Part shown: positions 1 through 64,000 of the stretch, one piece after another | How the letters are laid out: the number at the start of each line of letters is the position of its first letter | Numbering within the stretch: position 1 is the first letter of the stretch | Program-made: the position numbers and the translations under genes | Notes under the pieces: generated by a model | Database searches by the model: none | Told to the model about the DNA's origin: nothing | What the model saw: the letters and a program-made list of their open reading frames with translations, nothing else | Sequence record: OR228459.1 | Direction: 5' to 3' (one strand) | Length of the DNA: 64,000 bases

Positions 1-23
1 TATCTTCTCTGTATAAGAAGATA
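1..23. repeat. Terminal inverted repeat/hairpin TATCTTCT-N7-AGAAGATA
   Basis: 8-bp perfect inverted repeat at the first bases of the window. Confidence 0.7.
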
Positions 24-83
24 GAAAAGTACTAAAAAGTACTACACACCTTTTTTACAAAGTACCATTCAACCTTTTTCCCG

Positions 84-172
84 AAAGTACTCCATCCTAA
101 ATCCCAATCCTAGAAATTTTGGAGTACCCTCCAACCTCCAGCTAAAATCTCAAAAGTACTCCATCCTAAATC
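84..172. repeat. 20-bp direct repeat AAAGTACTCCATCCTAAATC (84-103, 153-172)
   Basis: Two identical copies 69 bp apart in a C-rich non-coding end region. Confidence 0.85.
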
Positions 173-188
173 TGAATCAACAAAATGC

Positions 189-217
189 TGGACAACCATT
201 CAGTACTAAATTATAAT
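189..217 (+). promoter_or_regulatory. sigma70-like promoter
   Basis: TGGACA-17-TATAAT, with AGTACT in the spacer. Confidence 0.55.
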
Positions 218-250
218 GTTATTAGTGGGAATCTACCCTCGTATATATGA

Positions 251-288
251 TGCTGTATATAATATCAGTACTGAACGAATTAACAGTA
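251..288. promoter_or_regulatory. Two overlapping LexA (SOS) boxes
   Basis: tgCTGTATATAATATCAGta (251-270) and taCTGAACGAATTAACAGta (269-288); both fit CTG-N10-CAG. Confidence 0.7.
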
Positions 289-483
289 TTAGTAGATATA
301 CCAGTACTGAAAATATTTTGAAAATAGTTGTTGACACCGTGGGAATATTTTGACATAATACACGGCATGGAAGATGTGGTGAGTTATCATCCTGACTTCT
401 GTCTTGTTTATGAAAATAGATTGAAACAGTACTAACACGTTTATAACAACGTAACAGTACTGATATGAAGTGAAAAGTATTAC

Positions 484-503
484 CCACCAGCTTAAGCTGG
501 TGG
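484..503. other. Perfect palindrome of two inverted Chi sites
   Basis: CCACCAGC-TTAA-GCTGGTGG. Confidence 0.85.
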
Positions 504-686
504 ATGTGGTTAGAATAATAAGAAGGGGAATCCCCAATCATACGATGAACTATATTCAATTCTACCAGTACTGCGAATAGTTACTCCACAAGAATGAGAA
601 GACTGTTGTAGTACTGAACTTTTTATGACGAGAAAATTTGAATAGATTTTGGGTGTACTTATCCTGTACTCTGGACGGATTAAGGG

Positions 687-794
687 CGTGTTTGATTCTC
701 ATTCGCATATAAGAATGATAAACTTTCTCAACATGAGAATGGTTCTCAGTTGCAAATAAGAATAGTTCTCAAATGAGAATAATAATGATTATCG
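687..794. promoter_or_regulatory. Array of about 5 Fur-box-like 7-1-7 inverted repeats, ~23-bp period
   Basis: TGAGAAT-g-GTTCTCA (734-748), TAAGAAT-a-GTTCTCA (757-771), TAATAAT-g-ATTATCG (780-794); partial units at 687 and 710. Confidence 0.7.
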
Positions 795-945
795 TTTTCA
801 GTACTAGACTAATTTTTCCATTGGCTAGCCTACCGCGACGGAATATAATATTCCGGCAGTATCACGAATCAGCTTGTTTTAAATCTGCCGTTATTATCTC
901 AATATCTGGGTAGAATGTCAAGCTAATATTTTAAAAAATAAATGC

Positions 946-974
946 TTGACACGTTGGCAGTACTTTGCTATTAT
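946..974 (+). promoter_or_regulatory. sigma70 promoter of non-coding unit 1, divergent from a minus-strand promoter at about 893-921
   Basis: TTGACA-17-TATTAT; the minus-strand partner reads TTGACA-17-GATAAT. Confidence 0.75.
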
Positions 975-979
975 ATACA

Positions 980-1040
980 CATAGCAAGAACAATGCTCAA
1001 GCCCACAGGGTGCGGAGGTGTATTCGTTAAAAGCTAAATG
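980..1040 (+). ncRNA. Putative small RNA, ACCC-N-GGGTGC family, copy 1
   Basis: Core GCCCACAGGGTGC at 1001-1013; own promoter; no ORF follows; ends approximate. Confidence 0.5.
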
Positions 1041-1056
1041 CGAATGATTATCATTT
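1036..1056. promoter_or_regulatory. Fur box between convergent copies 1 and 2
   Basis: aaaTGCGAAT-g-ATTATCAttt. Confidence 0.65.
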
Positions 1057-1111
1057 CGCTCATATGATACATTTCCGCACCCTCTAGGGTCTCCGCTTTC
1101 TCGCGTCTATA
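1055..1111 (-). ncRNA. Putative small RNA family copy 2
   Basis: Promoter TTGACG(1145-1140)-17-TATAAT(1122-1117); core ACCCTAGAGGGTGC at 1090-1077; ends approximate. Confidence 0.5.
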
Positions 1112-1295
1112 TAGTAATTATACGGTAATGCGGTTTATGCGTCAAGTACTTTTTTAAAGAAAATCGAAAATAATTTAGTACTATATGTATATAAGGAAGG
1201 AAAAAGAATTTTCAAAAAGTACTTGCATTCTAATTTAACCTATTGCATAATAGCTACATCGAAACGAGATACACAAACACATTAAGGAAAACGAT

Positions 1296-1529
1296 ATGAT
1301 TCGCATTGTTCGCATTAATTACTCTACCGGTGAAGCTGATAAAGTAGCGGTTATTGTATCAGAAAAGAATGATGATCATCTACACAATACGCTGATGCGT
1401 TTTGTTAGTGCGGTTGACCGTTGGGCTAGTATTGAGTACTTAGAAACGTTTAAAGTCCCTGCCGTCCAGCTTAACGGGCATGATATTAAAGCAATTTGGA
1501 ATGCTGACGAAATGATCGCGAACATGTAA
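1296..1529 (+). CDS. Hypothetical early protein
   Basis: ORF with TAAGGA RBS and upstream promoter. Confidence 0.8.
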   Translation: MIRIVRINYSTGEADKVAVIVSEKNDDHLHNTLMRFVSAVDRWASIEYLETFKVPAVQLNGHDIKAIWNADEMIANM

Positions 1530-1620
1530 TTATTTCAAGTACTATCAAAATTTACTTGACTTACTTTGATAGTACTTTATAATACTTACATACAAACGAA
1601 GTACTATTAAGGAAAGCATT

Positions 1621-1752
1621 ATGATCACTATCGAGAAAATCCGTTTAGCAGTAGAAGAACTGATCGCGGCTGGCTGGATTGTCGCAGAAAGTGAAGAAGA
1701 AATTAACATTGTAGTAAATGGTATGTATTCAGTTATGACAAACGTGGAGTAA
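1621..1752 (+). CDS. Hypothetical protein (43 aa, MITIEKIRLAVEEL...)
   Basis: Read by hand; TAAGGA RBS and promoter cassette. Confidence 0.75.
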   Translation: MITIEKIRLAVEELIAAGWIVAESEEEINIVVNGMYSVMTNVE

Positions 1753-1834
1753 GTTAGTATTAAAAGTACTTGCATTTACTTAGCGAGTACTTTATAATAC
1801 TTACATACAAACGAAACACTATTAAGGAAATATC

Positions 1835-2452
1835 ATGGAAAACATTATCGACGTTATCAAGTCTGTTTCTTATGCTGATCTGAATGAAGCACAAAAAGAA
1901 AAAGCTATTGAGATCATGCGAGAGTTAGAGAATCAAGAAATGACTCCGTTTTGGTCTGTAGATATTACTGATCAATGGAAAGAAACTTTAGACACTGAAT
2001 ACGGCATTACTGATGCAGTGATTTATTGGTCTGGTTTTTGTTCACAAGGTGACGGTGCATCGATTAGTACTGAATACTATATTGATATTGAGAAGTTTTT
2101 ACGTAAATGTAAAGCGTGGTCAAAATTCCGTGTACTGCACAAAATTATTGACCGTGAAGAAATTCATGCTAAGATTGATCGTAGCTCAAGCCGTTACAAT
2201 CATGAAAACACTGTAAGCGGTAGCGTAGAGCTTGATTATAACATTGATTGGACGGCGAAGCAGGAAAGCGAAGCTGAACGCTTAGAAGAATTTTTGACCG
2301 AAACTATTCGCGAACTTTCTTGTAAGCTGTATAAAGAACTTGATAATGAGAATGATTATCAAAACAGCGATGATGCCCTTTGGTCTACCATTGAAGCAAA
2401 TGAATATGATTTTGCTGTAAACTCAAACGGCGACGTTTTGCGTATCGCCTAA
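1835..2452 (+). CDS. Acidic hypothetical phage protein (YWSGFCSQGDGAS motif)
   Basis: ORF, RBS, promoter; motif recalled from other phage hypothetical proteins. Confidence 0.8.
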   Translation: MENIIDVIKSVSYADLNEAQKEKAIEIMRELENQEMTPFWSVDITDQWKETLDTEYGITDAVIYWSGFCSQGDGASISTEYYIDIEKFLRKCKAWSKFRVLHKIIDREEIHAKIDRSSSRYNHENTVSGSVELDYNIDWTAKQESEAERLEEFLTETIRELSCKLYKELDNENDYQNSDDALWSTIEANEYDFAVNSNGDVLRIA

Positions 2453-2557
2453 AGTACTGACATACTGTAAAACGCTCTATAACGCATTGTAGGGCGTTTT
2501 AAGGAATAGCAGTATCATTTATCATCTTAATTAATTAAACGGCGTAGACGGCGATTT

Positions 2558-2728
2558 ATGAGCAAACAAGATATATTGAAAGGGGATGTTTTATACTGGT
2601 TAGATCCTGATGATGGGATCTGTTCTGGATGGGTAACAGTATTAGACGTTAATACTACAGTACTGGTAAAAGGTGCAACGGCAGAATTTGAAGTGCTACC
2701 CGAAGAACTTTATTCGCATGAAGTTTAA
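2558..2728 (+). CDS. Hypothetical protein (56 aa, MSKQDILKGDVLYWLDPDDG...)
   Basis: Read by hand; fills the gap before the next promoter. Confidence 0.65.
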   Translation: MSKQDILKGDVLYWLDPDDGICSGWVTVLDVNTTVLVKGATAEFEVLPEELYSHEV

Positions 2729-2757
2729 AAAGTACTTGCAAAGTAAATCTAAAAGCG

Positions 2758-2812
2758 TATAATGATTTGCATAGGGGGAAACATCTTCCCCCCACTATTA
2801 AGAGAAACGATT
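2758..2812 (+). repeat. Repeated promoter/5'-stem-loop/RBS cassette (PeSL-like), 10 copies
   Basis: TATAAT-gRtttgc-ata-GGGGGAAacatcTTCCCCC...TAAG(G)A; -10 boxes at 2758, 4715, 5069, 5834, 7903, 9429, 10584, 17305, 18160, 18857. Confidence 0.9.
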
Positions 2813-3253
2813 ATGACTATCTACTATCTGACTTATAAAACCGCCGACAATGTAACTGATGCTAATGTGACCGCAAACACGGTACAGGAAGCAATGGAAG
2901 TACTGAAAGCGGAACTACCTGATATTCAGATCGTTTGTGTAGTTGATACCGAAACGAATCTTAAAACTATTATTGACCACTATGATTATTTCCGTGGGCG
3001 TAAGTTACAGGACTGGTATCATATCGAAATAGAAACACGTGAACTACCAGAAGAACAACAGCACTTTGAGCAGGGTACTAGCATTTGGGTTACTACCGAT
3101 AAACGCATATATTTCTGTTCACGCATACACGTTAACAAGCGTGTTAAAATTGGGGCAGATTCATATAGTGGACTGTTTACAAATAGTAACCTACTAAATG
3201 ACAAGTACATAAAAGTTTATGAGCGTTTTGGAACTGATATTTACGCTTCATAA
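2813..3253 (+). CDS. Hypothetical early protein
   Basis: Start moved to the ATG after the cassette RBS. Confidence 0.8.
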   Translation: MTIYYLTYKTADNVTDANVTANTVQEAMEVLKAELPDIQIVCVVDTETNLKTIIDHYDYFRGRKLQDWYHIEIETRELPEEQQHFEQGTSIWVTTDKRIYFCSRIHVNKRVKIGADSYSGLFTNSNLLNDKYIKVYERFGTDIYAS

Positions 3254-3258
3254 TATCA

Positions 3259-3290
3259 CAAAGGGGAAGCAATTGCTTCCCTGTTTATTT
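3259..3290. terminator. Bidirectional intrinsic terminator
   Basis: GGGAAGC-AATT-GCTTCCC flanked by A and T tracts. Confidence 0.75.
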
Positions 3291-3350
3291 GTACAGTACT
3301 ATAATCTATAGATACAATACCGCACCCCGTGGGCTAATGTGTTTTCATGG
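3259..3350 (-). ncRNA. Putative small RNA family copy 3, about 90 nt
   Basis: TTGACA(3384-3379)-17-CATAAT(3361-3356); core at 3336-3322; ends at bidirectional hairpin 3259-3290; near-duplicate of copy 7. Confidence 0.6.
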
Positions 3351-3782
3351 GTATTATTATGCCAGTACTACAAACATTTGTCAATCATTATTTTCAATTA
3401 ATTTAAACGCACTGTAACACTGTATAAGGCGTTTTGTTATTAAGGTAAGCAAACGTATTGAGTACTATCTAAAAGGCCGTTGTGGGCTTGCTGGTGGCGT
3501 TGTGTTGTAGTATTGAAATATAAGGAAAATATAAAAAAGGCTGTCAATGATTAAAAAAGTACTTGACGGATTGATTTAGTACTGTCATAATGTATCACAT
3601 AGAGCGGCGGGATGGATAAACATTCCTAAGTAGACAGCCAGTAAGTCATACGAAAGACTGGTGCCGAACTGAAAGAAAGATTGAAAAGAGTTTTAAAAAG
3701 TACTTGACAAGCTGGTGGGAAATTGAGATAATGACCCCGTAGACAGCAAACAACCTAATTAAACTTTAAGAGGAAATATACA

Positions 3783-4370
3783 ATGACTACTACTACTGAA
3801 AATGCACGTGTTACCCTGAAATCTGCACTGGAAGCTGGCGACGTTAAAACCCTTGCTGTTATCCTTGCGAAAGTTGGTCATGATAAAGACGGCGTATCTA
3901 AATTGGGCTTGACTTTCTCACTGGCGGTTAAGGAAGCGAAGGAAGTACTTAAAGAGCAAGCCAAAGCAGCAGAAGAAGCTGCACGTCAGGCAGCAGAACG
4001 CCGCGAAGCTAAAAAGGCTGCACGTCAAGCCGAAGAAGAAAAGCGTCAGGCTGAGATCAAGGCAGAAAAAGAAAATATGCTCAAGTTCCTCATGGATACG
4101 GTTAACGGTATGGGCTTAGACCTTGAGGCGGCAGAAGCGGCAGCAGAAGCGGCAATTGTTAAAAAGTACGGCGATGTTAACAAAGTACCTAAGTATACTT
4201 TTAACCGTGTAGCGGTGATTGTAGACGGTAAAGAATACAACATGCCAACTTCTGGGAACATGGTAGAAGTACTTAAAAATGCACTTGAAGCAAGCGGTAA
4301 ATCGCGTAAAGAGTTTATCATCGAACACGCGAAAGACAAGGCAGAAGCGGAAGCGGCATTCGCTGAATAA
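3783..4370 (+). CDS. H-NS/StpA-like protein with altered DNA-binding loop
   Basis: Coiled coil (ERREAKKAA vs H-NS ERREEESAA); C-terminus PKY...G-NMVEVLKNALEASGKSRKEFII vs H-NS AKY...[23 protein letters not shown]; two tandem promoters. Confidence 0.6.
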   Translation: MTTTTENARVTLKSALEAGDVKTLAVILAKVGHDKDGVSKLGLTFSLAVKEAKEVLKEQAKAAEEAARQAAERREAKKAARQAEEEKRQAEIKAEKENMLKFLMDTVNGMGLDLEAAEAAAEAAIVKKYGDVNKVPKYTFNRVAVIVDGKEYNMPTSGNMVEVLKNALEASGKSRKEFIIEHAKDKAEAEAAFAE

Positions 4371-4387
4371 TAACAGTACTAAACTAT

Positions 4388-4414
4388 AGGCGGCCTAAGT
4401 GGTCGCCTTTTTTT
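4388..4414 (+). terminator. Intrinsic terminator
   Basis: AGGCGGCC-taagt-GGTCGCCT plus T tract. Confidence 0.8.
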
Positions 4415-4428
4415 AATTGGGGGATTAT

Positions 4429-4689
4429 ATGGCTGTAGGATTCGCGAAAGACGGGGCAGAACAAGACGAGATTTTAGCGGTCATAAACGCCGCTGTAAGC
4501 CACGCAAGGAATCAGATAGGGGATAGTACTATTACAAGTAGAACGCACTGCCTAGACTGTTCTAGGACTATTCCTGAGCGTAGACGGGAAGTAGTAAAGG
4601 GTGTTAAGTACTGCGTAGAGTGTCAGGCTGATCATGATAGTATATTTAAAAGAGATCCGCGTAATTGTTGGCACAGATCTATGAGATAG
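4429..4689 (+). CDS. TraR/DksA C4-type zinc finger protein (YbiI-like)
   Basis: MAVGFAKDGAEQDEI...CLDC..IPERRREVVKGVKYCVEC. Confidence 0.85.
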   Translation: MAVGFAKDGAEQDEILAVINAAVSHARNQIGDSTITSRTHCLDCSRTIPERRREVVKGVKYCVECQADHDSIFKRDPRNCWHRSMR

Positions 4690-4770
4690 TACTTGACATA
4701 CTTTCTGATTAAAGTATAATGATTTGCATAGAGGGAAACATCTTCCTTCACTAATTAAGGAAATAGAATC

Positions 4771-5043
4771 ATGCGTACACCAATGACCCGCGAAGAAATA
4801 CACACAGTACTGACAACTAACATTCAGGACTGGAAGAAATACGCAGATATTAACGAAGCTCAAGACTTGAACAATGAGCTAGATGGTGAAGATCTGGACG
4901 TAATTTGTTCCCCTGAGTTTTATGATGATATTCATTCCGATGATGATGTTTGGAATGTACTGGAAAAGCATTTCCTCGATACTGATTTAAGTATCTACTC
5001 GCGTGATACTTTTATTTTAATTCACAACATTTATAACAAATAA
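4771..5043 (+). CDS. Acidic hypothetical protein
   Basis: ORF after cassette; D/E-rich. Confidence 0.8.
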   Translation: MRTPMTREEIHTVLTTNIQDWKKYADINEAQDLNNELDGEDLDVICSPEFYDDIHSDDDVWNVLEKHFLDTDLSIYSRDTFILIHNIYNK

Positions 5044-5122
5044 TTGTTGACTTACTTATATAGTACTGTATAATGGTTTGCATAGGGGGAAACATCTTCC
5101 CCCATCAATTAAGGAAAAGAAA

Positions 5123-5332
5123 ATGACTCGATACACTGTAGAAGTACGTACTACTAAAAACATTGCTACTGATGTGATTCGTTATTATAAGATGGTTTGT
5201 GGTGTTGCTCGCCGTATTAGTAAAGCGGATTATGACAAGCTGGATCGCGAAGCTGATGGTATGGATTGTTTTTATACAGTAAACACAAAAACGCATACAA
5301 AGCAATTTAAAACATTGTCTTATTACATGTAA
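5123..5332 (+). CDS. Hypothetical protein
   Basis: Start after cassette RBS. Confidence 0.75.
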   Translation: MTRYTVEVRTTKNIATDVIRYYKMVCGVARRISKADYDKLDREADGMDCFYTVNTKTHTKQFKTLSYYM

Positions 5333-5415
5333 AAAGTTTTACTCCAGTACTTGACAATAGATGCGAGTACTGGCATAATAACTTTATTGAAACGAAATAC
5401 TATTAAGGAAATATC

Positions 5416-5805
5416 ATGGCTAATCTCATTGTTCGATTGTATGAAGATTGTTTCTACTTTTAGTATTGTGGGAAACCTATATCCGTTAAAGAGATGATCG
5501 CATCGGGCTATATGTTATCTAAGCATGATCACACTGGATTCATGGCTGAAATGGTTGCGGCTAGTTATAAGTTTGGTGAAGAATGGGAAGCACAATATTT
5601 TCCGGCTGTCAATGCAATGATTAAGCGGTTGGCAGAACACACTGAGTTTATGGAATTTTGGACTGTTTTAAAAATGGTTGACGTGAATCAGAATGGGGAA
5701 ACGTGTCAGCCATACGCACATTTTGACGCTGGGGAAGATATTAGCACAATTTGGAAATGGTTGGAAGATAAATTTACAACAATTAAAATTGCAGATTACT
5801 TGTAA
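5416..5805 (+). pseudogene. ORF interrupted by in-frame TAG at codon 16 (5461-5463)
   Basis: RBS-backed ATG 5416 is in frame with ORF 5494-5805: MANLIVRLYEDCFYF*YCGKPISVKEM... Confidence 0.65.
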
Positions 5806-5889
5806 AAGTACTTGCATTACTATCTGAAAAGCGTATAATGGTTTGCATAGGGGGAAACATCTTCCCCCACTAACTAAGAGAAGAATATC

Positions 5890-6270
5890 ATGGCTAATCA
5901 AATCACTCCAGCACAGACCTTCAATAAATTCAGTACTGAAATCGTATTGAAAGAGTATGTGCCAGATTATGGTTGGACTGATGCATGTGTATGCACTGAT
6001 GTAGCAGATGCAAAGCAACGCATTAAAGATTATCGTGCGGAGGGTTTACAGGTTAAAACTGCCCGTCGCCGTGTACTTAACAAAGATGCTTTCTTATGTC
6101 AAGCTCTTTTAAACTTCTGCCGTGACTACTATCGCCGTACTGGTGGATTATGGCCTAATGAGGTTGAAGTACTGAAATCTAACGGTAAAGTAAAATTTAC
6201 CTTGACTTTAAAAGAAATTGAGGAAGTACTTGGTGATGATTGTTTTTTAGTAACTTCACAGCCAGCATAA
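5890..6270 (+). CDS. Hypothetical protein
   Basis: ORF after cassette. Confidence 0.8.
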   Translation: MANQITPAQTFNKFSTEIVLKEYVPDYGWTDACVCTDVADAKQRIKDYRAEGLQVKTARRRVLNKDAFLCQALLNFCRDYYRRTGGLWPNEVEVLKSNGKVKFTLTLKEIEEVLGDDCFLVTSQPA

Positions 6271-6339
6271 AAAAGTACTTGACACATAACGGGGATATGA
6301 TACAATATCCCCATATTGAAAAGTAATGGAAGTACTGAA

Positions 6340-6531
6340 ATGAATTATCAAAAGGTTAGCAAGCGAGTAGTTGAACTCTCTAAGAAAGCACGTAAAGAGT
6401 ATACCTTAGAACGTTCAATTAACAACTATCATTTAAAGCAAGGTGATAAGTTTATTGTTATTGACGAACCTTTGGAAATCGTGTATATTGTAGTTAATGC
6501 GATGATTCGTGATAAAACGAGGATTAAGTAA
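6340..6531 (+). CDS. Hypothetical protein
   Basis: ATG after GGAAG; promoter upstream. Confidence 0.7.
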   Translation: MNYQKVSKRVVELSKKARKEYTLERSINNYHLKQGDKFIVIDEPLEIVYIVVNAMIRDKTRIK

Positions 6532-6786
6532 ATGCGTACATTAGACCAACTTATTGACCCTAATACGTCAGCACGTCGATCAATGGTTACTATCGGCGGT
6601 AATGGTAAACAACACTGGAGTGGTTACATTTGCTTTATTGTTGGTGGAAAAATGTATGAGCGGGTAGTATATCACAAAGAGATTAATTATATACTATTCC
6701 GTAAAGAAGTCATAGCAGTCGATCCTACCGCCCTAAAACCGATTGCAGGGGCATGGAACAAAGAATCGCTGTACCTTACAGCTTAA
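6532..6786 (+). CDS. Hypothetical protein
   Basis: Translationally coupled ORF. Confidence 0.75.
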   Translation: MRTLDQLIDPNTSARRSMVTIGGNGKQHWSGYICFIVGGKMYERVVYHKEINYILFRKEVIAVDPTALKPIAGAWNKESLYLTA

Positions 6787-6835
6787 CCAATAAAAGGCCG
6801 CTACGTGCGGCCTATCGCGTTCTAGAGGGTATATT

Positions 6836-7024
6836 ATGAATACTGTACAAGTACTAGATGAGATTGAAAAAATTGTTGACAGTACTAACAAACGTGATAT
6901 ACTGTTATCAAGAAATAAGGCTAACCAGTACGAAAAGAATTGCGTACAATCTGCACTAGGGGGTAACTTTGAATCGCTACACTCAACCATACTTCAAGGG
7001 AATAACAACCGCCCACCAGCGTAA
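6836..7024 (+). CDS. Hypothetical protein
   Basis: GAGGG RBS. Confidence 0.6.
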   Translation: MNTVQVLDEIEKIVDSTNKRDILLSRNKANQYEKNCVQSALGGNFESLHSTILQGNNNRPPA

Positions 7025-7226
7025 AAAGAAACTACACATAGTACAGAAACGAAAGCGTAAAGTACTTAAACTTAAACCAACATATAGTTGGGGATTGTCG
7101 TGGGATGAAATCAATCACGGACTATCATGGAATCAATTATATGTTATTGGCTCAAGTGTTGGACGCTTTCATTTTAGTACTATATCACGACAAGAAACAC
7201 GTGTAAACCCATATAAAAGTACTTGA
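6969..7226 (+). CDS. Basic hypothetical protein
   Basis: TTG start with AGGGGG upstream; overlaps previous ORF. Confidence 0.45.
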   Translation: MNRYTQPYFKGITTAHQRKKKLHIVQKRKRKVLKLKPTYSWGLSWDEINHGLSWNQLYVIGSSVGRFHFSTISRQETRVNPYKST

Positions 7227-7256
7227 CATATATCCGGCTTAGTGAGATAATACTTA

Positions 7257-7310
7257 CAAGCCGGAGAAACGGCGTGACCCATAGGGTGCGAAGAAGTAAT
7301 CAGTACTTGA
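7257..7310 (+). ncRNA. Putative small RNA family copy 4
   Basis: TTGACA(7223)-17-GATAAT(7246); GCCG-gagaaa-CGGC hairpin, then ACCCATAGGGTGC at 7277-7289; ends approximate. Confidence 0.5.
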
Positions 7311-7325
7311 GAATGATAATCATTT
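7306..7325. promoter_or_regulatory. Fur box between convergent copies 4 and 5
   Basis: TGAGAAT-g-ATAATCAttt. Confidence 0.65.
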
Positions 7326-7373
7326 ACAACACTAGACAGATTTATGCACCCGATGGGTTAGATTGTTTTCATG
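7320..7373 (-). ncRNA. Putative small RNA family copy 5
   Basis: TTGACA(7407-7402)-17-TATTAT(7384-7379); core TAACCCATCGGGTGC at 7360-7346; ends approximate. Confidence 0.5.
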
Positions 7374-7500
7374 CATATATAATATCAAAGTACTGTTATA
7401 GTGTCAAGCATTTTTATTTGATAATTATTTTAAAAAAAGTCTTGCATTACTTTCTGAATAACGTATAATACTTACATCAACCACTGAGAGGAAAGAAACA

Positions 7501-7872
7501 ATGTCTATTAAGCGTATTGTATTTGGTCGCGGTGCAAGTGAAGAAGTAGTACCTGTTGAACTGATCGCGATGTTAAATGAAATGATTCGCCGTGGTGATA
7601 TTAATTTTAGTCCTGATGTAATGCCTTATGCGATTTCGTATGAGGTGCGTAAAAGTCCTAAGTACTGGAAGATTGACCGTGTAGAATTGGACAAAGAAAC
7701 CGGAGAGATTCGCGAGTTTGGGCGTAGTTCTGTTGGTGCTGTAGATTTTGAAGGGAACGTGTTTAAATCTGCCAGCTATAAAGCCGTTGCTAAGGGTATC
7801 CGTGGAAACATCTTTGTTAACAATGGTTTTAGTGCAATTACTGGTGACGGATATATTCGTTATTTAAATTAA
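7501..7872 (+). CDS. Conserved phage hypothetical protein (GNVFKSASYKAVAKGIRGNI motif)
   Basis: Resembles a widespread phage family with a GDxYKxASWKAPAK-like motif. Confidence 0.8.
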   Translation: MSIKRIVFGRGASEEVVPVELIAMLNEMIRRGDINFSPDVMPYAISYEVRKSPKYWKIDRVELDKETGEIREFGRSSVGAVDFEGNVFKSASYKAVAKGIRGNIFVNNGFSAITGDGYIRYLN

Positions 7873-7959
7873 AAAGTACTTGCAAAGTAATCTGATTAGC
7901 GTATAATGTTTTACATAGAGAGGGGAAATAGTTTCCCCTCCATATTAAGGAAAAGTATC

Positions 7960-8196
7960 ATGGCACAGAAAATCACTCGCGATAACGTAGAATTTTACAT
8001 TGATATCCTGAATACTAAACTTGAAAAGATGGGTGCTCCACTACGTTACAAAATGATCCCTGTTGCTGGTGGTTATGAGTTGCAAAAGTACAAGGGTGAT
8101 ATTCAGGTTGATTATTGTGTATCTGGTCAAAAACTCCGTGAAGTTTATGAGATTGTACGTTTTGCAGCTAACATGATTTCGGATAACGTGAAGTAA
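7960..8196 (+). CDS. Hypothetical protein
   Basis: Start after cassette RBS. Confidence 0.8.
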   Translation: MAQKITRDNVEFYIDILNTKLEKMGAPLRYKMIPVAGGYELQKYKGDIQVDYCVSGQKLREVYEIVRFAANMISDNVK

Positions 8197-8276
8197 TTAT
8201 TATCAAAAAGTACTATTGACAGAAACATGATAGTACTTTATAATACTTACATCAATTAAGCAAAGAGGAAAACAAA

Positions 8277-8582
8277 ATGCAAATGTCTAACCTGTATGTA
8301 GCTCACATCACTATGCGTCATGGTGAATATGAAACACTGGTTAAACGTCTGATTATTGCTAAGAGTTTAGCAGAGGCAGAATTATACGCCTATGAAGAAG
8401 GGATGGCAACATTTGACGGTAGCGAATTAGAAGATAAATCCAGCTATCAAGAAGCGGATCAACCTCATACGTGGTATTTCTCAGGCGGGGATTGGTGCGT
8501 TACTCTTAATGCAGTTACATGGATTGAGGATCGCGAAACAGCTAAAGTAATTGCTAAATCTGATTTACTGTCTTATCTGTAA
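8277..8582 (+). CDS. Hypothetical protein
   Basis: ORF, GAGG RBS, promoter. Confidence 0.8.
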   Translation: MQMSNLYVAHITMRHGEYETLVKRLIIAKSLAEAELYAYEEGMATFDGSELEDKSSYQEADQPHTWYFSGGDWCVTLNAVTWIEDRETAKVIAKSDLLSYL

Positions 8583-8649
8583 AAGTACTTGACAACCTTT
8601 CGGGGGTAGGATATACTATCCCCATCAATTAAGCAAAGAGAGAAACAAA

Positions 8650-9060
8650 ATGTTTAAAATTACTAGCGTAGAAAAAAGCGGCGATTCCATGATTGTAAGT
8701 GCTTTCTGGAATGATGCTTGTCAAGTATCTATTAGCTTTAATCAAATGGGCGTAGTACAATCCTGTACTTTCGCAGAGGATACCAAAGAGCGAGCACAAT
8801 TAGAAGATCATGCACGTTCGGTAATTAAATTCAATATTCCTATTGAAATGGAACCTAATATCATTTATACTGATGATCAGGTCGAGCAAATGAAACGTTG
8901 GTATGAATCTTTGATTAAAGCGGAAAAGGTCATTGCAGAAATGGATCAATGTATCGTTGAAGCTGATTGGTTATCTGATATGTTCGGGCAAACATCCGGT
9001 AGCATTATTGATGCCCTGTTTAATGTTCGTGCGGCGTTAGATCCTCGCATCAATCAATAA
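8650..9060 (+). CDS. Hypothetical protein
   Basis: ORF, promoter, terminator downstream. Confidence 0.8.
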   Translation: MFKITSVEKSGDSMIVSAFWNDACQVSISFNQMGVVQSCTFAEDTKERAQLEDHARSVIKFNIPIEMEPNIIYTDDQVEQMKRWYESLIKAEKVIAEMDQCIVEADWLSDMFGQTSGSIIDALFNVRAALDPRINQ

Positions 9061-9063
9061 AGA

Positions 9064-9101
9064 AAAAAGGGGTTGACTTCGGTCGCCCCTTTTGTTATTA
9101 T
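9064..9101 (+). terminator. Fused terminator/promoter element (also at 14032, 14966, 16164, 17132)
   Basis: GGGGTTGAC-TTCG-GTCGCCCC-TTTT; TTGACT in the stem lies 17 bp before TATTAT. Confidence 0.75.
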
Positions 9102-9106
9102 ATAGT

Positions 9107-9165
9107 CATTGGCAGATAAGCTACTAACCCATAGGGTGCAATAGTCTGTCTGTAGTATTTTAGTA
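9107..9165 (+). ncRNA. Putative small RNA family copy 6
   Basis: Core TAACCCATAGGGTGC at 9125-9139; shares CATTGGCAGATAAGC with copy 10; ends approximate. Confidence 0.5.
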
Positions 9166-9237
9166 CTGAAAAATAGTTCTTGCTTTTATGTGCTGGTGGT
9201 GTATAATACTTGTATTGAAACAAACGAGGGTTCAATT

Positions 9238-9399
9238 ATGGAACATGATTTTGATTCATCGGATTTTGAGTTGGCTAGTGATTATGCATGGCATCTTATG
9301 CAAAAAGAAGGTAAATCCGAAACTGATGCATTAATGCAGGCGGCTAACCAATATAATATTAATTACGTATCATTACAAGGATATTGGGATCAAGCATAA
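9238..9399 (+). CDS. Small acidic hypothetical protein
   Basis: GAGGG RBS; promoter with Chi in its spacer. Confidence 0.75.
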   Translation: MEHDFDSSDFELASDYAWHLMQKEGKSETDALMQAANQYNINYVSLQGYWDQA

Positions 9400-9483
9400 A
9401 AAGTACTTGCATTACATATTCAGTACTGTATAATGGTTTGCATAGGGAAAAACAACTTCCCCCACTAATTAAGGAAATGAATT

Positions 9484-9948
9484 ATGAATAGCATCCAGTT
9501 CGTAGAAGCCATTGAAAAAGAATTCCTGTCAGTATTTCCTAACGGTTTCTTTATTGCCCGACCTTTACCGTTGGGCGGTGATGTAGGGATCACTATGGGA
9601 CTGACTCGCGAACAGGCCGATTGTCCTCATAATATCCGTGATAATGATCGTATGCGTATGACCTTCGCGATCCACGGTATGAAGTTTGGGGATAGTGAAG
9701 ATTATAACGACAAGTTAATTATGGAACCGTACTATTCAGCGATTAGCACGATTCCACGCAAGCCATACTACGCTATGGGACACGATAAGATCAAGACACG
9801 CAAAACCACTAACACGCCGGAAAAATTGATTGTAACGCTTTCTAAGTACATTAAAACCGCAGGGCAGCAAGTAAAAGAGCTAGCAGAAGTAAACGAGATT
9901 TATCAGCAGGAACAGATTAAACCTCAGTACTTAGAAATTAACGTGTAA
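9484..9948 (+). CDS. Hypothetical protein
   Basis: ORF after cassette. Confidence 0.85.
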   Translation: MNSIQFVEAIEKEFLSVFPNGFFIARPLPLGGDVGITMGLTREQADCPHNIRDNDRMRMTFAIHGMKFGDSEDYNDKLIMEPYYSAISTIPRKPYYAMGHDKIKTRKTTNTPEKLIVTLSKYIKTAGQQVKELAEVNEIYQQEQIKPQYLEINV

Positions 9949-10016
9949 TTATTATCAAAAGTACTTTACAAATACAGTAGAGTACTTTATAATACTTACA
10001 TCAATTAAGCAAAGAG
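9946..10016 (+). repeat. ~70-bp near-identical promoter module (copies at 9946, 10248, 12128; diverged at 8194)
   Basis: taattattatcaaaAGTACTttacaaatayagtagAGTACTtTATAATacttacatcaaytaagcaa. Confidence 0.9.
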
Positions 10017-10025
10017 GGTTACAAA

Positions 10026-10250
10026 ATGGCGGCTAAAACTTTTGAACAGTTAAAATGGGTTGCTGGTCAAATCACTGATGATCTGATGTATTCCCGAATG
10101 AATGAAGCAGTACTAAAAACCGTTTTCAATCGCCGGACTAAATCTACTGAAATGGCTACCTTATGCGGCCTTGTATGTGCTAGTGCAATGGAACGTAAAA
10201 TTAATACAGAAGTAATTGAGCGTTATTTACGCAACGTACATACTGAGTAA
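10026..10250 (+). CDS. Hypothetical protein
   Basis: ORF between two copies of the module. Confidence 0.8.
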   Translation: MAAKTFEQLKWVAGQITDDLMYSRMNEAVLKTVFNRRTKSTEMATLCGLVCASAMERKINTEVIERYLRNVHTE

Positions 10251-10327
10251 TTATTATCAAAAGTACTTTACAAATATAGTAGAGTACTTTATAATACTTA
10301 CATCAATTAAGCAACGGGATTTATACT

Positions 10328-10558
10328 ATGGATAATCGTGAAATCATTGCTCAAGTACTGACACGTATTTTAATGTCAACTCGACTTTCACAGGTACGCA
10401 ACATCACAGCCGCACATGAAAATACATGGCGTGAAGCCTTAAATGGTAGTAATGCAAGTCAGCTAGCGGCGGATAATAAGCTGAAAGAAGTTATCAAGTC
10501 TGCTATGGCAGAATTGAATGATGATGCAGTAAATTATGTTTTAAATTCTTTCAAATAG
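10328..10558 (+). CDS. Hypothetical protein
   Basis: ORF after module. Confidence 0.8.
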   Translation: MDNREIIAQVLTRILMSTRLSQVRNITAAHENTWREALNGSNASQLAADNKLKEVIKSAMAELNDDAVNYVLNSFK

Positions 10559-10638
10559 TAATTGCATTACTTCTGAAATAACGTATAATGGTTTGCATAG
10601 GGGGAAACAACTTCCCCCACTAATTAAGGAAATATAAT

Positions 10639-10947
10639 ATGATTGCTAACGTTCAAGCCAACTTTGAAAACCAATTCATCAATGAAATATTGCGACTGGA
10701 TGATGGGGTCGCACGTATTAACTACGGTTTTAACTCCGGTGGTTATGAAAGTAACGTGTACTTTTATACTGCTGACGGTGGTACACTGGCAATCGATACG
10801 GTAATTGTTGAAATACAAAAAGTAAACTTCAATGATGAAAATGATCCACAGTGGTATATCATCGGCTATGACGTGAACTATGAAGATCAAGATCTTTATG
10901 ACTCACATACAGGCCAGCAAATCATTCCCGCTTATGGGGATGAATAA
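10639..10947 (+). CDS. Acidic conserved phage hypothetical protein (WYIIGYDVNYED...HTG..I.PAYG)
   Basis: ORF after cassette. Confidence 0.8.
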   Translation: MIANVQANFENQFINEILRLDDGVARINYGFNSGGYESNVYFYTADGGTLAIDTVIVEIQKVNFNDENDPQWYIIGYDVNYEDQDLYDSHTGQQIIPAYGDE

Positions 10948-10950
10948 TAA

Positions 10951-11043
10951 CACAAAGGGGAGCTAACACTCCCCTGTTTATTTGTACAGTACTAAATCAT
11001 ATAGATACAATTCCGCACCCTGTGGGTTAGATTGTTTTCATGA
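10951..11043 (-). ncRNA. Putative small RNA family copy 7, about 90 nt
   Basis: TTGACA(11077-11072)-17-TATAAT(11054-11049); core at 11029-11015; terminator 10951-10980. Confidence 0.6.
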
Positions 11044-11162
11044 CAATAATTATACTTAAAATCGGGTGACGTGTCAAGCATTTATTTTATTAAAAACGTA
11101 CTTGCAATTTTTCAGTACTGTAGTATAATACTTGTATTGAAACGAGATAAGGGAAACACAAA

Positions 11163-11702
11163 ATGATTACACAAATCTATCACGGCAGCACCCGTTTTGA
11201 TACTGCTGGTGGATATAAAGGCGGCAAGCCTAACAGCTTTCAATATGGTGTAGGTCTGTATTGTACTAATGCTTACTTGTGGGCTGAGAAGTACGGTCGA
11301 AGTGTTTATGTATTAGATGTGGAACTCAAACCAGAACACCACGCCGACAATGTAGAAATTACAATTGAAAACTTGCAATATTGGGTTAACTGCTATTGCT
11401 CGCAAAAAGTAGCAAAGATCTTTAAAAAGGAATTCAGCCAGCGTAAAACTATGACTGCAAATCGCTTTGAATTGTGGTTGTACTGGAATGTAAGACGCTT
11501 TAAACCAATCGCCGTACAATTAGCTGCTTTCTTTGCTGCACAAGGTGTAACCCATAATAGCGAGGTTGGCAATTATGGTGGTAAACTCATTCGTATCTAT
11601 GACTTTGATATTATCAAAGGTTACACAAAGGATAAAGAAGTACTACAAAAGTTAAACTACAACAATACAGAATTACCTGATTATCTGAAAGAAAAAGTTT
11701 GA
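11163..11702 (+). CDS. ADP-ribosyltransferase-like protein
   Basis: IYHGS...YGVGLYCT...AEKY, the H-Y motifs of the PARP/DT-like ART fold. Confidence 0.55.
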   Translation: MITQIYHGSTRFDTAGGYKGGKPNSFQYGVGLYCTNAYLWAEKYGRSVYVLDVELKPEHHADNVEITIENLQYWVNCYCSQKVAKIFKKEFSQRKTMTANRFELWLYWNVRRFKPIAVQLAAFFAAQGVTHNSEVGNYGGKLIRIYDFDIIKGYTKDKEVLQKLNYNNTELPDYLKEKV

Positions 11703-11759
11703 CAGTACTAAGGGAGTATTATATAATACTCCCATCTTAAGAAAACAAGGAATTACAAA

Positions 11760-11984
11760 ATGTCTTTATACTCACTGGAAGTTGAACATCATAACTTTAG
11801 TACTAAAATGATTGTAAGTACTGATGCAAAAGAGAGAGAAGATCAGTACAATGAAGTTATGACATGGGCTAAAGGTTTCTATCCTGCTGGGACTATTTTA
11901 AAGGCTAAGTGGGTATCACATGAAACTAAACTTGATTTTCATTCAGCTATTGCTGGTGGTTATGAGGGGATTAAACTGTTATGA
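11760..11984 (+). CDS. Hypothetical protein
   Basis: AAGGA RBS, promoter. Confidence 0.75.
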   Translation: MSLYSLEVEHHNFSTKMIVSTDAKEREDQYNEVMTWAKGFYPAGTILKAKWVSHETKLDFHSAIAGGYEGIKLL

Positions 11985-12130
11985 AAAAAGAATTTATCTT
12001 GCGAGTACAAATGAAAGGCGGTGCACAACGTACTTTTCGTGAATGGGGTTGGTCTGCTGGTATGGCCTTTGAACAGCTTAAAAAAGATAATCCCGATGTT
12101 CAATACAAAATAGAATCAAAAGAGGCGTAA
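11981..12130 (+). CDS. Hypothetical protein (49 aa)
   Basis: Read by hand; ATGA overlap; GAGGGG RBS. Confidence 0.7.
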   Translation: MKKEFILRVQMKGGAQRTFREWGWSAGMAFEQLKKDNPDVQYKIESKEA

Positions 12131-12207
12131 TTATTATCAAAAGTACTTTACAAATATAGTAGAGTACTTTATAATACTTACATCAACTAAGCAAAGAGGA
12201 TAGGAAA

Positions 12208-12345
12208 ATGAAAGAATCTCAATACGAAGCAGTACTGGCACAGACTGGTGAAGATCTGACTACTGAGCAGTACGCTAAAATTGAAGAGATGCTTTTAGCT
12301 GGTAAATCTGTTAAAGACACTGTGAAAGCAGTTCGTAAGATGTAA
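12208..12345 (+). CDS. Hypothetical protein (45 aa)
   Basis: Read by hand; follows the promoter module. Confidence 0.75.
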   Translation: MKESQYEAVLAQTGEDLTTEQYAKIEEMLLAGKSVKDTVKAVRKM

Positions 12346-12419
12346 AATAATTAGTCAGTACTCTTGACATTATCATAGAGTACTGCTATAATTACTTTAC
12401 TTAATCAGGAGAACATACG

Positions 12420-12737
12420 ATGGCTTTACATTCAGCAATGCGAAAAACTGTTAATATCTATGCAGATAAAAACATTATGGATTGTACTCTTGGACATACT
12501 GATAATCAATATGCCATTATTGTAAAAAACCCGTTCACTGGTGAAGATTGCATTTACAGTGGACAGTACTTAGAAAGTAATTTATTACCTGCCACAAAAC
12601 GCAGTGAAATGAAAGGGTATATTACCCGGCACAGAGCAGAACGTGACATTGCAACAATCTTTTTACCCGGTCAAAATGCTCGCGTGGTAACGATGGAAGA
12701 AGCAGAGATTTTTCTTGGCAGCCGCTTTAAAGTGTAG
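12420..12737 (+). CDS. Hypothetical protein
   Basis: AGGAG RBS, promoter. Confidence 0.8.
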   Translation: MALHSAMRKTVNIYADKNIMDCTLGHTDNQYAIIVKNPFTGEDCIYSGQYLESNLLPATKRSEMKGYITRHRAERDIATIFLPGQNARVVTMEEAEIFLGSRFKV

Positions 12738-12775
12738 TATAATACTTTTATCAAATCAAGTGGAGTACTAAAAAG

Positions 12776-12916
12776 ATGATTACACCTATTGCACCAATTC
12801 ACAAGACAGTGTATAATACTTATAGTACTCCAAAGCAGCAACATATTATCGAGGAACTGAAAGAACAGAAAAAAGAAGTAAAAAGTACTGGTAACCGAAT
12901 CGATATTAAAGTATAA
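12776..12916 (+). CDS. Hypothetical protein (46 aa)
   Basis: Read by hand; GGAG RBS. Confidence 0.55.
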   Translation: MITPIAPIHKTVYNTYSTPKQQHIIEELKEQKKEVKSTGNRIDIKV

Positions 12917-12948
12917 TACTTACATCAACCACAAAGAGGAATACAAAA

Positions 12949-13287
12949 ATGGCTATTACTTCTATCTTCTGCAACACCCGAAACGAAGCACGTCAGGCTA
13001 AAATCGATTTCAACGGTAAAATTGTTGACAATGGTTCTGATGCACCCAAGGGACAGCGTTGGGAAGTACAATACGAAGTAGCCCCCGTATCTGATGCCAT
13101 CGCGGAACTTGCAGCAATCATGCAAGCGGAAGTACAAGACATGGCACTAGAAGAAGTGTCTCCACGTGAGATTATGGGTCTTCCACGTCCTGTAAGCAAG
13201 AATAAAAAAACCCGTGCTGTGATCATGAAAGATCGCAAAGGTAATTCAGTTACTGTACAGGTTCGTCGTCGCCGCATTACTGCCTAA
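12949..13287 (+). CDS. Hypothetical early protein (KIVDNGSDAPKGQRW motif)
   Basis: ORF, RBS, terminator after. Confidence 0.8.
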   Translation: MAITSIFCNTRNEARQAKIDFNGKIVDNGSDAPKGQRWEVQYEVAPVSDAIAELAAIMQAEVQDMALEEVSPREIMGLPRPVSKNKKTRAVIMKDRKGNSVTVQVRRRRITA

Positions 13288-13327
13288 CCGAAAGGGGGAG
13301 CAATCCCCCAAACTTTTAAGAGGATTT

Positions 13328-13579
13328 ATGAAGAAGCAAGTACAACTAATTAATGGTAATTTCATGCGATTGCATTATAAACCGCAAAAGAAAATCATTG
13401 AGAAAGCTACAAAGGTAGCAAATGATTTTGTTAGTGGGACAGTTCGCCCCCGTAAACTATCTAACGGATTGTTTCAAGTACTGGATATTAGCAGAACAGA
13501 ACGTATCGTAATTGATAAGGAAAAGCAAATACATTTAATGAGTCACGAAAAGTACAATGATTTTGTGAATCAGCGTTGA
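13328..13579 (+). CDS. ParE/RelE-like toxin-fold protein
   Basis: Basic 83 aa ending LMSHEKYN, the C-terminal signature of the ParE-like phage family. Confidence 0.55.
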   Translation: MKKQVQLINGNFMRLHYKPQKKIIEKATKVANDFVSGTVRPRKLSNGLFQVLDISRTERIVIDKEKQIHLMSHEKYNDFVNQR

Positions 13580-13633
13580 CAGACTACCGACAACATAGTA
13601 TAATACTTTCATCAACTAAACGATGGTTCTAAA

Positions 13634-14023
13634 ATGAAAAATATTGTTTCTGCTATCGCTATCGCTGTTATGTTTTCTTCAACTCCAGTTATGGCATACA
13701 CTGTTAATCTGAATGAATTGACAGATTGGGGAAATCAAATGCGTGATCGCTTTGCAGTACCAGACCATATCCAGCCGCAGCAAAAACAAGGTAGTGAAAT
13801 GTTATGCCGTGGGGTAATGACTAACGAGCAAACCGGACAACAAATCCGCGAACAATTCAGTACTAGTGGTGAACGTTCGGTATCGGGTAATGATATCATC
13901 TATCATGATGAAGATGAAACCGGAAGCACTACATTGCAAATTAATGCAAAAACTGGTAAAGGCTTTATTACGATGATGGACACTGAAAAAGTTATCGTAA
14001 CTGGTAATGTAGTTTGCAAATAA
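13634..14023 (+). CDS. Exported hypothetical protein
   Basis: N-terminal signal peptide MKNIVSAIAIAVMFSSTPVMA. Confidence 0.75.
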   Translation: MKNIVSAIAIAVMFSSTPVMAYTVNLNELTDWGNQMRDRFAVPDHIQPQQKQGSEMLCRGVMTNEQTGQQIREQFSTSGERSVSGNDIIYHDEDETGSTTLQINAKTGKGFITMMDTEKVIVTGNVVCK

Positions 14024-14072
14024 AGTACTAAAAAGGGGTTGACTTCGGTCGGCCCTTTTGCTATTATATATC

Positions 14073-14125
14073 CCATAGAAACAAGTTAACCCACAGGGTG
14101 GCGTAGTCCGTCCAAAATTTATTAA
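14073..14125 (+). ncRNA. Putative small RNA/leader, family copy 8
   Basis: TTGACT(14039)-17-TATTAT(14062); core TAACCCACAGGGTG at 14087-14100; the only copy directly followed by an ORF. Confidence 0.45.
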
Positions 14126-14136
14126 AAGTATAATAT

Positions 14137-14391
14137 ATGGAAATATGGAAAACAATCACTGATTCCCCTAATTATGAAGTAAGTAATTTAGGAAATATAC
14201 GAAAAATACGTGATAATAAAGGTATGGCACAAACTAATAGTAAACTTTCAGATGATGATATTAAATTCATCCGAGCTAATTTTAAAAAATGTGATCCTGT
14301 ATATGGTGGAATACCACTAGCAAAGCGATTTGGTGTATATAAAAGTACTATATACAAAATTGTACAAGGACGTGCATGGAAGCATATATAA
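14137..14391 (+). CDS. NUMOD4-HTH mini-protein (HNH homing endonuclease lacking its HNH core)
   Basis: EIWKTI...YEVSNLGNIR joined directly to SKLSDDDIKFIR...LAKRFGVYKSTIYKIVQGRAWKH. Confidence 0.7.
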   Translation: MEIWKTITDSPNYEVSNLGNIRKIRDNKGMAQTNSKLSDDDIKFIRANFKKCDPVYGGIPLAKRFGVYKSTIYKIVQGRAWKHI

Positions 14392-14394
14392 ATA
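14387..14394 (+). promoter_or_regulatory. T4-type late promoter-like TATAAATA
   Basis: Exact octamer 35 bp upstream of ATG 14429. Confidence 0.35.
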
Positions 14395-14428
14395 TATTCA
14401 TAATACCATTTTATATAAGGAGTATATT

Positions 14429-14962
14429 ATGCCGGGTAAATTTCAAGATAAAAATGGTGGGTTAATTGCAGGACATAGTGATCGCTGGTCTGATGAAAAC
14501 CGCCGTAAAAATAGTTTTAATGCTGGTGCTGGAAGTCGAGCTAGTCGAAATCAAGGACTAGGACAAAAAGGACTCGACAATACTAAAACAGATACCATTG
14601 TAGATACTTCTAGGATGAAACCAGAAGAAAAACTAAAGTACTTCCAATCTTTGGGATTACTTGGTCATCAAGAGAAAGGTTCTAAAGAGCCTCCAAAAGC
14701 AGCACCACAAAAACCAATGCCTACCGATAGTAAATCACTTATTAGTACTTTACAAGATCAATGGAAAGATGCGTTTAAAGGCGATGTACGCCATTCTAAG
14801 CGACTTATTGCAGAACTTAAGGACGTTGCCCCAGCTAAGATTAAAAAAGCTCTACAAGCTGCTTACAGGGCCACACAAGAGGTTACCGCACGTGAAGACG
14901 ACCCTCTAACAATCGTTGAATATATCAGTGATGCTATTGTTCCATTTACATATGAAGATTGA
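14429..14962 (+). CDS. Basic, low-complexity hypothetical protein
   Basis: TAAGGAG RBS at the internal ATG (MPGKFQDKNGG). Confidence 0.8.
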   Translation: MPGKFQDKNGGLIAGHSDRWSDENRRKNSFNAGAGSRASRNQGLGQKGLDNTKTDTIVDTSRMKPEEKLKYFQSLGLLGHQEKGSKEPPKAAPQKPMPTDSKSLISTLQDQWKDAFKGDVRHSKRLIAELKDVAPAKIKKALQAAYRATQEVTAREDDPLTIVEYISDAIVPFTYED

Positions 14963-15028
14963 AATAAAAGGTTGACATGAGTCAGCCTTTTTTGCTATCA
15001 TAGTCCTACACCAATAGGAGATAGTAAC

Positions 15029-15292
15029 ATGAAATACTTACTAATCATCGCCGCATTATTCAGTACTCAAGCAATGGCAACAGATATGGTTTGTAGTGCT
15101 GATGGTTTCCAAACTGTATTCAAGGTAGATGGCAACACGCTTATTGACACAAACGAACACGTAGTAGCTGAAGAAATCAGTACTGGTAAGTTTATGGCAC
15201 AAGATCAGTTCGGTGAAGTAGTTTATACTATTCACGGAAATAAGATTGTAATGCAATTCAGTGGCGTTATCAAAGAGTACAATTGCAAATGA
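15029..15292 (+). CDS. Exported hypothetical protein
   Basis: Signal peptide MKYLLIIAALFSTQAMA. Confidence 0.75.
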   Translation: MKYLLIIAALFSTQAMATDMVCSADGFQTVFKVDGNTLIDTNEHVVAEEISTGKFMAQDQFGEVVYTIHGNKIVMQFSGVIKEYNCK

Positions 15293-15483
15293 TTGTACAA
15301 GTAACACTAAAAGGATTGAAGCCCGGAGAAGATGACTACGAAACACATGTAGCCACTATTTCCGGGTTGACAATGGATGAGATTGATGGTAATATACTGT
15401 CATACATCTACGAATGGCGTAATGCAAACGGGTATTACAAAATGAAATATATTCATAAAGAGGTAATCTCATGCGATAACTAA
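15289..15483 (+). CDS. Hypothetical protein
   Basis: Coupled ORF. Confidence 0.65.
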   Translation: MIVQVTLKGLKPGEDDYETHVATISGLTMDEIDGNILSYIYEWRNANGYYKMKYIHKEVISCDN

Positions 15484-15499
15484 CACAGGAGATTACACA

Positions 15500-15715
15500 A
15501 TGCCAACTCATTCACTAGTACTTAATGGGATTCGATTCAAAATGACTGAGGGTGCATTGCAAAGTACTAACACGCAATTAGTACTTGATAAACTCACAAA
15601 AGAACAATGTGATGGTATCCTTCGCGAAGCAAATCGCATTAAGTCAACTGTATCAAATCACCCGGTTAAGCGTCAATTACTTCAGGGGATCATTATGGGA
15701 TGTTTGCGTAAATGA
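15500..15715 (+). CDS. Hypothetical protein
   Basis: AGGAG RBS. Confidence 0.75.
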   Translation: MPTHSLVLNGIRFKMTEGALQSTNTQLVLDKLTKEQCDGILREANRIKSTVSNHPVKRQLLQGIIMGCLRK

Positions 15716-15864
15716 TTTATCAACAAATTATTGCAGTACTGAAAACACTTGACTACGGAAATGCAATCCGTTATGCTAGTGCTAACGCCTTTGAACTCGC
15801 TCAAATGTATGAGCAAGGTAGTACCATTGATGAGCTGGTGGAGGTTTGTCTCAGTCATAAATAA
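15712..15864 (+). CDS. Hypothetical protein (50 aa, MIYQQIIAVLKTLDYG...)
   Basis: Read by hand; ATGA-type coupling. Confidence 0.6.
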   Translation: MIYQQIIAVLKTLDYGNAIRYASANAFELAQMYEQGSTIDELVEVCLSHK

Positions 15865-15890
15865 TCTTGTAATTATTACAGGAGATCATT

Positions 15891-16163
15891 ATGACAGACT
15901 TAAACGCAATCAAGCAATGGAGTACTATCCCATTAAACGAACTACCGCAACTACTAAAGCAACAAGGTTTTCAATTCGTACCACGTTTTAGTACTGAAGA
16001 TCATCGTATCTTCGTATCTCAAGACGGACAATATTTGATTAATATTATCCGTAATACTGGAAAAGTATACAGTACTAAAAATCAGAAATCACCTTTGCAT
16101 ATTTTTGGTATTCGTAATGGTGAGATCCCAAAAGGTGCAGATAAAGCATTCAGAACTGAATAA
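15891..16163 (+). CDS. Hypothetical protein
   Basis: AGGAG RBS. Confidence 0.75.
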   Translation: MTDLNAIKQWSTIPLNELPQLLKQQGFQFVPRFSTEDHRIFVSQDGQYLINIIRNTGKVYSTKNQKSPLHIFGIRNGEIPKGADKAFRTE

Positions 16164-16232
16164 TAAAAAAAGGGTTGACTTAGGTCGGCCCTTTTTGTTA
16201 TTATATACTTATTGAAGCGAAGGAGATAGAAC

Positions 16233-16823
16233 ATGTACGTCACTAAAGCAGCAAAGAAACACTTAAAAGAACTTGACAAGTTACCAACTAATAAACAAAT
16301 GTTAAAGTACTGTCGAGAAAATTTAACACGTTTGGGTAAGGGATCAAGTCGTGAAGTTTTTGCATTATCTGATACATTAGTAATCAAGATCGCTTTAGGT
16401 GGTGTAGGTGTAAAACAGAATGAAAATGAGATTCGTATCTGGAATCTAGTTAGTTATTCATTTACTGGATTTAAGAGATCATTCGCTAAAGTACTGGTAA
16501 ATTCATGCCACTGGAAAGAATTCTATATCGTCATGGAGCGTTTAAATACACAAACCGTGTCGCGGTCAATCTTTAATACAAGTACTGTTAGAGCGTGGCG
16601 TATGGATCGTACCGCAATGCATCCAATTGCTAAACGTATATTCAAAGATGTACAAGCCACTGATGATAATGCTTTTACTAATAACATAGCAGATATAACT
16701 CCACGAAATATGGGAACATCAAAAACAGGTGTTGTCAAGATGTTGGATTATGGTTTTAGTACTCCTATATGGAATGGACTCGCTAACGGTACATTAAAGA
16801 ATAGAGAATTACTTATAAAATAG
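16233..16823 (+). CDS. Ser/Thr protein kinase-like protein
   Basis: LGKGSSREV, VIK, NENE, VMERL, DITPRN, DYG kinase motifs. Confidence 0.8.
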   Translation: MYVTKAAKKHLKELDKLPTNKQMLKYCRENLTRLGKGSSREVFALSDTLVIKIALGGVGVKQNENEIRIWNLVSYSFTGFKRSFAKVLVNSCHWKEFYIVMERLNTQTVSRSIFNTSTVRAWRMDRTAMHPIAKRIFKDVQATDDNAFTNNIADITPRNMGTSKTGVVKMLDYGFSTPIWNGLANGTLKNRELLIK

Positions 16824-16885
16824 TGCTTGACTACTTTATGCTGGTGGGATATACTTATCCCATCAACAACAAAGAGGAATACAAA

Positions 16886-17131
16886 ATGTTTAAAGTACGT
16901 AAATGGTCTGACTCTAACTCCCGCCCATATGATGTTGTTTATGTAGATGATATTCGAAACAATATCCACTATCAACCCGGCGTAGAATTTAGTACGATTG
17001 AAGGTGCTTATAAACATAAAGAAGTACTAATCAAAAGTACTGATGAAGATAGTATAGAATTTATCCGTAATCATTGGCCCACTGATGGTGCCGCTGATGA
17101 GGATAATTCAGAAGAACCAAAAATAGATTAA
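16886..17131 (+). CDS. Hypothetical protein
   Basis: Start after GAGG RBS. Confidence 0.75.
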   Translation: MFKVRKWSDSNSRPYDVVYVDDIRNNIHYQPGVEFSTIEGAYKHKEVLIKSTDEDSIEFIRNHWPTDGAADEDNSEEPKID

Positions 17132-17175
17132 TAAAAAGAGGTTGACTTCGGTCAGCCTTTTTTGTATTATATATA

Positions 17176-17225
17176 TCAAGAAAACAGCTAACCCACAGGG
17201 TGCATAAATCCGTCTTTCAAATGTA
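17176..17225 (+). ncRNA. Putative small RNA family copy 9
   Basis: TTGACT(17142)-17-TATTAT(17165); core TAACCCACAGGGTGC at 17189-17203; ends approximate. Confidence 0.5.
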
Positions 17226-17363
17226 TATTTTTTCATCGAAGTACTAAAACGAATACGAAACAAATAAATTTCAAAAAGTACTTGACCACTATTACCGATT
17301 GTCGTATAATGTTTTACATCGAGAGGGGAAATGGTTCTACTCTCTAACTTAAGGAATTAAATC

Positions 17364-17885
17364 ATGATTACTACTCCAGTACGCGATATGTTTAACGTTA
17401 ACCCCAACACTGGTATTGCTTATGGATACATCAACGCGAACAACGTAAACAGTGAAGTACTGAATGAAATTTTCTGCAATGGTATTGATGTAGCTCGACT
17501 TGAAGCAGATATTGACTTCGCCAAACGTTATGATTTCGTAGTACCTGATCAAAAGGAATCAGAAGATTATACTGCTTATCTTGAGCGTGTACAATCCGAT
17601 ATGCTTGACTTCCTTAACAATCTGGGCGATGATGTGATGGAAGAAGTGGAAGCACATGATCGCGAATATGAAGAGTTTACAGGTCATGTACACGCCGCCA
17701 CAGTAGATAAGACTACAGTACTTTATAACACTGATAACAATACTATCTGTGTTATGGATGGCATCAATGTTGGTTTTTTCTATGCTTGCTCTCCATGCTG
17801 CCCGAATGCTGGTGATCTTGATAGTGCTGGTGGAAGTGTAGAAACTTACGATGTACCTGTAAGCTGGCGTGAACTGGATTACTAA
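17364..17885 (+). CDS. Acidic conserved phage hypothetical protein (NTGIAYGYI; ACSPCCP)
   Basis: ORF after cassette. Confidence 0.8.
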   Translation: MITTPVRDMFNVNPNTGIAYGYINANNVNSEVLNEIFCNGIDVARLEADIDFAKRYDFVVPDQKESEDYTAYLERVQSDMLDFLNNLGDDVMEEVEAHDREYEEFTGHVHAATVDKTTVLYNTDNNTICVMDGINVGFFYACSPCCPNAGDLDSAGGSVETYDVPVSWRELDY

Positions 17886-17944
17886 TTGACAACAACAAAG
17901 GGATAGTATATACTATCCCTAACTTAAGAAAAGAGGAAATCAAA

Positions 17945-18124
17945 ATGGTTCACGTTGATCTTGAAGTACTGAAAAAAGTATGGTACGACATTGGCTATAA
18001 AAATATTAGCTGGACGGATAACCAGTACATCGAGCTTAAGGCACTGGATAACTGGCAGCGTAATGAAGTACTGAAAGCACACAAAAAAGGTGTAGATGAT
18101 CGCTTTAACTTTCCTGTACTTTAA
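17945..18124 (+). CDS. Hypothetical protein (59 aa)
   Basis: Read by hand; GAGG RBS, promoter. Confidence 0.75.
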   Translation: MVHVDLEVLKKVWYDIGYKNISWTDNQYIELKALDNWQRNEVLKAHKKGVDDRFNFPVL

Positions 18125-18216
18125 TAGAAAAAAGTACTTGCATAGTATTCTGATTACTGTATAATGTTTTTCATAGAGAGGGGAATGGTTCTTCTCTCTA
18201 AATTAAGGAAAACATT

Positions 18217-18399
18217 ATGACTAACAAATATCGTACTCAGTTCTTCATGGTTGATGGTGCTCGATTAACTGCTGCTGACGTACACGAGTACTACGGAGTG
18301 AGCATTGATGATCTTCTGGTGATGCATGAAGATGAAACACAATTCTTCCATGCTCATGGGTACGAGGTTAAAGTAACACGCTGCCCAGCATACAATTAA
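18217..18399 (+). CDS. Hypothetical protein
   Basis: ORF after cassette. Confidence 0.75.
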   Translation: MTNKYRTQFFMVDGARLTAADVHEYYGVSIDDLLVMHEDETQFFHAHGYEVKVTRCPAYN

Positions 18400-18444
18400 T
18401 CATTTGGGGAGAGAGGTAATACTCTCCCATATTAAGGAACGTCC

Positions 18445-18711
18445 ATGAAACTGATTAACACACTAACGCGATTGTTTGGCACTGATAATGTTGACGATTG
18501 GAACGATGTTAACGATGAAGATAATGTGATTGATTACATCGTTATCTACCACAACAATGATGGTGATAATGAGTGTGAGCCTGATTACTTCCTACGCCAC
18601 TACGACAACGGATCATACCAGCTTAATGATCTCAGTGGCAACGTAATTCACACTGGTAATGATCTGGCAGTACTAAAGAAAGTACTAAAGAATTTACCAA
18701 AAAGTAATTGA
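18445..18711 (+). CDS. Asp/Asn-rich hypothetical protein
   Basis: TAAGGA RBS. Confidence 0.75.
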   Translation: MKLINTLTRLFGTDNVDDWNDVNDEDNVIDYIVIYHNNDGDNECEPDYFLRHYDNGSYQLNDLSGNVIHTGNDLAVLKKVLKNLPKSN

Positions 18712-18741
18712 CTATAATCTGCTGGTGGAGTATTATATATC

Positions 18742-18800
18742 CATTGGCAGATAAGCCACTAACCCACGGGGTGCATAGATCCATCTATTGGATTTAAGTA
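18742..18800 (+). ncRNA. Putative small RNA family copy 10
   Basis: TTGACT(18708)-17-TATTAT(18731), Chi in spacer; core TAACCCACGGGGTGC at 18760-18774; ends approximate. Confidence 0.5.
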
Positions 18801-18918
18801 CTAAAACCTTTTAAAAAAAGAATAAAGAAAGTACTTGCATTACTATCTCAGTACTGTATAATGTTTTACATCGAGAGGGGGAAATGGTTCTCCCTCCTAA
18901 TCCAAAAGGATACGCACT

Positions 18919-19320
18919 ATGTTCACATTAAACCATTTCTCCGATGTTGTTGCTGTTGCTAAAACCTTCGGCGTTGATGCACTTCGATACGCGATGGATA
19001 ACAGCACCGTATCCGTTGGTGCATGTCACACTATCCGTGACTGCATGAAGTGGGCTGCTAACAAAGTTGTTAGTATTGATAACTTCAACGATGGTAACAA
19101 TGAGTATAGCATTGATGCTGTATTCTCTACCGAGAACGTAGCTGGTCTGTACATCACTGGCCTCGATGATATTCGTATCTCTCGTACTGGTTTCGGTTCC
19201 TTCTACGGCGATGCACGTGAAGCAATGGAGAAGGGTATTATCAATGCCGAGCAGTTAGGCAAAGTACTAAAAGAGATTGCATTACGCAATGAAGCAGCTA
19301 AAGCCTTTGGTTTGCTGTAA
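18919..19320 (+). CDS. Hypothetical protein
   Basis: ORF after cassette. Confidence 0.8.
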   Translation: MFTLNHFSDVVAVAKTFGVDALRYAMDNSTVSVGACHTIRDCMKWAANKVVSIDNFNDGNNEYSIDAVFSTENVAGLYITGLDDIRISRTGFGSFYGDAREAMEKGIINAEQLGKVLKEIALRNEAAKAFGLL

Positions 19321-19384
19321 TACATAACACACTATACAAGGCCACTGGTTAACGCTGGTGGCCTTTTACTATGGAGGTAATATC

Positions 19385-19591
19385 ATGACAACATATAGGG
19401 TAGAGGGTTGCTTAGGCGTGACTATAGGCAGCGTGAGCACCATAGATGATGCAACGGCTTTAGTACTAAAGCAAATACCTATCAGTGCTAAGACTACAGC
19501 ACAGTTAGCGGGTAAGCTATCCCGTAAGGCAGTAGGTGGGAAGGTATACGTAGACTATGGCGGTACTGGCTGTACTGTATTTGTGGAATAA
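19385..19591 (+). CDS. Hypothetical protein
   Basis: GGAGG RBS. Confidence 0.75.
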   Translation: MTTYRVEGCLGVTIGSVSTIDDATALVLKQIPISAKTTAQLAGKLSRKAVGGKVYVDYGGTGCTVFVE

Positions 19592-19821
19592 GGAATTTTT
19601 ACCTAAGTCAGATTTTATCTAACTCATTTTTAAAATAAGTCAAGAAAAAAATGAGTAAGGTATTGGTTGACTTTTCTATAAAAAATATTGATTGGACTAT
19701 GAAAAATTTTTACCTTAGTGAAGGCCAGTCATGCCTTAGCCACCCGTAAAACTGATATGTGTATTTGACATATCGGTTTTTTTCTGCTATACTGTTTTTT
19801 ATTAATTGTATTGGGGGAAGC

Positions 19822-20307
19822 ATGTCTTTATCTAAAGATATTGAATTCGCGTATCAGGTTCTGCGTATTCGTAATGAAATGATTAGCGATGAAATCTGCA
19901 ATAAACTTCCGGTGGGATGGACGTTCGGGGCAAACTTTCAAATTAAATCTTATTTCTATAGATTTAAAAATTATCGTGGTCATAGACTTTTCGGGGATGT
20001 TAATTCTCTTCATTATAACATTGATTCACAAACTTCTTTCATAAGCAATATGTCATTTTTGTATATAGCCGATAGCAATGTTGTTTCGTTTGCATATAAA
20101 GAGAAAGATATTCCCATCGTGGAATTTACTGAAGAATTATACTTTCAATATAGTTTGTTGTACTCAGATAAAGAACTTCGCTGGTTAGTTGTTGCAAGCA
20201 TACTTTATAATAATCCAATTAAAAATTGTAAGCGTTTTAAGATTCGTTTAGATTATATTCAAATATTAACAAAACTTTTGAGGTATTCAGACTATGGCAT
20301 CATATGA
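19822..20307 (+). CDS. FQxS-motif paralog family protein
   Basis: TEELYFQYSLLY. Confidence 0.75.
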   Translation: MSLSKDIEFAYQVLRIRNEMISDEICNKLPVGWTFGANFQIKSYFYRFKNYRGHRLFGDVNSLHYNIDSQTSFISNMSFLYIADSNVVSFAYKEKDIPIVEFTEELYFQYSLLYSDKELRWLVVASILYNNPIKNCKRFKIRLDYIQILTKLLRYSDYGII

Positions 20308-20857
20308 TGATGATTTACAATATGCAAAAGATATACTTCGCATTCGTCAAGCACTTTATGACGGGACTCTTGTTTCTGGGGAATCATCAATTATTACTTC
20401 TTCCCAAACGGTGACGATGCACGATATAACTTACGAAATAGATACAATAACTCAACAAAAACTCGCGAACCATAATGGATTTAACTATTATATTCATCTT
20501 GCGAAACATAAAGAGGATCGTCATCGCCATGTTTTTGGACACATTCGCGAAGAAACAACAGATGCCGCAAGCGTTCTTACTTCTAAGTCTATACGGTTGA
20601 TTACTTCTAAACCACAGATGTTACTAGGTGATGTAATGAGTGCGTTGCTTGGAAAAGGTGTAGAGATGGACTTATCCGAAGATTACACGGAAGAAAGACA
20701 CTTTCAAGACAGCTTGTTGTACTCAATCGAACAAGTTAAAGGTATCGTGGTTGCTCATTACTTATACAAACACCCACTACCAGAATACAATTGCTTTAAG
20801 ATTTTCTTCCATCATATTCCAACTATCTTGAAGATACTTGACGAAAAGGAAAAATAA
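20294..20857 (+). CDS. FQxS-motif paralog family protein
   Basis: TEERHFQDSLLY. Confidence 0.75.
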   Translation: MASYDDDLQYAKDILRIRQALYDGTLVSGESSIITSSQTVTMHDITYEIDTITQQKLANHNGFNYYIHLAKHKEDRHRHVFGHIREETTDAASVLTSKSIRLITSKPQMLLGDVMSALLGKGVEMDLSEDYTEERHFQDSLLYSIEQVKGIVVAHYLYKHPLPEYNCFKIFFHHIPTILKILDEKEK

Positions 20858-20860
20858 TAA

Positions 20861-21394
20861 ATGAACGATTTCAAAAAACTTGCACATGATATTGTTGAAA
20901 CTGTGTTGTACTTACGTGAATGTCACAAAAATCGCGTTGTTAATTTTGTGACTATTGATTCCATGTGTTATCTCATTGAGCGGCAGATATCACCACATAG
21001 GCGTGGGATGGTATTTGCAGCAGATGATGGCATGGAAATCTATTTCGACTTCGAGCCAGCAGGTGAGATTGATTTACCATCTAAACCATATGAAGAACAA
21101 CATTCAAGTAGATTCTTTACTGAACATGGGTTCCTATATTATCACCCATCATTACCGTACTTTAATGCAGTTCCTTCACTAGAAGATGAAACTAAAAATT
21201 TAGTTGTTCCCTTGCCTTCACGGTTACTAAACGAAGATGAAATTTTTCAATATATGACAATACTCTCCCCAGATGAAATCTTTGCATTACAATTAACTAA
21301 CTATATGAAACACATTACCGCCCCCGCAGTTGGGATTACTTTTAGGAACCTAAATGAGAGTCGGAGAATGATGAACTTTAAAAAGGTATTATAA
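20861..21394 (+). CDS. FQxS-motif paralog family protein
   Basis: NEDEIFQYMTIL. Confidence 0.75.
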   Translation: MNDFKKLAHDIVETVLYLRECHKNRVVNFVTIDSMCYLIERQISPHRRGMVFAADDGMEIYFDFEPAGEIDLPSKPYEEQHSSRFFTEHGFLYYHPSLPYFNAVPSLEDETKNLVVPLPSRLLNEDEIFQYMTILSPDEIFALQLTNYMKHITAPAVGITFRNLNESRRMMNFKKVL

Positions 21395-21991
21395 ATGTTT
21401 GATATGAAAAATGAAACTAATATGGTTGAAGGATGTAAACAGATTGAACGCATCTTGAAATTCATGTTGACTTTCGATAATGCTGTATATAATCTAGAAT
21501 TTATCGGCACTGATGGTTCTGGTATGAAATATAAAATCAATGATGACTTTATTATTTGGAATAGTTTAAATGAAGTTAACATACTCTATAATGATAATAA
21601 AGATGATACATATGGTGGTGGATTTTGCTACAGTATTCGTTCATTTAAGAAAGATGATATCACATCAATGCGTTCATTTTACAATGACGATTATTATGTA
21701 GAATTCATATACTTCAATTCGGAATATAACGGAGAAATAGAAATTCAAATTGAAGGTAAGGATGAAATCGTGTTTTCATACCCAGAATACGATTTAGAAA
21801 CTGATGACGGAGCATTCCAATACTCCTGTTTGTACTCTAATGATATAGTGAACATCCAAACTATCAATCAATATTTCTATAAACGTAAAGCGAAACCTTT
21901 TAGTGTTTGGCTCTCATTACCTATCACTAAACTATATAGGATACTAGATGAACAATTTAACATTTCCAGAGAAGATAGTACTACTAATTGA
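21395..21991 (+). CDS. FQxS-motif paralog family protein
   Basis: TDDGAFQYSCLY. Confidence 0.75.
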   Translation: MFDMKNETNMVEGCKQIERILKFMLTFDNAVYNLEFIGTDGSGMKYKINDDFIIWNSLNEVNILYNDNKDDTYGGGFCYSIRSFKKDDITSMRSFYNDDYYVEFIYFNSEYNGEIEIQIEGKDEIVFSYPEYDLETDDGAFQYSCLYSNDIVNIQTINQYFYKRKAKPFSVWLSLPITKLYRILDEQFNISREDSTTN

Positions 21992-22469
21992 GTACTTCTA
22001 CAATGATCCAGAAAAATTAGCTCATTCTCTAGGGACTAAAGTATATTCACACTTAAATCAAGATCAAGATTCAGCATATGACCAGACTGAAAGGGAATTC
22101 TATGAGATATGCCAAAACGGTACTTACCTTCTTATAGCTGGAGAGTATAATAACGCATGGGTTAATGAAAGATACATTGATGATGGTAACTACCCATGTG
22201 ATTTAGTATTCTATGCACCAAACCCAGACAATGGTACTAGTAATATTCTATATATGACAAATCATAAATTGGGTCTTGTCCAAGAAGAGTTCGGTACTAA
22301 AAACATGGATATCTATACTGAAGAGAAGTTATTTCAGTACAGTACAATATACCCAGAGTTCGTTACAGAATCATTGGAATGGTGGAAGGTATTTGTAAAA
22401 TCTAAAATACCCTTCAGGATAAATTTAACGTTACTAGACATAGATAAATCCCTAGAGGTGTACTTATGA
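21948..22469 (+). CDS. FQxS-motif paralog family protein
   Basis: TEEKLFQYSTIY. Confidence 0.75.
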   Translation: MNNLTFPEKIVLLIEYFYNDPEKLAHSLGTKVYSHLNQDQDSAYDQTEREFYEICQNGTYLLIAGEYNNAWVNERYIDDGNYPCDLVFYAPNPDNGTSNILYMTNHKLGLVQEEFGTKNMDIYTEEKLFQYSTIYPEFVTESLEWWKVFVKSKIPFRINLTLLDIDKSLEVYL

Positions 22470-23005
22470 CGTATACTTACGAATATACAATGAACTATAC
22501 TGAATCTTTATTTGAATTAGCTGAGTACTTAATGATGCTATCTAAAAGATCAGGAATGATTAGTTTATCACAAGTGAGAAGAAAATCTACGGCAGTGTTG
22601 CATATAGAAAGAAATGTATTTGATTATGGTGATATTGAGACACGCTTTTGGTATCATGGTCAAGAGATACTAAATGATTTTACAATGGCTAAGTCTAATG
22701 AAAATTCTTTTACTGTATATTACTCACAAAATAACGTTTCGTATTGTAGTACATTAGTGGATGATACAATGGAATTCAGTGATGCTAACACAGTACAAGA
22801 TACTCGTATCAATATTCTCAGTACTGGAGAACTAACAGAAGAAATGTATGAACAATTACAATTTATTCATAAACCAGAACTTGTTCATTCATTATTTGTG
22901 ATATCTAAGATGCATAATGATTGTAAGATGCTTGCATACTCACAAAATGAAGAGAGTGGTTCTCCTTCTGAGATATTAGAAGCACTAAGGAAGATATATG
23001 ATTAA
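22466..23005 (+). CDS. FQxS-motif family protein (variant)
   Basis: TEEMYEQLQFIH. Confidence 0.65.
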   Translation: MTYTYEYTMNYTESLFELAEYLMMLSKRSGMISLSQVRRKSTAVLHIERNVFDYGDIETRFWYHGQEILNDFTMAKSNENSFTVYYSQNNVSYCSTLVDDTMEFSDANTVQDTRINILSTGELTEEMYEQLQFIHKPELVHSLFVISKMHNDCKMLAYSQNEESGSPSEILEALRKIYD

Positions 23006-23501
23006 AGAGAATGAGTTTGAAGAAGCGTATTCAGTACTGTTATCTATCTTTGAGATTACTGATAGAGTGCAGAAATGTAGATACAGACATAAGATGCCTA
23101 GATGTTTTGCATTTGAGAGTGCATGGAGTTTATTATATGTTACTTCTGGCAATGAAGAAAATAGAGTGAAGTTGCGTTCTTTGACTAACAAGTATTCATT
23201 TATTATGTATGAAGGACACCGCAAAGCAAATGTCTCTTTGAAATTCTGTTATGACAATGGAAATAGTATTCGTATTGGTCATGAGTACTTTGAGCTATCA
23301 GACTTCACAGAGGAAGCAATATTTCAGTACAGTACAATGTGGGATGCTGAAATGATAACCGATTTGTACTTTTACTTATTTTTGAAGTCAAAGGGTTTAA
23401 AGCAGAATTTTAGTTTAAGAGAGGGTGCATACAGTCTTTCAGGATTAAAAGAAATATTAGAACATATTCAAGAGTGTGAGGCTCATATAATTTATGATTG
23501 A
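22998..23501 (+). CDS. FQxS-motif paralog family protein
   Basis: TEEAIFQYSTMW. Confidence 0.75.
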   Translation: MIKENEFEEAYSVLLSIFEITDRVQKCRYRHKMPRCFAFESAWSLLYVTSGNEENRVKLRSLTNKYSFIMYEGHRKANVSLKFCYDNGNSIRIGHEYFELSDFTEEAIFQYSTMWDAEMITDLYFYLFLKSKGLKQNFSLREGAYSLSGLKEILEHIQECEAHIIYD

Positions 23502-24018
23502 AGAAAAACATTACGAATACGCAAGGTCATTGATTTGGATAGAGAAACTATTTCAAGAGTTACAAACGAAGATGCCCGGTAAATTCTTGAAGTACTCACC
23601 TTTGATGTTCTCATTAGAACTCGATAAGACGGATTGTATATGGTATAACGATACCCCTGTTATCGATTTTAAGGTTGCTTGGGGAGAAGATTCTTTTAAT
23701 ACAAATTATTTGTGGGCCGCTGAGAACGACAGTCGCGAGCGTAGTATAATTATTATTGCACCGAATACAAAGGTATACATGGCGAATGTCGATAGAAATA
23801 CAAATGGCACGGAGTACATTTTAGATTTCGATGATAGTGAATCCTTTGTATTTCAGATGCAGTTAGTACAGAAAAGTATGTGGGATGAATTTTGTATATT
23901 ATACGCATTGCATGAATTAGGATTTAGTCGTCCTGCATTTATACACGTTTGGAGTCAGCAAGTATTAGATATCATCATTAACAAAATGGAGGATATTATT
24001 AGATATGACGTTATCTGA
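23494..24018 (+). CDS. FQxS-motif paralog family protein
   Basis: SESFVFQMQLVQ. Confidence 0.7.
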   Translation: MIEEKHYEYARSLIWIEKLFQELQTKMPGKFLKYSPLMFSLELDKTDCIWYNDTPVIDFKVAWGEDSFNTNYLWAAENDSRERSIIIIAPNTKVYMANVDRNTNGTEYILDFDDSESFVFQMQLVQKSMWDEFCILYALHELGFSRPAFIHVWSQQVLDIIINKMEDIIRYDVI

Positions 24019-24565
24019 ACAATACGACAATCGTAGGGTATATGATTATTGTACTATGATGATGGAAATAATTTCGAATCTTATTACGTGCTCATTGATG
24101 GATACCGAAAAAATGAGGTTCACCCGTTACCCATCAGGTCGAGTATATTACAAGAATAAAATACGGAACGCAGAAAACAAGTTATTCAATTTTGGTACAG
24201 TTCTAGAAGGTTCGTATCCAGAATATAGAAGTCAAGTTTCGATGAGTAAAGACCCGGATAATCATTATTTTAAAATAGAATATTTTGATAATAATGTAAC
24301 GACCTTACCAGTACAAGTAGAGGTGGACGGAATATATCAAGATATACAAATGTACACACCAGAAGAATTAGTTAATGATGCTTATATGTTTCAGCAGTCA
24401 TTAGTGCTTGACGAACCGATGCTGTTTGGGTTATTATGTTTATCAATTTTGCGGTTCATTGGTGTACGTAATATGCACATTATATGTGAATTTACAGTAC
24501 AAGATATGACCGCAGTATATGAGGATTATTTAAATGCCAAACGAAAGTGTGTTAACATACAATGA
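24005..24565 (+). CDS. FQxS-motif paralog family protein
   Basis: NDAYMFQQSLVL. Confidence 0.75.
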   Translation: MTLSEQYDNRRVYDYCTMMMEIISNLITCSLMDTEKMRFTRYPSGRVYYKNKIRNAENKLFNFGTVLEGSYPEYRSQVSMSKDPDNHYFKIEYFDNNVTTLPVQVEVDGIYQDIQMYTPEELVNDAYMFQQSLVLDEPMLFGLLCLSILRFIGVRNMHIICEFTVQDMTAVYEDYLNAKRKCVNIQ

Positions 24566-25151
24566 GATACAAGAGTGTGCTGATTACATTGAAGAATCTT
24601 TGGGATTAATCAAAGACACCCATAATAAGATATTAGAAAGAAGTACAGAACCTATGGTATTACGAGTACCAGCATGGGATTTTGACAGTGAAGCCATTTT
24701 GAGTTTCAATTATGATACGATTGATAGTTGGCAAGGGGAGTATGGTAGATTTCACATTTCATTAGAGCAATTACAAAAAACTATTATTAGATTTAAATGG
24801 GATTTTAAACCTTTCCATACACATAATGTAGTAATAGTAACAAAGGATAATTTGAATACAAATATGTCTCTTAATACAATGCATAAAGATATCACATTCA
24901 AGCGTTGGCTTGGTGGTGATGTTTTTTGTACATATGAAATGCTTGATATAACGAAAGAAGAGACGGAAGGATTTTTATTCCAAGAGAGTTTAGTACAAGA
25001 ACCTATTATCATCAATACATTAATGTTCATGTACGAGTGGCACAGGCGTAAGGGTATTAATATGCAATTACGTTTCAGTACAGATCCGTTGAAGGAATGT
25101 AAGGGTATATTAAACATTGTTAAATTAGCGAGAGAGATGCATGGATATTAG
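24534..25151 (+). CDS. FQxS-motif paralog family protein
   Basis: TEGFLFQESLVQ. Confidence 0.75.
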   Translation: MPNESVLTYNEIQECADYIEESLGLIKDTHNKILERSTEPMVLRVPAWDFDSEAILSFNYDTIDSWQGEYGRFHISLEQLQKTIIRFKWDFKPFHTHNVVIVTKDNLNTNMSLNTMHKDITFKRWLGGDVFCTYEMLDITKEETEGFLFQESLVQEPIIINTLMFMYEWHRRKGINMQLRFSTDPLKECKGILNIVKLAREMHGY

Positions 25152-25803
25152 TACATTACATCGTTTAATACAGGCATACAAAGCATTGCCTAATATGGAT
25201 AAAGTAAATGTGGGTAATTTCATTAATGAGGGTGTACCGTATGGTATTCGCATCATTAAGCGTAGATTCAATTCCGAGTACAGTCAGGAGTTAGAATTTG
25301 GTGCAATACAGATTGAGATGCCATCATTGAGTGGTAAATTGTATGTACCTATTATGGATTTCAGGGTAAATCATCCGAGTAAATTCAAGAGTGTATCTCC
25401 TATATTGAACATTGACCCGCATTGGATTGGTATACAGTTCAGTCAGGAGTGCATAGAAGAGTTTGCTGATAATGTAATAGTGCTTGCTAACACGAGGTTC
25501 GAGGGTAAGTCGATTACATTTGAGTTGAGTGGTACAGAAGAAGAGTGTTTTGATACGTTAGAAAGTTCATTGTTCCAGCACAATGTATCCTGTCCAGAGA
25601 ATGAGGTATTAGATTCCGATATTGTATTGAGTCGTTTTAATTTAGGCAATCAGTACATTAAAAGTACATTAGGATTTGAGGGTGAATGTGTTAATAGTTT
25701 AGAGATAATGACGCCAACCTTGACAGTACGAAGAGGATATGATATGATTTTGCCTTACGATGAAATTGCAGAAGTCTTAGAGAATTTTGTGTCACAAAAT
25801 TGA
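25141..25803 (+). CDS. FQxS-motif paralog family protein
   Basis: LESSLFQHNVSC. Confidence 0.7.
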   Translation: MDISTLHRLIQAYKALPNMDKVNVGNFINEGVPYGIRIIKRRFNSEYSQELEFGAIQIEMPSLSGKLYVPIMDFRVNHPSKFKSVSPILNIDPHWIGIQFSQECIEEFADNVIVLANTRFEGKSITFELSGTEEECFDTLESSLFQHNVSCPENEVLDSDIVLSRFNLGNQYIKSTLGFEGECVNSLEIMTPTLTVRRGYDMILPYDEIAEVLENFVSQN

Positions 25804-25966
25804 GGTTTTGGAAATAATAAATAAATGTTTTACATCGGGGAATAGGCGTCCCGGTATGCTAAAAAAATTTTCGCTTCACAAAGTGAAAAATAAAGTATAA
25901 AATAAGGTGCAAACGGGGGCCACCGGGCGACGGTGTGTAGAGATTGATTTTATATTGGAGTTTATT

Positions 25967-26527
25967 TTGTCATTCAAAGATAGATTTAAAGATTTTTCCA
26001 GATTAGAACTTATTGAGTACTGCAAAAAGATTCTTGGTCTATCTAAGTTTCTTCAAGATAACTACACCGAATGTGTAGAGTACTTCGACATTGATACTAA
26101 TAATGGAGATCATGTTCGTATTCGAGATGTATATCATGGTGATGTATGGTTTTCCTTCTATTCTGATTATAGATATCGTTTAGTACAAAACACTTTAGTA
26201 CAGATGCAATTGACTGCTAATATTTCATCATCTTCAGTACTATATGATAGATCAGAAGCCCATCCTAGTGGGGAGACCGGTTTTGAGTTTTCGCGAATTA
26301 TGAATATAACAATACCTTGTTGGTCACATATTTGTACTGAAGAATTATTCTTTCAAGAATCGCTATTATTAGATACGTATACATTTAATATTAATTTTGT
26401 GTACTCATTTTTAAAAGAATTTGGTAATGGGGCATTTACTATTGAGTTGGATGAAGTTGAAGAGAAGCATGATATTTTAATGCAGCACAACAAATATAAG
26501 GATTTCTATGAATCTATCAGACTATAG
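25967..26527 (+). CDS. FQxS-motif paralog family protein
   Basis: TEELFFQESLLL; TTG start after GGAG. Confidence 0.7.
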   Translation: MSFKDRFKDFSRLELIEYCKKILGLSKFLQDNYTECVEYFDIDTNNGDHVRIRDVYHGDVWFSFYSDYRYRLVQNTLVQMQLTANISSSSVLYDRSEAHPSGETGFEFSRIMNITIPCWSHICTEELFFQESLLLDTYTFNINFVYSFLKEFGNGAFTIELDEVEEKHDILMQHNKYKDFYESIRL

Positions 26528-27116
26528 ATATGAAGACTGGATGAACATTAAGGCAGTGGCTTTAGTACTAAGAGACATTTCGGATCACTATGCCTATTCA
26601 GTCACTGGTTCAATTGATAAAGTACTATACGATAATGGTCACTTTAAGATTTCACTGTACACCAGTAGTATTGTTATTCAGAAAAATGTCGAGGATGTAT
26701 TAAGAGAAAGATCATTTATCCTAGGTGTTAATACTGAAGAAGGTGATGACAAACGTCCGTACAGTGCTCGCTTACACAAAGAATCAGATAGATTTACTGT
26801 TCGCAATTCGGACAGTAATAGTATTTTGCACGTTGATAATAATAACTGGTGGTTCCGTGATGTTCGCGGTGATGAAGTGTATCTTGATGTACTTGAAAGT
26901 ACTGATAAAGAATCTTTAGAGCTTGAAGTATTTCAGAAGAGTTTAATATATACTGAACCCGAAATGAATGCTATGATCATGAACTATCTATTACGTAACA
27001 CACTAATAAGTAATGAAAGTAGTAAAATATACCTAGGCTATACTAATACATTGCATCATATTTTAGATGCATATCAGTACTTAGAGGATATCCAAAAAAA
27101 ATGTTTGAAAGATTAG
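26508..27116 (+). CDS. FQxS-motif paralog family protein
   Basis: LELEVFQKSLIY. Confidence 0.75.
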   Translation: MNLSDYRYEDWMNIKAVALVLRDISDHYAYSVTGSIDKVLYDNGHFKISLYTSSIVIQKNVEDVLRERSFILGVNTEEGDDKRPYSARLHKESDRFTVRNSDSNSILHVDNNNWWFRDVRGDEVYLDVLESTDKESLELEVFQKSLIYTEPEMNAMIMNYLLRNTLISNESSKIYLGYTNTLHHILDAYQYLEDIQKKCLKD

Positions 27117-27640
27117 AGTACATTAAAAAGTTGATAGATATGATGATTTACATTCATAGTAATCACATACATCTTACCAGACCATTATCTAAAAATGTTA
27201 GCATATCATCGAAGCTAGATGATAATGCACTTGCGACAACAATTATTGATAAATTAGATCAGTGGTTTGTTATGGCCTGTCATGATTATGTTGGACAGCC
27301 TATAACAGAAAATACGATATTCTACTGTGATAATAGTTTTGGTAGTGGACACGTTCAGTGCACTATGCATTCATCATATATAGCAGATCAACGAGGTATT
27401 GCACACACAGAAAGTGAGATTACATTACCAGTACTTGATTTTCTTGAAGAATCATCATTATTTCAGTACAGTACAATGTACAATGATTATCATCTATTCT
27501 TTATGTGGGTTGAATGTGCATATCATGATGTACTTCCTAAGAACTTTTATATGTCATTGAACGCCACAAAGTTGCTTGGTATGAGTGTAGAGTACTTGAA
27601 GGAATCGGTAAACATCATTGAACAAGAGTTGAATTATTGA
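27101..27640 (+). CDS. FQxS-motif paralog family protein
   Basis: EESSLFQYSTMY. Confidence 0.75.
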   Translation: MFERLEYIKKLIDMMIYIHSNHIHLTRPLSKNVSISSKLDDNALATTIIDKLDQWFVMACHDYVGQPITENTIFYCDNSFGSGHVQCTMHSSYIADQRGIAHTESEITLPVLDFLEESSLFQYSTMYNDYHLFFMWVECAYHDVLPKNFYMSLNATKLLGMSVEYLKESVNIIEQELNY

Positions 27641-27696
27641 TTGACAAGGGCGGTGTATAATGTTACACTGCCCTTTCTTATTATTAGGAGGGTTCT

Positions 27697-28251
27697 ATGG
27701 ACAACCGAGTTTTTAATGAAATGAAGCGTTTCGCGGTGATGATTGATAATGAGTGGGATGAATTACAGTTCAGGAAAGAGACAGTCATAGATATTGGTAA
27801 TGATTATGTTCTGACGAAGTGTGTTCATTCTGATGTGGAAAAGATTATACTTCAAAAGAAACGTCCGTACACTGTTATTAATTTAAATGTTATAACATTT
27901 TGTCGTGCACCGATGTTTTTACCTAAAGAGCCGAACAGGTTAGATCGTGGTGAGTTTATATCACTTACAAGTGATTCACCAATATGTGAAATGTTTTTAT
28001 CGGACTCGGTAAGTATTCCATACGACAGAACATGTTCCGTAGATGAGCGTAAAATGTCGGTGGACTTAACGGTTGATGATGATATCATGCGTCAATTCAT
28101 GCATGTGGTCATTGACTATCAGGAACATAATTTCAAGAATCTCACGCACTGCGTTTATAAATTTGATTATTCAGTTGACTTTGCATCAGGTTGCGTGTAT
28201 GATATTATTACATCCAGACCATTATTCAGAAAATATGGAGTACTGAAATGA
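27697..28251 (+). CDS. Hypothetical protein (no clear FQ motif)
   Basis: AGGAGG RBS, own promoter. Confidence 0.75.
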   Translation: MDNRVFNEMKRFAVMIDNEWDELQFRKETVIDIGNDYVLTKCVHSDVEKIILQKKRPYTVINLNVITFCRAPMFLPKEPNRLDRGEFISLTSDSPICEMFLSDSVSIPYDRTCSVDERKMSVDLTVDDDIMRQFMHVVIDYQEHNFKNLTHCVYKFDYSVDFASGCVYDIITSRPLFRKYGVLK

Positions 28252-28895
28252 ATCACAACACACTTTTCAAACACTATCGTATCCTCAAGCACTTAGTAGA
28301 ATGTAGTAAAAAGCTAGATCAATCTGCTGGTAATCCTGAAATCAAATTCAAGATGATGTGGGAACTAGGTGAATTTGATGAAAAGGTTATTCGGTTACAT
28401 TACGCTAAAGATAATGCATCAATCCAAATGGCAATAATCGATCCGATTAAGCATGATATAAAAAGAATTGTTAAAATTCGCATGGCCCACAACAACCATT
28501 ACTATGATAAGAAGAATTATCTTTCGTACAATGGTAATGGTTTTACAATTAACGGTTCGGACAAAATTCGTTATACTGAATTGAATGCACATGAACACAT
28601 TTTACTTGATCCCCTACCACTAGAGACTGCTGGTTCATTAGTACTTCGCGATTCGTTAGAAGAGATTGATTTCCAGTACAACACACTATACAACTTCACT
28701 GGTAATGCATTTCAGATGTACTGTATCTTTAGTATGTTGTTCCATATTGATAATATTACGAAACCTTTTTACATGAATTCTGGAGAAGAAGCATTGATGA
28801 ATGTAGAATTATCAATGAATATTCCAGAAAATATTATTGATGACCTTGCAGTACGTGTTGAAGAATTCCATAAGAAACTACATGAGGATTTGTAA
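28248..28895 (+). CDS. FQxS-motif paralog family protein
   Basis: LEEIDFQYNTLY. Confidence 0.75.
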   Translation: MNHNTLFKHYRILKHLVECSKKLDQSAGNPEIKFKMMWELGEFDEKVIRLHYAKDNASIQMAIIDPIKHDIKRIVKIRMAHNNHYYDKKNYLSYNGNGFTINGSDKIRYTELNAHEHILLDPLPLETAGSLVLRDSLEEIDFQYNTLYNFTGNAFQMYCIFSMLFHIDNITKPFYMNSGEEALMNVELSMNIPENIIDDLAVRVEEFHKKLHEDL

Positions 28896-29401
28896 TGAAT
28901 AAGCACTTGCACGTAATCAAAGAATTAGAAAAGATAATGGATGCATGTCATTTTGAATCCAAAACCTTCAATAAGAGGTATCCTTCTGATTTTTGTATTA
29001 CAGTTGATTGCAGAGAAGAATACCCACGTGCAAGTATTTTTACTATGCCTAATATAGAAACAATCTATTACATTAGTAAAGTACCTACTAAGAATAGTCT
29101 TTGCTATTGTCATCCCAAAAAAGCATCGTGTTTATCTTTAAACAGTGTTGATGTATTACAAATCGGCAGTGATACTGTTATCGATTTGGAGCCTATCAAT
29201 TTACTTGAAGATAATTCAGATAAGCTATTCCAGATGAGTACTTTATTCCCTAACTTCATAGTTGAGTCATGGGCGGTTATTTCTCATTTACGTTTCGGTG
29301 ATTCAGACATTGAAGGTTTAGTCATTAGTGATATTAGTGATGAACATTATAATAATGTACTAGAACTTCTAGAACAAGCAAAAGGTGATATACATGAGTG
29401 A
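28895..29401 (+). CDS. FQxS-motif paralog family protein
   Basis: NSDKLFQMSTLF. Confidence 0.75.
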   Translation: MNKHLHVIKELEKIMDACHFESKTFNKRYPSDFCITVDCREEYPRASIFTMPNIETIYYISKVPTKNSLCYCHPKKASCLSLNSVDVLQIGSDTVIDLEPINLLEDNSDKLFQMSTLFPNFIVESWAVISHLRFGDSDIEGLVISDISDEHYNNVLELLEQAKGDIHE

Positions 29402-29930
29402 AATCAATCCAGTATTTGAATTGGTTTGTAAAATTAAAACAATTCGCGATTATCAACGTTGTGCTACACACTATAAGTACTTTCCAAAATTTGAAAAAGG
29501 TGACTTTGCAATTCATGCATTTGAACTCGATGCTCTTGAGATAAAACAGATAAGTGCTAACTTCCCAATCATGTGTATAAATGATATCAATACAGTACTT
29601 GAATACGAAAACAACCATCGTGATCAAAATAATGAACACAGATATACTTTCTTTTGGCGGAGGTCAAGTGGGGATGATATCGAAAGGGCTGATACTTCTA
29701 AATTTTCATTACCTTTGTTTGATGGTACTAACTATGACGAAGTAGAATTCAATGCTGATATGCTTGTAGTTAATTCATTACCTGTAGTACTTTGCACTCT
29801 ATTAAAAGAGTACAGTAAGGAAACTAATACCATATATTTGGGTCGTTTTACGTATGATGATGTACCTACAATTAATAATCTATTAGATGAGGCAATAGAA
29901 TGGATCAACAAAAGTACACAAGCATCTTAA
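29385..29930 (+). CDS. FQxS-motif family protein (variant)
   Basis: YDEVEFNADMLV. Confidence 0.6.
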   Translation: MIYMSEINPVFELVCKIKTIRDYQRCATHYKYFPKFEKGDFAIHAFELDALEIKQISANFPIMCINDINTVLEYENNHRDQNNEHRYTFFWRRSSGDDIERADTSKFSLPLFDGTNYDEVEFNADMLVVNSLPVVLCTLLKEYSKETNTIYLGRFTYDDVPTINNLLDEAIEWINKSTQAS

Positions 29931-30493
29931 TGGCGTTATTACATTTATTGAAGAAACATGATGAAATGAACACTTATTTCGATTCTGAAATTTCTTTTAT
30001 GCACAATTCAGAATGTATTACAGTGCAATTAAATTGTGATGAATATGCTACTGCTATGTCAGTTAAATTCGATTCGAAAAATCTCATCCGAATTCGTCTT
30101 GTTAATTGGTGCAGATTACATAATAGTACTGAATCAGAGGCATTGGATGATTTTAGTAATATCAATATGTCTTCTAGAGAATCAAGCGATTCCAGTTCGT
30201 TAAATTGCATTACACTCAATCCAGAAAAGATTAAGTTGTACATTCAAGGTTTCAAGAATCATTTAGTAGATTATAATAATATAGAGAGTGAACATTTCCA
30301 GATTAGTACAATAGAAGATATTCCAGATTTGGAACAATATCAGTACATGAGAAAAATGTATGATTTTTATAGTTCTTTATTGCCACAATTTGTTGGTTTG
30401 AATATTCAGTACATTAAAGATGAAAAATATAATAATTGTGATTTTATAGATTTCATAACTAAGAAAATTTGGGGGTTGATTGCATTATCATGA
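29900..30493 (+). CDS. FQxS-motif paralog family protein
   Basis: IESEHFQISTIE. Confidence 0.75.
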   Translation: MDQQKYTSILMALLHLLKKHDEMNTYFDSEISFMHNSECITVQLNCDEYATAMSVKFDSKNLIRIRLVNWCRLHNSTESEALDDFSNINMSSRESSDSSSLNCITLNPEKIKLYIQGFKNHLVDYNNIESEHFQISTIEDIPDLEQYQYMRKMYDFYSSLLPQFVGLNIQYIKDEKYNNCDFIDFITKKIWGLIALS

Positions 30494-31134
30494 AAACGAT
30501 TTACGAAAAGGCAGAGAAGTTTTGTGGATATCTTAAAGATATTGTGTACATGATGCGTTTCTATCAGGATCATTATGTTAGATTGAATAATTATAAAAAT
30601 ACATATAACAATACAATGATTCTAGGAAATGCAAATGAAAAAATGCGGTCGTATTATTTTAACTTCATGCATGAAGAATTTGGTATCATGAATGCAATCA
30701 CGACAAATGATATGTACGATAGACTTATCACGATAACCAACTCTAAAAGTCATATAGATAATAATATTAAAGGTGATAGACCGAAATATAATTTTGTTAT
30801 GTACTACTATGACAAGGTTGAGGATGACATGTGGCCTTTATTTGACATGTTGACTAACGGTATTGAATCTGATACAATCAAAGAAACTGAATTTCAAGCA
30901 CTGATGTTACATAATGAAGATACTTTACAAAAATACTATATTGCTATTATCATGATGGAGACATTAGGTTTATTCAGTGATCTTGATATGCCAGTACCAA
31001 TATTGGCATTGGGTAGTACTGATATACTGCGGTTCATCCCTGCAAGAAAAGCAATGATTGATATGATGACAAAGAAGGTTGGAGATGATTGGAAAACAAA
31101 ACTTGAAAAGCGTTATGGACATGTTATTAAATGA
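30469..31134 (+). CDS. FQxS-motif paralog family protein
   Basis: IKETEFQALMLH. Confidence 0.7.
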   Translation: MGVDCIIMKTIYEKAEKFCGYLKDIVYMMRFYQDHYVRLNNYKNTYNNTMILGNANEKMRSYYFNFMHEEFGIMNAITTNDMYDRLITITNSKSHIDNNIKGDRPKYNFVMYYYDKVEDDMWPLFDMLTNGIESDTIKETEFQALMLHNEDTLQKYYIAIIMMETLGLFSDLDMPVPILALGSTDILRFIPARKAMIDMMTKKVGDDWKTKLEKRYGHVIK

Positions 31135-31672
31135 TGAAGTTTACTTTTCATTATTCAATCTAATTGAGCGTTACAGGAACTTTCAAAGTACTTGTACACC
31201 TGATTTGTTACGTAATATGTCTGAGAGACTTGAAAATATTACAGCAGATTATTGGAAAGAATATTTTGGTATTTCATTCAGAAGTCATTCACATAGTTCG
31301 ATGGATAATATACTTACACTAAGTGAGTATGTTTCTACACATACCACAAATTTCATTTCAGTAAATGGTCTTGTTGTTCATGGGAATATTATTGGTACAG
31401 AAATTTGTCCATTAAAAGATACCAATCTTGATGAAATAGAATATGACTTCTATTTTTATTTGAATAACTGTAGTCTTTCTAGTAATAATGATGCTGAACT
31501 ATTCCAACAAAGTACACTGTATAATGTTTATAGCCCTTCTGAACTTCAGGAAATGGTTATTCGTTTAACCAACTTACCACTTCATCAAAATGAACGATTG
31601 ACACTGGAACCCGAAGTGTGTTATTATCAGTGCTATAAATTTTTTGACGAATTACTACGGGGATATTCATGA
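31079..31672 (+). CDS. FQxS-motif paralog family protein
   Basis: NDAELFQQSTLY. Confidence 0.75.
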   Translation: MEMIGKQNLKSVMDMLLNDEVYFSLFNLIERYRNFQSTCTPDLLRNMSERLENITADYWKEYFGISFRSHSHSSMDNILTLSEYVSTHTTNFISVNGLVVHGNIIGTEICPLKDTNLDEIEYDFYFYLNNCSLSSNNDAELFQQSTLYNVYSPSELQEMVIRLTNLPLHQNERLTLEPEVCYYQCYKFFDELLRGYS

Positions 31673-32073
31673 TTCTATATCATGCTAGTACTGTTAAAAT
31701 TGATAAATTCTATGTTCCATATGGTGGTCTACATGTGGGAGGTATCCATAGTGCTCTTGAGGCTGCTTTACGCAAGGTTCGTCAATATGATGGCCCCGAT
31801 GTATTGGATATATATTTACATCGTGTAGAGGTCAATACAGGACGTTCTATGCTATATGAAGACATGGGTGATGATCATGGTTGGAGGGCTGCAATCATTT
31901 GCAACAGAGACAACTATGATAGTATTGAGTACAAGAACAAATTCGAACCTGATGTAGTCAATTCTTTTGTACTATGGCAGCCTGAGCGTGTAAAAATACT
32001 TTCAGTTGACGTAATGAGTCAAGATGAAGCAGAGGATATTGTAAATGAGTTTTATGAAACGTACAATTTTTAA
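31669..32073 (+). CDS. ADP-ribosyltransferase-like protein (ART-PolyVal-like)
   Basis: LYHAS...GLHVG...YDSIEYKNKFE...SFVLWQPERVK. Confidence 0.6.
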   Translation: MILYHASTVKIDKFYVPYGGLHVGGIHSALEAALRKVRQYDGPDVLDIYLHRVEVNTGRSMLYEDMGDDHGWRAAIICNRDNYDSIEYKNKFEPDVVNSFVLWQPERVKILSVDVMSQDEAEDIVNEFYETYNF

Positions 32074-32677
32074 GGATGATGCCGATAGAGATATCTATCT
32101 ATATCATCTTATGCTAGATTTAGGTGAACGCTTTTCCGACGTTTTTTATCATGAATTTAAGCACACTATGGAACTATCTGATGGAAAAATTGCAACTTTC
32201 AGTACTAGTACATATTCAATGTGTTTAGAAGTTGATACGGGAAAATATAATGAACAGGGTGAACGTGAAGTATTTGAACTATGTGAAATAGGCACAGAAC
32301 ACTCAATGTACATTATGAATTTCAGAACTTACAGGGCATGGGGTCGTAACTTCATTGAGAATGATTCAAGAGGAAGAGAATATACATTCTTTGATAGTGA
32401 TGGATTAATGGATGATGATGAATTAGATATGAAGTTCTACGATGGAAAGATTGGTATGCAAGAAGATGAGTACTTTCAGATTTCTTTAATTCGTCCAGAT
32501 GTAGTTTTGAAATATGAAGATTTAGAACGTTATATGGAAGCATTAACTTGCAAATCAGAAAAATTGAAGAACCTTTGTTTTTATTATCGTCATGATGCTC
32601 CAATTTCAGTGCAGGATTATCATTACTTATATGATGAAGTACTAAGATATATTGAGGAATTTGTACCATGTCAGTAG
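32045..32677 (+). CDS. FQxS-motif paralog family protein
   Basis: QEDEYFQISLIR. Confidence 0.75.
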   Translation: MSFMKRTIFKDDADRDIYLYHLMLDLGERFSDVFYHEFKHTMELSDGKIATFSTSTYSMCLEVDTGKYNEQGEREVFELCEIGTEHSMYIMNFRTYRAWGRNFIENDSRGREYTFFDSDGLMDDDELDMKFYDGKIGMQEDEYFQISLIRPDVVLKYEDLERYMEALTCKSEKLKNLCFYYRHDAPISVQDYHYLYDEVLRYIEEFVPCQ

Positions 32678-33249
32678 AAAAAGATATTGAGTACTTCAAG
32701 GTGGTGCAGGATATTGCAATTAAACTATTAGAGTATCAAATTAGTCGTGGTATCCATTTTAGTAGTGAATTTAAATTCGATTCACATTCGTATTTAAAGT
32801 TGACTAGTTCAGAAAAAATGATTTCATTACGGTGGAGTTATCAAAATGATGTAGAACAAATATTTAACCTTTCAAGGGTAAATGAAGGTTTGAGTCTATA
32901 CACTCCACACTCATGGAATGTGAATTATATCAATGAAGATTACAAAAATCGTTTTAGTTTTGTTAATACACAAGATGATACAAATACAGAATTAGTAGAA
33001 GCTGAAGAGTACATTGACAGTTTTTTCACTAATGGTTTGTGTTCTGAAGATGACCATTTTCAGTTATCTTTACTGCACCCGGAGTTACCAGAGTATTCCG
33101 ATATTCAAAAAGCATACGATGAAGTACTAATGGTGGATTGTCCAGAATTAAAAGGTTATATGCTTTTTGTTGGAATGGGATTAAATATGAGGACTGTTCG
33201 TAAGATTCGTAGGATGATTATTCATAGATACAGTCTATATAATGATTGA
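32668..33249 (+). CDS. FQxS-motif paralog family protein
   Basis: SEDDHFQLSLLH. Confidence 0.75.
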   Translation: MSVEKDIEYFKVVQDIAIKLLEYQISRGIHFSSEFKFDSHSYLKLTSSEKMISLRWSYQNDVEQIFNLSRVNEGLSLYTPHSWNVNYINEDYKNRFSFVNTQDDTNTELVEAEEYIDSFFTNGLCSEDDHFQLSLLHPELPEYSDIQKAYDEVLMVDCPELKGYMLFVGMGLNMRTVRKIRRMIIHRYSLYND

Positions 33250-33266
33250 AAAGTAAGTGAGGATAT

Positions 33267-33731
33267 ATGAGTGTAATTTCAGTACTTGAGAATATTGACA
33301 CTATCAATTATATTATTCAACATTGCGTACAATTAAGTACTGGTAAAGAGCTAGTTCCACGTAATTCATTTGTTCATGGTGAAGGTTATGCAATGGATGT
33401 TCGGTCAGCGGGTACACGTAGTCATTTGAATTTGCACGTAAGAACTGATTATCTTCAAGATTTATGTCGTATCATGTTGACACCCAAGAAAATGGTTGTA
33501 AGATACAGTGCAGCATTTATGTTTGTGTACAATCCAAAGACTGCGTTGTTCACGACGAATTTATTTGATGAGCCATTTACACTCGATGACTTAGAGGCAG
33601 TATTCTTTACACAAAATTGTGTTCAGGGATGGGGCTTGCAAGTTGAATTTGATTATGATACAATGGTTAAAACATTAACAATGTGTAGAGGAATTTACGA
33701 TGCTTTTCTTGAAGATGCTAAAAAACCATAG
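33267..33731 (+). CDS. FQxS-motif family protein (variant)
   Basis: LEAVFFTQNCVQ. Confidence 0.6.
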   Translation: MSVISVLENIDTINYIIQHCVQLSTGKELVPRNSFVHGEGYAMDVRSAGTRSHLNLHVRTDYLQDLCRIMLTPKKMVVRYSAAFMFVYNPKTALFTTNLFDEPFTLDDLEAVFFTQNCVQGWGLQVEFDYDTMVKTLTMCRGIYDAFLEDAKKP

Positions 33732-34143
33732 TTGTGTTACGACTGAAGATGATCTTATTCATACCCTGTTATTACACCGTGATTTGATGTTCAAAGAAGG
33801 TACTACTAATATTGGTGGTATTCCTTTTTATCACTTCCAAAATGACAGTGGTGCGGCTGAATTCAGTTATGGTACTCATTCATTAACTATTGAAAAAAAT
33901 AGGTCTATGGGTGATTGTGATTTAATTATCACAATAAATCCTGATAAGCGTAATTGCTTTCAATTTTTCATCCGTTCACATGATGATTCTGTACATATTC
34001 CAGATAAAAGTATGACATATCATAGTATACCGTTAAATGCATTTAATGAGTTTGATTTCTTCCAGTACACCCTATTGAACTTATCTCATGCTTGCAGTGA
34101 TGATAATCTAATTAACTTAGTAAACTTACTAAAGGAGTTTTAA
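33700..34143 (+). CDS. FQxS-motif paralog family protein
   Basis: NEFDFFQYTLLN. Confidence 0.7.
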   Translation: MLFLKMLKNHSCVTTEDDLIHTLLLHRDLMFKEGTTNIGGIPFYHFQNDSGAAEFSYGTHSLTIEKNRSMGDCDLIITINPDKRNCFQFFIRSHDDSVHIPDKSMTYHSIPLNAFNEFDFFQYTLLNLSHACSDDNLINLVNLLKEF

Positions 34144-34629
34144 ATGTCAGAACTAAATGTAGTTTTTCAAAAACTAACTGACTATTTTTCTAATAAAGAT
34201 TACACTTCAAATGGTGTAATGCGTAGTGCTGACATTTTCACAGTATCTTCGAAATATAAAACTGTAACATTCGGTATTAATACACTACGTTTTGTATTTG
34301 GTGATGATGAAAAGAATGCAACAATTTCAATCAATCCACTACAAGTTGAAATCGGTTCGTATGTTCGTGACGTTGAGTTAGTACTACAAGTACTTTCATC
34401 TGGTTTTACTAGTAAGTACAATCGTCTACATGTAGATGGTGGTGAGCTATTTCAGTTCAGTACTGTACATGATTTTGACTTTGGAATCCTCCCAGAATTG
34501 ATGACTAAATACTTAGAGCTTCTAAAGGTATTGAAAGACTCACCACGTTCAATTGCAAAAGATAATGTTGATCAAGCAATTGAAAACGTCACGAAAGCGG
34601 TTGAGGCTTATCACCTAGAAGGAAAATAA
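34144..34629 (+). CDS. FQxS-motif paralog family protein
   Basis: GGELFQFSTVHD. Confidence 0.75.
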   Translation: MSELNVVFQKLTDYFSNKDYTSNGVMRSADIFTVSSKYKTVTFGINTLRFVFGDDEKNATISINPLQVEIGSYVRDVELVLQVLSSGFTSKYNRLHVDGGELFQFSTVHDFDFGILPELMTKYLELLKVLKDSPRSIAKDNVDQAIENVTKAVEAYHLEGK

Positions 34630-34675
34630 GATAGAGTACAAGGATTGTACTAGAAATAGGTTCAAGGAGTGAACT

Positions 34676-35149
34676 ATGATCGAATTAAAAGAGAGTGGCC
34701 CCGTACAAGATATAATCACTCACGATGCCTTTAAAATACATGATTTAATGTTTAACTTTCATGATGTGATTCAATGTTTATTTTTGTGCAGTAAGTCAAT
34801 GTATGATTGCTTCCACTCGGATAAATGTAATATTTTTATTGTTACGGTGAGTACTAAAGATTCTTGGGTAATGGGTATGCCTATGTATACTAATCAGGAT
34901 TTTAATGAACGTGTGTGCCGTAATACAGATGAAGAAACCGCACAAAGTAATGTACAAAATCGTCGTAATACATACTTGACAAAAGATGACGATAAGTATA
35001 TGCTATTCCTCACAAAAGGGTTTATTCTCGATAATTTTATTGTGAAGGATAGTTATCACGACTTTAAGGTATCAGAAGACAAACCGCATGTAATGATCTA
35101 TGCTTCCGATATAGAGAGTCTATCAGTAAAAAATCCTGATTTGGAGTAA
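34676..35149 (+). CDS. Hypothetical protein
   Basis: AAGGAG RBS. Confidence 0.75.
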   Translation: MIELKESGPVQDIITHDAFKIHDLMFNFHDVIQCLFLCSKSMYDCFHSDKCNIFIVTVSTKDSWVMGMPMYTNQDFNERVCRNTDEETAQSNVQNRRNTYLTKDDDKYMLFLTKGFILDNFIVKDSYHDFKVSEDKPHVMIYASDIESLSVKNPDLE

Positions 35150-35151
35150 TT

Positions 35152-35304
35152 ATGGCAAAGAAAAGTAAATCCGTTGTTGTCATCAATCCAGTTGCTAAAC
35201 ACATGGAGACCTTCAACAAACCTAAAACTTTTGTTGATCAGAAAAAAGAAACCAAGAATGGTAAAATTAAACATAAAGGACGTGGCTGGGACACGTCCTT
35301 TTAA
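35152..35304 (+). CDS. Small basic protein (50 aa, NPVAKH..FNKP..DQKKE..GKIKHK)
   Basis: Read by hand; GGAG RBS; resembles a widespread NPVAK...KHK family. Confidence 0.7.
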   Translation: MAKKSKSVVVINPVAKHMETFNKPKTFVDQKKETKNGKIKHKGRGWDTSF

Positions 35305-35319
35305 CATTTGTGGGGTACT

Positions 35320-36195
35320 ATGAATAACATTTTCGACTACAAGACTTACACAGTACAAGAGTACAATGACATGCTATCTGAACTTTATCATGGTAAACGT
35401 GATACTGTTCCTTTTAATTGTGAAATTAAAGAGATTACCCGTAAACCGGGAGTAGTACTAGTAATCTTGTCAGATAATTCGTGGTTATCACTTGGTTCAT
35501 CAGGATGGACTGCTAAAACTTATGATCCAGATATTCAAGATGTAATTTATGAAAATCAGTTCTACAGCAAAGATAGAACTAGTGAAAGTATTGGTTTGAA
35601 ACATGTATCATATGTACATCGTCCCGCTAAAGGTATTACCTACAAGACGTATCACATGCGTGGCGTAGAGATTTCTCGCCATGATAATGATCGCGTGTAT
35701 GTAGGTCAACATCGGTACTATGCGTACCGTTTTAACAAATACAAAAAATATTCAGAACATCATCTAACTACTCATGAAGGATTGACTTTATATGAGAAAG
35801 TGAATAACAATGGGAGAGTACTACAAACGTCTATTCGGGTAGAAGGTAACAACAAGACTACGTATTCTATGCATATTAAATGCATTTCTAAAAAAGAAAT
35901 TGAAATAAGTATGCACCGGAACTTTGAACGTGAACAGCGTATGCACAGATTTAAGTACCGTGATGCTAGTATTGATTTCGTTTATAATAAGTATGTTACA
36001 TTTGATTTTGATATGTTAGCGAATCCAGAAGAATATGAAGTATTTGATGGAGTTCGTACTTTCTTCAAAAGTAATATCTTATGTACCTATAATAGACTCA
36101 AGGATGATGGAAAGAATGTAACACTATTCAGCAAATTCGTTAAGGCGATTGAGGTAATGGAAGATGATCAATCTCAAATTCAAAAACGGCCCTAA
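35320..36195 (+). CDS. Hypothetical protein
   Basis: Long ORF. Confidence 0.8.
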   Translation: MNNIFDYKTYTVQEYNDMLSELYHGKRDTVPFNCEIKEITRKPGVVLVILSDNSWLSLGSSGWTAKTYDPDIQDVIYENQFYSKDRTSESIGLKHVSYVHRPAKGITYKTYHMRGVEISRHDNDRVYVGQHRYYAYRFNKYKKYSEHHLTTHEGLTLYEKVNNNGRVLQTSIRVEGNNKTTYSMHIKCISKKEIEISMHRNFEREQRMHRFKYRDASIDFVYNKYVTFDFDMLANPEEYEVFDGVRTFFKSNILCTYNRLKDDGKNVTLFSKFVKAIEVMEDDQSQIQKRP

Positions 36196-36490
36196 AATCC
36201 CCAACTTGGGGCGACGCATGAAACCTAAAAATGCAGAAATTATTATACACCCTGACGGTACTGAATTGTACTTACTCAATACACCGACTGAAAAAAGTGC
36301 GATTGATACTTTAATCATTTCATCTAGGTTCAATAAGAGTAAGGCAGATGTACCGTACTTAACTTATCTTTATTCAGAACACATATTAGACTTCGATGAT
36401 CCATGTGAAAAGACATTCTTTATGCTAATGGATGACTTTAATAACTGGTGGAAACACATTGAAGAAAAACTTGGGACAGACGACAACTAA
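36164..36490 (+). CDS. Hypothetical protein
   Basis: Coupled ORF. Confidence 0.7.
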   Translation: MINLKFKNGPKIPNLGRRMKPKNAEIIIHPDGTELYLLNTPTEKSAIDTLIISSRFNKSKADVPYLTYLYSEHILDFDDPCEKTFFMLMDDFNNWWKHIEEKLGTDDN

Positions 36491-36535
36491 TGTGATATAA
36501 TAAATCATCATAAAATTTCGTAAGGAGACGACATT

Positions 36536-36919
36536 ATGAAGACTAATCATTCAGAAAACTTAAAGACAATTGGTGGTGTAGTTCTAATTAACCATGAAGG
36601 TAGTGAAAAACTATGTTGTCTTGAAGATATGCAGCACACCAAATTCTTTACCATTGGTCAACTATTCAATGCGATTCGTGTTTATCACGGAAAAGACGTA
36701 TCTGATTATGGTGACTTGTGGCCTTCCTACCGCAATCGCAAAACTGGAGAAGTTTCTAGCGATTGGGAAACTCTAAAAGCGGTATTAGAAAATTGCGAAT
36801 CAGATTACGACTTCATGGTTGAAGCGTGTGCTCAACTAAATGAAGAAGTTCCTGAAGTACTAGAACGCAAGACAGTACTAGAAAGACTAGAACTCTTCCG
36901 TAATGGTCAACTAAACTAA
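36536..36919 (+). CDS. Hypothetical protein
   Basis: TAAGGAG RBS. Confidence 0.8.
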   Translation: MKTNHSENLKTIGGVVLINHEGSEKLCCLEDMQHTKFFTIGQLFNAIRVYHGKDVSDYGDLWPSYRNRKTGEVSSDWETLKAVLENCESDYDFMVEACAQLNEEVPEVLERKTVLERLELFRNGQLN

Positions 36920-36954
36920 TACACAATAACATATAACATAAAGGGAATTATAAA

Positions 36955-37257
36955 ATGGAAAACGGAATTAAATTTGATATGTTTGCAAGCCTAGAAGAAC
37001 GAGACTTCAACGCAATTGAAAATGAAGAAGTCGAAGTAGTTAGTGTTACTGCTAAATCTGATACCAAGAAAAAGTACAGTACCGTTACTTCTAGAACTAA
37101 AGAAGAATACGAAACTTTCATTGAAAGTATTCACTACGAAACACTAACTCATCCAACTACTGGTGAGGAATATCAGGTTAAAGTTACAGTACTAAAACCT
37201 GAAGTAAACCCATTAGAAAATATGCGTCCAGTGTTTGCGTACTCAACTAATCACTAA
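36955..37257 (+). CDS. Acidic hypothetical protein
   Basis: RBS; terminator after. Confidence 0.8.
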   Translation: MENGIKFDMFASLEERDFNAIENEEVEVVSVTAKSDTKKKYSTVTSRTKEEYETFIESIHYETLTHPTTGEEYQVKVTVLKPEVNPLENMRPVFAYSTNH

Positions 37258-37301
37258 TACAAAGGCAGGGGATAATTCCCCTGCTCTTTTTTTGGAGAAC
37301 T

Positions 37302-38063
37302 ATGCTAAGTATTAAAGAAATATGTGAATATCAAGAAAGAAGATTCTTGGAAATACATGCAATAGCTGAAAAAATTCATCCAAAACTACTCCGTAGGATC
37401 AACGTACTTGATTTATTCAATCCAGAATTTGATGCTAGTACATATAATGCTAAATTCAAAGAATGCATTGAACCCCTCATTATTGAATACAAATCTAAAG
37501 TCAAGGATATGTTTTCCTCGCACACAAGAGACTTTCTTGAAGGTTGGATGCTTATACATCCTGATAATCATATCGGTACGGATTTGAGTACTGGTCTTCA
37601 TATAACACAAGTTCCAAAATTTCCATTTGATGATTGTGATATAATGTATGATTTAGAAATCGAACCTTATATTATTACAATAGAAGAAAAGTTGAACGAA
37701 TACAATATAAAACCTTTTTGGGAAATGGAATATAACACAGTATACGAAGGTCACCGGGCGTGGATGTCTCGTTCTAATAACGCTGAAGACTATATTAGAA
37801 AGAATCGTAATATGTTCAATGGTGTCAAGAATACATATGAACAACTAATTGAAATTGCCACTGATATCAATGCATTACCTAGTGTTAACCTACCACCAGT
37901 ATCAAGAGAAATTTCAAACATGGTACATGATAGTCAATTGAAAAATATTGTCAAACATCATAAAGTATTAAATCAATTCTTTGATGAGTTTGGACAAGAT
38001 GCGGTGGGTGAATATTATACTTCCAAAGATTCCAAAGGTAATATAAAATTCAATAAGATATAG
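37302..38063 (+). CDS. Hypothetical protein
   Basis: GGAG RBS. Confidence 0.8.
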   Translation: MLSIKEICEYQERRFLEIHAIAEKIHPKLLRRINVLDLFNPEFDASTYNAKFKECIEPLIIEYKSKVKDMFSSHTRDFLEGWMLIHPDNHIGTDLSTGLHITQVPKFPFDDCDIMYDLEIEPYIITIEEKLNEYNIKPFWEMEYNTVYEGHRAWMSRSNNAEDYIRKNRNMFNGVKNTYEQLIEIATDINALPSVNLPPVSREISNMVHDSQLKNIVKHHKVLNQFFDEFGQDAVGEYYTSKDSKGNIKFNKI

Positions 38064-38070
38064 GAGTGTT

Positions 38071-38934
38071 ATGAAACTACAACTAATATATGATTTCTAT
38101 GACAGGGATGATGGTGAGGATGTATGTTGTGATGGTGAATATTATGGATATGCAACAGATGTTCACACAAATTCGAAACTTCCTCATGAGAACAAAACGT
38201 TTAATGAAGAAGTTCATAGAAAAATGAGCAAGTACTTTAAACATTCTGCTAGGACTGATAATATGACTTTGGTGGAAATCCCAGATGATATAATGTTCCA
38301 GTTCATGATAGATGGGGTATATGATTATGATTATATTGCATATAACATGATTGACGGTCGTATTTGTATCTCCAATACCAAACAAGGTGCATGTCGTTAT
38401 GGTAATGATGAATACGGATATGGTTGTTCAAATAATGCAGATGGAGATGATGAAAAATTCTTTAAATTCAATCTTGATAATTCATCTAAGTTGGATAAAG
38501 AACGTGATAGTAGAAATAGCTATATGATTGTTCCAGATGGGGAGCACTATAAGAATATTCATGAAGTACTAATGCCTTACATTGTGTATCGTTTTGTTCA
38601 ACATTTCAAAATGGGTGTTGATTGTATTTCACAGACTCAAGTTCTTAATAGTGTACGAATTGAATACGAATATGAAACTGAAGAAATTTGTTATGAAGTT
38701 CATAGCAATGGTGAATACATATTCTCAGGTAGTCAATTGTTTGATGATGACGAGACAAACTGCCGTAGGACTTGGGATATGCGTTCTGATACATTTGTAT
38801 TGTGTTTATACTTCTGGGTTGAGGATCATCCAATCTTTTTAGCAGCAAAGGACTTTATTTCGGATAGAGACGTAGAAATTTATAAATTATTTTATAATAA
38901 AATTATGTCGAAAATAACTGAGACAAAGTGCTGA
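38071..38934 (+). CDS. Hypothetical protein
   Basis: AGGAG RBS. Confidence 0.8.
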   Translation: MKLQLIYDFYDRDDGEDVCCDGEYYGYATDVHTNSKLPHENKTFNEEVHRKMSKYFKHSARTDNMTLVEIPDDIMFQFMIDGVYDYDYIAYNMIDGRICISNTKQGACRYGNDEYGYGCSNNADGDDEKFFKFNLDNSSKLDKERDSRNSYMIVPDGEHYKNIHEVLMPYIVYRFVQHFKMGVDCISQTQVLNSVRIEYEYETEEICYEVHSNGEYIFSGSQLFDDDETNCRRTWDMRSDTFVLCLYFWVEDHPIFLAAKDFISDRDVEIYKLFYNKIMSKITETKC

Positions 38935-38950
38935 AAATGTGATATAATAT

Positions 38951-38982
38951 AAGGGTAAAGGCGTGTGTCCTTTACCCTTTTT
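38951..38982 (+). terminator. Intrinsic terminator
   Basis: AAGGGTAAAGG-N7-CCTTTACCCTT plus T tract. Confidence 0.8.
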
Positions 38983-38984
38983 CA

Positions 38985-39600
38985 ATTCTGAATGACCCGA
39001 AAGGGATTAAGAAAAACCTGATTCACTCGAAAATGTAGAGGACAGATGAGTAGTTCATTCAGTACGATAGCAGATGAGACCCGTTAGGAGATGGCATAGT
39101 TAGTACCACCCACGGCAATGCGGCTATTAAAACCAAGACAGTACTACATAAGCTCTTGGCGTGTACACGGCACGATAGACATATAGGATTCGCACCTACC
39201 AAATGTATAAGGGAATTACCTTATTTTGGGGCGATGTTTTAGGGTATACCCTTATTGCGTCCAAAATTTGAGTAATAAGTACAGTAACAGTTCATGTTGT
39301 TATTGTATTAAGCGTACTAAGACTACGACCGTTGCATAGAACCGCGATAGGGAGAAACAGGGCAACCCGCTTCCGCTCAACTATATGAAATTCGTGACAT
39401 GAAAGGATGATGACTACCAGCGTCAAATATATTTTTTTTCTCCCTCCCCTGTGGGGGGATGAAAGTGAATCAAACAAACCTCGTCAATAATTAAAGTACA
39501 ATACTAAATGAGTAAGAATATTCAAGAACGAACGCTAGTGAGTAATTGAATATTCTTACTCTGAATCATTGAACGTTAGTGAAATGATTCGTTGTTTAGT
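38985..39600. other. Large structured intergenic region (candidate ncRNA or replication origin)
   Basis: No convincing ORF; GC-richer; GNRA-capped hairpins; 16-bp inverted repeat 39510-39561. Confidence 0.45.
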
Positions 39601-39623
39601 GAATAGAAAAAGAGAAAAACAGA

Positions 39624-40154
39624 ATGAATGAAGTGACATATAAGCAGAAAGATGGTACATTGATCAAAAATTCAAATGAATTACCGCAGTACTTTACTGG
39701 ATATAAAATCTCAAAAGACTATAATAAACTTAGTTCAATTACTGAATTTGATAAAGGAACTGAGATTGGTAGAATCAGTTTCAGACCAACACAACAGCCT
39801 GTCATTTTTTCTGTGAAATATGGAGGTTATAGTGAAGAACGCTATAACAATGGAAATGTAAATTCTGTATATTATACTGATCATAACGCAAGAATTTATG
39901 GTGAGTACAGGAAATATACAATTAACGGTGAACTAAAAACTGTCAAGTACTTCAGTGATAGTTCTGATGTAACAGAAGATATTAAATCTTTTATTGGTTT
40001 TACTGGTGATAATGATTCATTTAAAACATACAAATTCGCAGAAGATGAGGTTTTTAACTTGTACATGATGTACGGTAGTAAATTTAAATTTCACGATGAA
40101 TACAGAATCGATAGTTCAAAATTTGATGATATCATGAGATTCTGTTTAAAATAG
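39624..40154 (+). CDS. Hypothetical protein with MORN-variant-like repeats
   Basis: RYNNGNVNSV...YGEYRKYTINGELKTVKYF. Confidence 0.65.
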   Translation: MNEVTYKQKDGTLIKNSNELPQYFTGYKISKDYNKLSSITEFDKGTEIGRISFRPTQQPVIFSVKYGGYSEERYNNGNVNSVYYTDHNARIYGEYRKYTINGELKTVKYFSDSSDVTEDIKSFIGFTGDNDSFKTYKFAEDEVFNLYMMYGSKFKFHDEYRIDSSKFDDIMRFCLK

Positions 40155-40161
40155 GATTTAT

Positions 40162-40692
40162 ATGAGTAGCAAAGGAAATGCTAAGAAGAGAGATATGGGA
40201 GTACATTACTCATCCAAATCTCAAACATGGAACACACCTAGGGACTTTTTCAAGCCTCTAAATGATATCTGGAAGTTCACACTAGATGTTGCTTGTTTAC
40301 CAGATAGTGCTTTATGTTCTAAGTACTTCACTCCTGAAGATAATAGTCTTATACAAGATTGGGGTACTGAAATATGCTGGTTAAACCCACCATATAATGA
40401 TTTAAAAACGTGGCTCGCTAAAGCGGTTGATGCCTATAATAAGGGAGCCACGGTAGTAATTTTAGTACCGTCAAGAACAGATACTATTGCTTTTCAGTCT
40501 TACGCAGCTAAAGATTGTTCGTGTATATGTTTTATAAAAGGTAGATTGAAGTTCTTTGACCCCAACAAGAATGAAAACGAAAAACAAGATCCAGCCCCTT
40601 TCCCTTCCTGTCTTATCGTACTTGACGATAATTTAACAGATGAAAAGATTCAACATTTAAAAACTTTAGGATTGGTAATGAAGAATGTCTAA
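40162..40692 (+). CDS. Phage DNA N6-adenine methyltransferase (T1/lambdoid Dam family)
   Basis: WNTP..FF, FTLDVAC, WLNPPY, LVPSRTDT. Confidence 0.9.
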   Translation: MSSKGNAKKRDMGVHYSSKSQTWNTPRDFFKPLNDIWKFTLDVACLPDSALCSKYFTPEDNSLIQDWGTEICWLNPPYNDLKTWLAKAVDAYNKGATVVILVPSRTDTIAFQSYAAKDCSCICFIKGRLKFFDPNKNENEKQDPAPFPSCLIVLDDNLTDEKIQHLKTLGLVMKNV

Positions 40693-41221
40693 AACATGTG
40701 TTTTTATATATGGTAGAATGAATCCAGTACATCTAGGTCATGGTAAAGTATTCCATACTGCATTGGATATGAAGAATAGAAGTACTGATGTAAAATTATT
40801 TCTAAGTTCATCCTTTGATGGTATAAAGAATCCACTACCAAGAGAACTTAAGCAATATTATATTTCTGAATTTTTCCCCGAAATTTCTGAACATATTCAG
40901 GATAGAGATATTGCAAACTTGTTCGACATAATGGAATCACTCGACGGTGAATATGATGAGGTTATATTTGTTGGTGGTTCTGATAGGACTGCTGGGTTTC
41001 AAAAAACTCTTGACAAATATAACGGAGTGCGTTATAATTTCAACTCAATAAAGACAGTACTTGCTGGTGAAGACAGGACTGGATGCATATACAGTAGTAC
41101 ATTAATGCGAAAATCTGTCTTAGAAAATGACTTCCAGACATTTAAATTATGTTTACCGGGAGACAATGAGTACTTAAAATACGATATGTTTTGCGGCGTA
41201 CAAAACTACATGAGGAAATGA
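40685..41221 (+). CDS. Cytidyltransferase-like (HxGH) nucleotidyltransferase
   Basis: GRMNPVHLGH, KNPL, VGGSDR, SSTLMRK. Confidence 0.85.
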   Translation: MSKTCVFIYGRMNPVHLGHGKVFHTALDMKNRSTDVKLFLSSSFDGIKNPLPRELKQYYISEFFPEISEHIQDRDIANLFDIMESLDGEYDEVIFVGGSDRTAGFQKTLDKYNGVRYNFNSIKTVLAGEDRTGCIYSSTLMRKSVLENDFQTFKLCLPGDNEYLKYDMFCGVQNYMRK

Positions 41222-41222
41222 T

Positions 41223-41510
41223 ATGGAATTAGAACTAAGACCAGCACCAGCATTTGCTTGGGCTGAAAATGAAAAAACTGGCTATCGTCATGTTAGTGTG
41301 ATGAATGGTTCAGTGAAAATCTTTGCTTGCATTTCTAATAAAACTATGGGAAAATGGGAATCTAAAGTTGTTCCTATGGGATATACGTACTCAAAGTTTG
41401 AAGTACAGGAATTGGCTGAATTGTTCAGTGACTTGGATGATTTAATGCAATATCTAGAACGTGATGAAGAAACAACTCACGATAATATTTTAGAATTCTT
41501 AGGTTACTAA
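41223..41510 (+). CDS. Hypothetical protein
   Basis: Coupled ORF. Confidence 0.75.
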   Translation: MELELRPAPAFAWAENEKTGYRHVSVMNGSVKIFACISNKTMGKWESKVVPMGYTYSKFEVQELAELFSDLDDLMQYLERDEETTHDNILEFLGY

Positions 41511-41511
41511 A

Positions 41512-41754
41512 ATGATTCAAATTAACGGGATAGAACTTCCAGAACAATGCACAGTACTTGAAGGATTAACATACATTCATGTGTATTTTAAGAACCTAAG
41601 CATCAGTACTAAAAAGTTACTTGAGTCCCTTCAGGACGAAGAAGTTTCTTTTACATTCAGTGAAGATGACTTGATTCACGAGTATCCTTGTGCTACAATC
41701 ATCTACTTAGGTAACAACACTTTATATGTATGCAGCAGTATGACTAAGGAGTAA
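41512..41754 (+). CDS. Hypothetical protein
   Basis: Coupled ORF. Confidence 0.7.
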   Translation: MIQINGIELPEQCTVLEGLTYIHVYFKNLSISTKKLLESLQDEEVSFTFSEDDLIHEYPCATIIYLGNNTLYVCSSMTKE

Positions 41755-41756
41755 CA

Positions 41757-42368
41757 GTGTTTTCAACTAATACATTTATGCGTTATCATCGTATGGGTTT
41801 CTCACCTCGTCCTGTACGTGGTAAAGGCCCAGACCAAGATTTAGCAGTATCATATTACTTTGATAATGTACAATATGTTTTCAATGACTACGGTGAATAT
41901 GAAGAAACCGGAAATATTGAAGACATGAACATGGCAGTACTTAATCTTGAGTACATCATGAATAGTGATCGCCATGACAAGATTAAAAAGATTGTAGAAT
42001 TCATCCAACGTCAAATGCGTGTACCTATTTGGGCTGAGGTTGCAGTTGATACCCAACTCGGTATTTCATTCGGATGTTCAGAAGGTATGATTGCACAACT
42101 CATCATGGATTTCCCAACTAAAGAGAAATTCGAAGAGTACAAAGGTAAACTTCTAGAACAACTAAAAAATCTAGGTGCTGACATTGATAATCTACCACCA
42201 ATCGAAGACGTTGAAGAATTCATTCTTATCCCTTGTGAAGATAAGTACGATGTACTCTTTAAAGACATGAAAATTGACGGCGTTGTTGTTGAGATTATTG
42301 ATGATGATGACTTGTTCATTGAAATCGATATGGATGATGGCGGGGATGACGACGACGAGGATGATTAA
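41757..42368 (+). CDS. Hypothetical protein with very acidic C-terminal tail
   Basis: GTG start after TAAGGAG; ends DDGGDDDDEDD. Confidence 0.8.
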   Translation: MFSTNTFMRYHRMGFSPRPVRGKGPDQDLAVSYYFDNVQYVFNDYGEYEETGNIEDMNMAVLNLEYIMNSDRHDKIKKIVEFIQRQMRVPIWAEVAVDTQLGISFGCSEGMIAQLIMDFPTKEKFEEYKGKLLEQLKNLGADIDNLPPIEDVEEFILIPCEDKYDVLFKDMKIDGVVVEIIDDDDLFIEIDMDDGGDDDDEDD

Positions 42369-42979
42369 TGCCTAAAACTGATTATAACAAACTACGTACT
42401 AAAGTACTCGGTATCATCGAAGGGTTGGCATTGTCCGACCCAAACTATAACGATTTACGCCGCCTACTCGTGTTCTGTGAAACTATCCACCAGAACACAC
42501 GTAAAGATGGTTCACGTGAGTTCAGCCACCAGCTAGAAATGATTGCATTTGCTCTCACGTATCACAACCAACTAACAAAACCACTAGACGTTTATAAAGC
42601 AATTCTAGTACACGATGTTATTGAAGACTATCCTGAGCACCGCAAGGAACTATTGGAAAACTATCCTTCAGTACTAATGTACAGTGACCGTCTAGCTAAG
42701 TATAAAGATAACGAATGCTGTTACCGCACGTACTTCAATAATTTGAGTTCATGTGATGTTTGTAGTATTGTCAAACTAATTGACCGTGTTCACAATCTAA
42801 GTACTGCACCGGGTGTGTTTAGTAAAGAAAAACTTCAAGAATATTGTTCAGAAACGGAAGATTATTACTTTGACATGATTCGTCTATGCAAAGAGAACTT
42901 CCCGAATCGTTCAGTATACGAGAACTTGAAATTCATTCTTACTACGCAAGTTAATACTATTCAGGCTTTGAATGTATGA
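42368..42979 (+). CDS. SpoT/Mesh1-type HD-domain phosphohydrolase
   Basis: HQNTRKDG..FSHQLE, LVHDVIED, VKLIDRVHNL. Confidence 0.85.
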   Translation: MPKTDYNKLRTKVLGIIEGLALSDPNYNDLRRLLVFCETIHQNTRKDGSREFSHQLEMIAFALTYHNQLTKPLDVYKAILVHDVIEDYPEHRKELLENYPSVLMYSDRLAKYKDNECCYRTYFNNLSSCDVCSIVKLIDRVHNLSTAPGVFSKEKLQEYCSETEDYYFDMIRLCKENFPNRSVYENLKFILTTQVNTIQALNV

Positions 42980-43182
42980 TTTTCTGGTATAAACTCGTAC
43001 AGATGGTCATATTTTTTATTCTCATATTCATTGGGGCTGGACTATCGCTAGTCCCTGTGAGTACTTTATATGTTCTATTGACAATCTGCTATATTCTTGT
43101 TATAGTAGGTGCTGCATATATTTGTACTTTGATAGATGAACAAATACAGAGGATACGTGATGAACGAAAAAATAGAGACTGA
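42976..43182 (+). CDS. Membrane protein
   Basis: Two hydrophobic segments. Confidence 0.7.
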   Translation: MIFWYKLVQMVIFFILIFIGAGLSLVPVSTLYVLLTICYILVIVGAAYICTLIDEQIQRIRDERKNRD

Positions 43183-43330
43183 ACATTGTCCGTACTGTCA
43201 GGTTGAAGTCCAAATTTGGACTGAATGTAGCTACGGAGTAGGTCAAGCTGGTGGTATTGTCATTGCAAAGACGTATTGTTCTGTATGTGAAGAAAAAATA
43301 CGTGAAAGAGTTATTGACAAAGATATCTAA
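43160..43330 (+). CDS. Small zinc-finger-like protein
   Basis: CPYC...CSVC. Confidence 0.65.
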   Translation: MNEKIETEHCPYCQVEVQIWTECSYGVGQAGGIVIAKTYCSVCEEKIRERVIDKDI

Positions 43331-43376
43331 GTCCACTATAATGTGGACTTTCTTTTTAATCAAATAAAGGTGTTCT

Positions 43377-44003
43377 ATGACGAGAGAAGAAGCAGCACTG
43401 ATAAACTTTATGAATATGATCAACTCCATTGCGTTTATGGCTGAAGCATACAAGAATGATGATGATTTGAGTTCTTTAGATTTCAAGTTGAGGCGTTACC
43501 CTCTTAATTTAATGAATACAAGTGGTGGTTATTCTTTAAAGACAACTCATTTTCTAGATGATGAAGATGATAAACCATCACACGAAAACTTCTATGTTTA
43601 TAGTGATATGCCTCGCATCGGATCATACATGTATCCGAAAACAGAACATCTAGCTAGTATTAATACTTATAATATAACACTACAAAATGGTAAACCAGAA
43701 AATATCATTAGTATTGGATTTTGGGAACCTAATAATTGGATTATTCGCATAGAACATTGTAGTACTGAATTCATTATCAAAAATGAACGTGGTCAAAGTG
43801 AAATAATTGATATTACTGATGAAGCACAACTATTTCAGTACTCTCTAATGAATCCAACCTATCCAGATTTTCTAACGAAGATTGCATATGAGGGAATTGG
43901 ACTCATACTGCTTAGTGAGAAATATAATAAAATAATTATGAAAAGTTCTGGGTGTATTGTAGATTTGGGAATTAAAGATTTTACAAACGAGTTTAAGGAG
44001 TAG
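43377..44003 (+). CDS. FQxS-motif paralog family protein
   Basis: DEAQLFQYSLMN. Confidence 0.75.
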   Translation: MTREEAALINFMNMINSIAFMAEAYKNDDDLSSLDFKLRRYPLNLMNTSGGYSLKTTHFLDDEDDKPSHENFYVYSDMPRIGSYMYPKTEHLASINTYNITLQNGKPENIISIGFWEPNNWIIRIEHCSTEFIIKNERGQSEIIDITDEAQLFQYSLMNPTYPDFLTKIAYEGIGLILLSEKYNKIIMKSSGCIVDLGIKDFTNEFKE

Positions 44004-44035
44004 TAAAGCAGATTTATTCGCAAGGAGTGTGAGCG

Positions 44036-44767
44036 ATGTTAGATCGAATTAAATTTGCACAAGAGTTAGCCAACGAATTGAACATGGCTAGTTTTCAATC
44101 ATTAAACCCAATCATGGCAGAGTATGCAACTGCGGCAGCTTCGTCTGGGGTTCAATGTGGACAAGCTAACCTATTGGCTGATGTGTTTAGTGAAGTACAG
44201 GGTATGCAATATTCTGTTAAATCATATAAAGACAAGTTCGTTGGTATGTATATGAATGGGGAAGTTGAAGAAGAACGCAGATATACTGATTTTATAATTG
44301 AAAGACGTGTGTCTGGTGTATCTAATCCAAATGCTGAACCTGATCTTGTTTTACAAGAAGTACTACAAGATATTATGGAAAATGAACAGAAAAGTAAAGA
44401 GAAGTACAACGTTAGTAGTACTGAAACTGTTCTTCTAGGTTATTCGGAAGATGAAAACTATTTTTACTTCAGATTAACAGAAGTTCCATACGTATACGAT
44501 TTCCCTGCAACTGTTTGCGAGAAGACTTTTACTGAACGTAGTAAGAACTTCCACAAACACGAAGGGAACAGAAGAAGTATTGATGGGTACAATGAGGATG
44601 GTGTACAAATTTACGAATGGGTGCATCCAAACAATTCCACATATACTCGTTGCTTGAAGAAGCGTTACGATTTACAAGAAGCTGATTCATTTTACTTCAA
44701 AATAGAAAAACAAAAATATCAAAGACCCGATGATAGTACTTTACTAGGTATGGTATCATTGATGTAA
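44036..44767 (+). CDS. Hypothetical protein
   Basis: AAGGAG RBS. Confidence 0.8.
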   Translation: MLDRIKFAQELANELNMASFQSLNPIMAEYATAAASSGVQCGQANLLADVFSEVQGMQYSVKSYKDKFVGMYMNGEVEEERRYTDFIIERRVSGVSNPNAEPDLVLQEVLQDIMENEQKSKEKYNVSSTETVLLGYSEDENYFYFRLTEVPYVYDFPATVCEKTFTERSKNFHKHEGNRRSIDGYNEDGVQIYEWVHPNNSTYTRCLKKRYDLQEADSFYFKIEKQKYQRPDDSTLLGMVSLM

Positions 44768-44818
44768 TTATATGTACACGGTAAATGCCGTGTACTCTTT
44801 TTAATATAAGGGTATCCT

Positions 44819-45118
44819 ATGAGCTATAATATCCGAATGGTTCCTAATGAAGTATGGTTCCAAATTCAAGCAAAGTATGTAGAACATAACACAACAGTGT
44901 ATAAAAAGCCTGATGGCAAACAATATACTTTACTTGACCATGTTACTGTTGGTGAAAGTACAATACAATGCACTCAAGAAACTAAGTTTTTGTATAGTGG
45001 AATGCACAAATATGAAAGTATATCTGGTGATACTGTATTTTGGATAAAGGCAACCTTAGATGATATCCATGATATTGTTGAAGAAATAGATTCTATGGGA
45101 AGTGATTGGAATAAGTGA
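44819..45118 (+). CDS. Hypothetical protein
   Basis: ORF with RBS. Confidence 0.75.
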   Translation: MSYNIRMVPNEVWFQIQAKYVEHNTTVYKKPDGKQYTLLDHVTVGESTIQCTQETKFLYSGMHKYESISGDTVFWIKATLDDIHDIVEEIDSMGSDWNK

Positions 45119-45124
45119 GTTGAT

Positions 45125-45649
45125 ATGCATTATCTTGATAACATTAGAACCTTGATTAACTTTTATAAAGTACTGAGGGGTATACAACAACATGAACCAT
45201 TTAATGTAAAACATTATGGTATTGAATGGAAATGGGATGGATCGTATGAATTAGAAATAAACAATTCAGGATTTATGTCTACAATTCATCTTCTTGAACC
45301 ATATAAAAGTAGTACATCAAACACGATATCAGTACTGACTCGTCGTTTGTATATTTGTAAGAATAGTAAAAACTTCATGACTGCTATGGGTGGTAATCCT
45401 TCAGTACCGACGCATGAACTCACTACCGAAGAAATGCATTTTCAACATAGTTTAATGTGTGAGTTGCCTGAACTGGAAGAGATTCAACAAGTTTATCAAG
45501 GTGCACTAGAATTAGTTGAGAATGGTATATTCTACCGAGGCTCGTATAATGGGAAGAAATTAAATCCAATTCCTGTTATTAAAAAGATGTTACTTGAAAT
45601 TGATAATAAGAAAATTGAATCTCACTGGAGACAATATTATGAATTTTGA
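45125..45649 (+). CDS. FQxS-motif paralog family protein
   Basis: TEEMHFQHSLMC. Confidence 0.75.
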   Translation: MHYLDNIRTLINFYKVLRGIQQHEPFNVKHYGIEWKWDGSYELEINNSGFMSTIHLLEPYKSSTSNTISVLTRRLYICKNSKNFMTAMGGNPSVPTHELTTEEMHFQHSLMCELPELEEIQQVYQGALELVENGIFYRGSYNGKKLNPIPVIKKMLLEIDNKKIESHWRQYYEF

Positions 45650-46223
45650 GTTATTCTTCAACGATGTGAAAGAGGCATTTGATGCATTAGATCATTACCG
45701 TAATATTGAAAAACAACTTCACCGGATGTGTATTGATGAAAATGGTATACGTCATAGTCATTCACTTGAGTACGATTGGAGTACAAAAGAACCTTATTAT
45801 GAAGGTTACCAATATTCAGCATTTATTGATTCATCTGATGCAAGTATTCAACATGTATACAACTACAGAATAAGAACAGTAAATCAAGAAAATTTACCAC
45901 ATTCTCAAATATATGTTAGTCCTTCAGGAAAAATCTATTCGTATAGATTTATTCCACAGAATATGGATGACTTTATAATTCGTTTTAAAATACAAGCTGG
46001 TATACCCGCTGAAGAATATAAAATATCAGAAGTACTAAAAGAAGAAGTATATTTTATGTTAAGTACTATAATGGATATACCAAGTATTGAAGATTTTAAA
46101 AATTTGTATATTTTTTCACAAAAAGTTCGCCCATTACTTATGCGTGATAAGATGGTGATGGAAGGTAGTTTTCCATCAATATTCATACAAAATCATTGCA
46201 AAGCTGTCTTAGGTGGTGTATAA
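45639..46223 (+). CDS. FQxS-motif family protein (variant)
   Basis: KEEVYFMLSTIM. Confidence 0.7.
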   Translation: MNFELFFNDVKEAFDALDHYRNIEKQLHRMCIDENGIRHSHSLEYDWSTKEPYYEGYQYSAFIDSSDASIQHVYNYRIRTVNQENLPHSQIYVSPSGKIYSYRFIPQNMDDFIIRFKIQAGIPAEEYKISEVLKEEVYFMLSTIMDIPSIEDFKNLYIFSQKVRPLLMRDKMVMEGSFPSIFIQNHCKAVLGGV

Positions 46224-46762
46224 TGACTCTTCTAGAAATTATAGAATGCATGGAATCATTGTATATTCGTAATCAATCTGAACCAGATTATTTTGATTAT
46301 GAAAATGAAAGATTCCGAGTATTCACAACGACTTATAAAGTAGGTGTATTTGATAAGAAATGTATGGATGAAATCATTACAATTTTCGATACTTGTAGGT
46401 CATCCATCAAAGAATCTTTTCCTTATATGAATACTTTTGATGGATGTGCATCTCCAAGATTTTCTATTTCATCATCATTTGAAAGCGATTCATTAGTACT
46501 TGATAGATTTGTCAAAGTATCAAACAAACACTTTTATGAAAGTGCTGGTGATGTTACTATTTTGAAACTTAAAGAACTTAGTGATGAATATGTATTCCAA
46601 TTGAGTACTATGTATAATTTGGGGGATATTGAAAACTTCAAGAAACTACCTAAAATACTTCCAGTACTTGGAACATATTGTGATGTGAAGCAACGAAGAT
46701 TGTTTATTATGAATCGTTATGATTTTGATAATATGCCATTTACCGAGGACATGTTTAAATGA
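46223..46762 (+). CDS. FQxS-motif paralog family protein
   Basis: SDEYVFQLSTMY. Confidence 0.75.
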   Translation: MTLLEIIECMESLYIRNQSEPDYFDYENERFRVFTTTYKVGVFDKKCMDEIITIFDTCRSSIKESFPYMNTFDGCASPRFSISSSFESDSLVLDRFVKVSNKHFYESAGDVTILKLKELSDEYVFQLSTMYNLGDIENFKKLPKILPVLGTYCDVKQRRLFIMNRYDFDNMPFTEDMFK

Positions 46763-47397
46763 AAAATATACAACCTTTATTATTCTTTTTTGAATTAGTT
46801 AATCAGTGGCGGTTCAATTATGCAGTGGATGTATTCAACTTAAAGCCAACTACAAAGTACTCAAAAATGTTTGGAGAAATCTATGTTGGACTTTCTCATC
46901 CACAAAGTCAATTTGAAATGTACTACACTAGTAAGAAGAGAACTGGTGCTATTGGTTTGTTAGTTGAAGATAAAAGTATAGGACAACCTGTGCTCTTTGG
47001 TGATCTTCAAGCATTTGGGTATAGAACGGTAATGCATCATGATTGGATGTACTTACCAATGGGAACAAATAAAATTGTTTATGCTAATGCTGAAGATATT
47101 GAAGTAAATCCAGATATTATGGAAGATGAACATTTTCAGCTAATGATGTTACATACATTACCTGAGTTTGAACACATTAAACCTGCAATTGAAGTACACG
47201 ATTATTTGAAACCAATTGTCCAGAAGCATGATATTGGTTTTGATATTTCATATGAACACTTGAAAACTGATTTTAGCGGTTTTGTTCCGAGTGCTCATGC
47301 ACTAGATACCATTGATTCTATATATGCAAATGCATTAGAACTATATTACGAGGCAGAAGAACATGGCAACCCATTCAGTAATTACATTGTATCATAA
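46759..47397 (+). CDS. FQxS-motif paralog family protein
   Basis: EDEHFQLMMLH. Confidence 0.75.
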   Translation: MKNIQPLLFFFELVNQWRFNYAVDVFNLKPTTKYSKMFGEIYVGLSHPQSQFEMYYTSKKRTGAIGLLVEDKSIGQPVLFGDLQAFGYRTVMHHDWMYLPMGTNKIVYANAEDIEVNPDIMEDEHFQLMMLHTLPEFEHIKPAIEVHDYLKPIVQKHDIGFDISYEHLKTDFSGFVPSAHALDTIDSIYANALELYYEAEEHGNPFSNYIVS

Positions 47398-48514
47398 CTT
47401 GATGAAATTATGCGAAAAGAATGAAGCATTTTATTGGAAAGATAGTACTTCCATCGGTGGTGGTATCTTCCGTACATTTGCATATCGTTTAGCATCGTAT
47501 AGTGATTTTTTAGAACCAGACGCATTAGAGTGTCGTGGAATTATGTTTGAAGTACGTCCTGATGGCTCAATGATCCGTGTAGCGTGTCGTACTCCACATA
47601 AATTCTTCAATGCTTATGAAAACCCATTTGTGATGTTTCCTAAAGACATGTTAAGTACTGAAATCGTGCTTGCTATGGATAAGCGTGATGGTTCGATTAT
47701 CAGTACTTTTCGTGACAATGATGAATTTATCCGTACAAAGTCCCATACATCCATGCACAGCGACCATGCAATCAATTCTACGGCGTTAATTCACGCAGAT
47801 GATGAATTGCATCAGGCAATTATTGAAGCTGATACAGCGATGTACACGGTGAATTTGGAGTATACTTCCCCTGAGTTCAGGATTGTGTTACCATATCAGA
47901 AAGACGAATTGACTGTACTAAACTTACGTCATCGTCAGACTGGTGATTTACTAGTTGGTGAAGCGTTGAAGAAACGTTTTCCAGTACTGTACAAAAAATC
48001 AGTATTTTCTATGAACGGGAATATTGACAAATCCTTCCCGATGTGTCATACTTTAAAGGATTCGATTAATGCGGTCTATGGTATGACTGACATTGAAGGT
48101 TTTGTTGTGCAATTAAAAGATGGGACTATGTTTAAGATTAAGACTGAGTGGTATTGTGCATTGCACTTCACGAAGGATAGTATCAACGTAGATTCTCGTT
48201 TATACGAAGCAGTACTTCAAGGTGGTTCTGATGACTTAAAACAGTTGTTTGCTACTGATCAGTACTGTCTAGATAAGATTGCACGTATGGAGCAATTAGT
48301 ATTTTCAACATACAATCATTTACAGACTGAGGTACAGGAGTTTGTAGATGCGAATAAACATCTTGATCGTAAAGAGTTTGCATTAACGGTACAGAGGGAC
48401 TTACCGAACGAACTCAATCGTCAGGGACTTGCTTTTTCGTTGTATAACAATAAGGCAGTTGATTATAAAGAAGTAATGTTGAAATACATGAAGAATGTAT
48501 TAGAGAACTTCTAA
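47363..48514 (+). CDS. rnlA: RNA ligase 1 (T4 Rnl1-like)
   Basis: ALECRGIMF, KFFN, KRDGS (motif I), NLEY, EGFV, KIKTEWY. Confidence 0.9.
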   Translation: MATHSVITLYHNLMKLCEKNEAFYWKDSTSIGGGIFRTFAYRLASYSDFLEPDALECRGIMFEVRPDGSMIRVACRTPHKFFNAYENPFVMFPKDMLSTEIVLAMDKRDGSIISTFRDNDEFIRTKSHTSMHSDHAINSTALIHADDELHQAIIEADTAMYTVNLEYTSPEFRIVLPYQKDELTVLNLRHRQTGDLLVGEALKKRFPVLYKKSVFSMNGNIDKSFPMCHTLKDSINAVYGMTDIEGFVVQLKDGTMFKIKTEWYCALHFTKDSINVDSRLYEAVLQGGSDDLKQLFATDQYCLDKIARMEQLVFSTYNHLQTEVQEFVDANKHLDRKEFALTVQRDLPNELNRQGLAFSLYNNKAVDYKEVMLKYMKNVLENF

Positions 48515-48542
48515 TGCATAGAAGCCAAGACATGGAGAAGTT

Positions 48543-48806
48543 ATGGCTAATACAAAATATAAATTGAAAAAGGGAGAAACCCGGACTCCAGAAGAACATA
48601 GAAAAATACTTCAAGAGATTGACGCTTTGCAGTCCAAACGCTCCCATGCGGGGGTGAAGAAGAGTAAGAAGCGGATTGCCAATACATTTGGTATCAGTAG
48701 CACTATGTATAAGAAGGAGCACAAACCCAAGAAACCTAAGAAAGAGCGTATCTATGATCAAAATAGATACATTCAGAATATGGGGAGAACGGATTATCGT
48801 GACTAA
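48543..48806 (+). CDS. Small basic hypothetical protein
   Basis: GGAG RBS; K/R-rich. Confidence 0.7.
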   Translation: MANTKYKLKKGETRTPEEHRKILQEIDALQSKRSHAGVKKSKKRIANTFGISSTMYKKEHKPKKPKKERIYDQNRYIQNMGRTDYRD

Positions 48807-49026
48807 TCGACGCATTGATGTACTTTCTATAAAGTACTATGATGAGGTTTGGTATTGCATTGAAGCGAAATCTGGTATATCATCGAGTGACATTGATGAT
48901 ATTTTTCAACACTGTCAGGGTATCGGCAATAAGATTTATAAAATTGACGGTAGCTTGTATTTTGATTCAGAATCGTTATTCAATATAGATTTGATGTTCA
49001 ACAAATATGATTTTATTAACGCATAG
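48754..49026 (+). CDS. Hypothetical protein
   Basis: Overlapping ORF. Confidence 0.6.
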   Translation: MIKIDTFRIWGERIIVTNRRIDVLSIKYYDEVWYCIEAKSGISSSDIDDIFQHCQGIGNKIYKIDGSLYFDSESLFNIDLMFNKYDFINA

Positions 49027-49035
49027 GAGAATACC

Positions 49036-49290
49036 ATGAAAGTAGAAGTTACTCATAGCATTGTTCAGGACATGTCTGTAGTTAAATTTTTCTCACTTGG
49101 TGACTACCGTCGTTGTATATCATTTCTACAAACATCTAAGCTATCGTGGACGCCACTCAAATATAGTTCCGCAAAAGATACTGCAAGTATTCGTGTAGAT
49201 GAGCATGTCTTGAACATTATTACTGATAAATTTGGAGTAAACAAAAATGCCAACACTAACATTAACGGTGGGACTTCCGGGGTGCGGTAA
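49036..49290 (+). CDS. Hypothetical protein
   Basis: AGGAG RBS. Confidence 0.75.
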   Translation: MKVEVTHSIVQDMSVVKFFSLGDYRRCISFLQTSKLSWTPLKYSSAKDTASIRVDEHVLNIITDKFGVNKNANTNINGGTSGVR

Positions 49291-50176
49291 AAGTACTTGG
49301 GCTAATGAACAAGTTCGTACTACAAAGTCCAAAACAGTGAACGTCAACCTTGATGATGTTCGCCAAACAATGGCTGGTACACACCAAAACTACAAGTTCC
49401 GCAAAGATAACGAACAGTACGTACAATCTGTACAGTGCAGTGCAGCGGAACATGCAGTTCAAAACAAATGGAACGTCATCGTTTCTGATACCAACCTAAA
49501 CCCAACAGTACGGGCAAAATGGAAAGCATTTGCTAAAGAACATGGCTATACATATAAAGAACAAAACTTCTTCACCGAATTCAAGAAGGATAAAACGTTT
49601 GAGCATGAATTCTTTGCTGTTAAGGCATTCGTAAAACAATGCAAAGAGCGTAACATCCTTCGTTCGAAAGTAGTACCAGAAGAAGTTATCAATGATATGG
49701 CTATGAAGTACTTCTTTACTTTCCAGAAAGTACATAATACTCCTGAAGTACTAGCTAGTTCAGAAGAGTATATCATCGTTGATATCGACGGAACACTTGC
49801 ACACATGGGTTCTCGTAACCCATTTGATGAGTCACGTGTAATCGAAGATTCTCCAGACCCGGAAGTAATTCTTTCTGTACTTGCAGAAGCACAATTTCTA
49901 GGTCGTAAAGTTATCATCATGAGTGGTCGTCATGAAACTTGTAAGGAAGATACTATCAAGTGGTTGAAGATGCATAATGTCCCATTTGATCATATTTTCA
50001 TGCGGGGTGAAAACGACAACCGTAGCGATGACATTGTGAAATATGAGTTGTATATGACTCATGTTTATGGTAAGATGAATGTAGTCAAAGTGTTCGATGA
50101 CCGTTCAAAAGTTGTTGACATGTGGCGTAACCTAATTGGTCTAAAAGTCTTTGCCGTTGCTGATGGTAATTTCTAA
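49247..50176 (+). CDS. pseT: Polynucleotide 5'-kinase/3'-phosphatase (T4 PseT-like)
   Basis: GLPGCGKST P-loop, then HAD motifs DIDGTLA, SGR and FDDR. Confidence 0.92.
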   Translation: MPTLTLTVGLPGCGKSTWANEQVRTTKSKTVNVNLDDVRQTMAGTHQNYKFRKDNEQYVQSVQCSAAEHAVQNKWNVIVSDTNLNPTVRAKWKAFAKEHGYTYKEQNFFTEFKKDKTFEHEFFAVKAFVKQCKERNILRSKVVPEEVINDMAMKYFFTFQKVHNTPEVLASSEEYIIVDIDGTLAHMGSRNPFDESRVIEDSPDPEVILSVLAEAQFLGRKVIIMSGRHETCKEDTIKWLKMHNVPFDHIFMRGENDNRSDDIVKYELYMTHVYGKMNVVKVFDDRSKVVDMWRNLIGLKVFAVADGNF

Positions 50177-50217
50177 TCTTATGGTAGTGTTCGCACTACC
50201 ATTTTTAAGGAGTACAT

Positions 50218-50607
50218 ATGGAATATTCATTTTTTATGGGTAGGCGTGGTGAAGAAGGTCTAGGTGAAGTAGTTAGAATGATTCGTTTCGACCAAACTAT
50301 CGAAGTCTTTATGGTAGTAGTTGAAATGAATGACGATGGTACTTTCAATACAATAGATGAACTCGGATGTGTTAAAGCAACATATCACCTAACTCGTAAA
50401 GTACATTTAGGTAATGGAATCAGTGCTGATGTATATTATTCTGAAGATACTGATATTTCATACGTAAACATTGCACAAGCTGCACCTGCCTTTAGAAAAA
50501 GAACTTCTTCCTTTATTGGTCAGCAATTTGAAAATAACTATAAAGGATATTTCTATATTGCACATGTGGGTGGTAAGAATCGTGTTGTAAAAGTACTAAC
50601 AGAATAG
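50218..50607 (+). CDS. Hypothetical protein
   Basis: TAAGGAG RBS. Confidence 0.75.
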   Translation: MEYSFFMGRRGEEGLGEVVRMIRFDQTIEVFMVVVEMNDDGTFNTIDELGCVKATYHLTRKVHLGNGISADVYYSEDTDISYVNIAQAAPAFRKRTSSFIGQQFENNYKGYFYIAHVGGKNRVVKVLTE

Positions 50608-50615
50608 GAGTTACG

Positions 50616-50885
50616 ATGATTAGAATTTCTATTACTTGTGATCAGGTAGGTCGCGGAAAAACATTAATGTCTATGAAATTAGCCAAACTTCTGAGTGAGA
50701 ATGGTTTTGATGTAACTGTACTAACTGAACCTGCAAGTGAAAGTGTGTTAAACTATATGTTAGATTCTCCTTTTGAAAACTTCATGAGGATTGATCGTGA
50801 TGTGGTTATTCATGATACCAATGGTACAAAATATAATCCTAATCTTCATATAGATTATCGTTTCAACAAAGGAAAATCAGAGTGA
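50616..50885 (+). CDS. Hypothetical protein with P-loop-like GRGKT
   Basis: AGGAG RBS. Confidence 0.7.
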   Translation: MIRISITCDQVGRGKTLMSMKLAKLLSENGFDVTVLTEPASESVLNYMLDSPFENFMRIDRDVVIHDTNGTKYNPNLHIDYRFNKGKSE

Positions 50886-51085
50886 TGATATTATTAACAA
50901 TCTATCTAACTGTTATGATGGTAATTCTAGTATTGGGAATTATCGCGGAAATGTGTGTTTCTAATGATAAATTCTTCCTTCTGATTGGCGGTGTCTGTGT
51001 ATTAATTGGGTCAGTACTTTGGCCTTTATTATTAATACTTCTAATGTATGATTTTATTAAACATATTTGGTGGAAATTTAGGTGA
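50882..51085 (+). CDS. Membrane protein
   Basis: Hydrophobic; LWP motif. Confidence 0.7.
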   Translation: MMILLTIYLTVMMVILVLGIIAEMCVSNDKFFLLIGGVCVLIGSVLWPLLLILLMYDFIKHIWWKFR

Positions 51086-51336
51086 GTATTATAACAATTG
51101 CAGTTGTAGTATGGCTGACTGGATTCATCGGCGGCATGGGTGTATTACTATACGACTATCGAGATTATGGAAGGACTGTATATTTGCCAGAGTTTCTTAA
51201 AGATACTCTATTGACATTTGTACTTTGGCCTTGTATAGTACACCATATCATTTGGTATTCAATTCGTGGGTTTTTACGCCTGATCGGTGTTGATATAGAA
51301 AAATTAAAAAATATTAAAATAACAAAAGGAGAATGA
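51082..51336 (+). CDS. Membrane protein
   Basis: Hydrophobic; LWP motif. Confidence 0.7.
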   Translation: MSIITIAVVVWLTGFIGGMGVLLYDYRDYGRTVYLPEFLKDTLLTFVLWPCIVHHIIWYSIRGFLRLIGVDIEKLKNIKITKGE

Positions 51337-51337
51337 C

Positions 51338-51565
51338 ATGGGCGAGAAGTCTATTGTTGAGCAAGAAATTGAAGTACGTATCGAAGAAATCACTATCAAA
51401 ATTAAAGAGCTAATGGATCTCGCTGACCGCAACAACGTTAACTTTAACCTTGATATTGTCAATAAAGATTTCTATTGTGAAAAATACATTGAAGATGATG
51501 AATGGCTAAATGATTACCACGGCGGTAATGGTGGTGCATGGTTATCTAGTTCTGATTTCTGCTAA
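51338..51565 (+). CDS. Hypothetical protein
   Basis: AGGAG RBS; ends WLSSSDFC. Confidence 0.75.
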   Translation: MGEKSIVEQEIEVRIEEITIKIKELMDLADRNNVNFNLDIVNKDFYCEKYIEDDEWLNDYHGGNGGAWLSSSDFC

Positions 51566-51602
51566 TAATTATTGGGGATATTGATATCCCCATTTAAGTG
51601 AG

Positions 51603-52178
51603 GTGTATATGAATTATGAAATAATGTCGGATGAAGAATTGCAAACATCTTTAGAATCTGTGAATTTTATTGTTCAAACACAACAAGAACGTATAAAACA
51701 TATCGAAAACACCTTAAAAGAACACATTAATATTTCAAATGAAATTAATGTGGAAATCGATAAGAGAAAAATTTCTAAAATTATATATGCATCACTGGAA
51801 GAACAATTTAAATTCTTCAGTACTGAAATATCATCTTATAATACAACATATATGTATCATAAATGTAAACAGTTCTTTAATGTAATGAAACTGGAAAAAA
51901 CCGAATATAACTTCAGATGGTATGCTAGTTGCGATTACATTAAAAATAAAAGAGATGACATTAAACAATATTTGAATTATGCATTTTTAAATTGTAACCC
52001 AATTCTAGTAATGGAAAGTTTTGAAGGTTATCATATTGAAGTTGTTGGTGACCACCGTGTGCATAAAATAATGTATTATCCTTCTAAGAATCTATATTGT
52101 GCAGAAGGTACATACTTACGTCAATACAAAACAATTGATGAATTGTTAGATTATATGTTGGAGAACACCGTATGTTAG
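51603..52178 (+). CDS. Hypothetical protein
   Basis: GAGG RBS. Confidence 0.75.
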   Translation: MYMNYEIMSDEELQTSLESVNFIVQTQQERIKHIENTLKEHINISNEINVEIDKRKISKIIYASLEEQFKFFSTEISSYNTTYMYHKCKQFFNVMKLEKTEYNFRWYASCDYIKNKRDDIKQYLNYAFLNCNPILVMESFEGYHIEVVGDHRVHKIMYYPSKNLYCAEGTYLRQYKTIDELLDYMLENTVC

Positions 52179-53062
52179 TTATTGGTTCACAAGCATTCAG
52201 AAAATTTAAACCTAATATTGTTCCAAAAGATTTGGATTACATGTGCACGAATGATGAACTGGATGAACAAATAAAGTACTTTAGTACTTATAAAAATTTC
52301 GAATTGGTAACAAGAACTGAAACATACTGTCATTTAAAATTCAATAATATGAATTACGAGTTCTATATTGCTAAAGATAATAACAGTACTGAACAATTAC
52401 TTCGTTATTGCAATGCTATTGGTACTGATGTTTATGCACCACTAGATGTATTATATGCAATTAAACTATCTCATCGTTATCTACGTAATAGTCCTCATTT
52501 CATTAAGACACGAACTGACATTCGTGATATGGAGCGAATGGGTGCTAATGTTTTCGATCCAGATTTGAAACGTATTCTTGAATTACGTGAGAAAGAAACA
52601 TATAATTATAGTCATCCAGTACTTGACCAATCAAAAGAAACCTTCTTCCAAGATGAAGTAGGATACATTTACGATCATGATACTATTCATGAAGCGATTG
52701 CTATTATGGATAAGCCAGCATATAAGAACTATATGAAAGATGGTGCAGAAGTAATGGTAGATAAAAAGAAATTCTTTGATTGCAGCGAGCATATTCAGCT
52801 TCTAGGTGTGTATGAGGAAACTTGTGTACTAGCACTAGAACGCTGTTTAGTTCCATATCCTGATGTACGCCCAAAGGATGCATTCATTACTGCCTTGATT
52901 AAGGTTTGTACTAGTATTACGAGTGGTTGGTTCCGTGAATTTGCATATAACAATTTCTACAAAGTAATTCAAATGTATCGTGAATTCGGTGAAGATGACT
53001 TTGTAAAACGTTTTAATGCAAATCAGCACATGATTAAACCATTCAAAGAGGAAGTAAAATGA
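52172..53062 (+). CDS. Putative Pol-beta-superfamily nucleotidyltransferase
   Basis: IGSQA...KDLDY (hG[GS]x9-13DhD); YDHDTIH. Confidence 0.55.
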   Translation: MLVIGSQAFRKFKPNIVPKDLDYMCTNDELDEQIKYFSTYKNFELVTRTETYCHLKFNNMNYEFYIAKDNNSTEQLLRYCNAIGTDVYAPLDVLYAIKLSHRYLRNSPHFIKTRTDIRDMERMGANVFDPDLKRILELREKETYNYSHPVLDQSKETFFQDEVGYIYDHDTIHEAIAIMDKPAYKNYMKDGAEVMVDKKKFFDCSEHIQLLGVYEETCVLALERCLVPYPDVRPKDAFITALIKVCTSITSGWFREFAYNNFYKVIQMYREFGEDDFVKRFNANQHMIKPFKEEVK

Positions 53063-53388
53063 GAGAAGAGAAAATTTATTACTCGGATTCAGGTGAGCAG
53101 TTTTATGATATTGACGAAGCCTGTATCAATGACCGTGTTCAGGAATTGAAAAAACAAGCCGCTGCAATTTATCAAAAACTTGAAAAGATTACTGATAATT
53201 GTAATCATAATCACATGACGATTAAAGCCTATTCTGATACTGGAAACTATTGCAGAAGTGATGATTCTTATTGGTACGAAGCTAAATGTCGTGCATGTGG
53301 TAAAACATGGAACGTAGACCAAGATGAAGATAGTATAGTTAAAGAACGGCATCGTAGTGGTGATCGCAGAGTGATTATACAAAAATGA
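53059..53388 (+). CDS. Hypothetical protein with Cys/His cluster
   Basis: CNH...CRACGK. Confidence 0.75.
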   Translation: MREEKIYYSDSGEQFYDIDEACINDRVQELKKQAAAIYQKLEKITDNCNHNHMTIKAYSDTGNYCRSDDSYWYEAKCRACGKTWNVDQDEDSIVKERHRSGDRRVIIQK

Positions 53389-54074
53389 CCGTACAGGAAT
53401 ATATACATATTCTTACAGACCGATATGATAGAAAAACAGAAATTACAAAAATAATTAACGAGTTATCTATTAGATTGTATCCATTATACGATGAAAAACG
53501 TAGGCTGTATAGTGAGTATCTAGATTTACAGTACTCATTAGGCTCATCACATGCTGATACATATTCTAAAAATAAAGAAGTTGAAGAAATATCAAAAGAA
53601 ATTCTTGAAGAAGAAAAATCTCTTGGTATTACTGAATTGAATAAGGAATATGACGAATTAGAAATTGAAATTGAACGTATTTGTGATAATGCAGAAGTTG
53701 AACTTACTGAATACGAGTACCATAGTAATATAATAATATGCGGTACTTCAAAACAAAACACATTTTTTTCTGATAATGGTTTTAGATCATTTAGTGTATA
53801 TGTATCACACTATACAAGAGCACAACTTTATGTATTAAAGAAATCGTTTGATTACGAAAATGGTCATATATTTTTAGAAAATATGAGTCCTTTTTTGAAG
53901 TTTAATGCGATGATTAATGGTATTGATTGTATTGAGATTGGTTCATTTGAAAATGAAAGTGATTATACTATAATTCATTACAATGATGTGTGGGCGATAA
54001 GAATAGAATCGGATATAGTATTCGAGCATTCTGAATGTAAGGAAGTGCTTCAATATTATAATTTTATAAGGTAA
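53385..54074 (+). CDS. Hypothetical protein
   Basis: Coupled ORF. Confidence 0.75.
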   Translation: MTVQEYIHILTDRYDRKTEITKIINELSIRLYPLYDEKRRLYSEYLDLQYSLGSSHADTYSKNKEVEEISKEILEEEKSLGITELNKEYDELEIEIERICDNAEVELTEYEYHSNIIICGTSKQNTFFSDNGFRSFSVYVSHYTRAQLYVLKKSFDYENGHIFLENMSPFLKFNAMINGIDCIEIGSFENESDYTIIHYNDVWAIRIESDIVFEHSECKEVLQYYNFIR

Positions 54075-54077
54075 AAT

Positions 54078-54821
54078 ATGAATCATTATCAAAAAATAGT
54101 AGTACCTGATGACAAAGAATTGTTTATTGTCGGAGACTTACATGGTAATGCTGATCTTTATGACAGGACTCTTCACGAGTTCGGTATTACTGATAAAGAT
54201 TATGTATTCAGTGTAGGTGATGTAATTGATCGTGGTGAACGTAGTGCACGATTACTTTTTGAATTTTTATTCAAACCTAATCGTTATATGATTCTTGGAA
54301 ACCATGAACATGCATGTTTATATGGTGAAACTCGTCGTGATTTTTATCATTGCTGGCAGCAAAACGGTGGAGATAAATTCCTTGACGAAGTGGGGGAAAG
54401 TGGTATACAATTCTTCCGTCAGTACTTAGATCAACTCCCACTCATCATCGAAATCCACCACCGAGGCATGAAAATCGGTCTCGTACACGGCGGAGTTCCT
54501 TTACGCTATACAGACTGGAGTACTTTCGTTAATGATGTTAAGCCTATGCGTTGGGATTTGATTGAGGAAATTATTTGGGATCGTAAAGTATTTGACCAGT
54601 GCAATAACAATAAAACCCCAAATGCTCCAAAAATCAATGGTATTGATTATGTCATTTCGGGCCACACTGGAGTTGTTGATCCACTAATGTACGGTAACCG
54701 TATTTGGATTGATAGCCAGTTCCTAAGTGGTGATCTAACATTTACTATGTTCAGTGGTAATACTCCACGTCACTTCCGTAGAGAACGTGATGAGCATAGC
54801 TTCAATCGTTACAAGAGGTAA
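54078..54821 (+). CDS. Ser/Thr protein phosphatase (lambda NinI/PrpA-like)
   Basis: GDLHG, VGDVIDRG, LGNHE, HGG, GHT. Confidence 0.9.
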   Translation: MNHYQKIVVPDDKELFIVGDLHGNADLYDRTLHEFGITDKDYVFSVGDVIDRGERSARLLFEFLFKPNRYMILGNHEHACLYGETRRDFYHCWQQNGGDKFLDEVGESGIQFFRQYLDQLPLIIEIHHRGMKIGLVHGGVPLRYTDWSTFVNDVKPMRWDLIEEIIWDRKVFDQCNNNKTPNAPKINGIDYVISGHTGVVDPLMYGNRIWIDSQFLSGDLTFTMFSGNTPRHFRRERDEHSFNRYKR

Positions 54822-54822
54822 T

Positions 54823-55278
54823 ATGAAATTATATCTACTAACTAACACATATTGTGGTGGTCAACATTCTGGTATCCAAGGTGTTCATTCTGCAACTCGT
54901 TTACTTGGAAAGTACACGTTTGATGACCGTGATTGGAAAGATGAATCTACTGCAATCTATGATTGGTACAATAACCACGAAACTGTAGTACTATTAAATA
55001 GTGGTCGTGACCATTTTTCTATGCTAGAACTTGAAAAAGAACTAGAAGAATTCGAACGCGAAGAAAAACCAACCTTTAAAAAACTTCCATTTGCTGTATT
55101 CCGTGAACCGGGAATGAATAATTCCATTAGTAGTATTGCTGTACTATGCAGTACTGAAATGGTTACGGATATGGGTTCGATGCGTTCGAGTCTTATGGAT
55201 TCCTTAAACATGATTCATAAGTATGGGAATATTCTAGGAAATATTCTAATCGATATTACTTATATGAGAACCATGTAA
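54823..55278 (+). CDS. Peptidyl-tRNA hydrolase II (PTH2)-like protein
   Basis: GQHSGIQGVHS, W.NNHETVVLL, FREPG...SSIA. Confidence 0.6.
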   Translation: MKLYLLTNTYCGGQHSGIQGVHSATRLLGKYTFDDRDWKDESTAIYDWYNNHETVVLLNSGRDHFSMLELEKELEEFEREEKPTFKKLPFAVFREPGMNNSISSIAVLCSTEMVTDMGSMRSSLMDSLNMIHKYGNILGNILIDITYMRTM

Positions 55279-55511
55279 TGAAGATAATTACTGAAGTGAA
55301 AACTATATACAAATATCAGGCCGACGATGGTACAATATTTGATAATAGAAAAGACGCTGAACATCGTGACAAAGTTTTAAAAGGTCTTATCAGGTTTTGT
55401 GATAATTGTGGTGGTCTTGGTGAAATACCCGACGAAGAATTTCGTAGATATTATAAATGTAGTTCTTGTGCAGGAAAAGGATGGCAAGAAAAAGTGGAGG
55501 TGTGGAAATGA
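55278..55511 (+). CDS. DnaJ-type zinc-finger-like protein
   Basis: CDNCGGLG...CSSCAGKG. Confidence 0.7.
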   Translation: MKIITEVKTIYKYQADDGTIFDNRKDAEHRDKVLKGLIRFCDNCGGLGEIPDEEFRRYYKCSSCAGKGWQEKVEVWK

Positions 55512-56716
55512 GTTTACCTAAGAAGTTTTATGTAGCACGTTGCTATCGTAGCACAGAAGAAGTATTAGGCTTTATGGTTGTTGCTGATGCAGAACACACC
55601 AAAGCATTCCAAAAGAAAAAAGAAACTGCCGACCGCTGGGCGAGAGGAAGTGGTATTGACCCATTTTATGTTGAGAATACCCCACAAACGGGTTTTCAAA
55701 TGGTTACCAACGTATCACGTTATAGTACTTCAAATGTTGTTTGGCGTGTTCGTCACCCTGAAGGTTTTGAGTTTGAAATCACTTCAGATAACTTCATGGA
55801 TCTAATTGAGACCAGTACTATTATCGAAGGTGTAATTCAAGAAGAATTATTCTTCACTGAAAATCGTAAACTCGTAAGTGAGAAAACCAAACTCTTTGCT
55901 GATATGATTAAGAAGGAAGAGAAGAAAGAACAGCAAGCACAATTGCTTTCTGATTTCAAAGAAGGTGATCTATTCCAGTTCGATGACGATAATTATCGCA
56001 ATACTTTCTCAGATACATACCAGTACTGTGGAAAATATCACGTGCTTGTTATGAACAAAAACAAACCACTATGTATTCCTGATAAATCTTCTAAGAAAGA
56101 AGTAGTTCTTAATACTAAAACTGGTAAGTATTACATCCGTACTAAAATTGCTTCTCAAGCAATCAAAAAGGTTGGTCATCAAGCTATTGACCGTGAATCT
56201 GTGGTGAAAGCACTAAACACTACATTACGTGATCCATTTAAAAGTTACAAAAGTGGTGGTTGGGATGTAATGGATGATCATTATAAACTTGTGGTGGCTG
56301 GCAATGAGAAACCATTCAAACTAGCAGATTGCACGGTTGAATATACTGATATTGATCCTAAAGCAATCCGTACATACATCGACCAGTATTTTGCATACTT
56401 TGAACATAATGGTAAAATTATGCGTGTACTTGGTGCATGTAGTAATTATACTGGTTATTATTCTACAAGGAATAAAAAAAATCTTCAAGAAAGTTGGTCA
56501 TCAGCAGATGAAATGTTCTCATATAATGCAGAACTATTAGAAAATGGTCAGTTGCATATGCCAGAAGTTGATCTAACTACTCACCAAGGATTTAGTGGCT
56601 ACCGCAGTGAATCACCATTTTATGGTTTCAGCAATTATGGTACACGTGAACATAATTTGTGCTTCACACGGATTCCAGAAACAATCAAGTTCGGAACAGT
56701 AAAAATCGGGAAGTAA
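55508..56716 (+). CDS. Hypothetical protein
   Basis: Long ORF, GGAGG RBS. Confidence 0.85.
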   Translation: MSLPKKFYVARCYRSTEEVLGFMVVADAEHTKAFQKKKETADRWARGSGIDPFYVENTPQTGFQMVTNVSRYSTSNVVWRVRHPEGFEFEITSDNFMDLIETSTIIEGVIQEELFFTENRKLVSEKTKLFADMIKKEEKKEQQAQLLSDFKEGDLFQFDDDNYRNTFSDTYQYCGKYHVLVMNKNKPLCIPDKSSKKEVVLNTKTGKYYIRTKIASQAIKKVGHQAIDRESVVKALNTTLRDPFKSYKSGGWDVMDDHYKLVVAGNEKPFKLADCTVEYTDIDPKAIRTYIDQYFAYFEHNGKIMRVLGACSNYTGYYSTRNKKNLQESWSSADEMFSYNAELLENGQLHMPEVDLTTHQGFSGYRSESPFYGFSNYGTREHNLCFTRIPETIKFGTVKIGK

Positions 56717-56744
56717 TACTTCCCTTTTACATCATGGAGGATGT

Positions 56745-58175
56745 ATGTCAATTCTATCAATTCTAAATGAAATTAAAGACAATTCTAGTACACTAGCTAA
56801 GAAAGCTATTCTAGAAAGTCATAAAAATAATAAAGTACTTAAACAAGTACTTAAACTAACTCTAGATCCAAGTATTGTTAGTGGTTATAAGAAACTTCCT
56901 TCTGCAATTGAAAATGAAGAGAAGTATGACCTCCAGACTGCCCTTGATAAGTTAGATGCAATCTATACTCGTCTTTATACTGGTCATGCTGGTCGTGATT
57001 ATATTGCTAATATTCTTGGTTCTGTATCAGAAGAAGACGCTGATGTAATTAGTCGAGTACTAACAAAAGACTTGGCATGTGGTATTCAAGAAAAGAATGT
57101 CAATGATGTATTTGGTAAAGGCTTTATCAAAGACGAACCATATATGCGTTGTTCACTAATTGATACTAAAACTGCTGCTAACATTGAATTTGATACATAC
57201 GGCTATGCGGTATCAGAAGTTAAAATGGATGGACAGTACTTAAACCATACTGTTATTAATGGTGCACTAACCTGTACTTCTCGTAATGGTAAAGTATATG
57301 ACTTCCTAGGTAGTCGTGATGAACTAATGGCTAAACTCGCTTCTCGAATTCAAGAACGTGATCCACGTTTTGCTAGTGGTGTAGTATTCAATGGTGAATG
57401 TCTCGTGATGGATGAATTTGGTCAAATTCTACCACGTGAAACGGGCAATGGCATCGTTCAGAAAGCAGGTAAGGGGTCTATGACCGTTGCGGAATCCATG
57501 CGTGTGGTGTTCGTTCTATGGGACGTATTACCCTTTGATGCATTCCGTGAAGGTATCTGGAATGTTAAGCGTGTTGAACGCCGTACTATCCTAGAAGAAG
57601 CTATTTGCTTTGTTGATTCTGAATTCATCCGTATGGTTGAGTACGAAAAAGTACTAAACATTGAGGAAGCATTTGAATACAACAAATACCTAATGGATCG
57701 TGGTGAAGAAGGTTCGGTACTAAAATGTGAAGGTGGGATTTGGAAATCTCATACTTCTCCTAAACAACTTAAAATGAAACTAAAAATGCAAATTGATTTG
57801 CGTGTTGTTGGTTTCTTGCCCGGTGAAGGTAAACGTAAAGGTGTTCTAGGTTCTTTAGTACTTGAATCCGAAGATGGTATTTTGACCACAAACTGTGGTA
57901 CTGGTATCAAAGAGAAAGATGCTGAATGGACATTCAAAAGCATTTGGGAAAAGCAGGATGAGTTACTAGGTAAAGTTGTTACTGTCGAGTGTAATGAATT
58001 AACACAAGATAAGAAAACTTTAATACCTAAAGTGTTCCTACCTGTATTCGTGGAATTCCGTTTCGATAAAGATACATGCGATACACATGAACGTATTCTA
58101 GAAATCCGCGAATCAGCCGTGGAAGTGTTTACTCGTTCGATTACAGAAGCACTAAAGAAAGGTAAAAAGAAATAA
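56745..58175 (+). CDS. ATP-dependent DNA ligase (T4 gp30-like)
   Basis: EVKMDG, FNGE, WD, EGSVLK, KMK and OB-fold GSLVL. Confidence 0.92.
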   Translation: MSILSILNEIKDNSSTLAKKAILESHKNNKVLKQVLKLTLDPSIVSGYKKLPSAIENEEKYDLQTALDKLDAIYTRLYTGHAGRDYIANILGSVSEEDADVISRVLTKDLACGIQEKNVNDVFGKGFIKDEPYMRCSLIDTKTAANIEFDTYGYAVSEVKMDGQYLNHTVINGALTCTSRNGKVYDFLGSRDELMAKLASRIQERDPRFASGVVFNGECLVMDEFGQILPRETGNGIVQKAGKGSMTVAESMRVVFVLWDVLPFDAFREGIWNVKRVERRTILEEAICFVDSEFIRMVEYEKVLNIEEAFEYNKYLMDRGEEGSVLKCEGGIWKSHTSPKQLKMKLKMQIDLRVVGFLPGEGKRKGVLGSLVLESEDGILTTNCGTGIKEKDAEWTFKSIWEKQDELLGKVVTVECNELTQDKKTLIPKVFLPVFVEFRFDKDTCDTHERILEIRESAVEVFTRSITEALKKGKKK

Positions 58176-58600
58176 TGTCGAATTCATTCATGATATATAT
58201 AATTCCAGAACATATTAGATTGGATGGCAAAACTGGAAATCTAGCGATTATTTCTACACCATCAACAGATGTTGACAAATATGGTGTACCAATCATTTCC
58301 GGCTATACACGTTTATTGTACTTATCTGAAGCTGTTTATGAATATAACATTGATACAGATTCATATTTTGTATTAAAAAATAGAATGGGAAATGTTAATT
58401 CAGAAATGTATTGTTCATTTCGTGATTTAGTTGATAGTACTGAATTATTATTCATGAATGAAAGCATTGGTACTGAACCTTTATCTAATTTTGTTGTTAA
58501 TGTCAGAACACCGACGATTGCTAAAAATTACAAATGTACAAAAATAAATGTTGACAAAATGACTCATCCTGAGATATACTTGTCAGCATTGATTGGATAG
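58175..58600 (+). CDS. Hypothetical protein
   Basis: Coupled ORF. Confidence 0.7.
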   Translation: MSNSFMIYIIPEHIRLDGKTGNLAIISTPSTDVDKYGVPIISGYTRLLYLSEAVYEYNIDTDSYFVLKNRMGNVNSEMYCSFRDLVDSTELLFMNESIGTEPLSNFVVNVRTPTIAKNYKCTKINVDKMTHPEIYLSALIG

Positions 58601-58609
58601 GAGATAGTC

Positions 58610-59401
58610 ATGAAATTTGTAGTCTTTTCAGATATACATGGTGGAAGTAATTATCTTCATGATGATGATTATACTGATACCGTACTAATAATTGCTGGGG
58701 ACTACGATGAGACTAAGCGTAGTCGTTACCGTGAAGGAATTGAACAGCATTGTAAACAATTCAAGAAAGTAATATTAGTCCCCGGTAATCATGAGTACTA
58801 TGGTTCAAATATACATAAAACACATAAAGTACTACAAGAGATGGATGATGAAATATCTAATTTTATCTTTCTCCAGAATAATTATGTATGGATTGACGAT
58901 GTACTAATTATTGGTAGTACTTTGTGGACAGACTTTGACAGGGGTAATCCTCTAGTGAAGTTTGATGCCAAAATGAAGATGAATGATTATAAACACATTC
59001 GTCACGGGCCAGAAAGTGAACCTTGGCGTAAGAAACTCACGGTTGAAGACGTTGAGTTCATGCACCACGTTTCTAAAAAATATATAAAAGAAACGGTTGA
59101 CATGGAACGAAATTTGGTTCATAATGATTTCAAGATTGTGGTGGTAACACATCACGCCCCAAGTTATCAAAGTGTGTCTCCAAGATATAACAATGATTCA
59201 TTGAATGGTTGTTACTGTTCAGATATGGATCAATACATTGAAGAACTCCAAGCTGACGTGTGGATTCATGGACACGTGCACAGCAATTTTGATTATCAAA
59301 TTGGTAAAACCCGTATCATTTGCAATCCAAAAGGATATGAATCTTTTTCTGGAGCAAATGAAAACTTTGATTACAGTCCTAAATTTATTTTTGAAGTATA
59401 A
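58610..59401 (+). CDS. Calcineurin-like metallophosphoesterase
   Basis: SDIH, AGD, GNHE, THHAP, HGHVH. Confidence 0.9.
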   Translation: MKFVVFSDIHGGSNYLHDDDYTDTVLIIAGDYDETKRSRYREGIEQHCKQFKKVILVPGNHEYYGSNIHKTHKVLQEMDDEISNFIFLQNNYVWIDDVLIIGSTLWTDFDRGNPLVKFDAKMKMNDYKHIRHGPESEPWRKKLTVEDVEFMHHVSKKYIKETVDMERNLVHNDFKIVVVTHHAPSYQSVSPRYNNDSLNGCYCSDMDQYIEELQADVWIHGHVHSNFDYQIGKTRIICNPKGYESFSGANENFDYSPKFIFEV

Positions 59402-59416
59402 AAGAGGAATGAGAAT

Positions 59417-60094
59417 ATGAATAACAACATTATTGCAGCACCTTCCAACCTATCTGTTCCAATGGTAATTGAGCGTAGTAATGGTACAGAACGTGCTTAT
59501 GATCTAGGTTCTCGTCTACTCCAAGACCGTGTTATCATGCTAGACGCTGGGTTTGATGACAGCATGGCACATATTGTAAAACAGTCCCTACTATGGCTAG
59601 AATCCCAAAGTAATGATCCTATCACACTTTATATCACCTCACCCGGTGGTTCAGTACACGCAGGTCTAGGGATTGCTGATATTGTATCTTGTATGCGTAC
59701 TCCAATTCGTACAGTAGTTCTAGGTATGGCTGCTTCTATGGGTTGCTACATGCAAAGTACTATGGGTACTCCCGGAATGCGTCTAGCTGGTAAACGTGCT
59801 CAAATTATGGCACACCAAGTATCATCTGGTACACAAGGTACACTAGCTGACCAGAAAATCTCACTAGCACACAGCGAACTACTAGATGAAATGCTAGCAC
59901 GTGAAATCGCAGAAGCTGTAGGGGTATCCTATGAGCAGTACAAACTAGATACTGCTCGTGATATGTGGATGACTGCTGAACAAGCACTAAACTATGGTGA
60001 GAAGGGTTTCATTGATGGTATTATCATCGGTGATAAGAACGAAGATGGTAAACTACTTGTTAAACGCCGTGGTGGTGTTGAGGAATGGGTATAA
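59417..60094 (+). CDS. clpP: ClpP protease proteolytic subunit
   Basis: YDLGSRLLQDRVI, ITSPGGSV, GMAASMG, MAHQ, RDMWMTAEQAL.YG.ID. Confidence 0.92.
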   Translation: MNNNIIAAPSNLSVPMVIERSNGTERAYDLGSRLLQDRVIMLDAGFDDSMAHIVKQSLLWLESQSNDPITLYITSPGGSVHAGLGIADIVSCMRTPIRTVVLGMAASMGCYMQSTMGTPGMRLAGKRAQIMAHQVSSGTQGTLADQKISLAHSELLDEMLAREIAEAVGVSYEQYKLDTARDMWMTAEQALNYGEKGFIDGIIIGDKNEDGKLLVKRRGGVEEWV

Positions 60095-60387
60095 TGGACA
60101 AACTACTAGTGCGGGGCGTAAATGCCCCACAAGATGCAGAAGTTGTCAGTACTGAAGAGTTTATTACTCTAGCATTTGATCAAATTTCTGCAATTAGCTT
60201 GGATCTATCTTTTAGTAAAGAAAGTGGTGAAGTACTAGAAGGTATGAGTGATATGCTTGAACTAATGAAAGCAATTCTTATCGCTAAGAATATCAATCCT
60301 ATCAATTTATTTGTTACAGCAGAAAAACTACGTTCTGAAGAAGGAACTTTTTCAGACAAGAAAGCAGTACAACAGGAGCAAGAGTAA
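60094..60387 (+). CDS. Degenerate MazG-like (all-alpha NTP pyrophosphohydrolase) protein
   Basis: DKLLVR...EGMSDMLELMKAI...EEGTF matches the family layout, but the EExxE helix is eroded. Confidence 0.5.
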   Translation: MDKLLVRGVNAPQDAEVVSTEEFITLAFDQISAISLDLSFSKESGEVLEGMSDMLELMKAILIAKNINPINLFVTAEKLRSEEGTFSDKKAVQQEQE

Positions 60388-60830
60388 TGAGTACTAATCA
60401 GCAATACAACGAAGGTTATCAATATTTCAAAGAAAACGGTGCAATGGATCTAGATCTACTAAAACAACGTAGTCCTCTATTCCGTAGTGGTTACCGTAGT
60501 GCACAAGAAGAAGCTGCTAAGAAAAACAATGGCACCTTCCCAACTACGCTATATGATATTCCTCGGCGTCCAGAAAACTTTGTTCCTACTTGGAATGATA
60601 TTCTAGCAGCAACTCGTCGTCCACGTATGCGTAAGCTACACGCAGATCATATGATTCCTCTACTAAATCTACTCATTCGTGAAGTAGAAAAGAATTGTAC
60701 TGACGTTACTCGCTATTCTGATGTACTTAAAAAAGTTGACACAGCTTTCGATATCATGCTACAATATGGTTATGATGAAGGCATTCTAGACGAACGTGAT
60801 CTAAAGCAATACGATTACGTTCCTAAGTAA
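60387..60830 (+). CDS. Hypothetical protein
   Basis: Coupled ORF; terminator after. Confidence 0.8.
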   Translation: MSTNQQYNEGYQYFKENGAMDLDLLKQRSPLFRSGYRSAQEEAAKKNNGTFPTTLYDIPRRPENFVPTWNDILAATRRPRMRKLHADHMIPLLNLLIREVEKNCTDVTRYSDVLKKVDTAFDIMLQYGYDEGILDERDLKQYDYVPK

Positions 60831-60874
60831 ACACAAAAGGCCGCTTCATGCGGCCTATATTGTTCGAGGTGAAT

Positions 60875-61396
60875 ATGAAACTTAAAGTCTTTACAATGGA
60901 AGAAACTAAACAATTAATTGATGACCTGAATAAGTACTGGAAATTTTGTGCTGAAGTTACTAGTATTGCAAGGTTCCGTATTACTGAGGGTTTTGAATCT
61001 CATGTTCGTGATTACAAATGGGATTGGCGTTCGCCATTCACTCGCCGTGTTAAGTCTGTTGAAGATATGACTTATAAGATTTGTGGTGGACAGTTTCGTA
61101 GTACGTATTATGAATTCATGGAAAGTAAGGGATTTTCCGAATACCTTTCTTGCTGGTTTGGTGATTCAGATCCAAAATATTATTTTGTCCAAAAGCCATA
61201 CAATGATATTGTAGAGGCTGCGGCACGTATTGGTTATTGGAAACAAGAACATATTGCAACATTCCACGAATTACTAGAATTGTATGCCGAACATCCTCTA
61301 GTGCCGGAAGATAAAGATATTGAAATTATCAAGACTGTTCGTTCCCGTCTTGAAATTCTTGAACACATGATGGAAGAATATAATAATGCAATATAA
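60875..61396 (+). CDS. Hypothetical protein
   Basis: GAGG RBS. Confidence 0.75.
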   Translation: MKLKVFTMEETKQLIDDLNKYWKFCAEVTSIARFRITEGFESHVRDYKWDWRSPFTRRVKSVEDMTYKICGGQFRSTYYEFMESKGFSEYLSCWFGDSDPKYYFVQKPYNDIVEAAARIGYWKQEHIATFHELLELYAEHPLVPEDKDIEIIKTVRSRLEILEHMMEEYNNAI

Positions 61397-61910
61397 TTTA
61401 ACAGAAGAACAAAGTACTAAATTCTATGAAGAATTGGTAGATGCAATCGAAACAATCGATACTCTAAATGAACTTGCTATTGATACATTCAATAATTGGC
61501 ATATTCAATACTTGGCTAATCACAAAAGTATTTTTGGATTTAAACCTTATAGTATTGAAAAGTTCGGTAAGAAGATTACAATCGGTAAGGGTATTGAAAT
61601 TGGTCAAAATCAAAAAAGACGTGTAATCTATAATGCTGATGGTTGGGGTGCTAATCTCCGTACTACAAAGATTGCCAAACTAACCGGACGTTCATTCTTG
61701 GATGTATTGGGTGAAGTCAATCTAGTAAGTGCTGCATGTACATCATTTGTTTATAAAAGCTATGAATATGATGAGTGGTGTGAAATCCGTGAAAAAATGG
61801 AAAAATATATGCAAATTCCATATACCATTGATAATGAATGGTTGGAAGTACTCGAAAGTCTACCAACCAAGATGTACTACTATAAACATGTACTAGGGGA
61901 TATTGAATGA
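61386..61910 (+). CDS. Hypothetical protein
   Basis: Coupled ORF. Confidence 0.75.
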   Translation: MQYNLTEEQSTKFYEELVDAIETIDTLNELAIDTFNNWHIQYLANHKSIFGFKPYSIEKFGKKITIGKGIEIGQNQKRRVIYNADGWGANLRTTKIAKLTGRSFLDVLGEVNLVSAACTSFVYKSYEYDEWCEIREKMEKYMQIPYTIDNEWLEVLESLPTKMYYYKHVLGDIE

Positions 61911-62407
61911 TTTTAAAAACATTAACACCTAAACAAACAGGCATTTGGATAAAAAATCTCCAAAAACTATTGTCATTGCGTAATGCCGTTAAAAAGTATC
62001 ATAATTCTGAATATGATCGTGCAGAAAAATTATTCAATGAATCATATGGGTGGTTATATAAGGCATGGCATAGTATTGATGGATATGAAGATTTACATCT
62101 AATGTGGAATGGTACGTATCATGTTCCAATGTCAATGATTTGTAGCCATGTTAAAAAACTTGAAACTGTTCCACCACATATGGTTGAATACAGAAAGCGT
62201 CTTATCTATGAATATCGTGACACCCGCGACACGCTACTAAAACGTTTACAACAGAAATGGGAACGTTATGCCGAGCAACCTTTCCAAATTCAGGAAGGTG
62301 ATTTGGAAATGTATGAGAACTTAAAAGTATGGCATCAAGAACTTAAAAATGTACTCGTAGAGGGGGGCGTATACGATGAAACACTCGACTTGGATGAAGA
62401 TTGCTAA
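61907..62407 (+). CDS. Hypothetical protein
   Basis: Coupled ORF. Confidence 0.75.
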   Translation: MILKTLTPKQTGIWIKNLQKLLSLRNAVKKYHNSEYDRAEKLFNESYGWLYKAWHSIDGYEDLHLMWNGTYHVPMSMICSHVKKLETVPPHMVEYRKRLIYEYRDTRDTLLKRLQQKWERYAEQPFQIQEGDLEMYENLKVWHQELKNVLVEGGVYDETLDLDEDC

Positions 62408-62849
62408 AGATGTAGCTGATGAGAGTAAATGTATCTCTCATCACGTAGGAGCAGTAATTGTACAGAATGATCGCATTGTCAGTACTGGATACAATGGCAC
62501 ACCAACGAAGCAGGTAAATTGTTGTGATGCAAATGCACATTTAGTACACAATGGTGAATTACAAAATTGGGTATCAGATGAAGCTAAAGTAGAACATCAT
62601 AACTGGAGTCTAATGCATGAAATTCATGCTGAAATGAATGCATTGCTTTATAGTTCACCAAAAGACCGTATTGGTGCAACTCTTTACAGTACTCTTCAAC
62701 CATGCTATACTTGTTCTCTATTGATTGCTGGAAGTGGCATTACGAAAGTAATCTACGAGAAAGAATATCCACGTACACCAGAACAAGCGATTAATGTTCT
62801 ACGTAATGCTGGTATTCAAGTTCATAAATTATCAGATTTGGGAGAATAA
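62376..62849 (+). CDS. cd: dCMP deaminase
   Basis: VGAVIV, STGYNG, HAEMNAL, PCYTC. Confidence 0.92.
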   Translation: MKHSTWMKIAKDVADESKCISHHVGAVIVQNDRIVSTGYNGTPTKQVNCCDANAHLVHNGELQNWVSDEAKVEHHNWSLMHEIHAEMNALLYSSPKDRIGATLYSTLQPCYTCSLLIAGSGITKVIYEKEYPRTPEQAINVLRNAGIQVHKLSDLGE

Positions 62850-62852
62850 TAT

Positions 62853-63128
62853 ATGTATCTATTGTTTTCAGTACTTGTTATGATTGGAATATCTTTTGCT
62901 ACATATATTATAATGAAAATTATCAATTATAGCGTAAATGTTGATATGAATGGTAATTCACGTAACTTTAAAGTTCGTTATAATCCATCAAACCATAAGT
63001 ACTACTTAACAAATGCATCACGCTTTGGTGATATTGATGTATGCAGATTTGGCCCATTCTTCCGTGTATATTACAAAAGTAAGATTGATGCTGATTTAGT
63101 AATGCAAAAATTAAATGATTATCAATAA
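62853..63128 (+). CDS. Membrane-anchored hypothetical protein
   Basis: N-terminal hydrophobic helix. Confidence 0.7.
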   Translation: MYLLFSVLVMIGISFATYIIMKIINYSVNVDMNGNSRNFKVRYNPSNHKYYLTNASRFGDIDVCRFGPFFRVYYKSKIDADLVMQKLNDYQ

Positions 63129-63152
63129 AAAGGAGGCCACTTGGCCTCCTTT
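63128..63152. terminator. Bidirectional terminator between convergent genes
   Basis: AAAGGAGGCC-actt-GGCCTCCTTT. Confidence 0.8.
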
Positions 63153-63260
63153 AATGTATACACTAATTAATTGGAAAAAATCTGTATTTCATTAATTATA
63201 TGTTTTTAGAGTAAATTAATATATGTAAAAATTCACCAATATATGAGTATTTTTTATATA

Positions 63261-63935
63261 TTATGATACGGTTACAGCAGCAATAGCTTGTTTTGCACCA
63301 TCAGTAGTTACTACAGTGATATTAGCAGTTCCGGTAGAGATGAATTTCACTAATCCGGTACTACTTATAGTAGCAACTTCAACATTATCCGATTCCCATG
63401 ATACTGATTTATCAGTTGCATTTTCTGGTAATATAGTAGCAACTAATTGTACATCAGGGTCACCGACTGCCCCAGAAACTGTACTTGGTTCAACTGAAAC
63501 ACTTTCAACATTCACAACGGTTGGTTCAGGTGGAACTGCTTCTGTGGTTTGTGCATTATAATCCACTATATCTACTTCTAAACCATTTGACAAAATGATT
63601 TTATGAGTGAAGAATTTGTATGCATAACCAAGTACATCACCAGATTCAAGATCATATACTTTCACGACATATTGATTCTTTCCAATAGATTGTTTAATTT
63701 CTTCCGCAGTAGCTGATAATGGTAGATCTTTGAAATTCTTATCTTTACTAACCATTTTCATGAAAGAATAGATTTTATCAGTTCCTTCATTAACTAGATC
63801 AAAAATACGGGTAGAACGTTCATTAATGATGAATAATTTATCATCAATTGGGTTTGCTTCATTATCTACTGCTGCAAATACATTAATGCCACCTACATTA
63901 AATGGCAATTCTCCAAATTTAGCGATAGGCTTCAT
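63261..63935 (-). CDS. Ig-like (Big_2) domain protein, probably a virion surface protein
   Basis: C-terminal VESVSV...ATILPENATDKSVSWES...VATISSTGLV...GTANITV; AGGAG RBS at MKPIAK. Confidence 0.85.
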   Translation of the reverse strand: MKPIAKFGELPFNVGGINVFAAVDNEANPIDDKLFIINERSTRIFDLVNEGTDKIYSFMKMVSKDKNFKDLPLSATAEEIKQSIGKNQYVVKVYDLESGDVLGYAYKFFTHKIILSNGLEVDIVDYNAQTTEAVPPEPTVVNVESVSVEPSTVSGAVGDPDVQLVATILPENATDKSVSWESDNVEVATISSTGLVKFISTGTANITVVTTDGAKQAIAAVTVS

Positions 63936-64000
63936 TGGCTTTCTCCTATTATTAAAGTACTTTATAATATTTACCAAAAAAGTCTTGACATATGGAACAA

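What the first reader, a model, noticed from the sequence alone, without database searches (positions are those of the whole stretch)
980..18800. Ten dispersed, individually promoted non-coding units sharing the core (T)AACCC-N3/4-GGGTG(C)
Seen: the core occurs at 1001(+), 1090(-), 3336(-), 7277(+), 7360(-), 9125(+), 11029(-), 14087(+), 17189(+) and 18760(+). Each copy lies 21-27 nt after the -10 box of a near-consensus sigma70 promoter with an exact 17-bp spacer. Nine copies are not followed by any ORF. Copies 3 and 7 are ~90-nt near-duplicates with their own promoter and terminator, transcribed against the dominant direction. The 4-bp stem ACCC/GGGU is kept while the loop varies (ACA, AUA, ACG, AUC, UAGA). 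Inference: a multicopy early small-RNA family, possibly decoys or sponges for a host RNA-binding protein or defence sensor. Alternatively the core is a palindromic DNA operator. I do not recognise it as a known RNA family.
Basis: partly seen in the sequence, partly recalled or inferred. Interest (0 to 1): 0.85.

Follow-up and report, generated by a model that had tools for sequence, protein, structure and literature searches.

The report
Multicopy early phage RNA hairpin family
The first 19 kb of this giant Klebsiella phage genome carry ten strongly promoted copies of a small structured RNA module that is conserved across related jumbo phages, matches no described RNA family, and probably makes abundant non-coding RNAs in the first minutes of infection.

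Summary
The window is Klebsiella phage fENko-Kae01, positions 1-64000. All ten copies lie in its 19.7-kb direct terminal repeat (DTR), and a covariance-model scan of the whole genome finds no other copy.

Each copy follows a sigma70-type promoter with a 17-bp spacer. The same unit occurs 10-13 times in the early or DTR region of six other RaK2-like jumbo phages, giving about 130 copies in 15 genomes or contigs. It was found in no other viral contig and matches no Rfam family.

The unit acts at the level of the transcribed strand, most simply as RNA:
- P1 is a hairpin at the 5' end with 36 different stems (strong covariation).
- P2 is the invariant hairpin RCCC/GGGU. Its outer pair is A-U or G.U, and it shows two CG-to-UA double changes.
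- P2 is followed by GC, a purine-rich stretch and a YRUCU tail.

Units occur in three contexts: convergent pairs, about 95-nt antisense units ending in a terminator, and sense units that run into a second promoter.

Best reading: stand-alone, very early, high-copy RNAs that present an invariant hairpin to an unknown partner. A decoy role is an inference. A palindromic DNA operator is unlikely.

The parts
946..1036 (+). Unit c1. Promoter: -35 at 946-951, -10 at 969-974. P1 is AGCA/UGCU. P2 is GCCC-ACA-GGGU at 1001-1011, followed by the tail. It converges on c2.
   Evidence: (52.2 bits)
1054..1145 (-). Unit c2. Promoter: -35 at 1145-1140, -10 at 1122-1117. P1 is CGC/GCG. P2 is ACCC-UAGA-GGGU. 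It converges on c1.
   Evidence: (22.7 bits, 4-nt loop)
1043..1055 (.). Palindrome AATGATTATCATT midway between c1 and c2. It resembles the core of a Fur box.
   Evidence: the Fur consensus is from general knowledge and binding was not tested
3256..3384 (-). Unit c3, antisense-type small-RNA gene. Promoter at 3384-3356, module at 3357-3299, UAGUACUGUAC element, and bidirectional terminator at 3282-3263. Predicted RNA is about 94 nt.
   Evidence: 59.6 bits; z = -3.6
7223..7312 (+). Unit c4. Promoter at 7223-7251. P1 is GCCG/CGGC. P2 is ACCC-AUA-GGGU. It converges on c5.
   Evidence: (40.7 bits)
7312..7324 (.). Palindrome AATGATAATCATT midway between c4 and c5. The surrounding 19 bp match the Fur consensus at 16 positions.
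7323..7407 (-). Unit c5. Promoter at 7407-7379. No P1. P2 is ACCC-AUC-GGGU. It converges on c4.
   Evidence: (56.2 bits)
9066..9162 (+). Unit c6, sense-type. The upstream terminator hairpin contains the -35 hexamer (9073-9078); -10 is at 9096-9101. P1 is UGGC/GCUA. P2 is ACCC-AUA-GGGU.
   Evidence: (49.9 bits)
9180..9207 (+). Second promoter (TTGCTT-N16-TATAAT) between c6 and ENKO_022 (9238). There is no terminator between the unit and this promoter.
10948..11077 (-). Unit c7, antisense-type small-RNA gene. Consensus promoter at 11077-11049, module at 11050-10992, UAGUACUGUAC element, and terminator at 10975-10956. Predicted RNA is about 95 nt.
   Evidence: 62 bits; z = -3.1
14032..14124 (+). 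Unit c8. Terminator/promoter composite at 14032-14067. No P1. P2 is ACCC-ACA-GGGU. It is followed directly by ENKO_036 (14137-14391), which carries a NUMOD4 motif.
   Evidence: (52.6 bits)
17134..17226 (+). Unit c9. Terminator/promoter composite at 17134-17170. No P1. P2 is ACCC-ACA-GGGU. A second promoter follows at 17282-17310, then ENKO_045.
   Evidence: (52.1 bits)
18708..18797 (+). Unit c10. Promoter at 18708-18736. P1 is UGGC/GCCA. P2 is ACCC-ACG-GGGU. A second promoter follows at 18835-18863, then ENKO_049.
   Evidence: (53.6 bits)

Best explanation
The ten units are genes or modules of a clade-specific family of very early non-coding RNAs. They are transcribed by host sigma70 RNA polymerase from the direct terminal repeat, the part of the genome that holds the strong early promoters.

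Each transcript begins, 1-3 nt from its inferred 5' end, with a small hairpin P1. The P1 stem is free to vary, so P1 is inferred to protect the 5' end. Next comes the invariant hairpin P2 (RCCC, loop AYR or UAKA, GGGU). This is followed by GC, a purine-rich stretch and a YRUCU(AU) tail. The invariant part is inferred to be a sequence-specific recognition site for a still unknown partner, most simply an RNA-binding protein of host or phage.

The RNAs are kept short in different ways:
- by an intrinsic terminator in the antisense units c3 and c7;
- by a head-on partner unit in the convergent pairs c1/c2 and c4/c5, whose read-through would fold into a 15-30 bp hairpin;
- in the sense units c6, c8, c9 and c10 they are not kept short at all. 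These run into the next promoter or gene and would need processing to yield a free module.

With 10 units per repeat (20 per packaged genome) on near-consensus promoters, the cell would be flooded with this hairpin within minutes. That fits titration or recruitment of a factor.

Shown here: the family, its promoters, its structure on the transcribed strand, and its distribution. Inferred: the transcript ends, the role of P1, the existence of a partner, and the decoy action.
For: - Family and chance.
- Identity and DTR.
- Whole-genome restriction to the DTR. In RaK2, all 6 strict matches in the whole genome lie in the early region.
- Conservation: 77 copies in 7 phages of 5 groups and 53 more in 8 IMG/VR contigs. 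An exact-pattern scan of 2.9 million viral contigs hits only 13 contigs, nearly all 345-378 kb.
- Promoters: all 77 units have a sigma70-type promoter. The spacer is 17 bp in 56; TG precedes the -10 in 48; the -10 ends 20-28 nt before P2.
- Structure on the transcribed strand: in P1 all 4 pairs change on both sides, with covariation 0.326 against 0.159 in shuffles (0 of 500) and at most 0.12 when partners are slid. There are 36 distinct stems, and P1 starts 9 nt after the -10 in 43 of 70 units. P2 is 99.3% paired, with A-U 47 and G.U 29 against an invariant U, and two CG-to-UA double changes.
- Stand-alone units: antisense units with a terminator are conserved in all 7 phages, with folding z-scores from -2.6 to -4.5.
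- About 55% of units (convergent pairs plus antisense units) have no gene downstream. That fits free RNAs better than leaders.
- Not coding: only 36 of 77 have NTG at the fixed position, and the ORFs run 1-45 codons.
- Precedent: a distant relative, PA5oct, has highly expressed ncRNAs in an early-transcribed DTR (PMC7318152). They are not homologous to this family.
Against: - No transcript data exist for any of these phages. Start sites, ends and abundance are all inferred.
- About 35 of 77 units (c6, c8, c9 and c10 here) have no terminator and read into a second promoter and a gene, so they may be plain leaders.
- No partner is identified. Pfam scans of 20 DTR proteins show nothing related to RNA.
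- Everything seen in P2 would also hold for a hairpin in the non-template DNA strand inside the transcription bubble.
- The invariant stem is only 4 bp.
Confidence: 0.4

Rival explanations
1. Cis-acting element working during transcription, in the manner of nut, put or ops sites. The nascent P1-P2 RNA, or the same hairpin in the non-template DNA strand, would load a factor onto the RNA polymerase that has just left the promoter, or would change that polymerase directly. The result would be pausing, or read-through of the many terminators of the repeat.
For: - The element is always promoter-proximal, oriented with transcription, and 20-28 nt after the -10.
- The DTR is dense in terminators, some overlapping the unit promoters.
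- Sense units are followed by genes without an intervening terminator.
- A possible alternative hairpin, GGGUG with YRYYY, is 89% paired against 30-57% in slid controls. It excludes P2 and would give a switch.
Against: - About 55% of units face no gene. Convergent partners sit at exactly +59/60 or +70-82, and antisense units stop at a terminator about 50 nt later.
- No boxA-like sequence occurs in any of 77 units.
- P2 has a 3-4 nt loop, not a GNRA-like pentaloop. The stems are far shorter than those of put RNA.
- The alternative hairpin is more stable than P2 in only 34 of 77 units.
Confidence: 0.2
2. 5' leader of early mRNAs. The unit promoter would be the upstream one of two tandem promoters. 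The P1-P2 module would stabilise or regulate the long transcript of the next gene, and the units without a gene would be decayed or by-product copies.
For: - c6, c8, c9 and c10, and about 35 of 77 family members, run into a gene with no terminator.
- P1 sits 1-3 nt from the inferred 5' end, as in known stabilising hairpins.
- GGGUG is Shine-Dalgarno-like and is sequestered in P2.
Against: - The gene normally has its own promoter 35-90 nt after the unit.
- Units without a gene are not decayed. The antisense type is conserved end to end in 7 phages, and convergent pairs keep an exact spacing.
- No conserved start codon or ORF follows the Shine-Dalgarno-like sequence.
Confidence: 0.12
3. Makers of double-stranded RNA, or transcription barriers. 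The inverted pairs would be the functional form. Convergent strong promoters would produce complementary RNAs, or 15-30 bp hairpins, that occupy RNase III or a dsRNA sensor. Alternatively, colliding polymerases would insulate genome segments or pace DNA entry.
For: - 30 of 77 units are in pairs, 2-3 pairs per phage, with the first pair about 1 kb from the left end in the four records that start at the left genome end (Kae01, CBB, BF, Yen9-03).
- Compact pairs abut at exactly 59-60 nt.
- The leftmost pairs carry a central palindrome.
Against: - More than half of the units are single.
- The invariant P2 and the covarying P1 are not needed for mere complementarity.
- Nothing was tested about RNase III or DNA entry.
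Confidence: 0.12
4. A site on double-stranded DNA. A dimeric protein would bind the palindrome ACCC-N3-GGGT just downstream of the promoter and switch off these promoters. A variant of this idea is that the promoter plus G-cluster is an R-loop replication origin.
For: - The core is a short inverted repeat at about +15 to +30 of strong promoters, and two CG-to-UA changes are symmetric.
- An AT-rich stretch follows the unit.
Against: - Half-site spacing varies: 3 nt in 56 units, 4 nt in 20.
- The outer position is A or G on the left, but the right side is always T, so the symmetry is broken in 29 of 77.
- The flanks are conserved asymmetrically (UA on the left, GC on the right) and always oriented with transcription.
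- P1 covaries with G.U pairs that exist only on the transcribed sense.
- The distance to the -10 varies by 8 nt.
- Convergent pairs make no sense for origins.
Confidence: 0.06

Closest known systems
Phage lambda oop RNA and similar short, constitutively made, terminated phage antisense RNAs (general knowledge)
   Same: c3 and c7 are self-contained units of about 95 nt with a strong promoter, no ORF and an intrinsic terminator. They are transcribed against the flow of the neighbouring genes.
   Different: - They do not overlap the neighbouring CDS; they stop at its bidirectional terminator.
- They belong to a 10-copy family with a shared 5' module.
- Most family members are not antisense.
Lambdoid nut sites (boxA + boxB) and HK022 put RNAs (general knowledge)
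   Same: Small hairpins in the nascent RNA, close to early promoters and oriented with transcription, with invariant sequence features.
   Different: - No boxA in any of 77 units.
- A 3-4 nt loop instead of a GNRA-like pentaloop.
- 4-bp stems.
- More than half of the units have nothing downstream to antiterminate.
Protein-titrating RNAs such as CsrB/RsmZ, and RNA anti-CRISPRs built from repeat-like hairpins (general knowledge)
   Same: Many copies of one small hairpin are expressed at a high level. The phage-borne, promoter-driven hairpin units have no ORF.
   Different: - There is one site per RNA, on many genes.
- GGA is present in only 34 of 77 units.
- No resemblance to a host RNA was established. 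A blastn search against E. coli genomes found nothing, but that search cannot see short mimicry.
ncRNA001 and ncRNA002 in the DTR of Pseudomonas phage PA5oct (PMC7318152)
   Same: PA5oct is a distant relative with a long DTR that is transcribed early and carries highly expressed non-coding RNAs.
   Different: The covariance model finds no match in either PA5oct ncRNA locus. Those RNAs are 236 and 451 nt long and lack annotated promoters.
Early-region RNase III processing hairpins of phage T7, and Correia-type inverted-repeat elements (general knowledge)
   Same: Conserved intergenic hairpin-forming repeats in an early region. Read-through of the convergent pairs would form 15-30 bp duplexes.
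   Different: Each unit has its own promoter. Single units form only 4-bp stems. RNase III involvement was not tested.

Membership tests
Any Rfam 15 family | Match to a curated covariance model | tested here: not met
   No match at gathering scores in the 64-kb window. No match at any unit with E up to 5 in positions 1-20000.
Stand-alone bacterial/phage small-RNA gene | Own promoter, no ORF, intrinsic terminator, conservation of the whole unit | tested here: met
   Met for c3 and c7 and their counterparts in 6 other phages. Not met for the sense units, which lack a terminator.
Stand-alone bacterial/phage small-RNA gene | A discrete transcript is observed | not testable with these tools
   No transcriptome of a RaK2-like enterobacterial phage was found in the library.
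Lambdoid nut site | boxA (CGCUCUUA / UGCUCUUUA) next to the hairpin | tested here: not met
   GCTCTT is absent from -15 to +125 in all 77 units.
Lambdoid nut site | boxB: a 5-bp stem with a purine-rich 5-nt GNRA-like loop | tested here: not met
   The P2 loop is 3 nt in 56 units, 4 nt in 20 and 6 nt in 1. The P1 loop is 6-8 nt.
CsrA/RsmA sponge | GGA presented in the loop of every binding hairpin | tested here: not met
   GGA occurs in the post-P2 segment in only 34 of 77 units and never in the P2 loop.
RNA anti-CRISPR / solitary repeat unit | Near-identity to the CRISPR repeat of a host system | not tested
   No host repeat set was on hand. From memory, type I-E and I-F repeats have longer, different stems. 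That is a lead only.
Palindromic operator for a dimeric DNA-binding protein | Fixed half-site spacing and two-fold symmetry of the conserved positions | tested here: not met
   Spacing is 3 or 4 nt. The left outer base is A in 47 and G in 29 units against an invariant right T. The flanks UA and GC are not symmetric.
Fur box (central palindromes only) | Match to the 19-bp consensus GATAATGATAATCATTATC | tested here: inconclusive
   The central 12-13 nt match exactly at 1043-1055 and 7312-7324. Over 19 positions the matches are 14 and 16, by hand against the consensus from memory. Binding was not tested, and compact pairs in relatives lack the palindrome.

The most novel reading that the evidence does not exclude
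The units are a dedicated RNA arm of host take-over. From the first-entering terminal repeat, the phage would fire about ten (twenty per genome) near-consensus promoters. Their only product would be a 5'-protected hairpin RNA that captures a conserved enterobacterial RNA-binding factor or defence sensor. The convergent pairs would add a burst of double-stranded RNA. This would be a family of RNA decoys conserved across a whole jumbo-phage clade. It may be switchable through the competing P2 and GGGUG/YRUCU pairings.
Probability: 0.2. Interest if true: 0.85.

Novelty: new variant of a known kind. Interest (0 to 1): 0.62.

Why it matters
RaK2-like jumbo phages are used in phage-therapy work, yet their early programme is unknown. 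Nearly all DTR genes are 'hypothetical', and no non-coding RNA has been described for them.

This work gives a covariation-supported RNA family that is present in every member examined, sits on the strongest promoters of the terminal repeat, and occurs only there. It supplies exact coordinates, a structure model and three context classes. Transcript mapping, pull-downs and deletions can therefore be designed at once.

If the RNAs titrate a host factor, they would be a new kind of phage take-over tool. If they act in cis, they would define a new promoter-proximal control element.

The work also corrects annotation (a probably spurious CDS at 7223-7468) and points to a genome-wide AGTACT signal that needs its own explanation.

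Tried and rejected
- Mini-ORF after the Shine-Dalgarno-like GGGUG. Only 36 of 77 units have NTG at the fixed position, the ORFs run 1-45 codons, and no peptide is conserved. Rejected.
- Known RNA families. Rfam gave nothing at gathering scores or at E up to 5. No tRNA or tmRNA was found.
- nut-like boxA and CsrA-type GGA. Both absent or inconsistent.
- Homology with the PA5oct DTR ncRNAs. None found.
- Host counterpart in E. coli genomes by blastn. None found, but the search is blind to short matches.
- Literature search for the motif strings. Only unrelated primers turned up. The genome papers on fENko-Kae01 and CBB do not mention the element.
- Long-range or pseudoknot pairs, from an all-against-all column scan. 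Nothing beyond P1 and wobble-compatible columns.
- Alternative hairpin GGGUG/YRYYY. It is well paired but supported only by one-sided changes, and it is more stable than P2 in only 34 of 77 units. Kept as a possibility, not as a finding.
- RNAalifold on the antisense units recovered P2 only.
- Pfam scans of 20 DTR proteins for an RNA-binding or antitermination candidate. Nothing found.
- Replication-origin idea. Convergent orientation argues against it.
- A scan of bacterial genomes for the motif was not run, because the expected chance hits were too many to interpret.

Full report
**Identity of the window.** Positions 900-12000 are 100% identical to Klebsiella phage fENko-Kae01 (OR228459.1, 360,105 bp) at the same coordinates. 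The record annotates a direct terminal repeat (DTR) at 1-19736 and again at 340370-360105, as in the genome paper (PMC11218385). The closest relatives are Salmonella phages Munch, 7t3, SE_PL and PHA46. More distant ones are the RaK2-like jumbo phages of Klebsiella, Escherichia, Cronobacter, Pectobacterium, Erwinia, Serratia and Yersinia.

**The observation.**
- Stricter forms give 6 matches against 0.25 expected and 8 against 0.39.
- Every copy has an upstream TTGAC(A/T/G)-N17-TAnnnT promoter scoring 10-12 of 12.
- All ten lie in the DTR.
- A covariance model (R1) run over positions 1-341000 of the genome returns these ten (22.7-62 bits) and then only noise, with E of 0.66 or more.
- The packaged genome therefore carries 20 copies, all in its two terminal repeats.

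**Conservation.** The model finds 77 copies in the early or DTR regions of seven phages: fENko-Kae01, 10; Yersinia fHe-Yen9-03, 12; Pectobacterium CBB, 12; Klebsiella RaK2, 11; Serratia BF, 12; Cronobacter GAP32, 12; Escherichia phAPEC6, 8.
- An exact-pattern scan of 2.9 million IMG/VR contigs hits 27 stretches in 13 contigs. Nearly all are jumbo genomes of 345-378 kb.
- The model finds 53 more copies in eight of those contigs.
- In RaK2, the six strict matches in the whole genome equal the six inside the 24-kb early region.
- The family is thus a hallmark of this clade and of its terminal or early region.
- It matches no Rfam family. I found no mention of it in the genome papers or by searching for the motif strings.

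**Anatomy of a unit** (alignment A4).
- Promoter. The spacer is 17 bp in 56 of 77 units, TG precedes the -10 in 48, and the -10 ends 20-28 nt (mode 25) before P2.
- P1. This is a 3-5 bp hairpin with a purine-rich 6-8 nt loop (GAGAAA, GCGAAA, AGAACAA, AGAUAA). Its first paired base lies 9 nt after the -10 in 43 of 70 units, about 2-3 nt from the usual start site. About a dozen units lack it, including c5, c7, c8 and c9.
- Linker. Usually CUA.
- P2. RCCC, then a loop of 3 nt (56 units) or 4 nt (20 units), then GGGU.
- After P2. An invariant GC, then a purine-rich stretch of five nt, then U.
- Tail. A tail whose five central columns are Y, R, Y, Y, Y; three of these columns show no exception in 77 sequences.
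- AGUACU. Begins 15-50 nt after GGGUG in 42 of 77 units, against a background of 21%.

**RNA or DNA?** The evidence points to the transcribed strand.
- Even on an alignment not fitted to P1, all four P1 pairs change on both sides in 16-30 sequences each. Covariation is 0.326 against 0.159 in shuffles (0 of 500) and at most 0.12 when partners are slid.
- There are 36 different P1 stems. In an independent hairpin-versus-shuffle test, 17 of 30 units had at least 4 bp, against a shuffle mean of 6.6 and a maximum of 13.
- P2 is 99.3% paired. Its outer pair is A-U (47) or G.U (29) against an invariant U.
- Two independent sequences changed the innermost C-G to U-A.
- The flanks are asymmetric (UA on the left, GC on the right) and always oriented with the promoter. 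The spacing between the half-sites varies.
- A two-fold symmetric operator on duplex DNA does not fit these facts.
- One caveat: a hairpin in the displaced non-template DNA strand would show the same pattern.

**A possible second conformation.** The tail columns are the wobble-compatible complement of the invariant GGGUG. That hairpin (GGGUGC-R, tetraloop, U-S-YRYYY) is 89% paired against 30-57% in slid controls, and it excludes P2. The support is only one-sided, because the partner never varies. The predicted energies favour it in 34 units and P2 in 43. I report it as a possibility. In c3, c7, c10 and a CBB unit, RNAfold instead closes a longer hairpin between GUGC and the GUAC of AGUACU.

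**Contexts**.
- (a) Convergent pairs: 30 of 77 units, with 2-3 pairs per phage. In the four records that begin at the left genome end (fENko-Kae01, CBB, BF, fHe-Yen9-03) the first pair lies about 1 kb from that end. The partner core lies at exactly +59/60 (compact form), or at +70-82 with a central palindrome. In the window these are c1/c2 and c4/c5. Read-through of one unit into its partner would fold into a 15-30 bp hairpin.
- (b) Antisense units: about 8-10 of 77, here c3 and c7. They end at the bidirectional terminator of the upstream gene. The whole 95 nt, including UAGUACUGUAC, is conserved in all seven phages and folds better than shuffles, with z from -2.6 to -4.5.
- (c) Sense units: about 35 of 77, here c6, c8, c9 and c10. 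Many start at a composite in which the -35 hexamer lies inside the terminator hairpin of the upstream gene (GGGGTTGACTTCGGTCnCCCCTTTT). They run without a terminator into a second promoter of the type AAAAAGTACTTGCAT-N17-TATAAT, and then into the next gene.
- Exception: only c8 is followed directly by an ORF, which carries a NUMOD4 motif and may be an insertion.

**What it most likely is.** Only a free-RNA reading fits all three contexts. More than half of the units have no gene to regulate, yet they are the best-conserved ones. I therefore take the units to be genes for short, very early, abundant RNAs.
- The variable P1 would protect the 5' end.
- The invariant P2, with its flanks, would be a recognition site.
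- The number of copies, the promoter strength and the location point to a stoichiometric role, either titration or recruitment of a factor.

That role is inference. No partner is known, Pfam scans of 20 DTR proteins gave nothing, and no transcriptome exists for these phages. I put about 0.9 on a real family selected on the transcribed strand, about 0.55 on free short RNAs, and about 0.3 on decoy action. The whole statement is given 0.4.

**Rivals.**
- A nut/put/ops-like cis element fits the position and the sense units. It does not fit the pairs or the antisense units, and the defining boxA and boxB features are absent.
- A plain 5' leader fits class (c) only.
- A dsRNA or collision role fits the pairs only.
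- A duplex-DNA operator or an origin is contradicted by the asymmetry, the variable spacing and the P1 covariation.

**Known relatives in kind.** These include lambda oop-type RNAs, nut/put sites, protein-sponge RNAs, RNA anti-CRISPRs, T7 RNase III sites and the DTR ncRNAs of PA5oct. The last show that an early-transcribed DTR with abundant ncRNAs exists in a distant relative (PMC7318152), but they are not homologous. None of these families' defining features that I could test is met, apart from the generic small-RNA gene layout of c3 and c7.

**Verdict.** The decoy idea is open. The operator alternative is unlikely. This is an undescribed RNA family with an unusual layout: promoter-fused, restricted to the terminal repeat, and often in exact convergent pairs. 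Its function remains to be tested.

Noticed in passing
window 1-64000 (densest in 1-19736); also L002, L004, L039: The palindrome AGTACT is greatly over-represented. There are 241 copies in 64 kb, and 122 of them lie in the DTR, where the next most frequent palindromic hexamer has 28. In the DTR the density is 4.1 per kb inside CDSs and 11.7 per kb outside them. The structural-gene region has 77 copies in 50 kb against 13.5 expected. Relatives show the same: 119 in 18.5 kb (Yen9-03) and 163 in 24 kb (RaK2). The motif sits just upstream of -35 (AAAAAGTACTTGAC/TTGCA) and just before -10, often as a pair 20-21 bp apart. It also peaks 20-29 nt after GGGTG of the units. This suggests a binding or modification site at the DNA level.
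   Followed up: partly
window 1043-1055 and 7312-7324: AATGATWATCATT palindromes lie exactly midway between the two convergent unit pairs. They match the centre of the Fur-box consensus (14 and 16 of 19 positions). Similar AATGAGAATCATT arrays lie in the leftmost pairs of BF, Yen9-03 and RaK2, but not in the compact pairs of CBB and GAP32.
   Followed up: partly
window 9066-9101, 14032-14067, 16167-16204, 17134-17170: Terminator/promoter composites. The -35 hexamer TTGACT lies in the loop or stem of a UUCG-type terminator hairpin (GGGGTTGACTTCGGTCnCCCC), and its T-run leads into the spacer and -10. One transcript therefore ends where the next begins. Three of the four drive units; the one at 16167 drives ENKO_043 directly.
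   Followed up: partly
window 17317-17345 and 18869-18897; L007 (phAPEC6) downstream of units at 9653 and 16296: A second conserved leader follows the AAAGTACTTGCA-type promoters. The mRNAs appear to start with CAUCGAGAGGGG(G)AAAUGGUUCUCCC, a hairpin close to the 5' end, before the ribosome-binding site. It is shared between Klebsiella and Escherichia phages.
   Followed up: no
window 7223-7468: The annotated CDS ENKO_017 has a TTG start and spans both promoters and both units of the convergent pair c4/c5. Its start codon is the -35 hexamer of c4. It is probably not a gene.
   Followed up: partly
window 14137-14391: ENKO_036 is the only ORF directly behind a unit. It carries a NUMOD4 motif (E = 2.5e-8), a DNA-binding module of homing endonucleases, in an 84-aa protein. 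It may be a remnant of a mobile insertion.
   Followed up: no
window 1216-18828: Fourteen promoters of the form AAAGTACTTG(A/C)(C/A) occur in the window, and all lie inside the DTR. The DTR holds about 30 promoter matches scoring at least 11 of 12, and most of its genes are under 200 aa.
   Followed up: no
OR228459.1 64-341 kb (L037-L042): Outside the window, the record annotates NAD-salvage enzymes, three NUDIX hydrolases, a macro-domain protein, an ADP-ribosylglycohydrolase, an NAD-dependent deacylase, an RNA ligase, IF-3, a ribosome-associated inhibitor, two sigma factors and a second protein kinase (a first 'putative protein kinase', ENKO_043, lies in the DTR). This is a rich set for interference with host RNA and NAD metabolism.
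   Followed up: no

What the first reader, a model, noticed from the sequence alone, without database searches (positions are those of the whole stretch)
1001..7360. Recurring architecture: two convergent small-RNA units with a Fur box exactly between them
Seen twice. Copy 1(+) and copy 2(-) flank a Fur box at 1036-1056. Copy 4(+) and copy 5(-) flank one at 7306-7325. Neither pair has an obvious intrinsic terminator between the two units. Inference: bound Fur may act as an iron-dependent roadblock. With iron the transcripts would stay short; without it they would read through into mutually antisense RNA, tying the small-RNA family to host iron status.
Basis: partly seen in the sequence, partly recalled or inferred. 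Interest (0 to 1): 0.7.

Follow-up and report, generated by a model that had tools for sequence, protein, structure and literature searches.

The report
Fur box between convergent phage sRNAs
In the terminal repeat of a giant Klebsiella phage, pairs of small-RNA genes point at each other across a conserved binding site for the host iron regulator Fur, which suggests, without yet proving, that this lytic phage reads the host's iron status at the very start of infection.

Summary
The window is the first 64 kb of Klebsiella jumbo phage fENko-Kae01, and bases 1-19736 are its direct terminal repeat.

**The units.** The "small-RNA units" are a real family of ten copies, all in the repeat. Each has a near-consensus sigma-70 promoter, a 5' hairpin with compensatory changes and an invariant CCC-N3-GGGUGC hairpin. 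The family has no Rfam match.

**The pairs.** Two pairs converge tail to tail (about 946-1145 and 7223-7407) with no intrinsic terminator between them.

**The box.** At each dyad lies a 19-bp site (1040-1058 and 7309-7327). On a matrix I built from 12 E. coli Fur-regulated promoters these score 17.1 and 20.8 bits, as high as the best E. coli sites.

**Conservation.** Cores and box are conserved while the spacers diverge, in four lineages of RaK2-like phages of Klebsiella, Salmonella, Serratia, Yersinia and Erwinia. None of these phages encodes its own Fur. Sister genera (Asteriusvirus, Mimasvirus) keep shorter pairs without the box, so Fur is an added layer, not the basis of the pair.

**Mechanism.** A shared downstream Fur operator acting as a roadblock is the best-fitting mechanism, but it is untested.

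The parts
946..974 (+). Promoter of unit 1 (TTGACA-17-TATTAT, 11 of 12 matches). Predicted start about 981.
981..1035 (+). Unit 1 RNA module. It has a 5' hairpin AGCA-AGAACAA-UGCU, the core hairpin CCC-ACA-GGG plus UGC at 1002-1013, and a 3' segment.
   Evidence: model R1, 38.6 bits, E 4e-8
1040..1058 (.). Fur-like operator A, GCGAATGATTATCATTTCG (17.1 bits, 14 of 19 to the consensus). A weaker overlapping site lies 6 bp to the left at 1034-1052 (12.0 bits).
1060..1110 (-). Unit 2 RNA module. It has a 5' hairpin CGC-GAGAAA-GCG and the core CCC-UAGA-GGGUGC at 1089-1077.
   Evidence: 34.7 bits
1117..1145 (-). Promoter of unit 2 (TTGACG-17-TATAAT, 11 of 12 matches). Predicted start about 1110.
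7223..7251 (+). Promoter of unit 4 (TTGACA-17-GATAAT, 11 of 12 matches). Predicted start about 7258.
7258..7305 (+). Unit 4 RNA module. It has a 5' hairpin GCCG-GAGAAA-CGGC and the core at 7278-7289.
   Evidence: 43.6 bits
7309..7327 (.). Fur-like operator B, GAGAATGATAATCATTTAC (20.8 bits, 16 of 19). The same 19-mer occurs in Erwinia phage Hallingskeid, RaK2 and an IMG/VR contig.
7330..7372 (-). Unit 5 RNA module (the short-leader class, with no 5' hairpin). Core at 7357-7346.
   Evidence: 27.7 bits
7379..7407 (-). Promoter of unit 5 (TTGACA-17-TATTAT, 11 of 12 matches). Predicted start about 7372.
705..799 (.). Array of Fur-like boxes at 735, 752, 775 and 781, scoring 13.6 to 21.5 bits. It lies next to pair A, downstream of the minus-strand promoter 921-893.
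893..921 (-). Minus-strand promoter (TTGACA-17-GATAAT), back to back with the unit 1 promoter. Its transcript runs through the Fur array toward the terminator at 505-482.
3255..3384 (-). Unit 3, unpaired, with no Fur box. It comprises promoter 3384-3356, core 3333-3322 and a bidirectional terminator at 3282-3263.
9073..9165 (+). Unit 6, unpaired, with no Fur box.
10945..11077 (-). Unit 7, unpaired. It ends at a terminator.
14039..14109 (+). Tenth unit, with a variant core ending GGGTGG.
17142..17230 (+). Unit 8, unpaired.
18708..18805 (+). Unit 9, unpaired.
2342..2414 (.). Two Fur-like sites inside CDS ENKO_004 (22.5 and 16.2 bits). They may be a by-product of coding N-E-N-D-Y and A-N-E-Y-D-F. 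Weaker equivalents sit at the same place in the RaK2 homologue.

Best explanation
Each locus is a module of about 190 bp.

**Anatomy.** Two near-consensus sigma-70 promoters face each other, with predicted start sites 114-129 bp apart. Each drives one member of a ten-copy family of small structured RNAs that is confined to the terminal repeat. The two genes overlap tail to tail and have no intrinsic terminator. A 19-bp operator for the host iron regulator Fur lies at the dyad.

**Proposed mechanism.** Pre-existing host Fur-Fe2+ binds the box as soon as this first-entering DNA reaches the cytoplasm. Bound at about +45 to +70 from both start sites, it acts as one downstream operator shared by two promoters.
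- With iron, both polymerases are halted after about 35-45 nt. The RNAs are truncated, and polymerases queue back to the promoter, so both units are in effect repressed.
- Without iron the box is free. Both polymerases cross the dyad and make RNAs of about 110-130 nt. Each folds into a long hairpin with the box at its tip, and the two are fully complementary to each other, which makes them a likely RNase III substrate.

**Shown:** the anatomy, the covariation in the 5' hairpin, the Fur-likeness of the box, its conservation, the absence of a terminator and the absence of a phage Fur.

**Inferred:** Fur binding, the roadblock, all RNA ends, and any downstream effect of the RNAs.
For: **The box looks like a Fur site.**
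- It scores 17.1 and 20.8 bits on a matrix trained on 12 E. coli K-12 Fur-regulated promoter regions, whose own sites score 12.1-20.7 bits.
- There are 7 sites of 16 bits or more in the window against 0.67 expected.
- GAGAAT hexamers and weaker sites overlapping at a 6-bp shift are seen as in genuine sites.

**It is conserved.**
- In an alignment of nine phages the only conserved islands are the two cores and TAAATGCGAATGAGAATCATT. The spacers diverge.
- The geometry is fixed: 87 nt core to core in pair A and 80 nt in pair B.
- Beyond AATGA/TCATT the palindrome is not kept, so selection acts on sequence, not on an RNA stem.

**It seems to act locally.**
- In the stretches read (1.9-2.6 kb), Eneladusvirus phages (Serratia BF, Yersinia fHe-Yen9-04, Erwinia pEa) have no other site of 16 bits or more. 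That one box is exactly at the dyad of pair A, which argues for a local action in cis.
- Pairs without a box are 69-70 nt core to core and pairs with one are 80-92 nt, as if the box had been inserted.

**The regulator would be the host's.** No RaK2-like phage has a Fur homologue by tblastn.

**The transcription units fit.**
- There is no terminator between the units.
- All ten units have promoters matching 10-12 of 12 positions with 17-nt spacers.
- 26 of 32 units have a 5' hairpin, against a shuffled mean of 12 and a maximum of 20.
- All four pairs of the 5' hairpin show compensatory changes.
- Read-through folds reach -29 to -43 kcal/mol, z -4.6 to -6.1.
Against: - There are no expression, 3'-end or binding data for this phage or any close relative.
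- The box does not overlap a -35 or -10 element, which is where Fur normally represses.
- Roadblocks are leaky when strong promoters fire trains of polymerases.
- Sister genera keep the pairs without any box, so the pair works without Fur.
- In several lineages a dense array of the same boxes, partly with a 23-bp period, lies nearby. That could point to a collective or structural role.
- In sister genera the array slot holds an unrelated 8-bp repeat, which hints that the slot binds lineage-specific proteins.
Confidence: 0.4

Rival explanations
1. Fur sink or nucleoprotein platform. The boxes (the array plus the dyad sites) act together, not on the flanking RNAs. As the genome replicates, about 8 sites per terminal repeat would titrate Fur and derepress host iron uptake for iron-dependent phage enzymes. 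Alternatively, bound Fur could shield the AT-rich genome end, for example against H-NS silencing. On this view the position inside the pairs is incidental.
For: - Six of the seven sites of 16 bits or more lie in the first 7.4 kb.
- Arrays of 3-8 boxes occur next to pair A in fENko-Kae01, Hallingskeid, RaK2, Muenster and two IMG/VR contigs.
- From general knowledge, not tested here: multicopy Fur boxes derepress the regulon (the FURTA assay), and Fur antagonises H-NS at ftnA.
Against: - In the 1.9-2.6 kb read, Eneladusvirus has no other site of 16 bits or more, and its single box sits exactly at the dyad. One site cannot titrate Fur.
- The dyad position and spacing are conserved to the nucleotide in two independent pair types.
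- Early in infection there are only two copies of each site.
Confidence: 0.2
2. The box is not a Fur site in function. It would be bound by a phage-encoded protein (an early repressor, replication initiator or terminase small subunit), and its resemblance to a Fur box would be convergence or deliberate competition with Fur.
For: - Spacing in the arrays is iteron-like at about 23 bp.
- The same genomic slot carries a different 8-bp-period repeat (GAYGGCTA) in Asteriusvirus, Mimasvirus and Eneladusvirus, as expected if lineage-specific proteins bind there.
- The module lies at a fixed distance of about 1 kb from the physical genome end.
Against: - Several sites match 16 of 19 consensus positions and score as high as the best E. 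coli sites. Abundant host Fur would bind them anyway.
- No Fur homologue is found in these phages.
- The promoters are sigma-70 type on first-entering DNA, when no phage protein yet exists.
Confidence: 0.15
3. The box works at the RNA level, as the tip of the long read-through hairpin. It would serve as a processing or protein-recognition loop, or as a weak terminator. The two polymerases would stop each other by head-on collision, with no protein needed.
For: - The box lies at the apex of the predicted long hairpins.
- Pairs without a box exist, so collision or hairpin formation must be enough there.
- In about a third of unpaired units, GUGC of the core pairs with a downstream GUAC, so a closing helix seems to be part of the RNA design.
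Against: - Outside AATGA/TCATT the two halves of the box do not stay complementary. One-sided changes are not compensated, while the left flank GCGAATGA is conserved as sequence.
- No U-tract follows.
- The same motif recurs in arrays outside any hairpin context.
Confidence: 0.15
4. The module is a DNA-structural element such as a replication origin, cruciform or packaging signal. It would use transcription from facing promoters and a bound host factor.
For: - It is a long imperfect inverted repeat with AT-rich surroundings and a fixed position near the genome end.
- Divergent promoter pairs flank it.
Against: - Compensatory changes in the 5' hairpin point to selection on a transcript.
- Six of the ten units are unpaired and have ordinary terminators or downstream genes.
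- The loop of about 40 nt makes cruciform extrusion unlikely.
Confidence: 0.07

Closest known systems
RyhB and other Fur-repressed small RNAs of Enterobacteria
   Same: A small RNA gene is coupled to a canonical Fur box, which would make its output depend on iron. The ryhB box (GACAATAATAATCATTCTC, 20.4 bits) is of the same quality as box B.
   Different: In ryhB the box overlaps the promoter. Here it lies +45 to +70 downstream and serves two facing promoters. The RNAs have no similarity to RyhB and no Rfam family. The element belongs to a lytic phage.
Roadblock operators inside transcribed regions (lac O2, PurR at purB, CcpA and CodY sites in Bacillus). Recalled from general knowledge.
   Same: A high-affinity operator downstream of the start site could only act by stopping elongation.
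   Different: Fur is not an established roadblock. One site would serve two convergent promoters. No truncated transcripts have been demonstrated.
Face-to-face promoter interference modules (coliphage 186 pR/pL, lambda OOP against cII). Recalled from general knowledge.
   Same: Strong convergent phage promoters lie roughly 100 bp apart and give overlapping antisense RNAs. Units 3 and 7 converge on an upstream gene much as OOP does.
   Different: Here both partners are non-coding members of one family. The arrangement is symmetric, and a host regulator site lies at the dyad.
Highly transcribed ncRNAs in the terminal repeat of the related jumbo phage PA5oct (PMC7318152)
   Same: In a related jumbo phage, two non-coding RNAs encoded in the long terminal repeat are highly transcribed throughout infection (1.2-5.1% of phage reads).
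   Different: No sequence or motif relationship exists. The core motif is absent from the PA5oct repeat, those RNAs are 236-451 nt long, and no Fur boxes are reported.
Promoter-early stem-loop (PeSL) cassettes of T4-type phages. Recalled from general knowledge.
   Same: Short repeated cassettes, each an early sigma-70 promoter plus a stem-loop, are scattered through an early region of small genes.
   Different: PeSLs precede genes. The units here are often orphan or point against the genes, have a conserved two-hairpin RNA, and pair up around an operator.

Membership tests
Enterobacterial Fur operator (Fur box) | Sequence match to GATAATGATAATCATTATC in the range of validated sites | tested here: met
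   Box A matches 14 of 19 positions (17.1 bits) and box B 16 of 19 (20.8 bits). The best sites in 12 E. coli Fur-regulated promoter regions have 3-8 mismatches and score 12.1-20.7 bits.
Enterobacterial Fur operator (Fur box) | Dyad symmetry, with clusters of overlapping sites shifted by 6 bp | tested here: met
   Both boxes contain a perfect 13-nt palindrome. Overlapping sites at a 6-bp shift occur at 1034/1040, 775/781, RaK2 1579/1585 and L004 8336/8342. Such clustering is described in PMC2189734, of which only the abstract was seen.
Enterobacterial Fur operator (Fur box) | Overlaps the -35/-10 region of the repressed promoter | tested here: not met
   The boxes lie 45-59 nt downstream of the predicted starts of the four unit promoters, and no promoter overlaps them.
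Enterobacterial Fur operator (Fur box) | Bound by Fur-Fe2+ in vitro or in vivo | not testable with these tools
   Needs EMSA, footprinting or ChIP.
Enterobacterial Fur operator (Fur box) | A cognate Fur protein is present when the DNA is present | tested here: met
   The hosts are Enterobacterales, which have Fur. tblastn with E. coli Fur finds no homologue in any RaK2-like phage record, so the protein would be the host's.
Small regulatory RNA gene | Own promoter and no coding potential | tested here: met
   All ten units have sigma-70 promoters matching 10-12 of 12 positions. The only ORFs are accidental ones of 20-37 aa, apart from ENKO_017, which starts at the TTG of a -35 box.
Small regulatory RNA gene | Conserved secondary structure supported by covariation | tested here: met
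   In the 5' hairpin, all 4 pairs show changes on both sides across 17 units from 9 phage genomes or contigs (that subset was chosen for having the hairpin). In the unselected test, 26 of 32 units have a hairpin, against a shuffled mean of 12 and a maximum of 20. The core hairpin is invariant and so uninformative.
Small regulatory RNA gene | Defined 3' end (terminator) | tested here: inconclusive
   Units 3 and 7 run into strong bidirectional terminators. The four paired units and several others have none.
Small regulatory RNA gene | The transcript is detected | not testable with these tools
   No transcriptome was found for this phage or close relatives.
Any Rfam family | Match at or near the gathering score | tested here: not met
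   No hit at gathering score in the 64 kb. No hit on any unit with E up to 5 in 1-20000.
Intrinsic terminator between the units | G+C-rich stem followed by a U-tract | tested here: not met
   The scan finds none in 975-1115 or 7255-7375. The long read-through hairpins are not followed by U-runs.
Roadblock operator | Operator inside the transcribed region, and truncated RNAs ending just upstream of it when the protein is bound | tested here: inconclusive
   The position criterion is met. Truncated RNAs cannot be tested here.

The most novel reading that the evidence does not exclude
Virulent RaK2-like jumbo phages use pre-existing host Fur as an iron sensor for their very first transcription events. 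Dyad operators and Fur-box arrays on the first-entering terminal repeat would convert iron status into alternative RNA outputs: short or silent versus long hairpin and double-stranded. These outputs would set the course of infection. The sensor module was gained in some genera in place of another repeat array.
Probability: 0.25. Interest if true: 0.8.

Novelty: new variant of a known kind. Interest (0 to 1): 0.6.

Why it matters
In the papers I could search, I found no report of operators for host global regulators in strictly lytic phages. I also found no report of Fur boxes, or of this RNA family, in RaK2-like jumbo phages.

If Fur really binds here, it would mean three things:
- It would be a compact example of a virus reading host physiology through a host repressor at the moment of DNA entry.
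- It would be a case of one operator controlling two facing promoters from downstream.
- It would give a handle on a ten-copy family of phage small RNAs whose function is unknown.

Several of these phages are phage-therapy candidates used in iron-poor host environments, so iron-dependent early behaviour would be of practical interest. The claim is directly testable with standard assays.

Tried and rejected
- **Known RNA families.** Rfam gave no hit at gathering score, and nothing on the units at permissive E-values. There are no tRNA or tmRNA genes.
- **Coding explanation.** Only accidental short ORFs exist. The annotated ENKO_017 begins at the TTG of a -35 hexamer.
- **Intrinsic terminator between the units.** None is found.
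- **Homology to the PA5oct repeat ncRNAs.** The core motif is absent there.
- **A phage-encoded Fur.** None is found in RaK2-like phages.
- **The box as a selected RNA stem.** The flanks do not stay complementary.
- **Composition artefact.** Relatives of similar G+C content (37-40%) have almost no sites of 16 bits or more in 2.5-10 kb: none in six stretches and one in the seventh. RaK2 and Muenster each have 9 in 3-5 kb.
- **A universal closing helix** between GUGC and the downstream AGUACU. It is seen in only about a third of unpaired units, so I do not claim it as a family feature.
- **RNAalifold on a plain MAFFT alignment.** It missed the 5' hairpin because the register varies. I replaced it with a register-matched subset and an unselected hairpin count.
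- **IMG/VR scan for the 16-mer GCGAATGAKWATCATT.** Of 133 matches, only 3 lie inside unit pairs, so the scan says nothing about breadth.
- **Literature searches** for transcriptomes of relatives, or for Fur boxes in lytic phages, found nothing relevant.
- **Function of the RNAs.** I found no convincing target or protein partner.

Full report
**Context**

The window matches the first 64 kb of Klebsiella aerogenes jumbo phage fENko-Kae01 (OR228459.1, 360,105 bp): bases 600-7600 are 100% identical at the same coordinates. Bases 1-19736 are annotated as the direct terminal repeat. PMC11218385 reports the same repeat with 50 predicted genes and no transcript data. Near-identical relatives are Salmonella phages 7t3, SE_PL, Munch and PHA46. 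The region is a typical early region. It holds many small plus-strand genes, each behind a strong sigma-70 promoter and a 5'-UTR hairpin.

**Check of the observation**

Both pairs exist as described.

| | Pair A | Pair B |
|---|---|---|
| Plus-strand promoter | 946-974 | 7223-7251 |
| Plus-strand core | 1002-1013 | 7278-7289 |
| Minus-strand promoter | 1145-1117 | 7407-7379 |
| Minus-strand core | 1089-1077 | 7357-7346 |
| 13-nt palindrome | AATGATTATCATT, 1043-1055 | AATGATAATCATT, 7312-7324 |
| Best 19-bp register | 1040-1058 | 7309-7327 |

The box centre is within 4 nt of the midpoint between the cores. The terminator scan finds nothing between the units.

All the motif counts are far above shuffled expectation:

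| Motif | Observed | Expected |
|---|---|---|
| Core CCNNNGGGTGC | 9 | 0.23 |
| Fur consensus, up to 3 mismatches | 6 | 0.13 |
| 13-mer, up to 1 mismatch | 5 | 0.73 |

**What the units are**

A covariance model built from 17 units of 9 phage genomes or contigs finds nine units in the window, with E from 8e-11 to 1e-4. A tenth, with a GGGTGG core, lies at 14074-14109. All ten are in the terminal repeat, and none is in the other 44 kb.

- Every unit has a promoter matching 10-12 of 12 positions, with a 17-nt spacer.
- The predicted RNA starts 2-5 nt before a hairpin of 3-5 bp. The stem sequence differs between copies: AGCA/UGCU, GCCG/CGGC, UGGC/GCCA, GGAG/CUCC, GAC/GUC and others. The loop is purine-rich (GAGAAA, GCGAAA, AGAUAA, AGAACAA).
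- 26 of 32 units from four genomes or contigs have such a hairpin. Shuffled leaders give a mean of 12 and a maximum of 20.
- In a register-matched subset, all four pairs show changes on both sides. That subset was chosen for having the hairpin, so only the diversity of stems counts as evidence.
- Next come CUAA, the invariant CCC-N3-GGGUGC hairpin and a segment of about 16 nt.
- A short-leader class (units 3, 5, 7, 8 and 10) lacks the first hairpin or has at most a marginal 3-bp one (unit 3).
- Units 3 and 7 end at strong bidirectional terminators, giving RNAs of about 100 nt. Others are followed directly by a gene promoter.
- The family occurs throughout the RaK2-like jumbo phages: Alcyoneusvirus, Asteriusvirus, Eneladusvirus, Mimasvirus and unclassified relatives.
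- It matches no Rfam family.
- There is no credible ORF. The annotated ENKO_017 starts at the TTG of a -35 hexamer.

**Is the box a Fur box?**

I fetched 12 intergenic regions from E. coli K-12, all upstream of genes I know to be Fur-regulated: fepA-fes, fepD-entS, fepB-entC, fhuA, fiu, fhuE, tonB, cirA, exbB, feoA, ryhB and fecI. I refined a symmetric 19-bp matrix on them, seeding the refinement with the classical consensus.

- The refined matrix keeps the classical consensus.
- The training sites score 12.1-20.7 bits, or 8.8-18.1 bits when each is left out in turn.
- Seven of the 12 training sites contain GAGAA, the hexamer variant that is typical of the phage sites.
- Box B scores 20.8 bits and box A 17.1 bits.
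- Other window sites are 775-793 (21.5), 781-799 (20.4), 752-770 (15.2), 735-753 (13.6), 2342-2360 (22.5), 2396-2414 (16.2) and 53194-53212 (20.2).
- Seven positions reach 16 bits. Markov-shuffled sequence gives 0.67 on average and 3 at most.
- Relatives of similar G+C content (Asteriusvirus, Mimasvirus) have almost no such sites in the stretches examined: none in six and one in the seventh. So this is not a composition effect.
- tblastn with E. coli Fur finds no homologue in any RaK2-like phage.

Any Fur that acts here is therefore the host's, and it is present before phage DNA arrives.

**Conservation of the architecture**

Pair A lies roughly 0.3-2.4 kb from the left genome end in every record that starts at the terminal repeat, and close to 1 kb in most.

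- The core-to-core distance is 87 nt in fENko-Kae01, Hallingskeid, Serratia BF, Erwinia pEa phages, Yersinia fHe-Yen9-04 and two IMG/VR contigs. It is 92 nt in RaK2 and Muenster.
- In the nine-phage alignment, the conserved islands are the two cores and the centre, TAAATGCGAATGAGAATCATT. The spacers diverge.
- Outside AATGA/TCATT the two halves of the box are not kept complementary, while the left flank is conserved as sequence. This fits protein recognition, including a second weak site shifted by 6 bp, better than an RNA stem.
- Pair B (80 nt) recurs with the identical 19-mer in Hallingskeid, RaK2 and one IMG/VR contig. Muenster has it with one substitution, GATAATGAGAATCATTTAC.
- Asteriusvirus (121Q-like, vB_Ec-M-J) and Mimasvirus CBB have the same convergent pairs, 69-70 nt core to core, with no box.

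So the pair is ancestral and works without Fur. The box looks like an insertion of 11-22 nt at the dyad.

**The neighbouring array**

- Next to pair A, fENko-Kae01 (705-799), Hallingskeid, RaK2, Muenster and the two IMG/VR contigs carry 3-8 Fur-like boxes, partly with a 23-bp period.
- In the window this array is crossed by the transcript of the minus-strand promoter 921-893.
- At the same slot, Asteriusvirus, Mimasvirus and Eneladusvirus have an unrelated 8-bp-period repeat, GAYGGCTA.
- Eneladusvirus thus combines the other array with a single Fur box placed exactly at the dyad. This is the strongest argument that the dyad box has a local function in cis.

**RNA ends and folds**

- The predicted starts are 981 and 1110 for pair A, and 7258 and 7372 for pair B. 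The boxes therefore begin 45-59 nt downstream of each start.
- If transcription crosses the dyad, each RNA folds into a long hairpin (-29 to -43 kcal/mol, z -4.6 to -6.1). GGGUGCGGA pairs with the complement of the partner's core, and the box is at the tip. The two RNAs are also fully complementary to each other.
- No U-tract follows the hairpin.

**Most likely mechanism and its rivals**

| Reading | Confidence |
|---|---|
| Host Fur-Fe2+ bound at the dyad is a downstream operator shared by the two facing promoters. With iron, elongation stops after 35-45 nt and polymerases queue, so the RNAs are truncated or repressed. Without iron, long self-complementary and mutually complementary RNAs are made. 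| about 0.4 |
| A collective role of the boxes as a Fur sink or protective platform | about 0.2 |
| Binding by a phage protein, with convergent or competing specificity | about 0.15 |
| An RNA-level role of the tip, with polymerase collision providing termination | about 0.15 |
| A DNA-structural role | about 0.07 |

I rate the individual steps separately:

| Step | Probability |
|---|---|
| The units are expressed structured RNAs | about 0.8 |
| Host Fur binds the boxes in vivo | about 0.7 |
| That binding changes the output of the paired units | about 0.45 |

**Comparison with known systems**

The module works like a Fur-controlled small-RNA gene such as ryhB combined with a roadblock operator and a face-to-face promoter module. 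It fails the usual positional criterion of a Fur operator, which is overlap with the promoter. The RNAs belong to no described family. The related phage PA5oct has abundant non-coding RNAs in its terminal repeat (PMC7318152), but they are unrelated in sequence.

**Verdict**

Fur control is a lineage-specific layer on an older convergent-RNA module, and it concerns 4 of the 10 units. I rate the novelty as a new variant of known kinds and the interest at about 0.6.

Noticed in passing
window 1-64000, densest in 1-20000: AGTACT occurs 241 times, against 68 for the next most frequent palindromic hexamer. It sits just 5' of many -35 boxes (AAAAGTACTTGACA), inside promoter spacers (CAGTACTGGCATAAT) and just 3' of most small-RNA units. 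This suggests a binding or processing site of unknown partner.
   Followed up: partly
window 705-799; L116 1222-1303; L004 8336-8453; L025 912-1051; L117 227-346; L135 787-906: A conserved array of 3-8 Fur-like boxes, partly with a 23-bp period, lies next to pair A near the left genome end in several genera.
   Followed up: partly
L136 757-916; L138 about 680-830; L118 670-800: In Asteriusvirus, Mimasvirus and Eneladusvirus, the slot that holds the Fur array in fENko-Kae01 holds an unrelated 8-bp-period repeat (GAYGGCTA). A motif (G)AATTTTGGGYGTA flanks the slot in all lineages (window 645-660). In Asteriusvirus its complement recurs in the 3' segment of units.
   Followed up: partly
window 850-866: A perfect 17-nt palindrome, CGGAATATAATATTCCG, overlaps the -10 of a plus-strand promoter (821-849). 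It looks like an operator for an unknown factor and is also present in IMG/VR contig L004.
   Followed up: no
window 9073-9101, 14039-14067, 17142-17170: In three units the -35 hexamer TTGACT lies inside a terminator-like hairpin (GGGGTTGACTTCGGTCGCCCC followed by TTTTG). The terminator of the upstream gene and the unit promoter are therefore fused.
   Followed up: no
window 2731-2830, 4688-4787, 5042-5141, 5807-5906, 7869-7955: A repeated cassette precedes early genes. It consists of a sigma-70 promoter, a 5'-UTR hairpin (GGGGGAAACATCTTCCCCC) and a Shine-Dalgarno sequence. It is reminiscent of the promoter-early stem-loops of T4-type phages.
   Followed up: no
window 7223-7468 and 773-913: Two annotated CDSs are probably not genes. 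ENKO_017 starts at the TTG of a -35 box and spans all of pair B. ENKO_001 spans part of the Fur array.
   Followed up: partly
window 2342-2414 (inside ENKO_004); L117 2710-2782 (RaK2 ORF327): The highest-scoring Fur-like site in the window (22.5 bits) and a second site lie inside a coding sequence, at the same place in the RaK2 homologue. They may be a by-product of the residues N-E-N-D-Y and A-N-E-Y-D-F. No site of 13 bits or more was found in the Serratia BF stretch that includes BF_0001, the first gene there; its homology to ENKO_004 was not checked.
   Followed up: partly
L117 500-625 (RaK2): A single minus-strand unit with a variant core (CGCC-AGG-GCGUGGGGA) runs into a Fur-box pair (513-537) with no convergent partner. 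The association of box and unit is therefore not limited to pairs.
   Followed up: no
window 79-202: Two direct repeats of 55 nt, 75% identical, lie within 200 bp of the physical left end. They may be related to terminus formation.
   Followed up: no

What the first reader, a model, noticed from the sequence alone, without database searches (positions are those of the whole stretch)
19822..47397. About 30 tandem, highly diverged paralogs sharing only a C-terminal acidic-FQxS motif
Seen: 26 ORFs of ~150-220 aa carry a literal [DE]-[DE]-x-x-F-Q-x-[STMQN]-hydrophobic motif roughly 30-80 aa from the C-terminus (e.g. EELYFQYSLLY, EEAIFQYSTMW, EDEYFQISLIR, DEYVFQLSTMY). Four more have variants. They fill 19.8-34.6 kb as translationally coupled runs and recur at 43.4-47.4 kb. 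Their N-terminal parts look unrelated by eye, and there are no DNA-level repeats. Inference: a modular effector library with a variable target-binding domain and a conserved docking motif for one common partner, analogous to F-box/adaptor families. Candidate partners are the phage ClpP at 59417 or a virion-loading factor. Diversified anti-defence or host-range functions are plausible.
Basis: partly seen in the sequence, partly recalled or inferred. Interest (0 to 1): 0.82.

Follow-up and report, generated by a model that had tools for sequence, protein, structure and literature searches.

The report
Ancient early-gene paralog family of jumbo phages
The window's 27-28 tandem genes are one very diverged protein family, with an invariant Phe-Gln helix and no known fold or function, that fills the early region of Rak2-like jumbo phages and was previously noted only as a "tandem array" in phage 121Q.

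Summary
The window is bases 1-64000 of Klebsiella jumbo phage fENko-Kae01. 27 genes, plus one degenerate copy, at 19.8-34.6 kb and 43.4-47.4 kb share a [TS]-E-E-x-x-F-Q-x-S-[LT]-[LIV]-Y block about 55 residues from the C-terminus, far above chance.

The N-terminal parts are not truly unrelated. Pairwise and profile-profile searches find nothing. However, leave-one-out profiles, a 78-sequence alignment and two AlphaFold models point to one full-length alpha/beta domain: an N-terminal helix with a second weak motif (E-Y-A-K-x-I), a variable beta region, the motif helix, then helix, strand, helix. The motif is an integral helix, not a separable tail.

The family occurs only in Rak2-like jumbo phages: 40 copies in 121Q, about 26-31 in EJP2 and a RaK2-like phage, 3-5 in CBB. 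There is no Pfam, PDB-sequence or PDB-fold match. Copies are old. They have collinear full-length orthologs at 22-38% identity and dN/dS of 0.13, like their neighbours. Both blocks begin about 30 nt after near-consensus sigma-70 promoters, just past the 19.7-kb terminal repeat. Only one member appeared in the published lysate proteome.

Best reading: an early, non-virion host-takeover or counter-defence family on one scaffold. The ClpP-docking and virion-loading ideas are unsupported.

The parts
1..19736 (+). Left direct terminal repeat (context). The array starts 86 nt after its end.
   Evidence: Annotated repeat_region in OR228459.1 and in the paper PMC11218385. Holds 23 near-consensus sigma-70 promoters.
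19765..19793 (+). Sigma-70-type promoter TTGACA-17-TATACT with an extended -10 TG, 29 nt before the first member.
19822..20307 (+). Member 1 (ENKO_051, 161 aa), motif TEELYFQYSLLY. The member best conserved across genera.
   Evidence: HMM. 37-38% identical orthologs in EJP2 and L004. AlphaFold pLDDT 76.9, pTM 0.75.
20294..20857 (+). Member 2 (ENKO_052), TEERHFQDSLLY.
20861..21394 (+). Member 3 (ENKO_053), NEDEIFQYMTIL.
21395..21991 (+). Member 4 (ENKO_054), TDDGAFQYSCLY.
21948..22469 (+). Member 5 (ENKO_055), TEEKLFQYSTIY.
22466..23005 (+). Member 6 (ENKO_056), degenerate motif TEEMYEQLQFI (F replaced by E).
   Evidence: Found by a profile built without it (iteration 0). Block HMM E 9e-4.
22998..23501 (+). 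Member 7 (ENKO_057), TEEAIFQYSTMW.
23494..24018 (+). Member 8 (ENKO_058), SESFVFQMQLVQ.
24005..24565 (+). Member 9 (ENKO_059), NDAYMFQQSLVL.
24534..25151 (+). Member 10 (ENKO_060), TEGFLFQESLVQ.
25141..25803 (+). Member 11 (ENKO_061), LESSLFQHNVSC.
25720..25748 (+). Promoter-like site TTGACA-17-TATGAT (TG) in the 3' end of member 11. A weaker site lies at 25875-25903 in the 163-nt gap before member 12.
25967..26527 (+). Member 12 (ENKO_062, TTG start), TEELFFQESLLL.
26508..27116 (+). Member 13 (ENKO_063, 202 aa), LELEVFQKSLIY.
   Evidence: AlphaFold pLDDT 64.7, pTM 0.58, with the same element order as member 1.
27101..27640 (+). Member 14 (ENKO_064), EESSLFQYSTMY.
27641..27675 (+). Intergenic 12-bp hairpin with a T-rich tail (terminator-like), overlapping a TTGACA-17-TACACT (TG) promoter-like site.
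28248..28895 (+). Member 15 (ENKO_066), LEEIDFQYNTLY.
28895..29401 (+). Member 16 (ENKO_067), NSDKLFQMSTLF.
29900..30493 (+). Member 17 (ENKO_069), IESEHFQISTIE.
30490..31134 (+). Member 18 (ENKO_070), degenerate motif KETEFQALMLH.
   Evidence: Found by a profile built without it. Block HMM E 1e-5.
31085..31672 (+). Member 19 (ENKO_071), NDAELFQQSTLY.
   Evidence: Ortholog in EJP2.
32045..32677 (+). Member 20 (ENKO_073), QEDEYFQISLIR.
32668..33249 (+). Member 21 (ENKO_074), SEDDHFQLSLLH.
33700..34143 (+). Member 22 (ENKO_076, 147 aa, short C-terminal part), NEFDFFQYTLLN.
   Evidence: Full-length HMM. Weak with the block HMM.
34144..34629 (+). Member 23 (ENKO_077), GGELFQFSTVH. The only member detected by LC-MS/MS.
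   Evidence: 12 spectra in Table S3 of PMC11218385.
35275..35301 (+). Palindromic hairpin, terminator-like, closing the first transcription block.
   Evidence: A terminator is annotated at the matching place in phage Munch.
43314..43342 (+). Perfect-consensus sigma-70 promoter TTGACA-17-TATAAT, 35 nt before the first gene of the second block.
43377..44003 (+). Member 24 (ENKO_095), DEAQLFQYSLMN.
45125..45649 (+). Member 25 (ENKO_098), TEEMHFQHSLMC.
45639..46223 (+). Probable degenerate member (ENKO_099), KEEVYFMLSTIM (Q replaced by M).
   Evidence: Motif seen in alignment A1. Not significant by HMM.
46223..46762 (+). Member 26 (ENKO_100), SDEYVFQLSTMY.
46759..47397 (+). Member 27 (ENKO_101), MEDEHFQLMMLH. 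Lies directly upstream of the RNA ligase gene, as does its counterpart in 121Q.
31669..32073 (+). Interspersed non-member (ENKO_072, 134 aa). Much better conserved than the family: 50-53% identity to EJP2 and RCIP0023.
33267..33731 (+). Interspersed non-member (ENKO_075), 36-39% identity to EJP2 and RCIP0023.
34676..35149 (+). Non-member at the array end (ENKO_078), 56% identity to RCIP0023.

Best explanation
The genes encode one ancient multigene family of soluble, mildly acidic, non-virion proteins.

Fold. Each member is a single alpha/beta domain of 150-220 residues, specific to Rak2-like jumbo myoviruses. The order of elements is:
- an N-terminal helix;
- a beta region of variable length;
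- a short helix carrying T-E-E-x-x-F-Q-x-S;
- a turn ([LT]-[LIV]-Y-[DSN]);
- a second helix, a strand and a C-terminal helix.
The Phe-Gln helix and its neighbours form the invariant centre of the scaffold and probably a shared functional site. The beta region and loops differ between paralogs and give each copy its own specificity.

Expression. The genes are transcribed by host sigma-70 RNA polymerase, in a few long, translationally coupled operons. These start immediately inside the left terminal repeat, so they are expressed early.

Proposed function. The family acts as a battery of host-takeover or counter-defence binders, with each paralog aimed at a different host or phage component.

Shown: the family, the motif, the whole-length relatedness, its age and collinearity, purifying selection, the promoters, the absence from the proteome, and the restriction to this clade.
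Inferred: early timing, a binding (rather than catalytic) mode, and the targets.
For: Motif and family:
- Motif enrichment: 25 of 35 array ORFs against 1 of 87 other ORFs, with shuffles giving at most 3.
- A window-only HMM finds 36 members in 121Q, 18-23 in EJP2 and RCIP0023, and 13-19 in three IMG/VR jumbo contigs.
- Only 54 hits at E<1e-3 among 1.84 billion representative proteins, one of them a spurious repeat protein.

One fold over the full length:
- AlphaFold models of two distant members give the same order of elements. The motif helix has pLDDT about 97, and pTM is 0.75 and 0.58.
- Leave-one-out signal in the first 40 residues (p=3e-5) and in the middle part (p=1e-4).
- Conserved columns run over the whole length.

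Age and selection:
- Collinear full-length orthologs at 22-38% identity.
- dN/dS of 0.13, equal to the neighbours.
- Synonymous codon variation at the motif.

Early expression:
- 34 near-consensus sigma-70 promoters on the coding strand, against 7 on the other strand and 2.5 expected.
- Two of them sit 29 and 35 nt before the first gene of each block.
- The CBB paper places RpoD-like promoters in the region of short hypothetical genes that it takes to be the early, host-takeover region; three more lie on the terminal repeat (PMC5259590).

Not a virion protein: 1 of 27 members detected in the lysate proteome.

Physical properties: median pI 5.0 and negative mean hydropathy (GRAVY), as for soluble proteins.
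Against: - There is no expression, interaction or phenotype data for any member in any phage.
- The models were built from alignments of the paralogs themselves, which may impose a common structure. The second model has only moderate confidence.
- Invariant polar residues are not explained by a purely structural role and could mark catalysis or a common partner.
- Absence from the proteome could simply mean low expression.
Confidence: 0.5

Rival explanations
1. Adaptor library. The conserved helix-turn-helix block docks every paralog onto one common machine: the phage ClpP with a phage or host AAA+ unfoldase, or another host hub. The variable part recruits different host proteins to it.
For: - The invariant exposed-type residues (E, E, Q, S) sit in an otherwise hypervariable family.
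- Each paralog is individually conserved.
- The phage ClpP is intact and present in every genus that has the family.
- A ClpA-like ATPase is listed in the phage proteome.
- Near-absence of members from the late lysate is compatible with turnover.
Against: - The motif is an internal, high-confidence helix of a single predicted domain, not a separable element.
- Co-occurrence with ClpP is confounded by common descent. ClpP also occurs in PA5oct, Atu_ph07, Lak phages and phage G. No family member turned up from these in the fold or sequence searches, but their genomes were not scanned directly.
- ClpP lies 12 kb away in a different gene cluster.
- There is no resemblance to known ClpX, ClpA or ClpS recognition signals, and no Pfam F-box or other adaptor hit.
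Confidence: 0.12
2. Enzyme or small-ligand binder. The invariant Glu-Glu, Gln and Ser, plus conserved tyrosines, form an active site or a pocket for a nucleotide-like ligand shared by all paralogs. Variable loops set substrate or context. Examples would be sponges or hydrolases for host signalling molecules.
For: - Invariance of polar residues across more than 130 sequences from several genera.
- Conserved aromatic columns in the N-terminal helix and strands that could line a pocket.
- Small early phage proteins of this size often act this way (established knowledge of anti-CBASS and anti-Thoeris sponges).
Against: - No fold or sequence similarity to any enzyme or sponge in the PDB, Pfam or NCBIfam.
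- 27-40 copies of one chemistry per genome is hard to rationalise.
- Several members have lost F, Q or S yet are maintained.
Confidence: 0.2
3. Virion-internal proteins: inner-body or ejected proteins, as in phiKZ or the T4 internal proteins. The motif would serve as a packaging or processing signal.
For: - Phage 121Q shows a phiKZ-like inner-body bubbling pattern (PMC5646251).
- Inner-body proteins of phiKZ-like phages are paralogous (own knowledge).
- L/Y/F-[TS]-E at the start of the motif loosely resembles a T4-type prohead protease site (own knowledge).
Against: - Only CDS_077 of the 27 members was found among about 220 detected phage proteins. True structural proteins gave 30-170 spectra.
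- The genes lie in the sigma-70 promoter region next to the terminal repeat, far from the structural genes.
Confidence: 0.03
4. Short linear motif read by a host machine. Either a beta-clamp-binding peptide (Q-x-S-L-[LIV]-Y against QL[SD]LF) or a Gln-specific protease site (E-x-x-Y-x-Q, as in the TEV protease site).
For: Superficial pattern similarity. Some members read Q-L-S-L-L or E-E-L-Y-F-Q.
Against: - The position after Ser is Thr in 44% of members. The residue after Gln is variable, not Gly or Ser.
- The segment is predicted helical and embedded, whereas clamp peptides and cleavage sites are extended and exposed.
- The conserved block extends about 30 residues, more than a linear motif needs.
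Confidence: 0.03
5. Functionally empty duplicates: filler DNA from tandem duplication that expanded the genome.
For: Hua et al. 2017 interpreted the 121Q array simply as evidence of genome growth by tandem duplication.
Against: - dN/dS of 0.13.
- Intact reading frames in every phage examined.
- Collinear orthologs kept across genera at 22-38% identity.
- Invariant residues kept in more than 130 copies.
Confidence: 0.02

Closest known systems
[quoted passage not shown] 2017, mBio, PMC5646251)
   Same: It is the same family. A profile built only from the window's genes finds 36 members (40 with the block profile) at 160-201.5 kb of 121Q. These include a two-gene block directly upstream of the RNA ligase gene, as in the window.
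   Different: The paper gives one sentence and reads the array only as evidence of duplication. It gives no motif, fold, distribution, selection or expression analysis. The copies are in fact very dissimilar, at 10-25% identity.
Early host-takeover gene clusters at phage genome ends (SPO1 host-takeover module, T5 pre-early genes, T4 early genes; own knowledge)
   Same: Position next to or in the terminal repeat. Strong host-type promoters. Small proteins of unknown function made first.
   Different: Those clusters are sets of unrelated genes. Here 27-40 genes are one family with an invariant motif, arranged in long coupled operons.
Multigene families near the termini of large eukaryotic DNA viruses (ASFV MGF360/505; poxvirus ankyrin/PRANC F-box-like proteins; own knowledge, and PMC12474291 for the MGF360 role)
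   Same: Tens of diverged paralogs clustered near genome ends in a very large viral genome, with roles in host range and immune evasion. PRANC proteins combine a variable part with a conserved C-terminal helical docking box.
   Different: No sequence or fold relation. Bacteria lack the SCF ubiquitin system. The phage proteins appear to be single domains. Function is unknown.
F-box, SOCS-box and similar adaptor families
   Same: A conserved helical element of 30-45 residues in otherwise divergent proteins.
   Different: No Pfam F-box hit. The element is central to the fold rather than a separate module. No partner has been identified.
Other lineage-specific expansions in jumbo phages, for example about 35 zinc-ribbon genes in Bacillus phage G (Iyer et al. 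2021, PMC7824862)
   Same: Expansion of a small protein to about 30 or more copies in a jumbo phage.
   Different: A different fold and clade. The phage G family has a recognisable domain that suggests DNA binding. This one has none.
PHROGs phrog_12674 and phrog_9317 (unknown function)
   Same: 5 and 3 window members match them.
   Different: PHROGs splits the family over many small groups and gives no function. No single model covers the family.

Membership tests
Rak2-like-phage 'FQ-helix' family (defined here) | Match to the family profile, with the [TS]-E-E-x-x-F-Q-x-S-[LT]-[LIV]-Y block 50-65 residues from the C-terminus | tested here: met
   27 window genes have E<1e-3. Two of them were found by a profile that excluded them. 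The profile transfers to 121Q, EJP2, RCIP0023, CBB and IMG/VR contigs.
Rak2-like-phage 'FQ-helix' family (defined here) | Tandem position just inside the left terminal repeat, on the coding strand, upstream of the methyltransferase-to-RNA-ligase cluster | tested here: met
   Window: repeat ends at 19736, first member at 19822. CBB: repeat ends at 22456, first member at 22520. 121Q and the window share the members next to the RNA ligase gene.
F-box adaptors | F-box domain (Pfam PF00646 and relatives) able to bind Skp1 | tested here: not met
   No Pfam family at E<=0.01 in any of 34 array proteins, apart from one chance PTS_IIA hit. No Skp1 exists in bacteria (own knowledge).
Clp protease adaptors or substrates | Physical binding to ClpP, ClpX, ClpA or ClpS through a defined signal | not testable with these tools
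   Only co-occurrence with an intact phage ClpP could be shown, and it is confounded by phylogeny.
Beta-clamp-binding proteins | QL[SD]LF-type peptide in an exposed, extended segment | tested here: not met
   The residue after Q is mostly Y, H or Q. The residue after S is T in 59 of 134. The segment is predicted helical with pLDDT about 97.
Substrates of Gln-specific (3C/NIa-type) proteases | E-x-x-Y-x-Q followed by Gly or Ser, accessible to a cognate protease | tested here: not met
   The position after Q is Y, L, H or Q, and rarely G. The site is embedded in a helix. No such protease is annotated in the record.
Virion internal or inner-body proteins | Abundant in virions | tested here: not met
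   1 of 27 members detected, with 12 spectra, in Table S3 of PMC11218385.
ADP-ribosyltransferases of the T4 Alt/Mod type | Arg / Ser-Thr-Ser / Glu catalytic signature and the ART fold | tested here: not met
   No invariant Arg or downstream catalytic Glu column. No Pfam or NCBIfam hit. No fold match.
Any solved protein fold | Foldseek match to a PDB chain | tested here: not met
   Best E-values were 3.7 and 0.45, with TM-scores of 0.2 or less, for the two models. BFVD matches are only uncharacterised proteins of RaK2, 121Q, GAP32, fHe-Yen9-03 and SP27.

The most novel reading that the evidence does not exclude
The family is a phage-encoded set of substrate adaptors. Each paralog uses its variable surface to seize a different host protein and uses the invariant Glu-Glu/Phe-Gln/Ser helix to hand it to one common machine. 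That machine would be the phage's own ClpP with an AAA+ partner, or a host hub. This would be a bacterial-virus counterpart of F-box/PRANC targeted degradation.
Probability: 0.08. Interest if true: 0.9.

Novelty: new member of a known kind. Interest (0 to 1): 0.5.

Why it matters
The family takes up about 5% of the genes of every phage in a widespread group of 340-380-kb enterobacterial jumbo phages, several of which are proposed for therapy. It has no known fold, domain or function. It is old, individually conserved and placed where host-takeover genes sit, so it is probably central to how these phages subdue their hosts.

The work here adds three things. It defines the family with a profile, an invariant motif and a predicted scaffold. 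It shows that the '30 similar genes' once noted in 121Q are this same clade-wide family. It also gives clean mutational handles (FQ to AA, or deletion of whole blocks), which turns some 30 'hypothetical proteins' per genome into one testable question.

Tried and rejected
Searches that found nothing:
- BLASTP all-against-all within the window finds only four weak pairs.
- Leave-one-out HMMs on the N-terminal and C-terminal parts alone give no individually significant scores.
- hhalign of N-terminal ortholog profiles gives nothing apart from the 051/052 pair.
- Pfam, NCBIfam and PDB sequence searches give nothing.
- Foldseek against the PDB with both models gives nothing.
- The word-indexed protein search with the family alignment returned only near-identical proteins.

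- Model coordinates are not returned, so burial of the invariant residues could not be measured.

Literature: searches for transcriptomes of Rak2-like phages found nothing usable.

Ideas dropped:
- A DNA-level element, because of synonymous codon variation.
- A diversifying arms-race library, because dN/dS is 0.13.
- Helix-turn-helix DNA binding, because the proteins are acidic and the turn has no Gly.
- An ADP-ribosyltransferase, a clamp-binding peptide, and a TEV-like or prohead-protease site (see the membership tests).

Full report
IDENTITY OF THE WINDOW. A megablast of 19759-34629 hits Klebsiella phage fENko-Kae01 (OR228459.1, 360,105 bp) at 100% identity with identical coordinates. It hits Salmonella phages 7t3, SE_PL, Munch and PHA46 at 98-99%. 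The record annotates a direct terminal repeat at 1-19736. Every gene in the finding is annotated as a hypothetical protein. The describing paper does not mention paralogs (PMC11218385).

THE OBSERVATION. On the + strand, 19.8-35.1 kb and 43.4-47.4 kb hold 35 tightly packed genes. Many have overlapping stop and start codons.
- A relaxed form of the motif is present in 25 of these 35 genes but in only 1 of 87 other window ORFs. 2000 residue shuffles gave a mean of 0.4 and never more than 3.
- An HMM seeded on the motif-bearing genes converges on 27 members, two of which it recruited itself. A profile of the 30-residue block alone separates 26 of them from everything else, with E from 4e-11 to 9e-4; the next hit has E 1.9.
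- Gene 45639-46223 has the motif with Q replaced by M and is a probable 28th member.
- Seven interspersed genes are not members by any test.
- Codons at the invariant positions vary synonymously, so the constraint is on the protein.

EXTENT OF THE SIMILARITY. Anchoring 134 family sequences from several phages on the Phe shows a conserved block from -7 to +21. It reads D/E-x-[TS]-E-E-x-x-F-Q-x-S-[LT]-[LIV]-Y-[DSN]-x3-L-x2-[LIM]-x-[LIV]-x2-Y-L-K. Outside it, three tests failed for individual pairs: BLAST, leave-one-out profiles of the N-terminal or C-terminal parts, and profile-profile comparison of N-terminal ortholog groups. Taken together, though, the parts are related.
- Leave-one-out profiles of the first 40 residues rank the omitted member at a median of 9 among 51 non-family controls. 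9 of 27 outrank all controls (p=3e-5). The middle part gives p=1e-4 and the last 45 residues p=0.02.
- A 78-sequence alignment shows conserved columns throughout. These include a second motif in the N-terminal helix ([LI]-E-Y-A-K-x-I-x-x-L, with Tyr in 41 of 77), aromatic and aliphatic positions in the strands, and heptad-like positions in the last two helices.

PREDICTED STRUCTURE.
- AlphaFold2 on ENKO_051 with the 78-sequence alignment gave pLDDT 76.9 and pTM 0.75. The elements are helix 3-21, a low-confidence stretch 32-66, four strands at 72-98, helix 104-111 (the motif, pLDDT about 97), helix 116-129, strand 138-142 and helix 143-157.
- ENKO_063, which has no BLAST similarity to ENKO_051, gave a weaker model (pLDDT 64.7, pTM 0.58). 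It has the same order of elements and more strands.
- Both models therefore suggest one domain in which the motif is an internal helix. The variable element is the beta region between the first and second helices.
- Foldseek found nothing in the PDB for either model. In BFVD it found only uncharacterised proteins of RaK2, 121Q, GAP32, fHe-Yen9-03 and SP27.

DISTRIBUTION.
- A profile search of 1.84 billion representative proteins returned 54 hits at E<1e-3. About half are the window's own proteins or near relatives. All but one spurious repeat protein carry the motif.
- The window-only HMM finds 18 members in the first 31 kb of Asteriusvirus EJP2, 23 in a RaK2-like Klebsiella phage, 36 in 121Q, 13-19 in three IMG/VR jumbo contigs and 3 in Mimasvirus CBB. 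The block profile raises these counts to 26, 31, 40 and so on.
- RaK2-like phages and 121Q also have short forms of 98-130 residues.
- In CBB the members start 64 nt after the terminal repeat, as in the window.
- In 121Q two members sit directly upstream of the RNA ligase gene, as ENKO_100 and ENKO_101 do here.

PRIOR KNOWLEDGE. Hua et al. [quoted passage not shown] A 2026 review repeats this. One search shows that the 121Q array is this family. The other papers I searched or read do not mention it: the RaK2, CBB and fEgEco12 papers and the Iyer et al. comparative survey. CBB reports only 22 paralogous ORFs in all.

AGE AND SELECTION.
- Eleven of the first fourteen window members have a full-length best hit, in the same order, in IMG/VR contig L004 (366 kb). 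Identity is 22-38%, with E from 1e-11 to 1e-33.
- By contrast, paralogs within the window hardly detect one another. The duplications therefore predate the split of these lineages, and each copy has been kept.
- Against phage Munch, the family has dS 0.056, dN 0.0072 and dN/dS 0.13. This equals the non-family genes of the same region (0.129) and the terminal-repeat genes (0.13).
- There is thus no sign of current diversifying selection, and none of decay.

EXPRESSION CONTEXT.
- Sites within one mismatch of TTGACA-N16-18-TATAAT number 34 on the + strand and 7 on the - strand. Composition-matched shuffles gave 2.5 +/- 1.6.
- 23 of the + strand sites lie in the terminal repeat, usually about 30 nt before a small ORF.
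- One lies 29 nt before ENKO_051, with a TG extension. A perfect-consensus site lies 35 nt before ENKO_095, the first gene of the second block.
- Weaker sites and a hairpin mark the two internal gaps. A hairpin at 35275-35301 closes the first region.
- The CBB paper likewise places RpoD-like promoters in its presumed early, host-takeover region of short hypothetical genes, with three more on the terminal repeat (PMC5259590).
- Early transcription by host polymerase is therefore a well-grounded inference, not a measurement.

PROTEOMICS. The published LC-MS/MS was done on an ultrafiltered, not gradient-purified, lysate. It detected about 220 phage proteins, including polymerase, ligases, RecA and ribonucleotide reductase. 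Of the family, only CDS_077 was seen, with 12 spectra. This argues against virion or inner-body proteins. It fits early, low-level or short-lived proteins.

THE ClpP IDEA. Gene 59417-60094 is a genuine ClpP, with E 1.6e-40 to solved ClpPs. The Ser, His and Asp of the catalytic triad are in place. It is 57-66% identical across all Rak2-like genera. It also occurs in more distant jumbo phages; no family member turned up from those in the fold or sequence searches, although their genomes were not scanned directly. It lies 12 kb downstream in a nucleic-acid-enzyme cluster. Nothing but shared ancestry links it to the family.

INTERPRETATION.
- The most economical reading is one ancient, clade-specific single-domain family, made early, not packaged, with paralog-specific surfaces. 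It would be a host-takeover or counter-defence battery.
- The invariant polar residues (Glu, Glu, Gln, Ser) imply something shared by all copies. That could be a buried polar network, a ligand pocket or a common partner. This is the main open point.
I give it about 0.1.
- The mechanism remains inferred, and no member of the family has been studied experimentally.

Noticed in passing
window 1-19736: The terminal repeat holds 23 near-consensus sigma-70 promoters on the + strand, mostly 28-54 nt before a small ORF. Strikingly often the distance is exactly 33 nt. So there is roughly one promoter for every two of its ~50 annotated genes, in contrast to the long operons of the array.
   Followed up: partly
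window 31669-32073: ENKO_072 (134 aa) sits inside the array and is not a member. It is far better conserved than the members, at 50-53% identity to EJP2 and RCIP0023. It has its own promoter-like site at 31598-31627. It starts M-I-L-Y-H-A-S, with only a chance-level DUF3990 hit (E 0.095). No PDB or NCBIfam match.
   Followed up: partly
window 34676-35149 and 33267-33731: ENKO_078 (56% identical to RCIP0023; weak JmjC_2 hit, E 0.022) and ENKO_075 (36-39%) are further conserved non-members at the end of the first block. Their positions are syntenic in EJP2 and RCIP0023.
   Followed up: no
window 19748-19793 and 27641-27675: In both places a 12-13-bp hairpin overlaps the -35 hexamer or the whole promoter-like site. 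This could be a combined terminator and promoter, or a regulatory structure.
   Followed up: no
window 19822-20307 (residues 104-111): The motif in ENKO_051 (E-E-L-Y-F-Q-Y-S) fits the E-x-x-Y-x-Q core of the TEV protease recognition site. This is almost certainly coincidence. It is still worth remembering if TEV-cleavable tags are used on these proteins.
   Followed up: no
window 38071-38934: This 287-aa ORF contains a literal D-D-x-x-F-Q-x-M match at residue 72. It is not a family member by either profile. It is the single chance hit outside the array.
   Followed up: yes
window 40162-60094: The gene order is methyltransferase, nucleotidyltransferase, HD-domain protein (42368-42979, Pfam HD E 7.9e-5), RNA ligase, kinase, phosphatase, DNA ligase, phosphoesterase, ClpP. 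The order is conserved in CBB, and in 121Q as far as that stretch was fetched (methyltransferase to phosphatase). The second family block is inserted between the HD protein and the RNA ligase.
   Followed up: partly
outside the window (CDS_264 of OR228459.1): The proteome table lists a 756-aa 'ClpA' ATPase encoded among tail and baseplate genes, with 17 spectra. The phage may therefore carry both halves of a Clp-type protease.
   Followed up: no
L003, L005 and L009 (RaK2-like phages and 121Q): These carry short family members of 98-130 residues in which the motif lies only about 50-70 residues from the N-terminus. They lack most of the beta region, which suggests a minimal core of the fold.
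   Followed up: partly
protein P0037 (public library): This 787-aa protein with 11 F-Q matches, most of them in F-T-S-S-T-x-F-Q-S-S-G-M-C repeats, matched the family profile at E 4.5e-5 in six stretches. It looks like a low-complexity false positive, not a relative.
   Followed up: no
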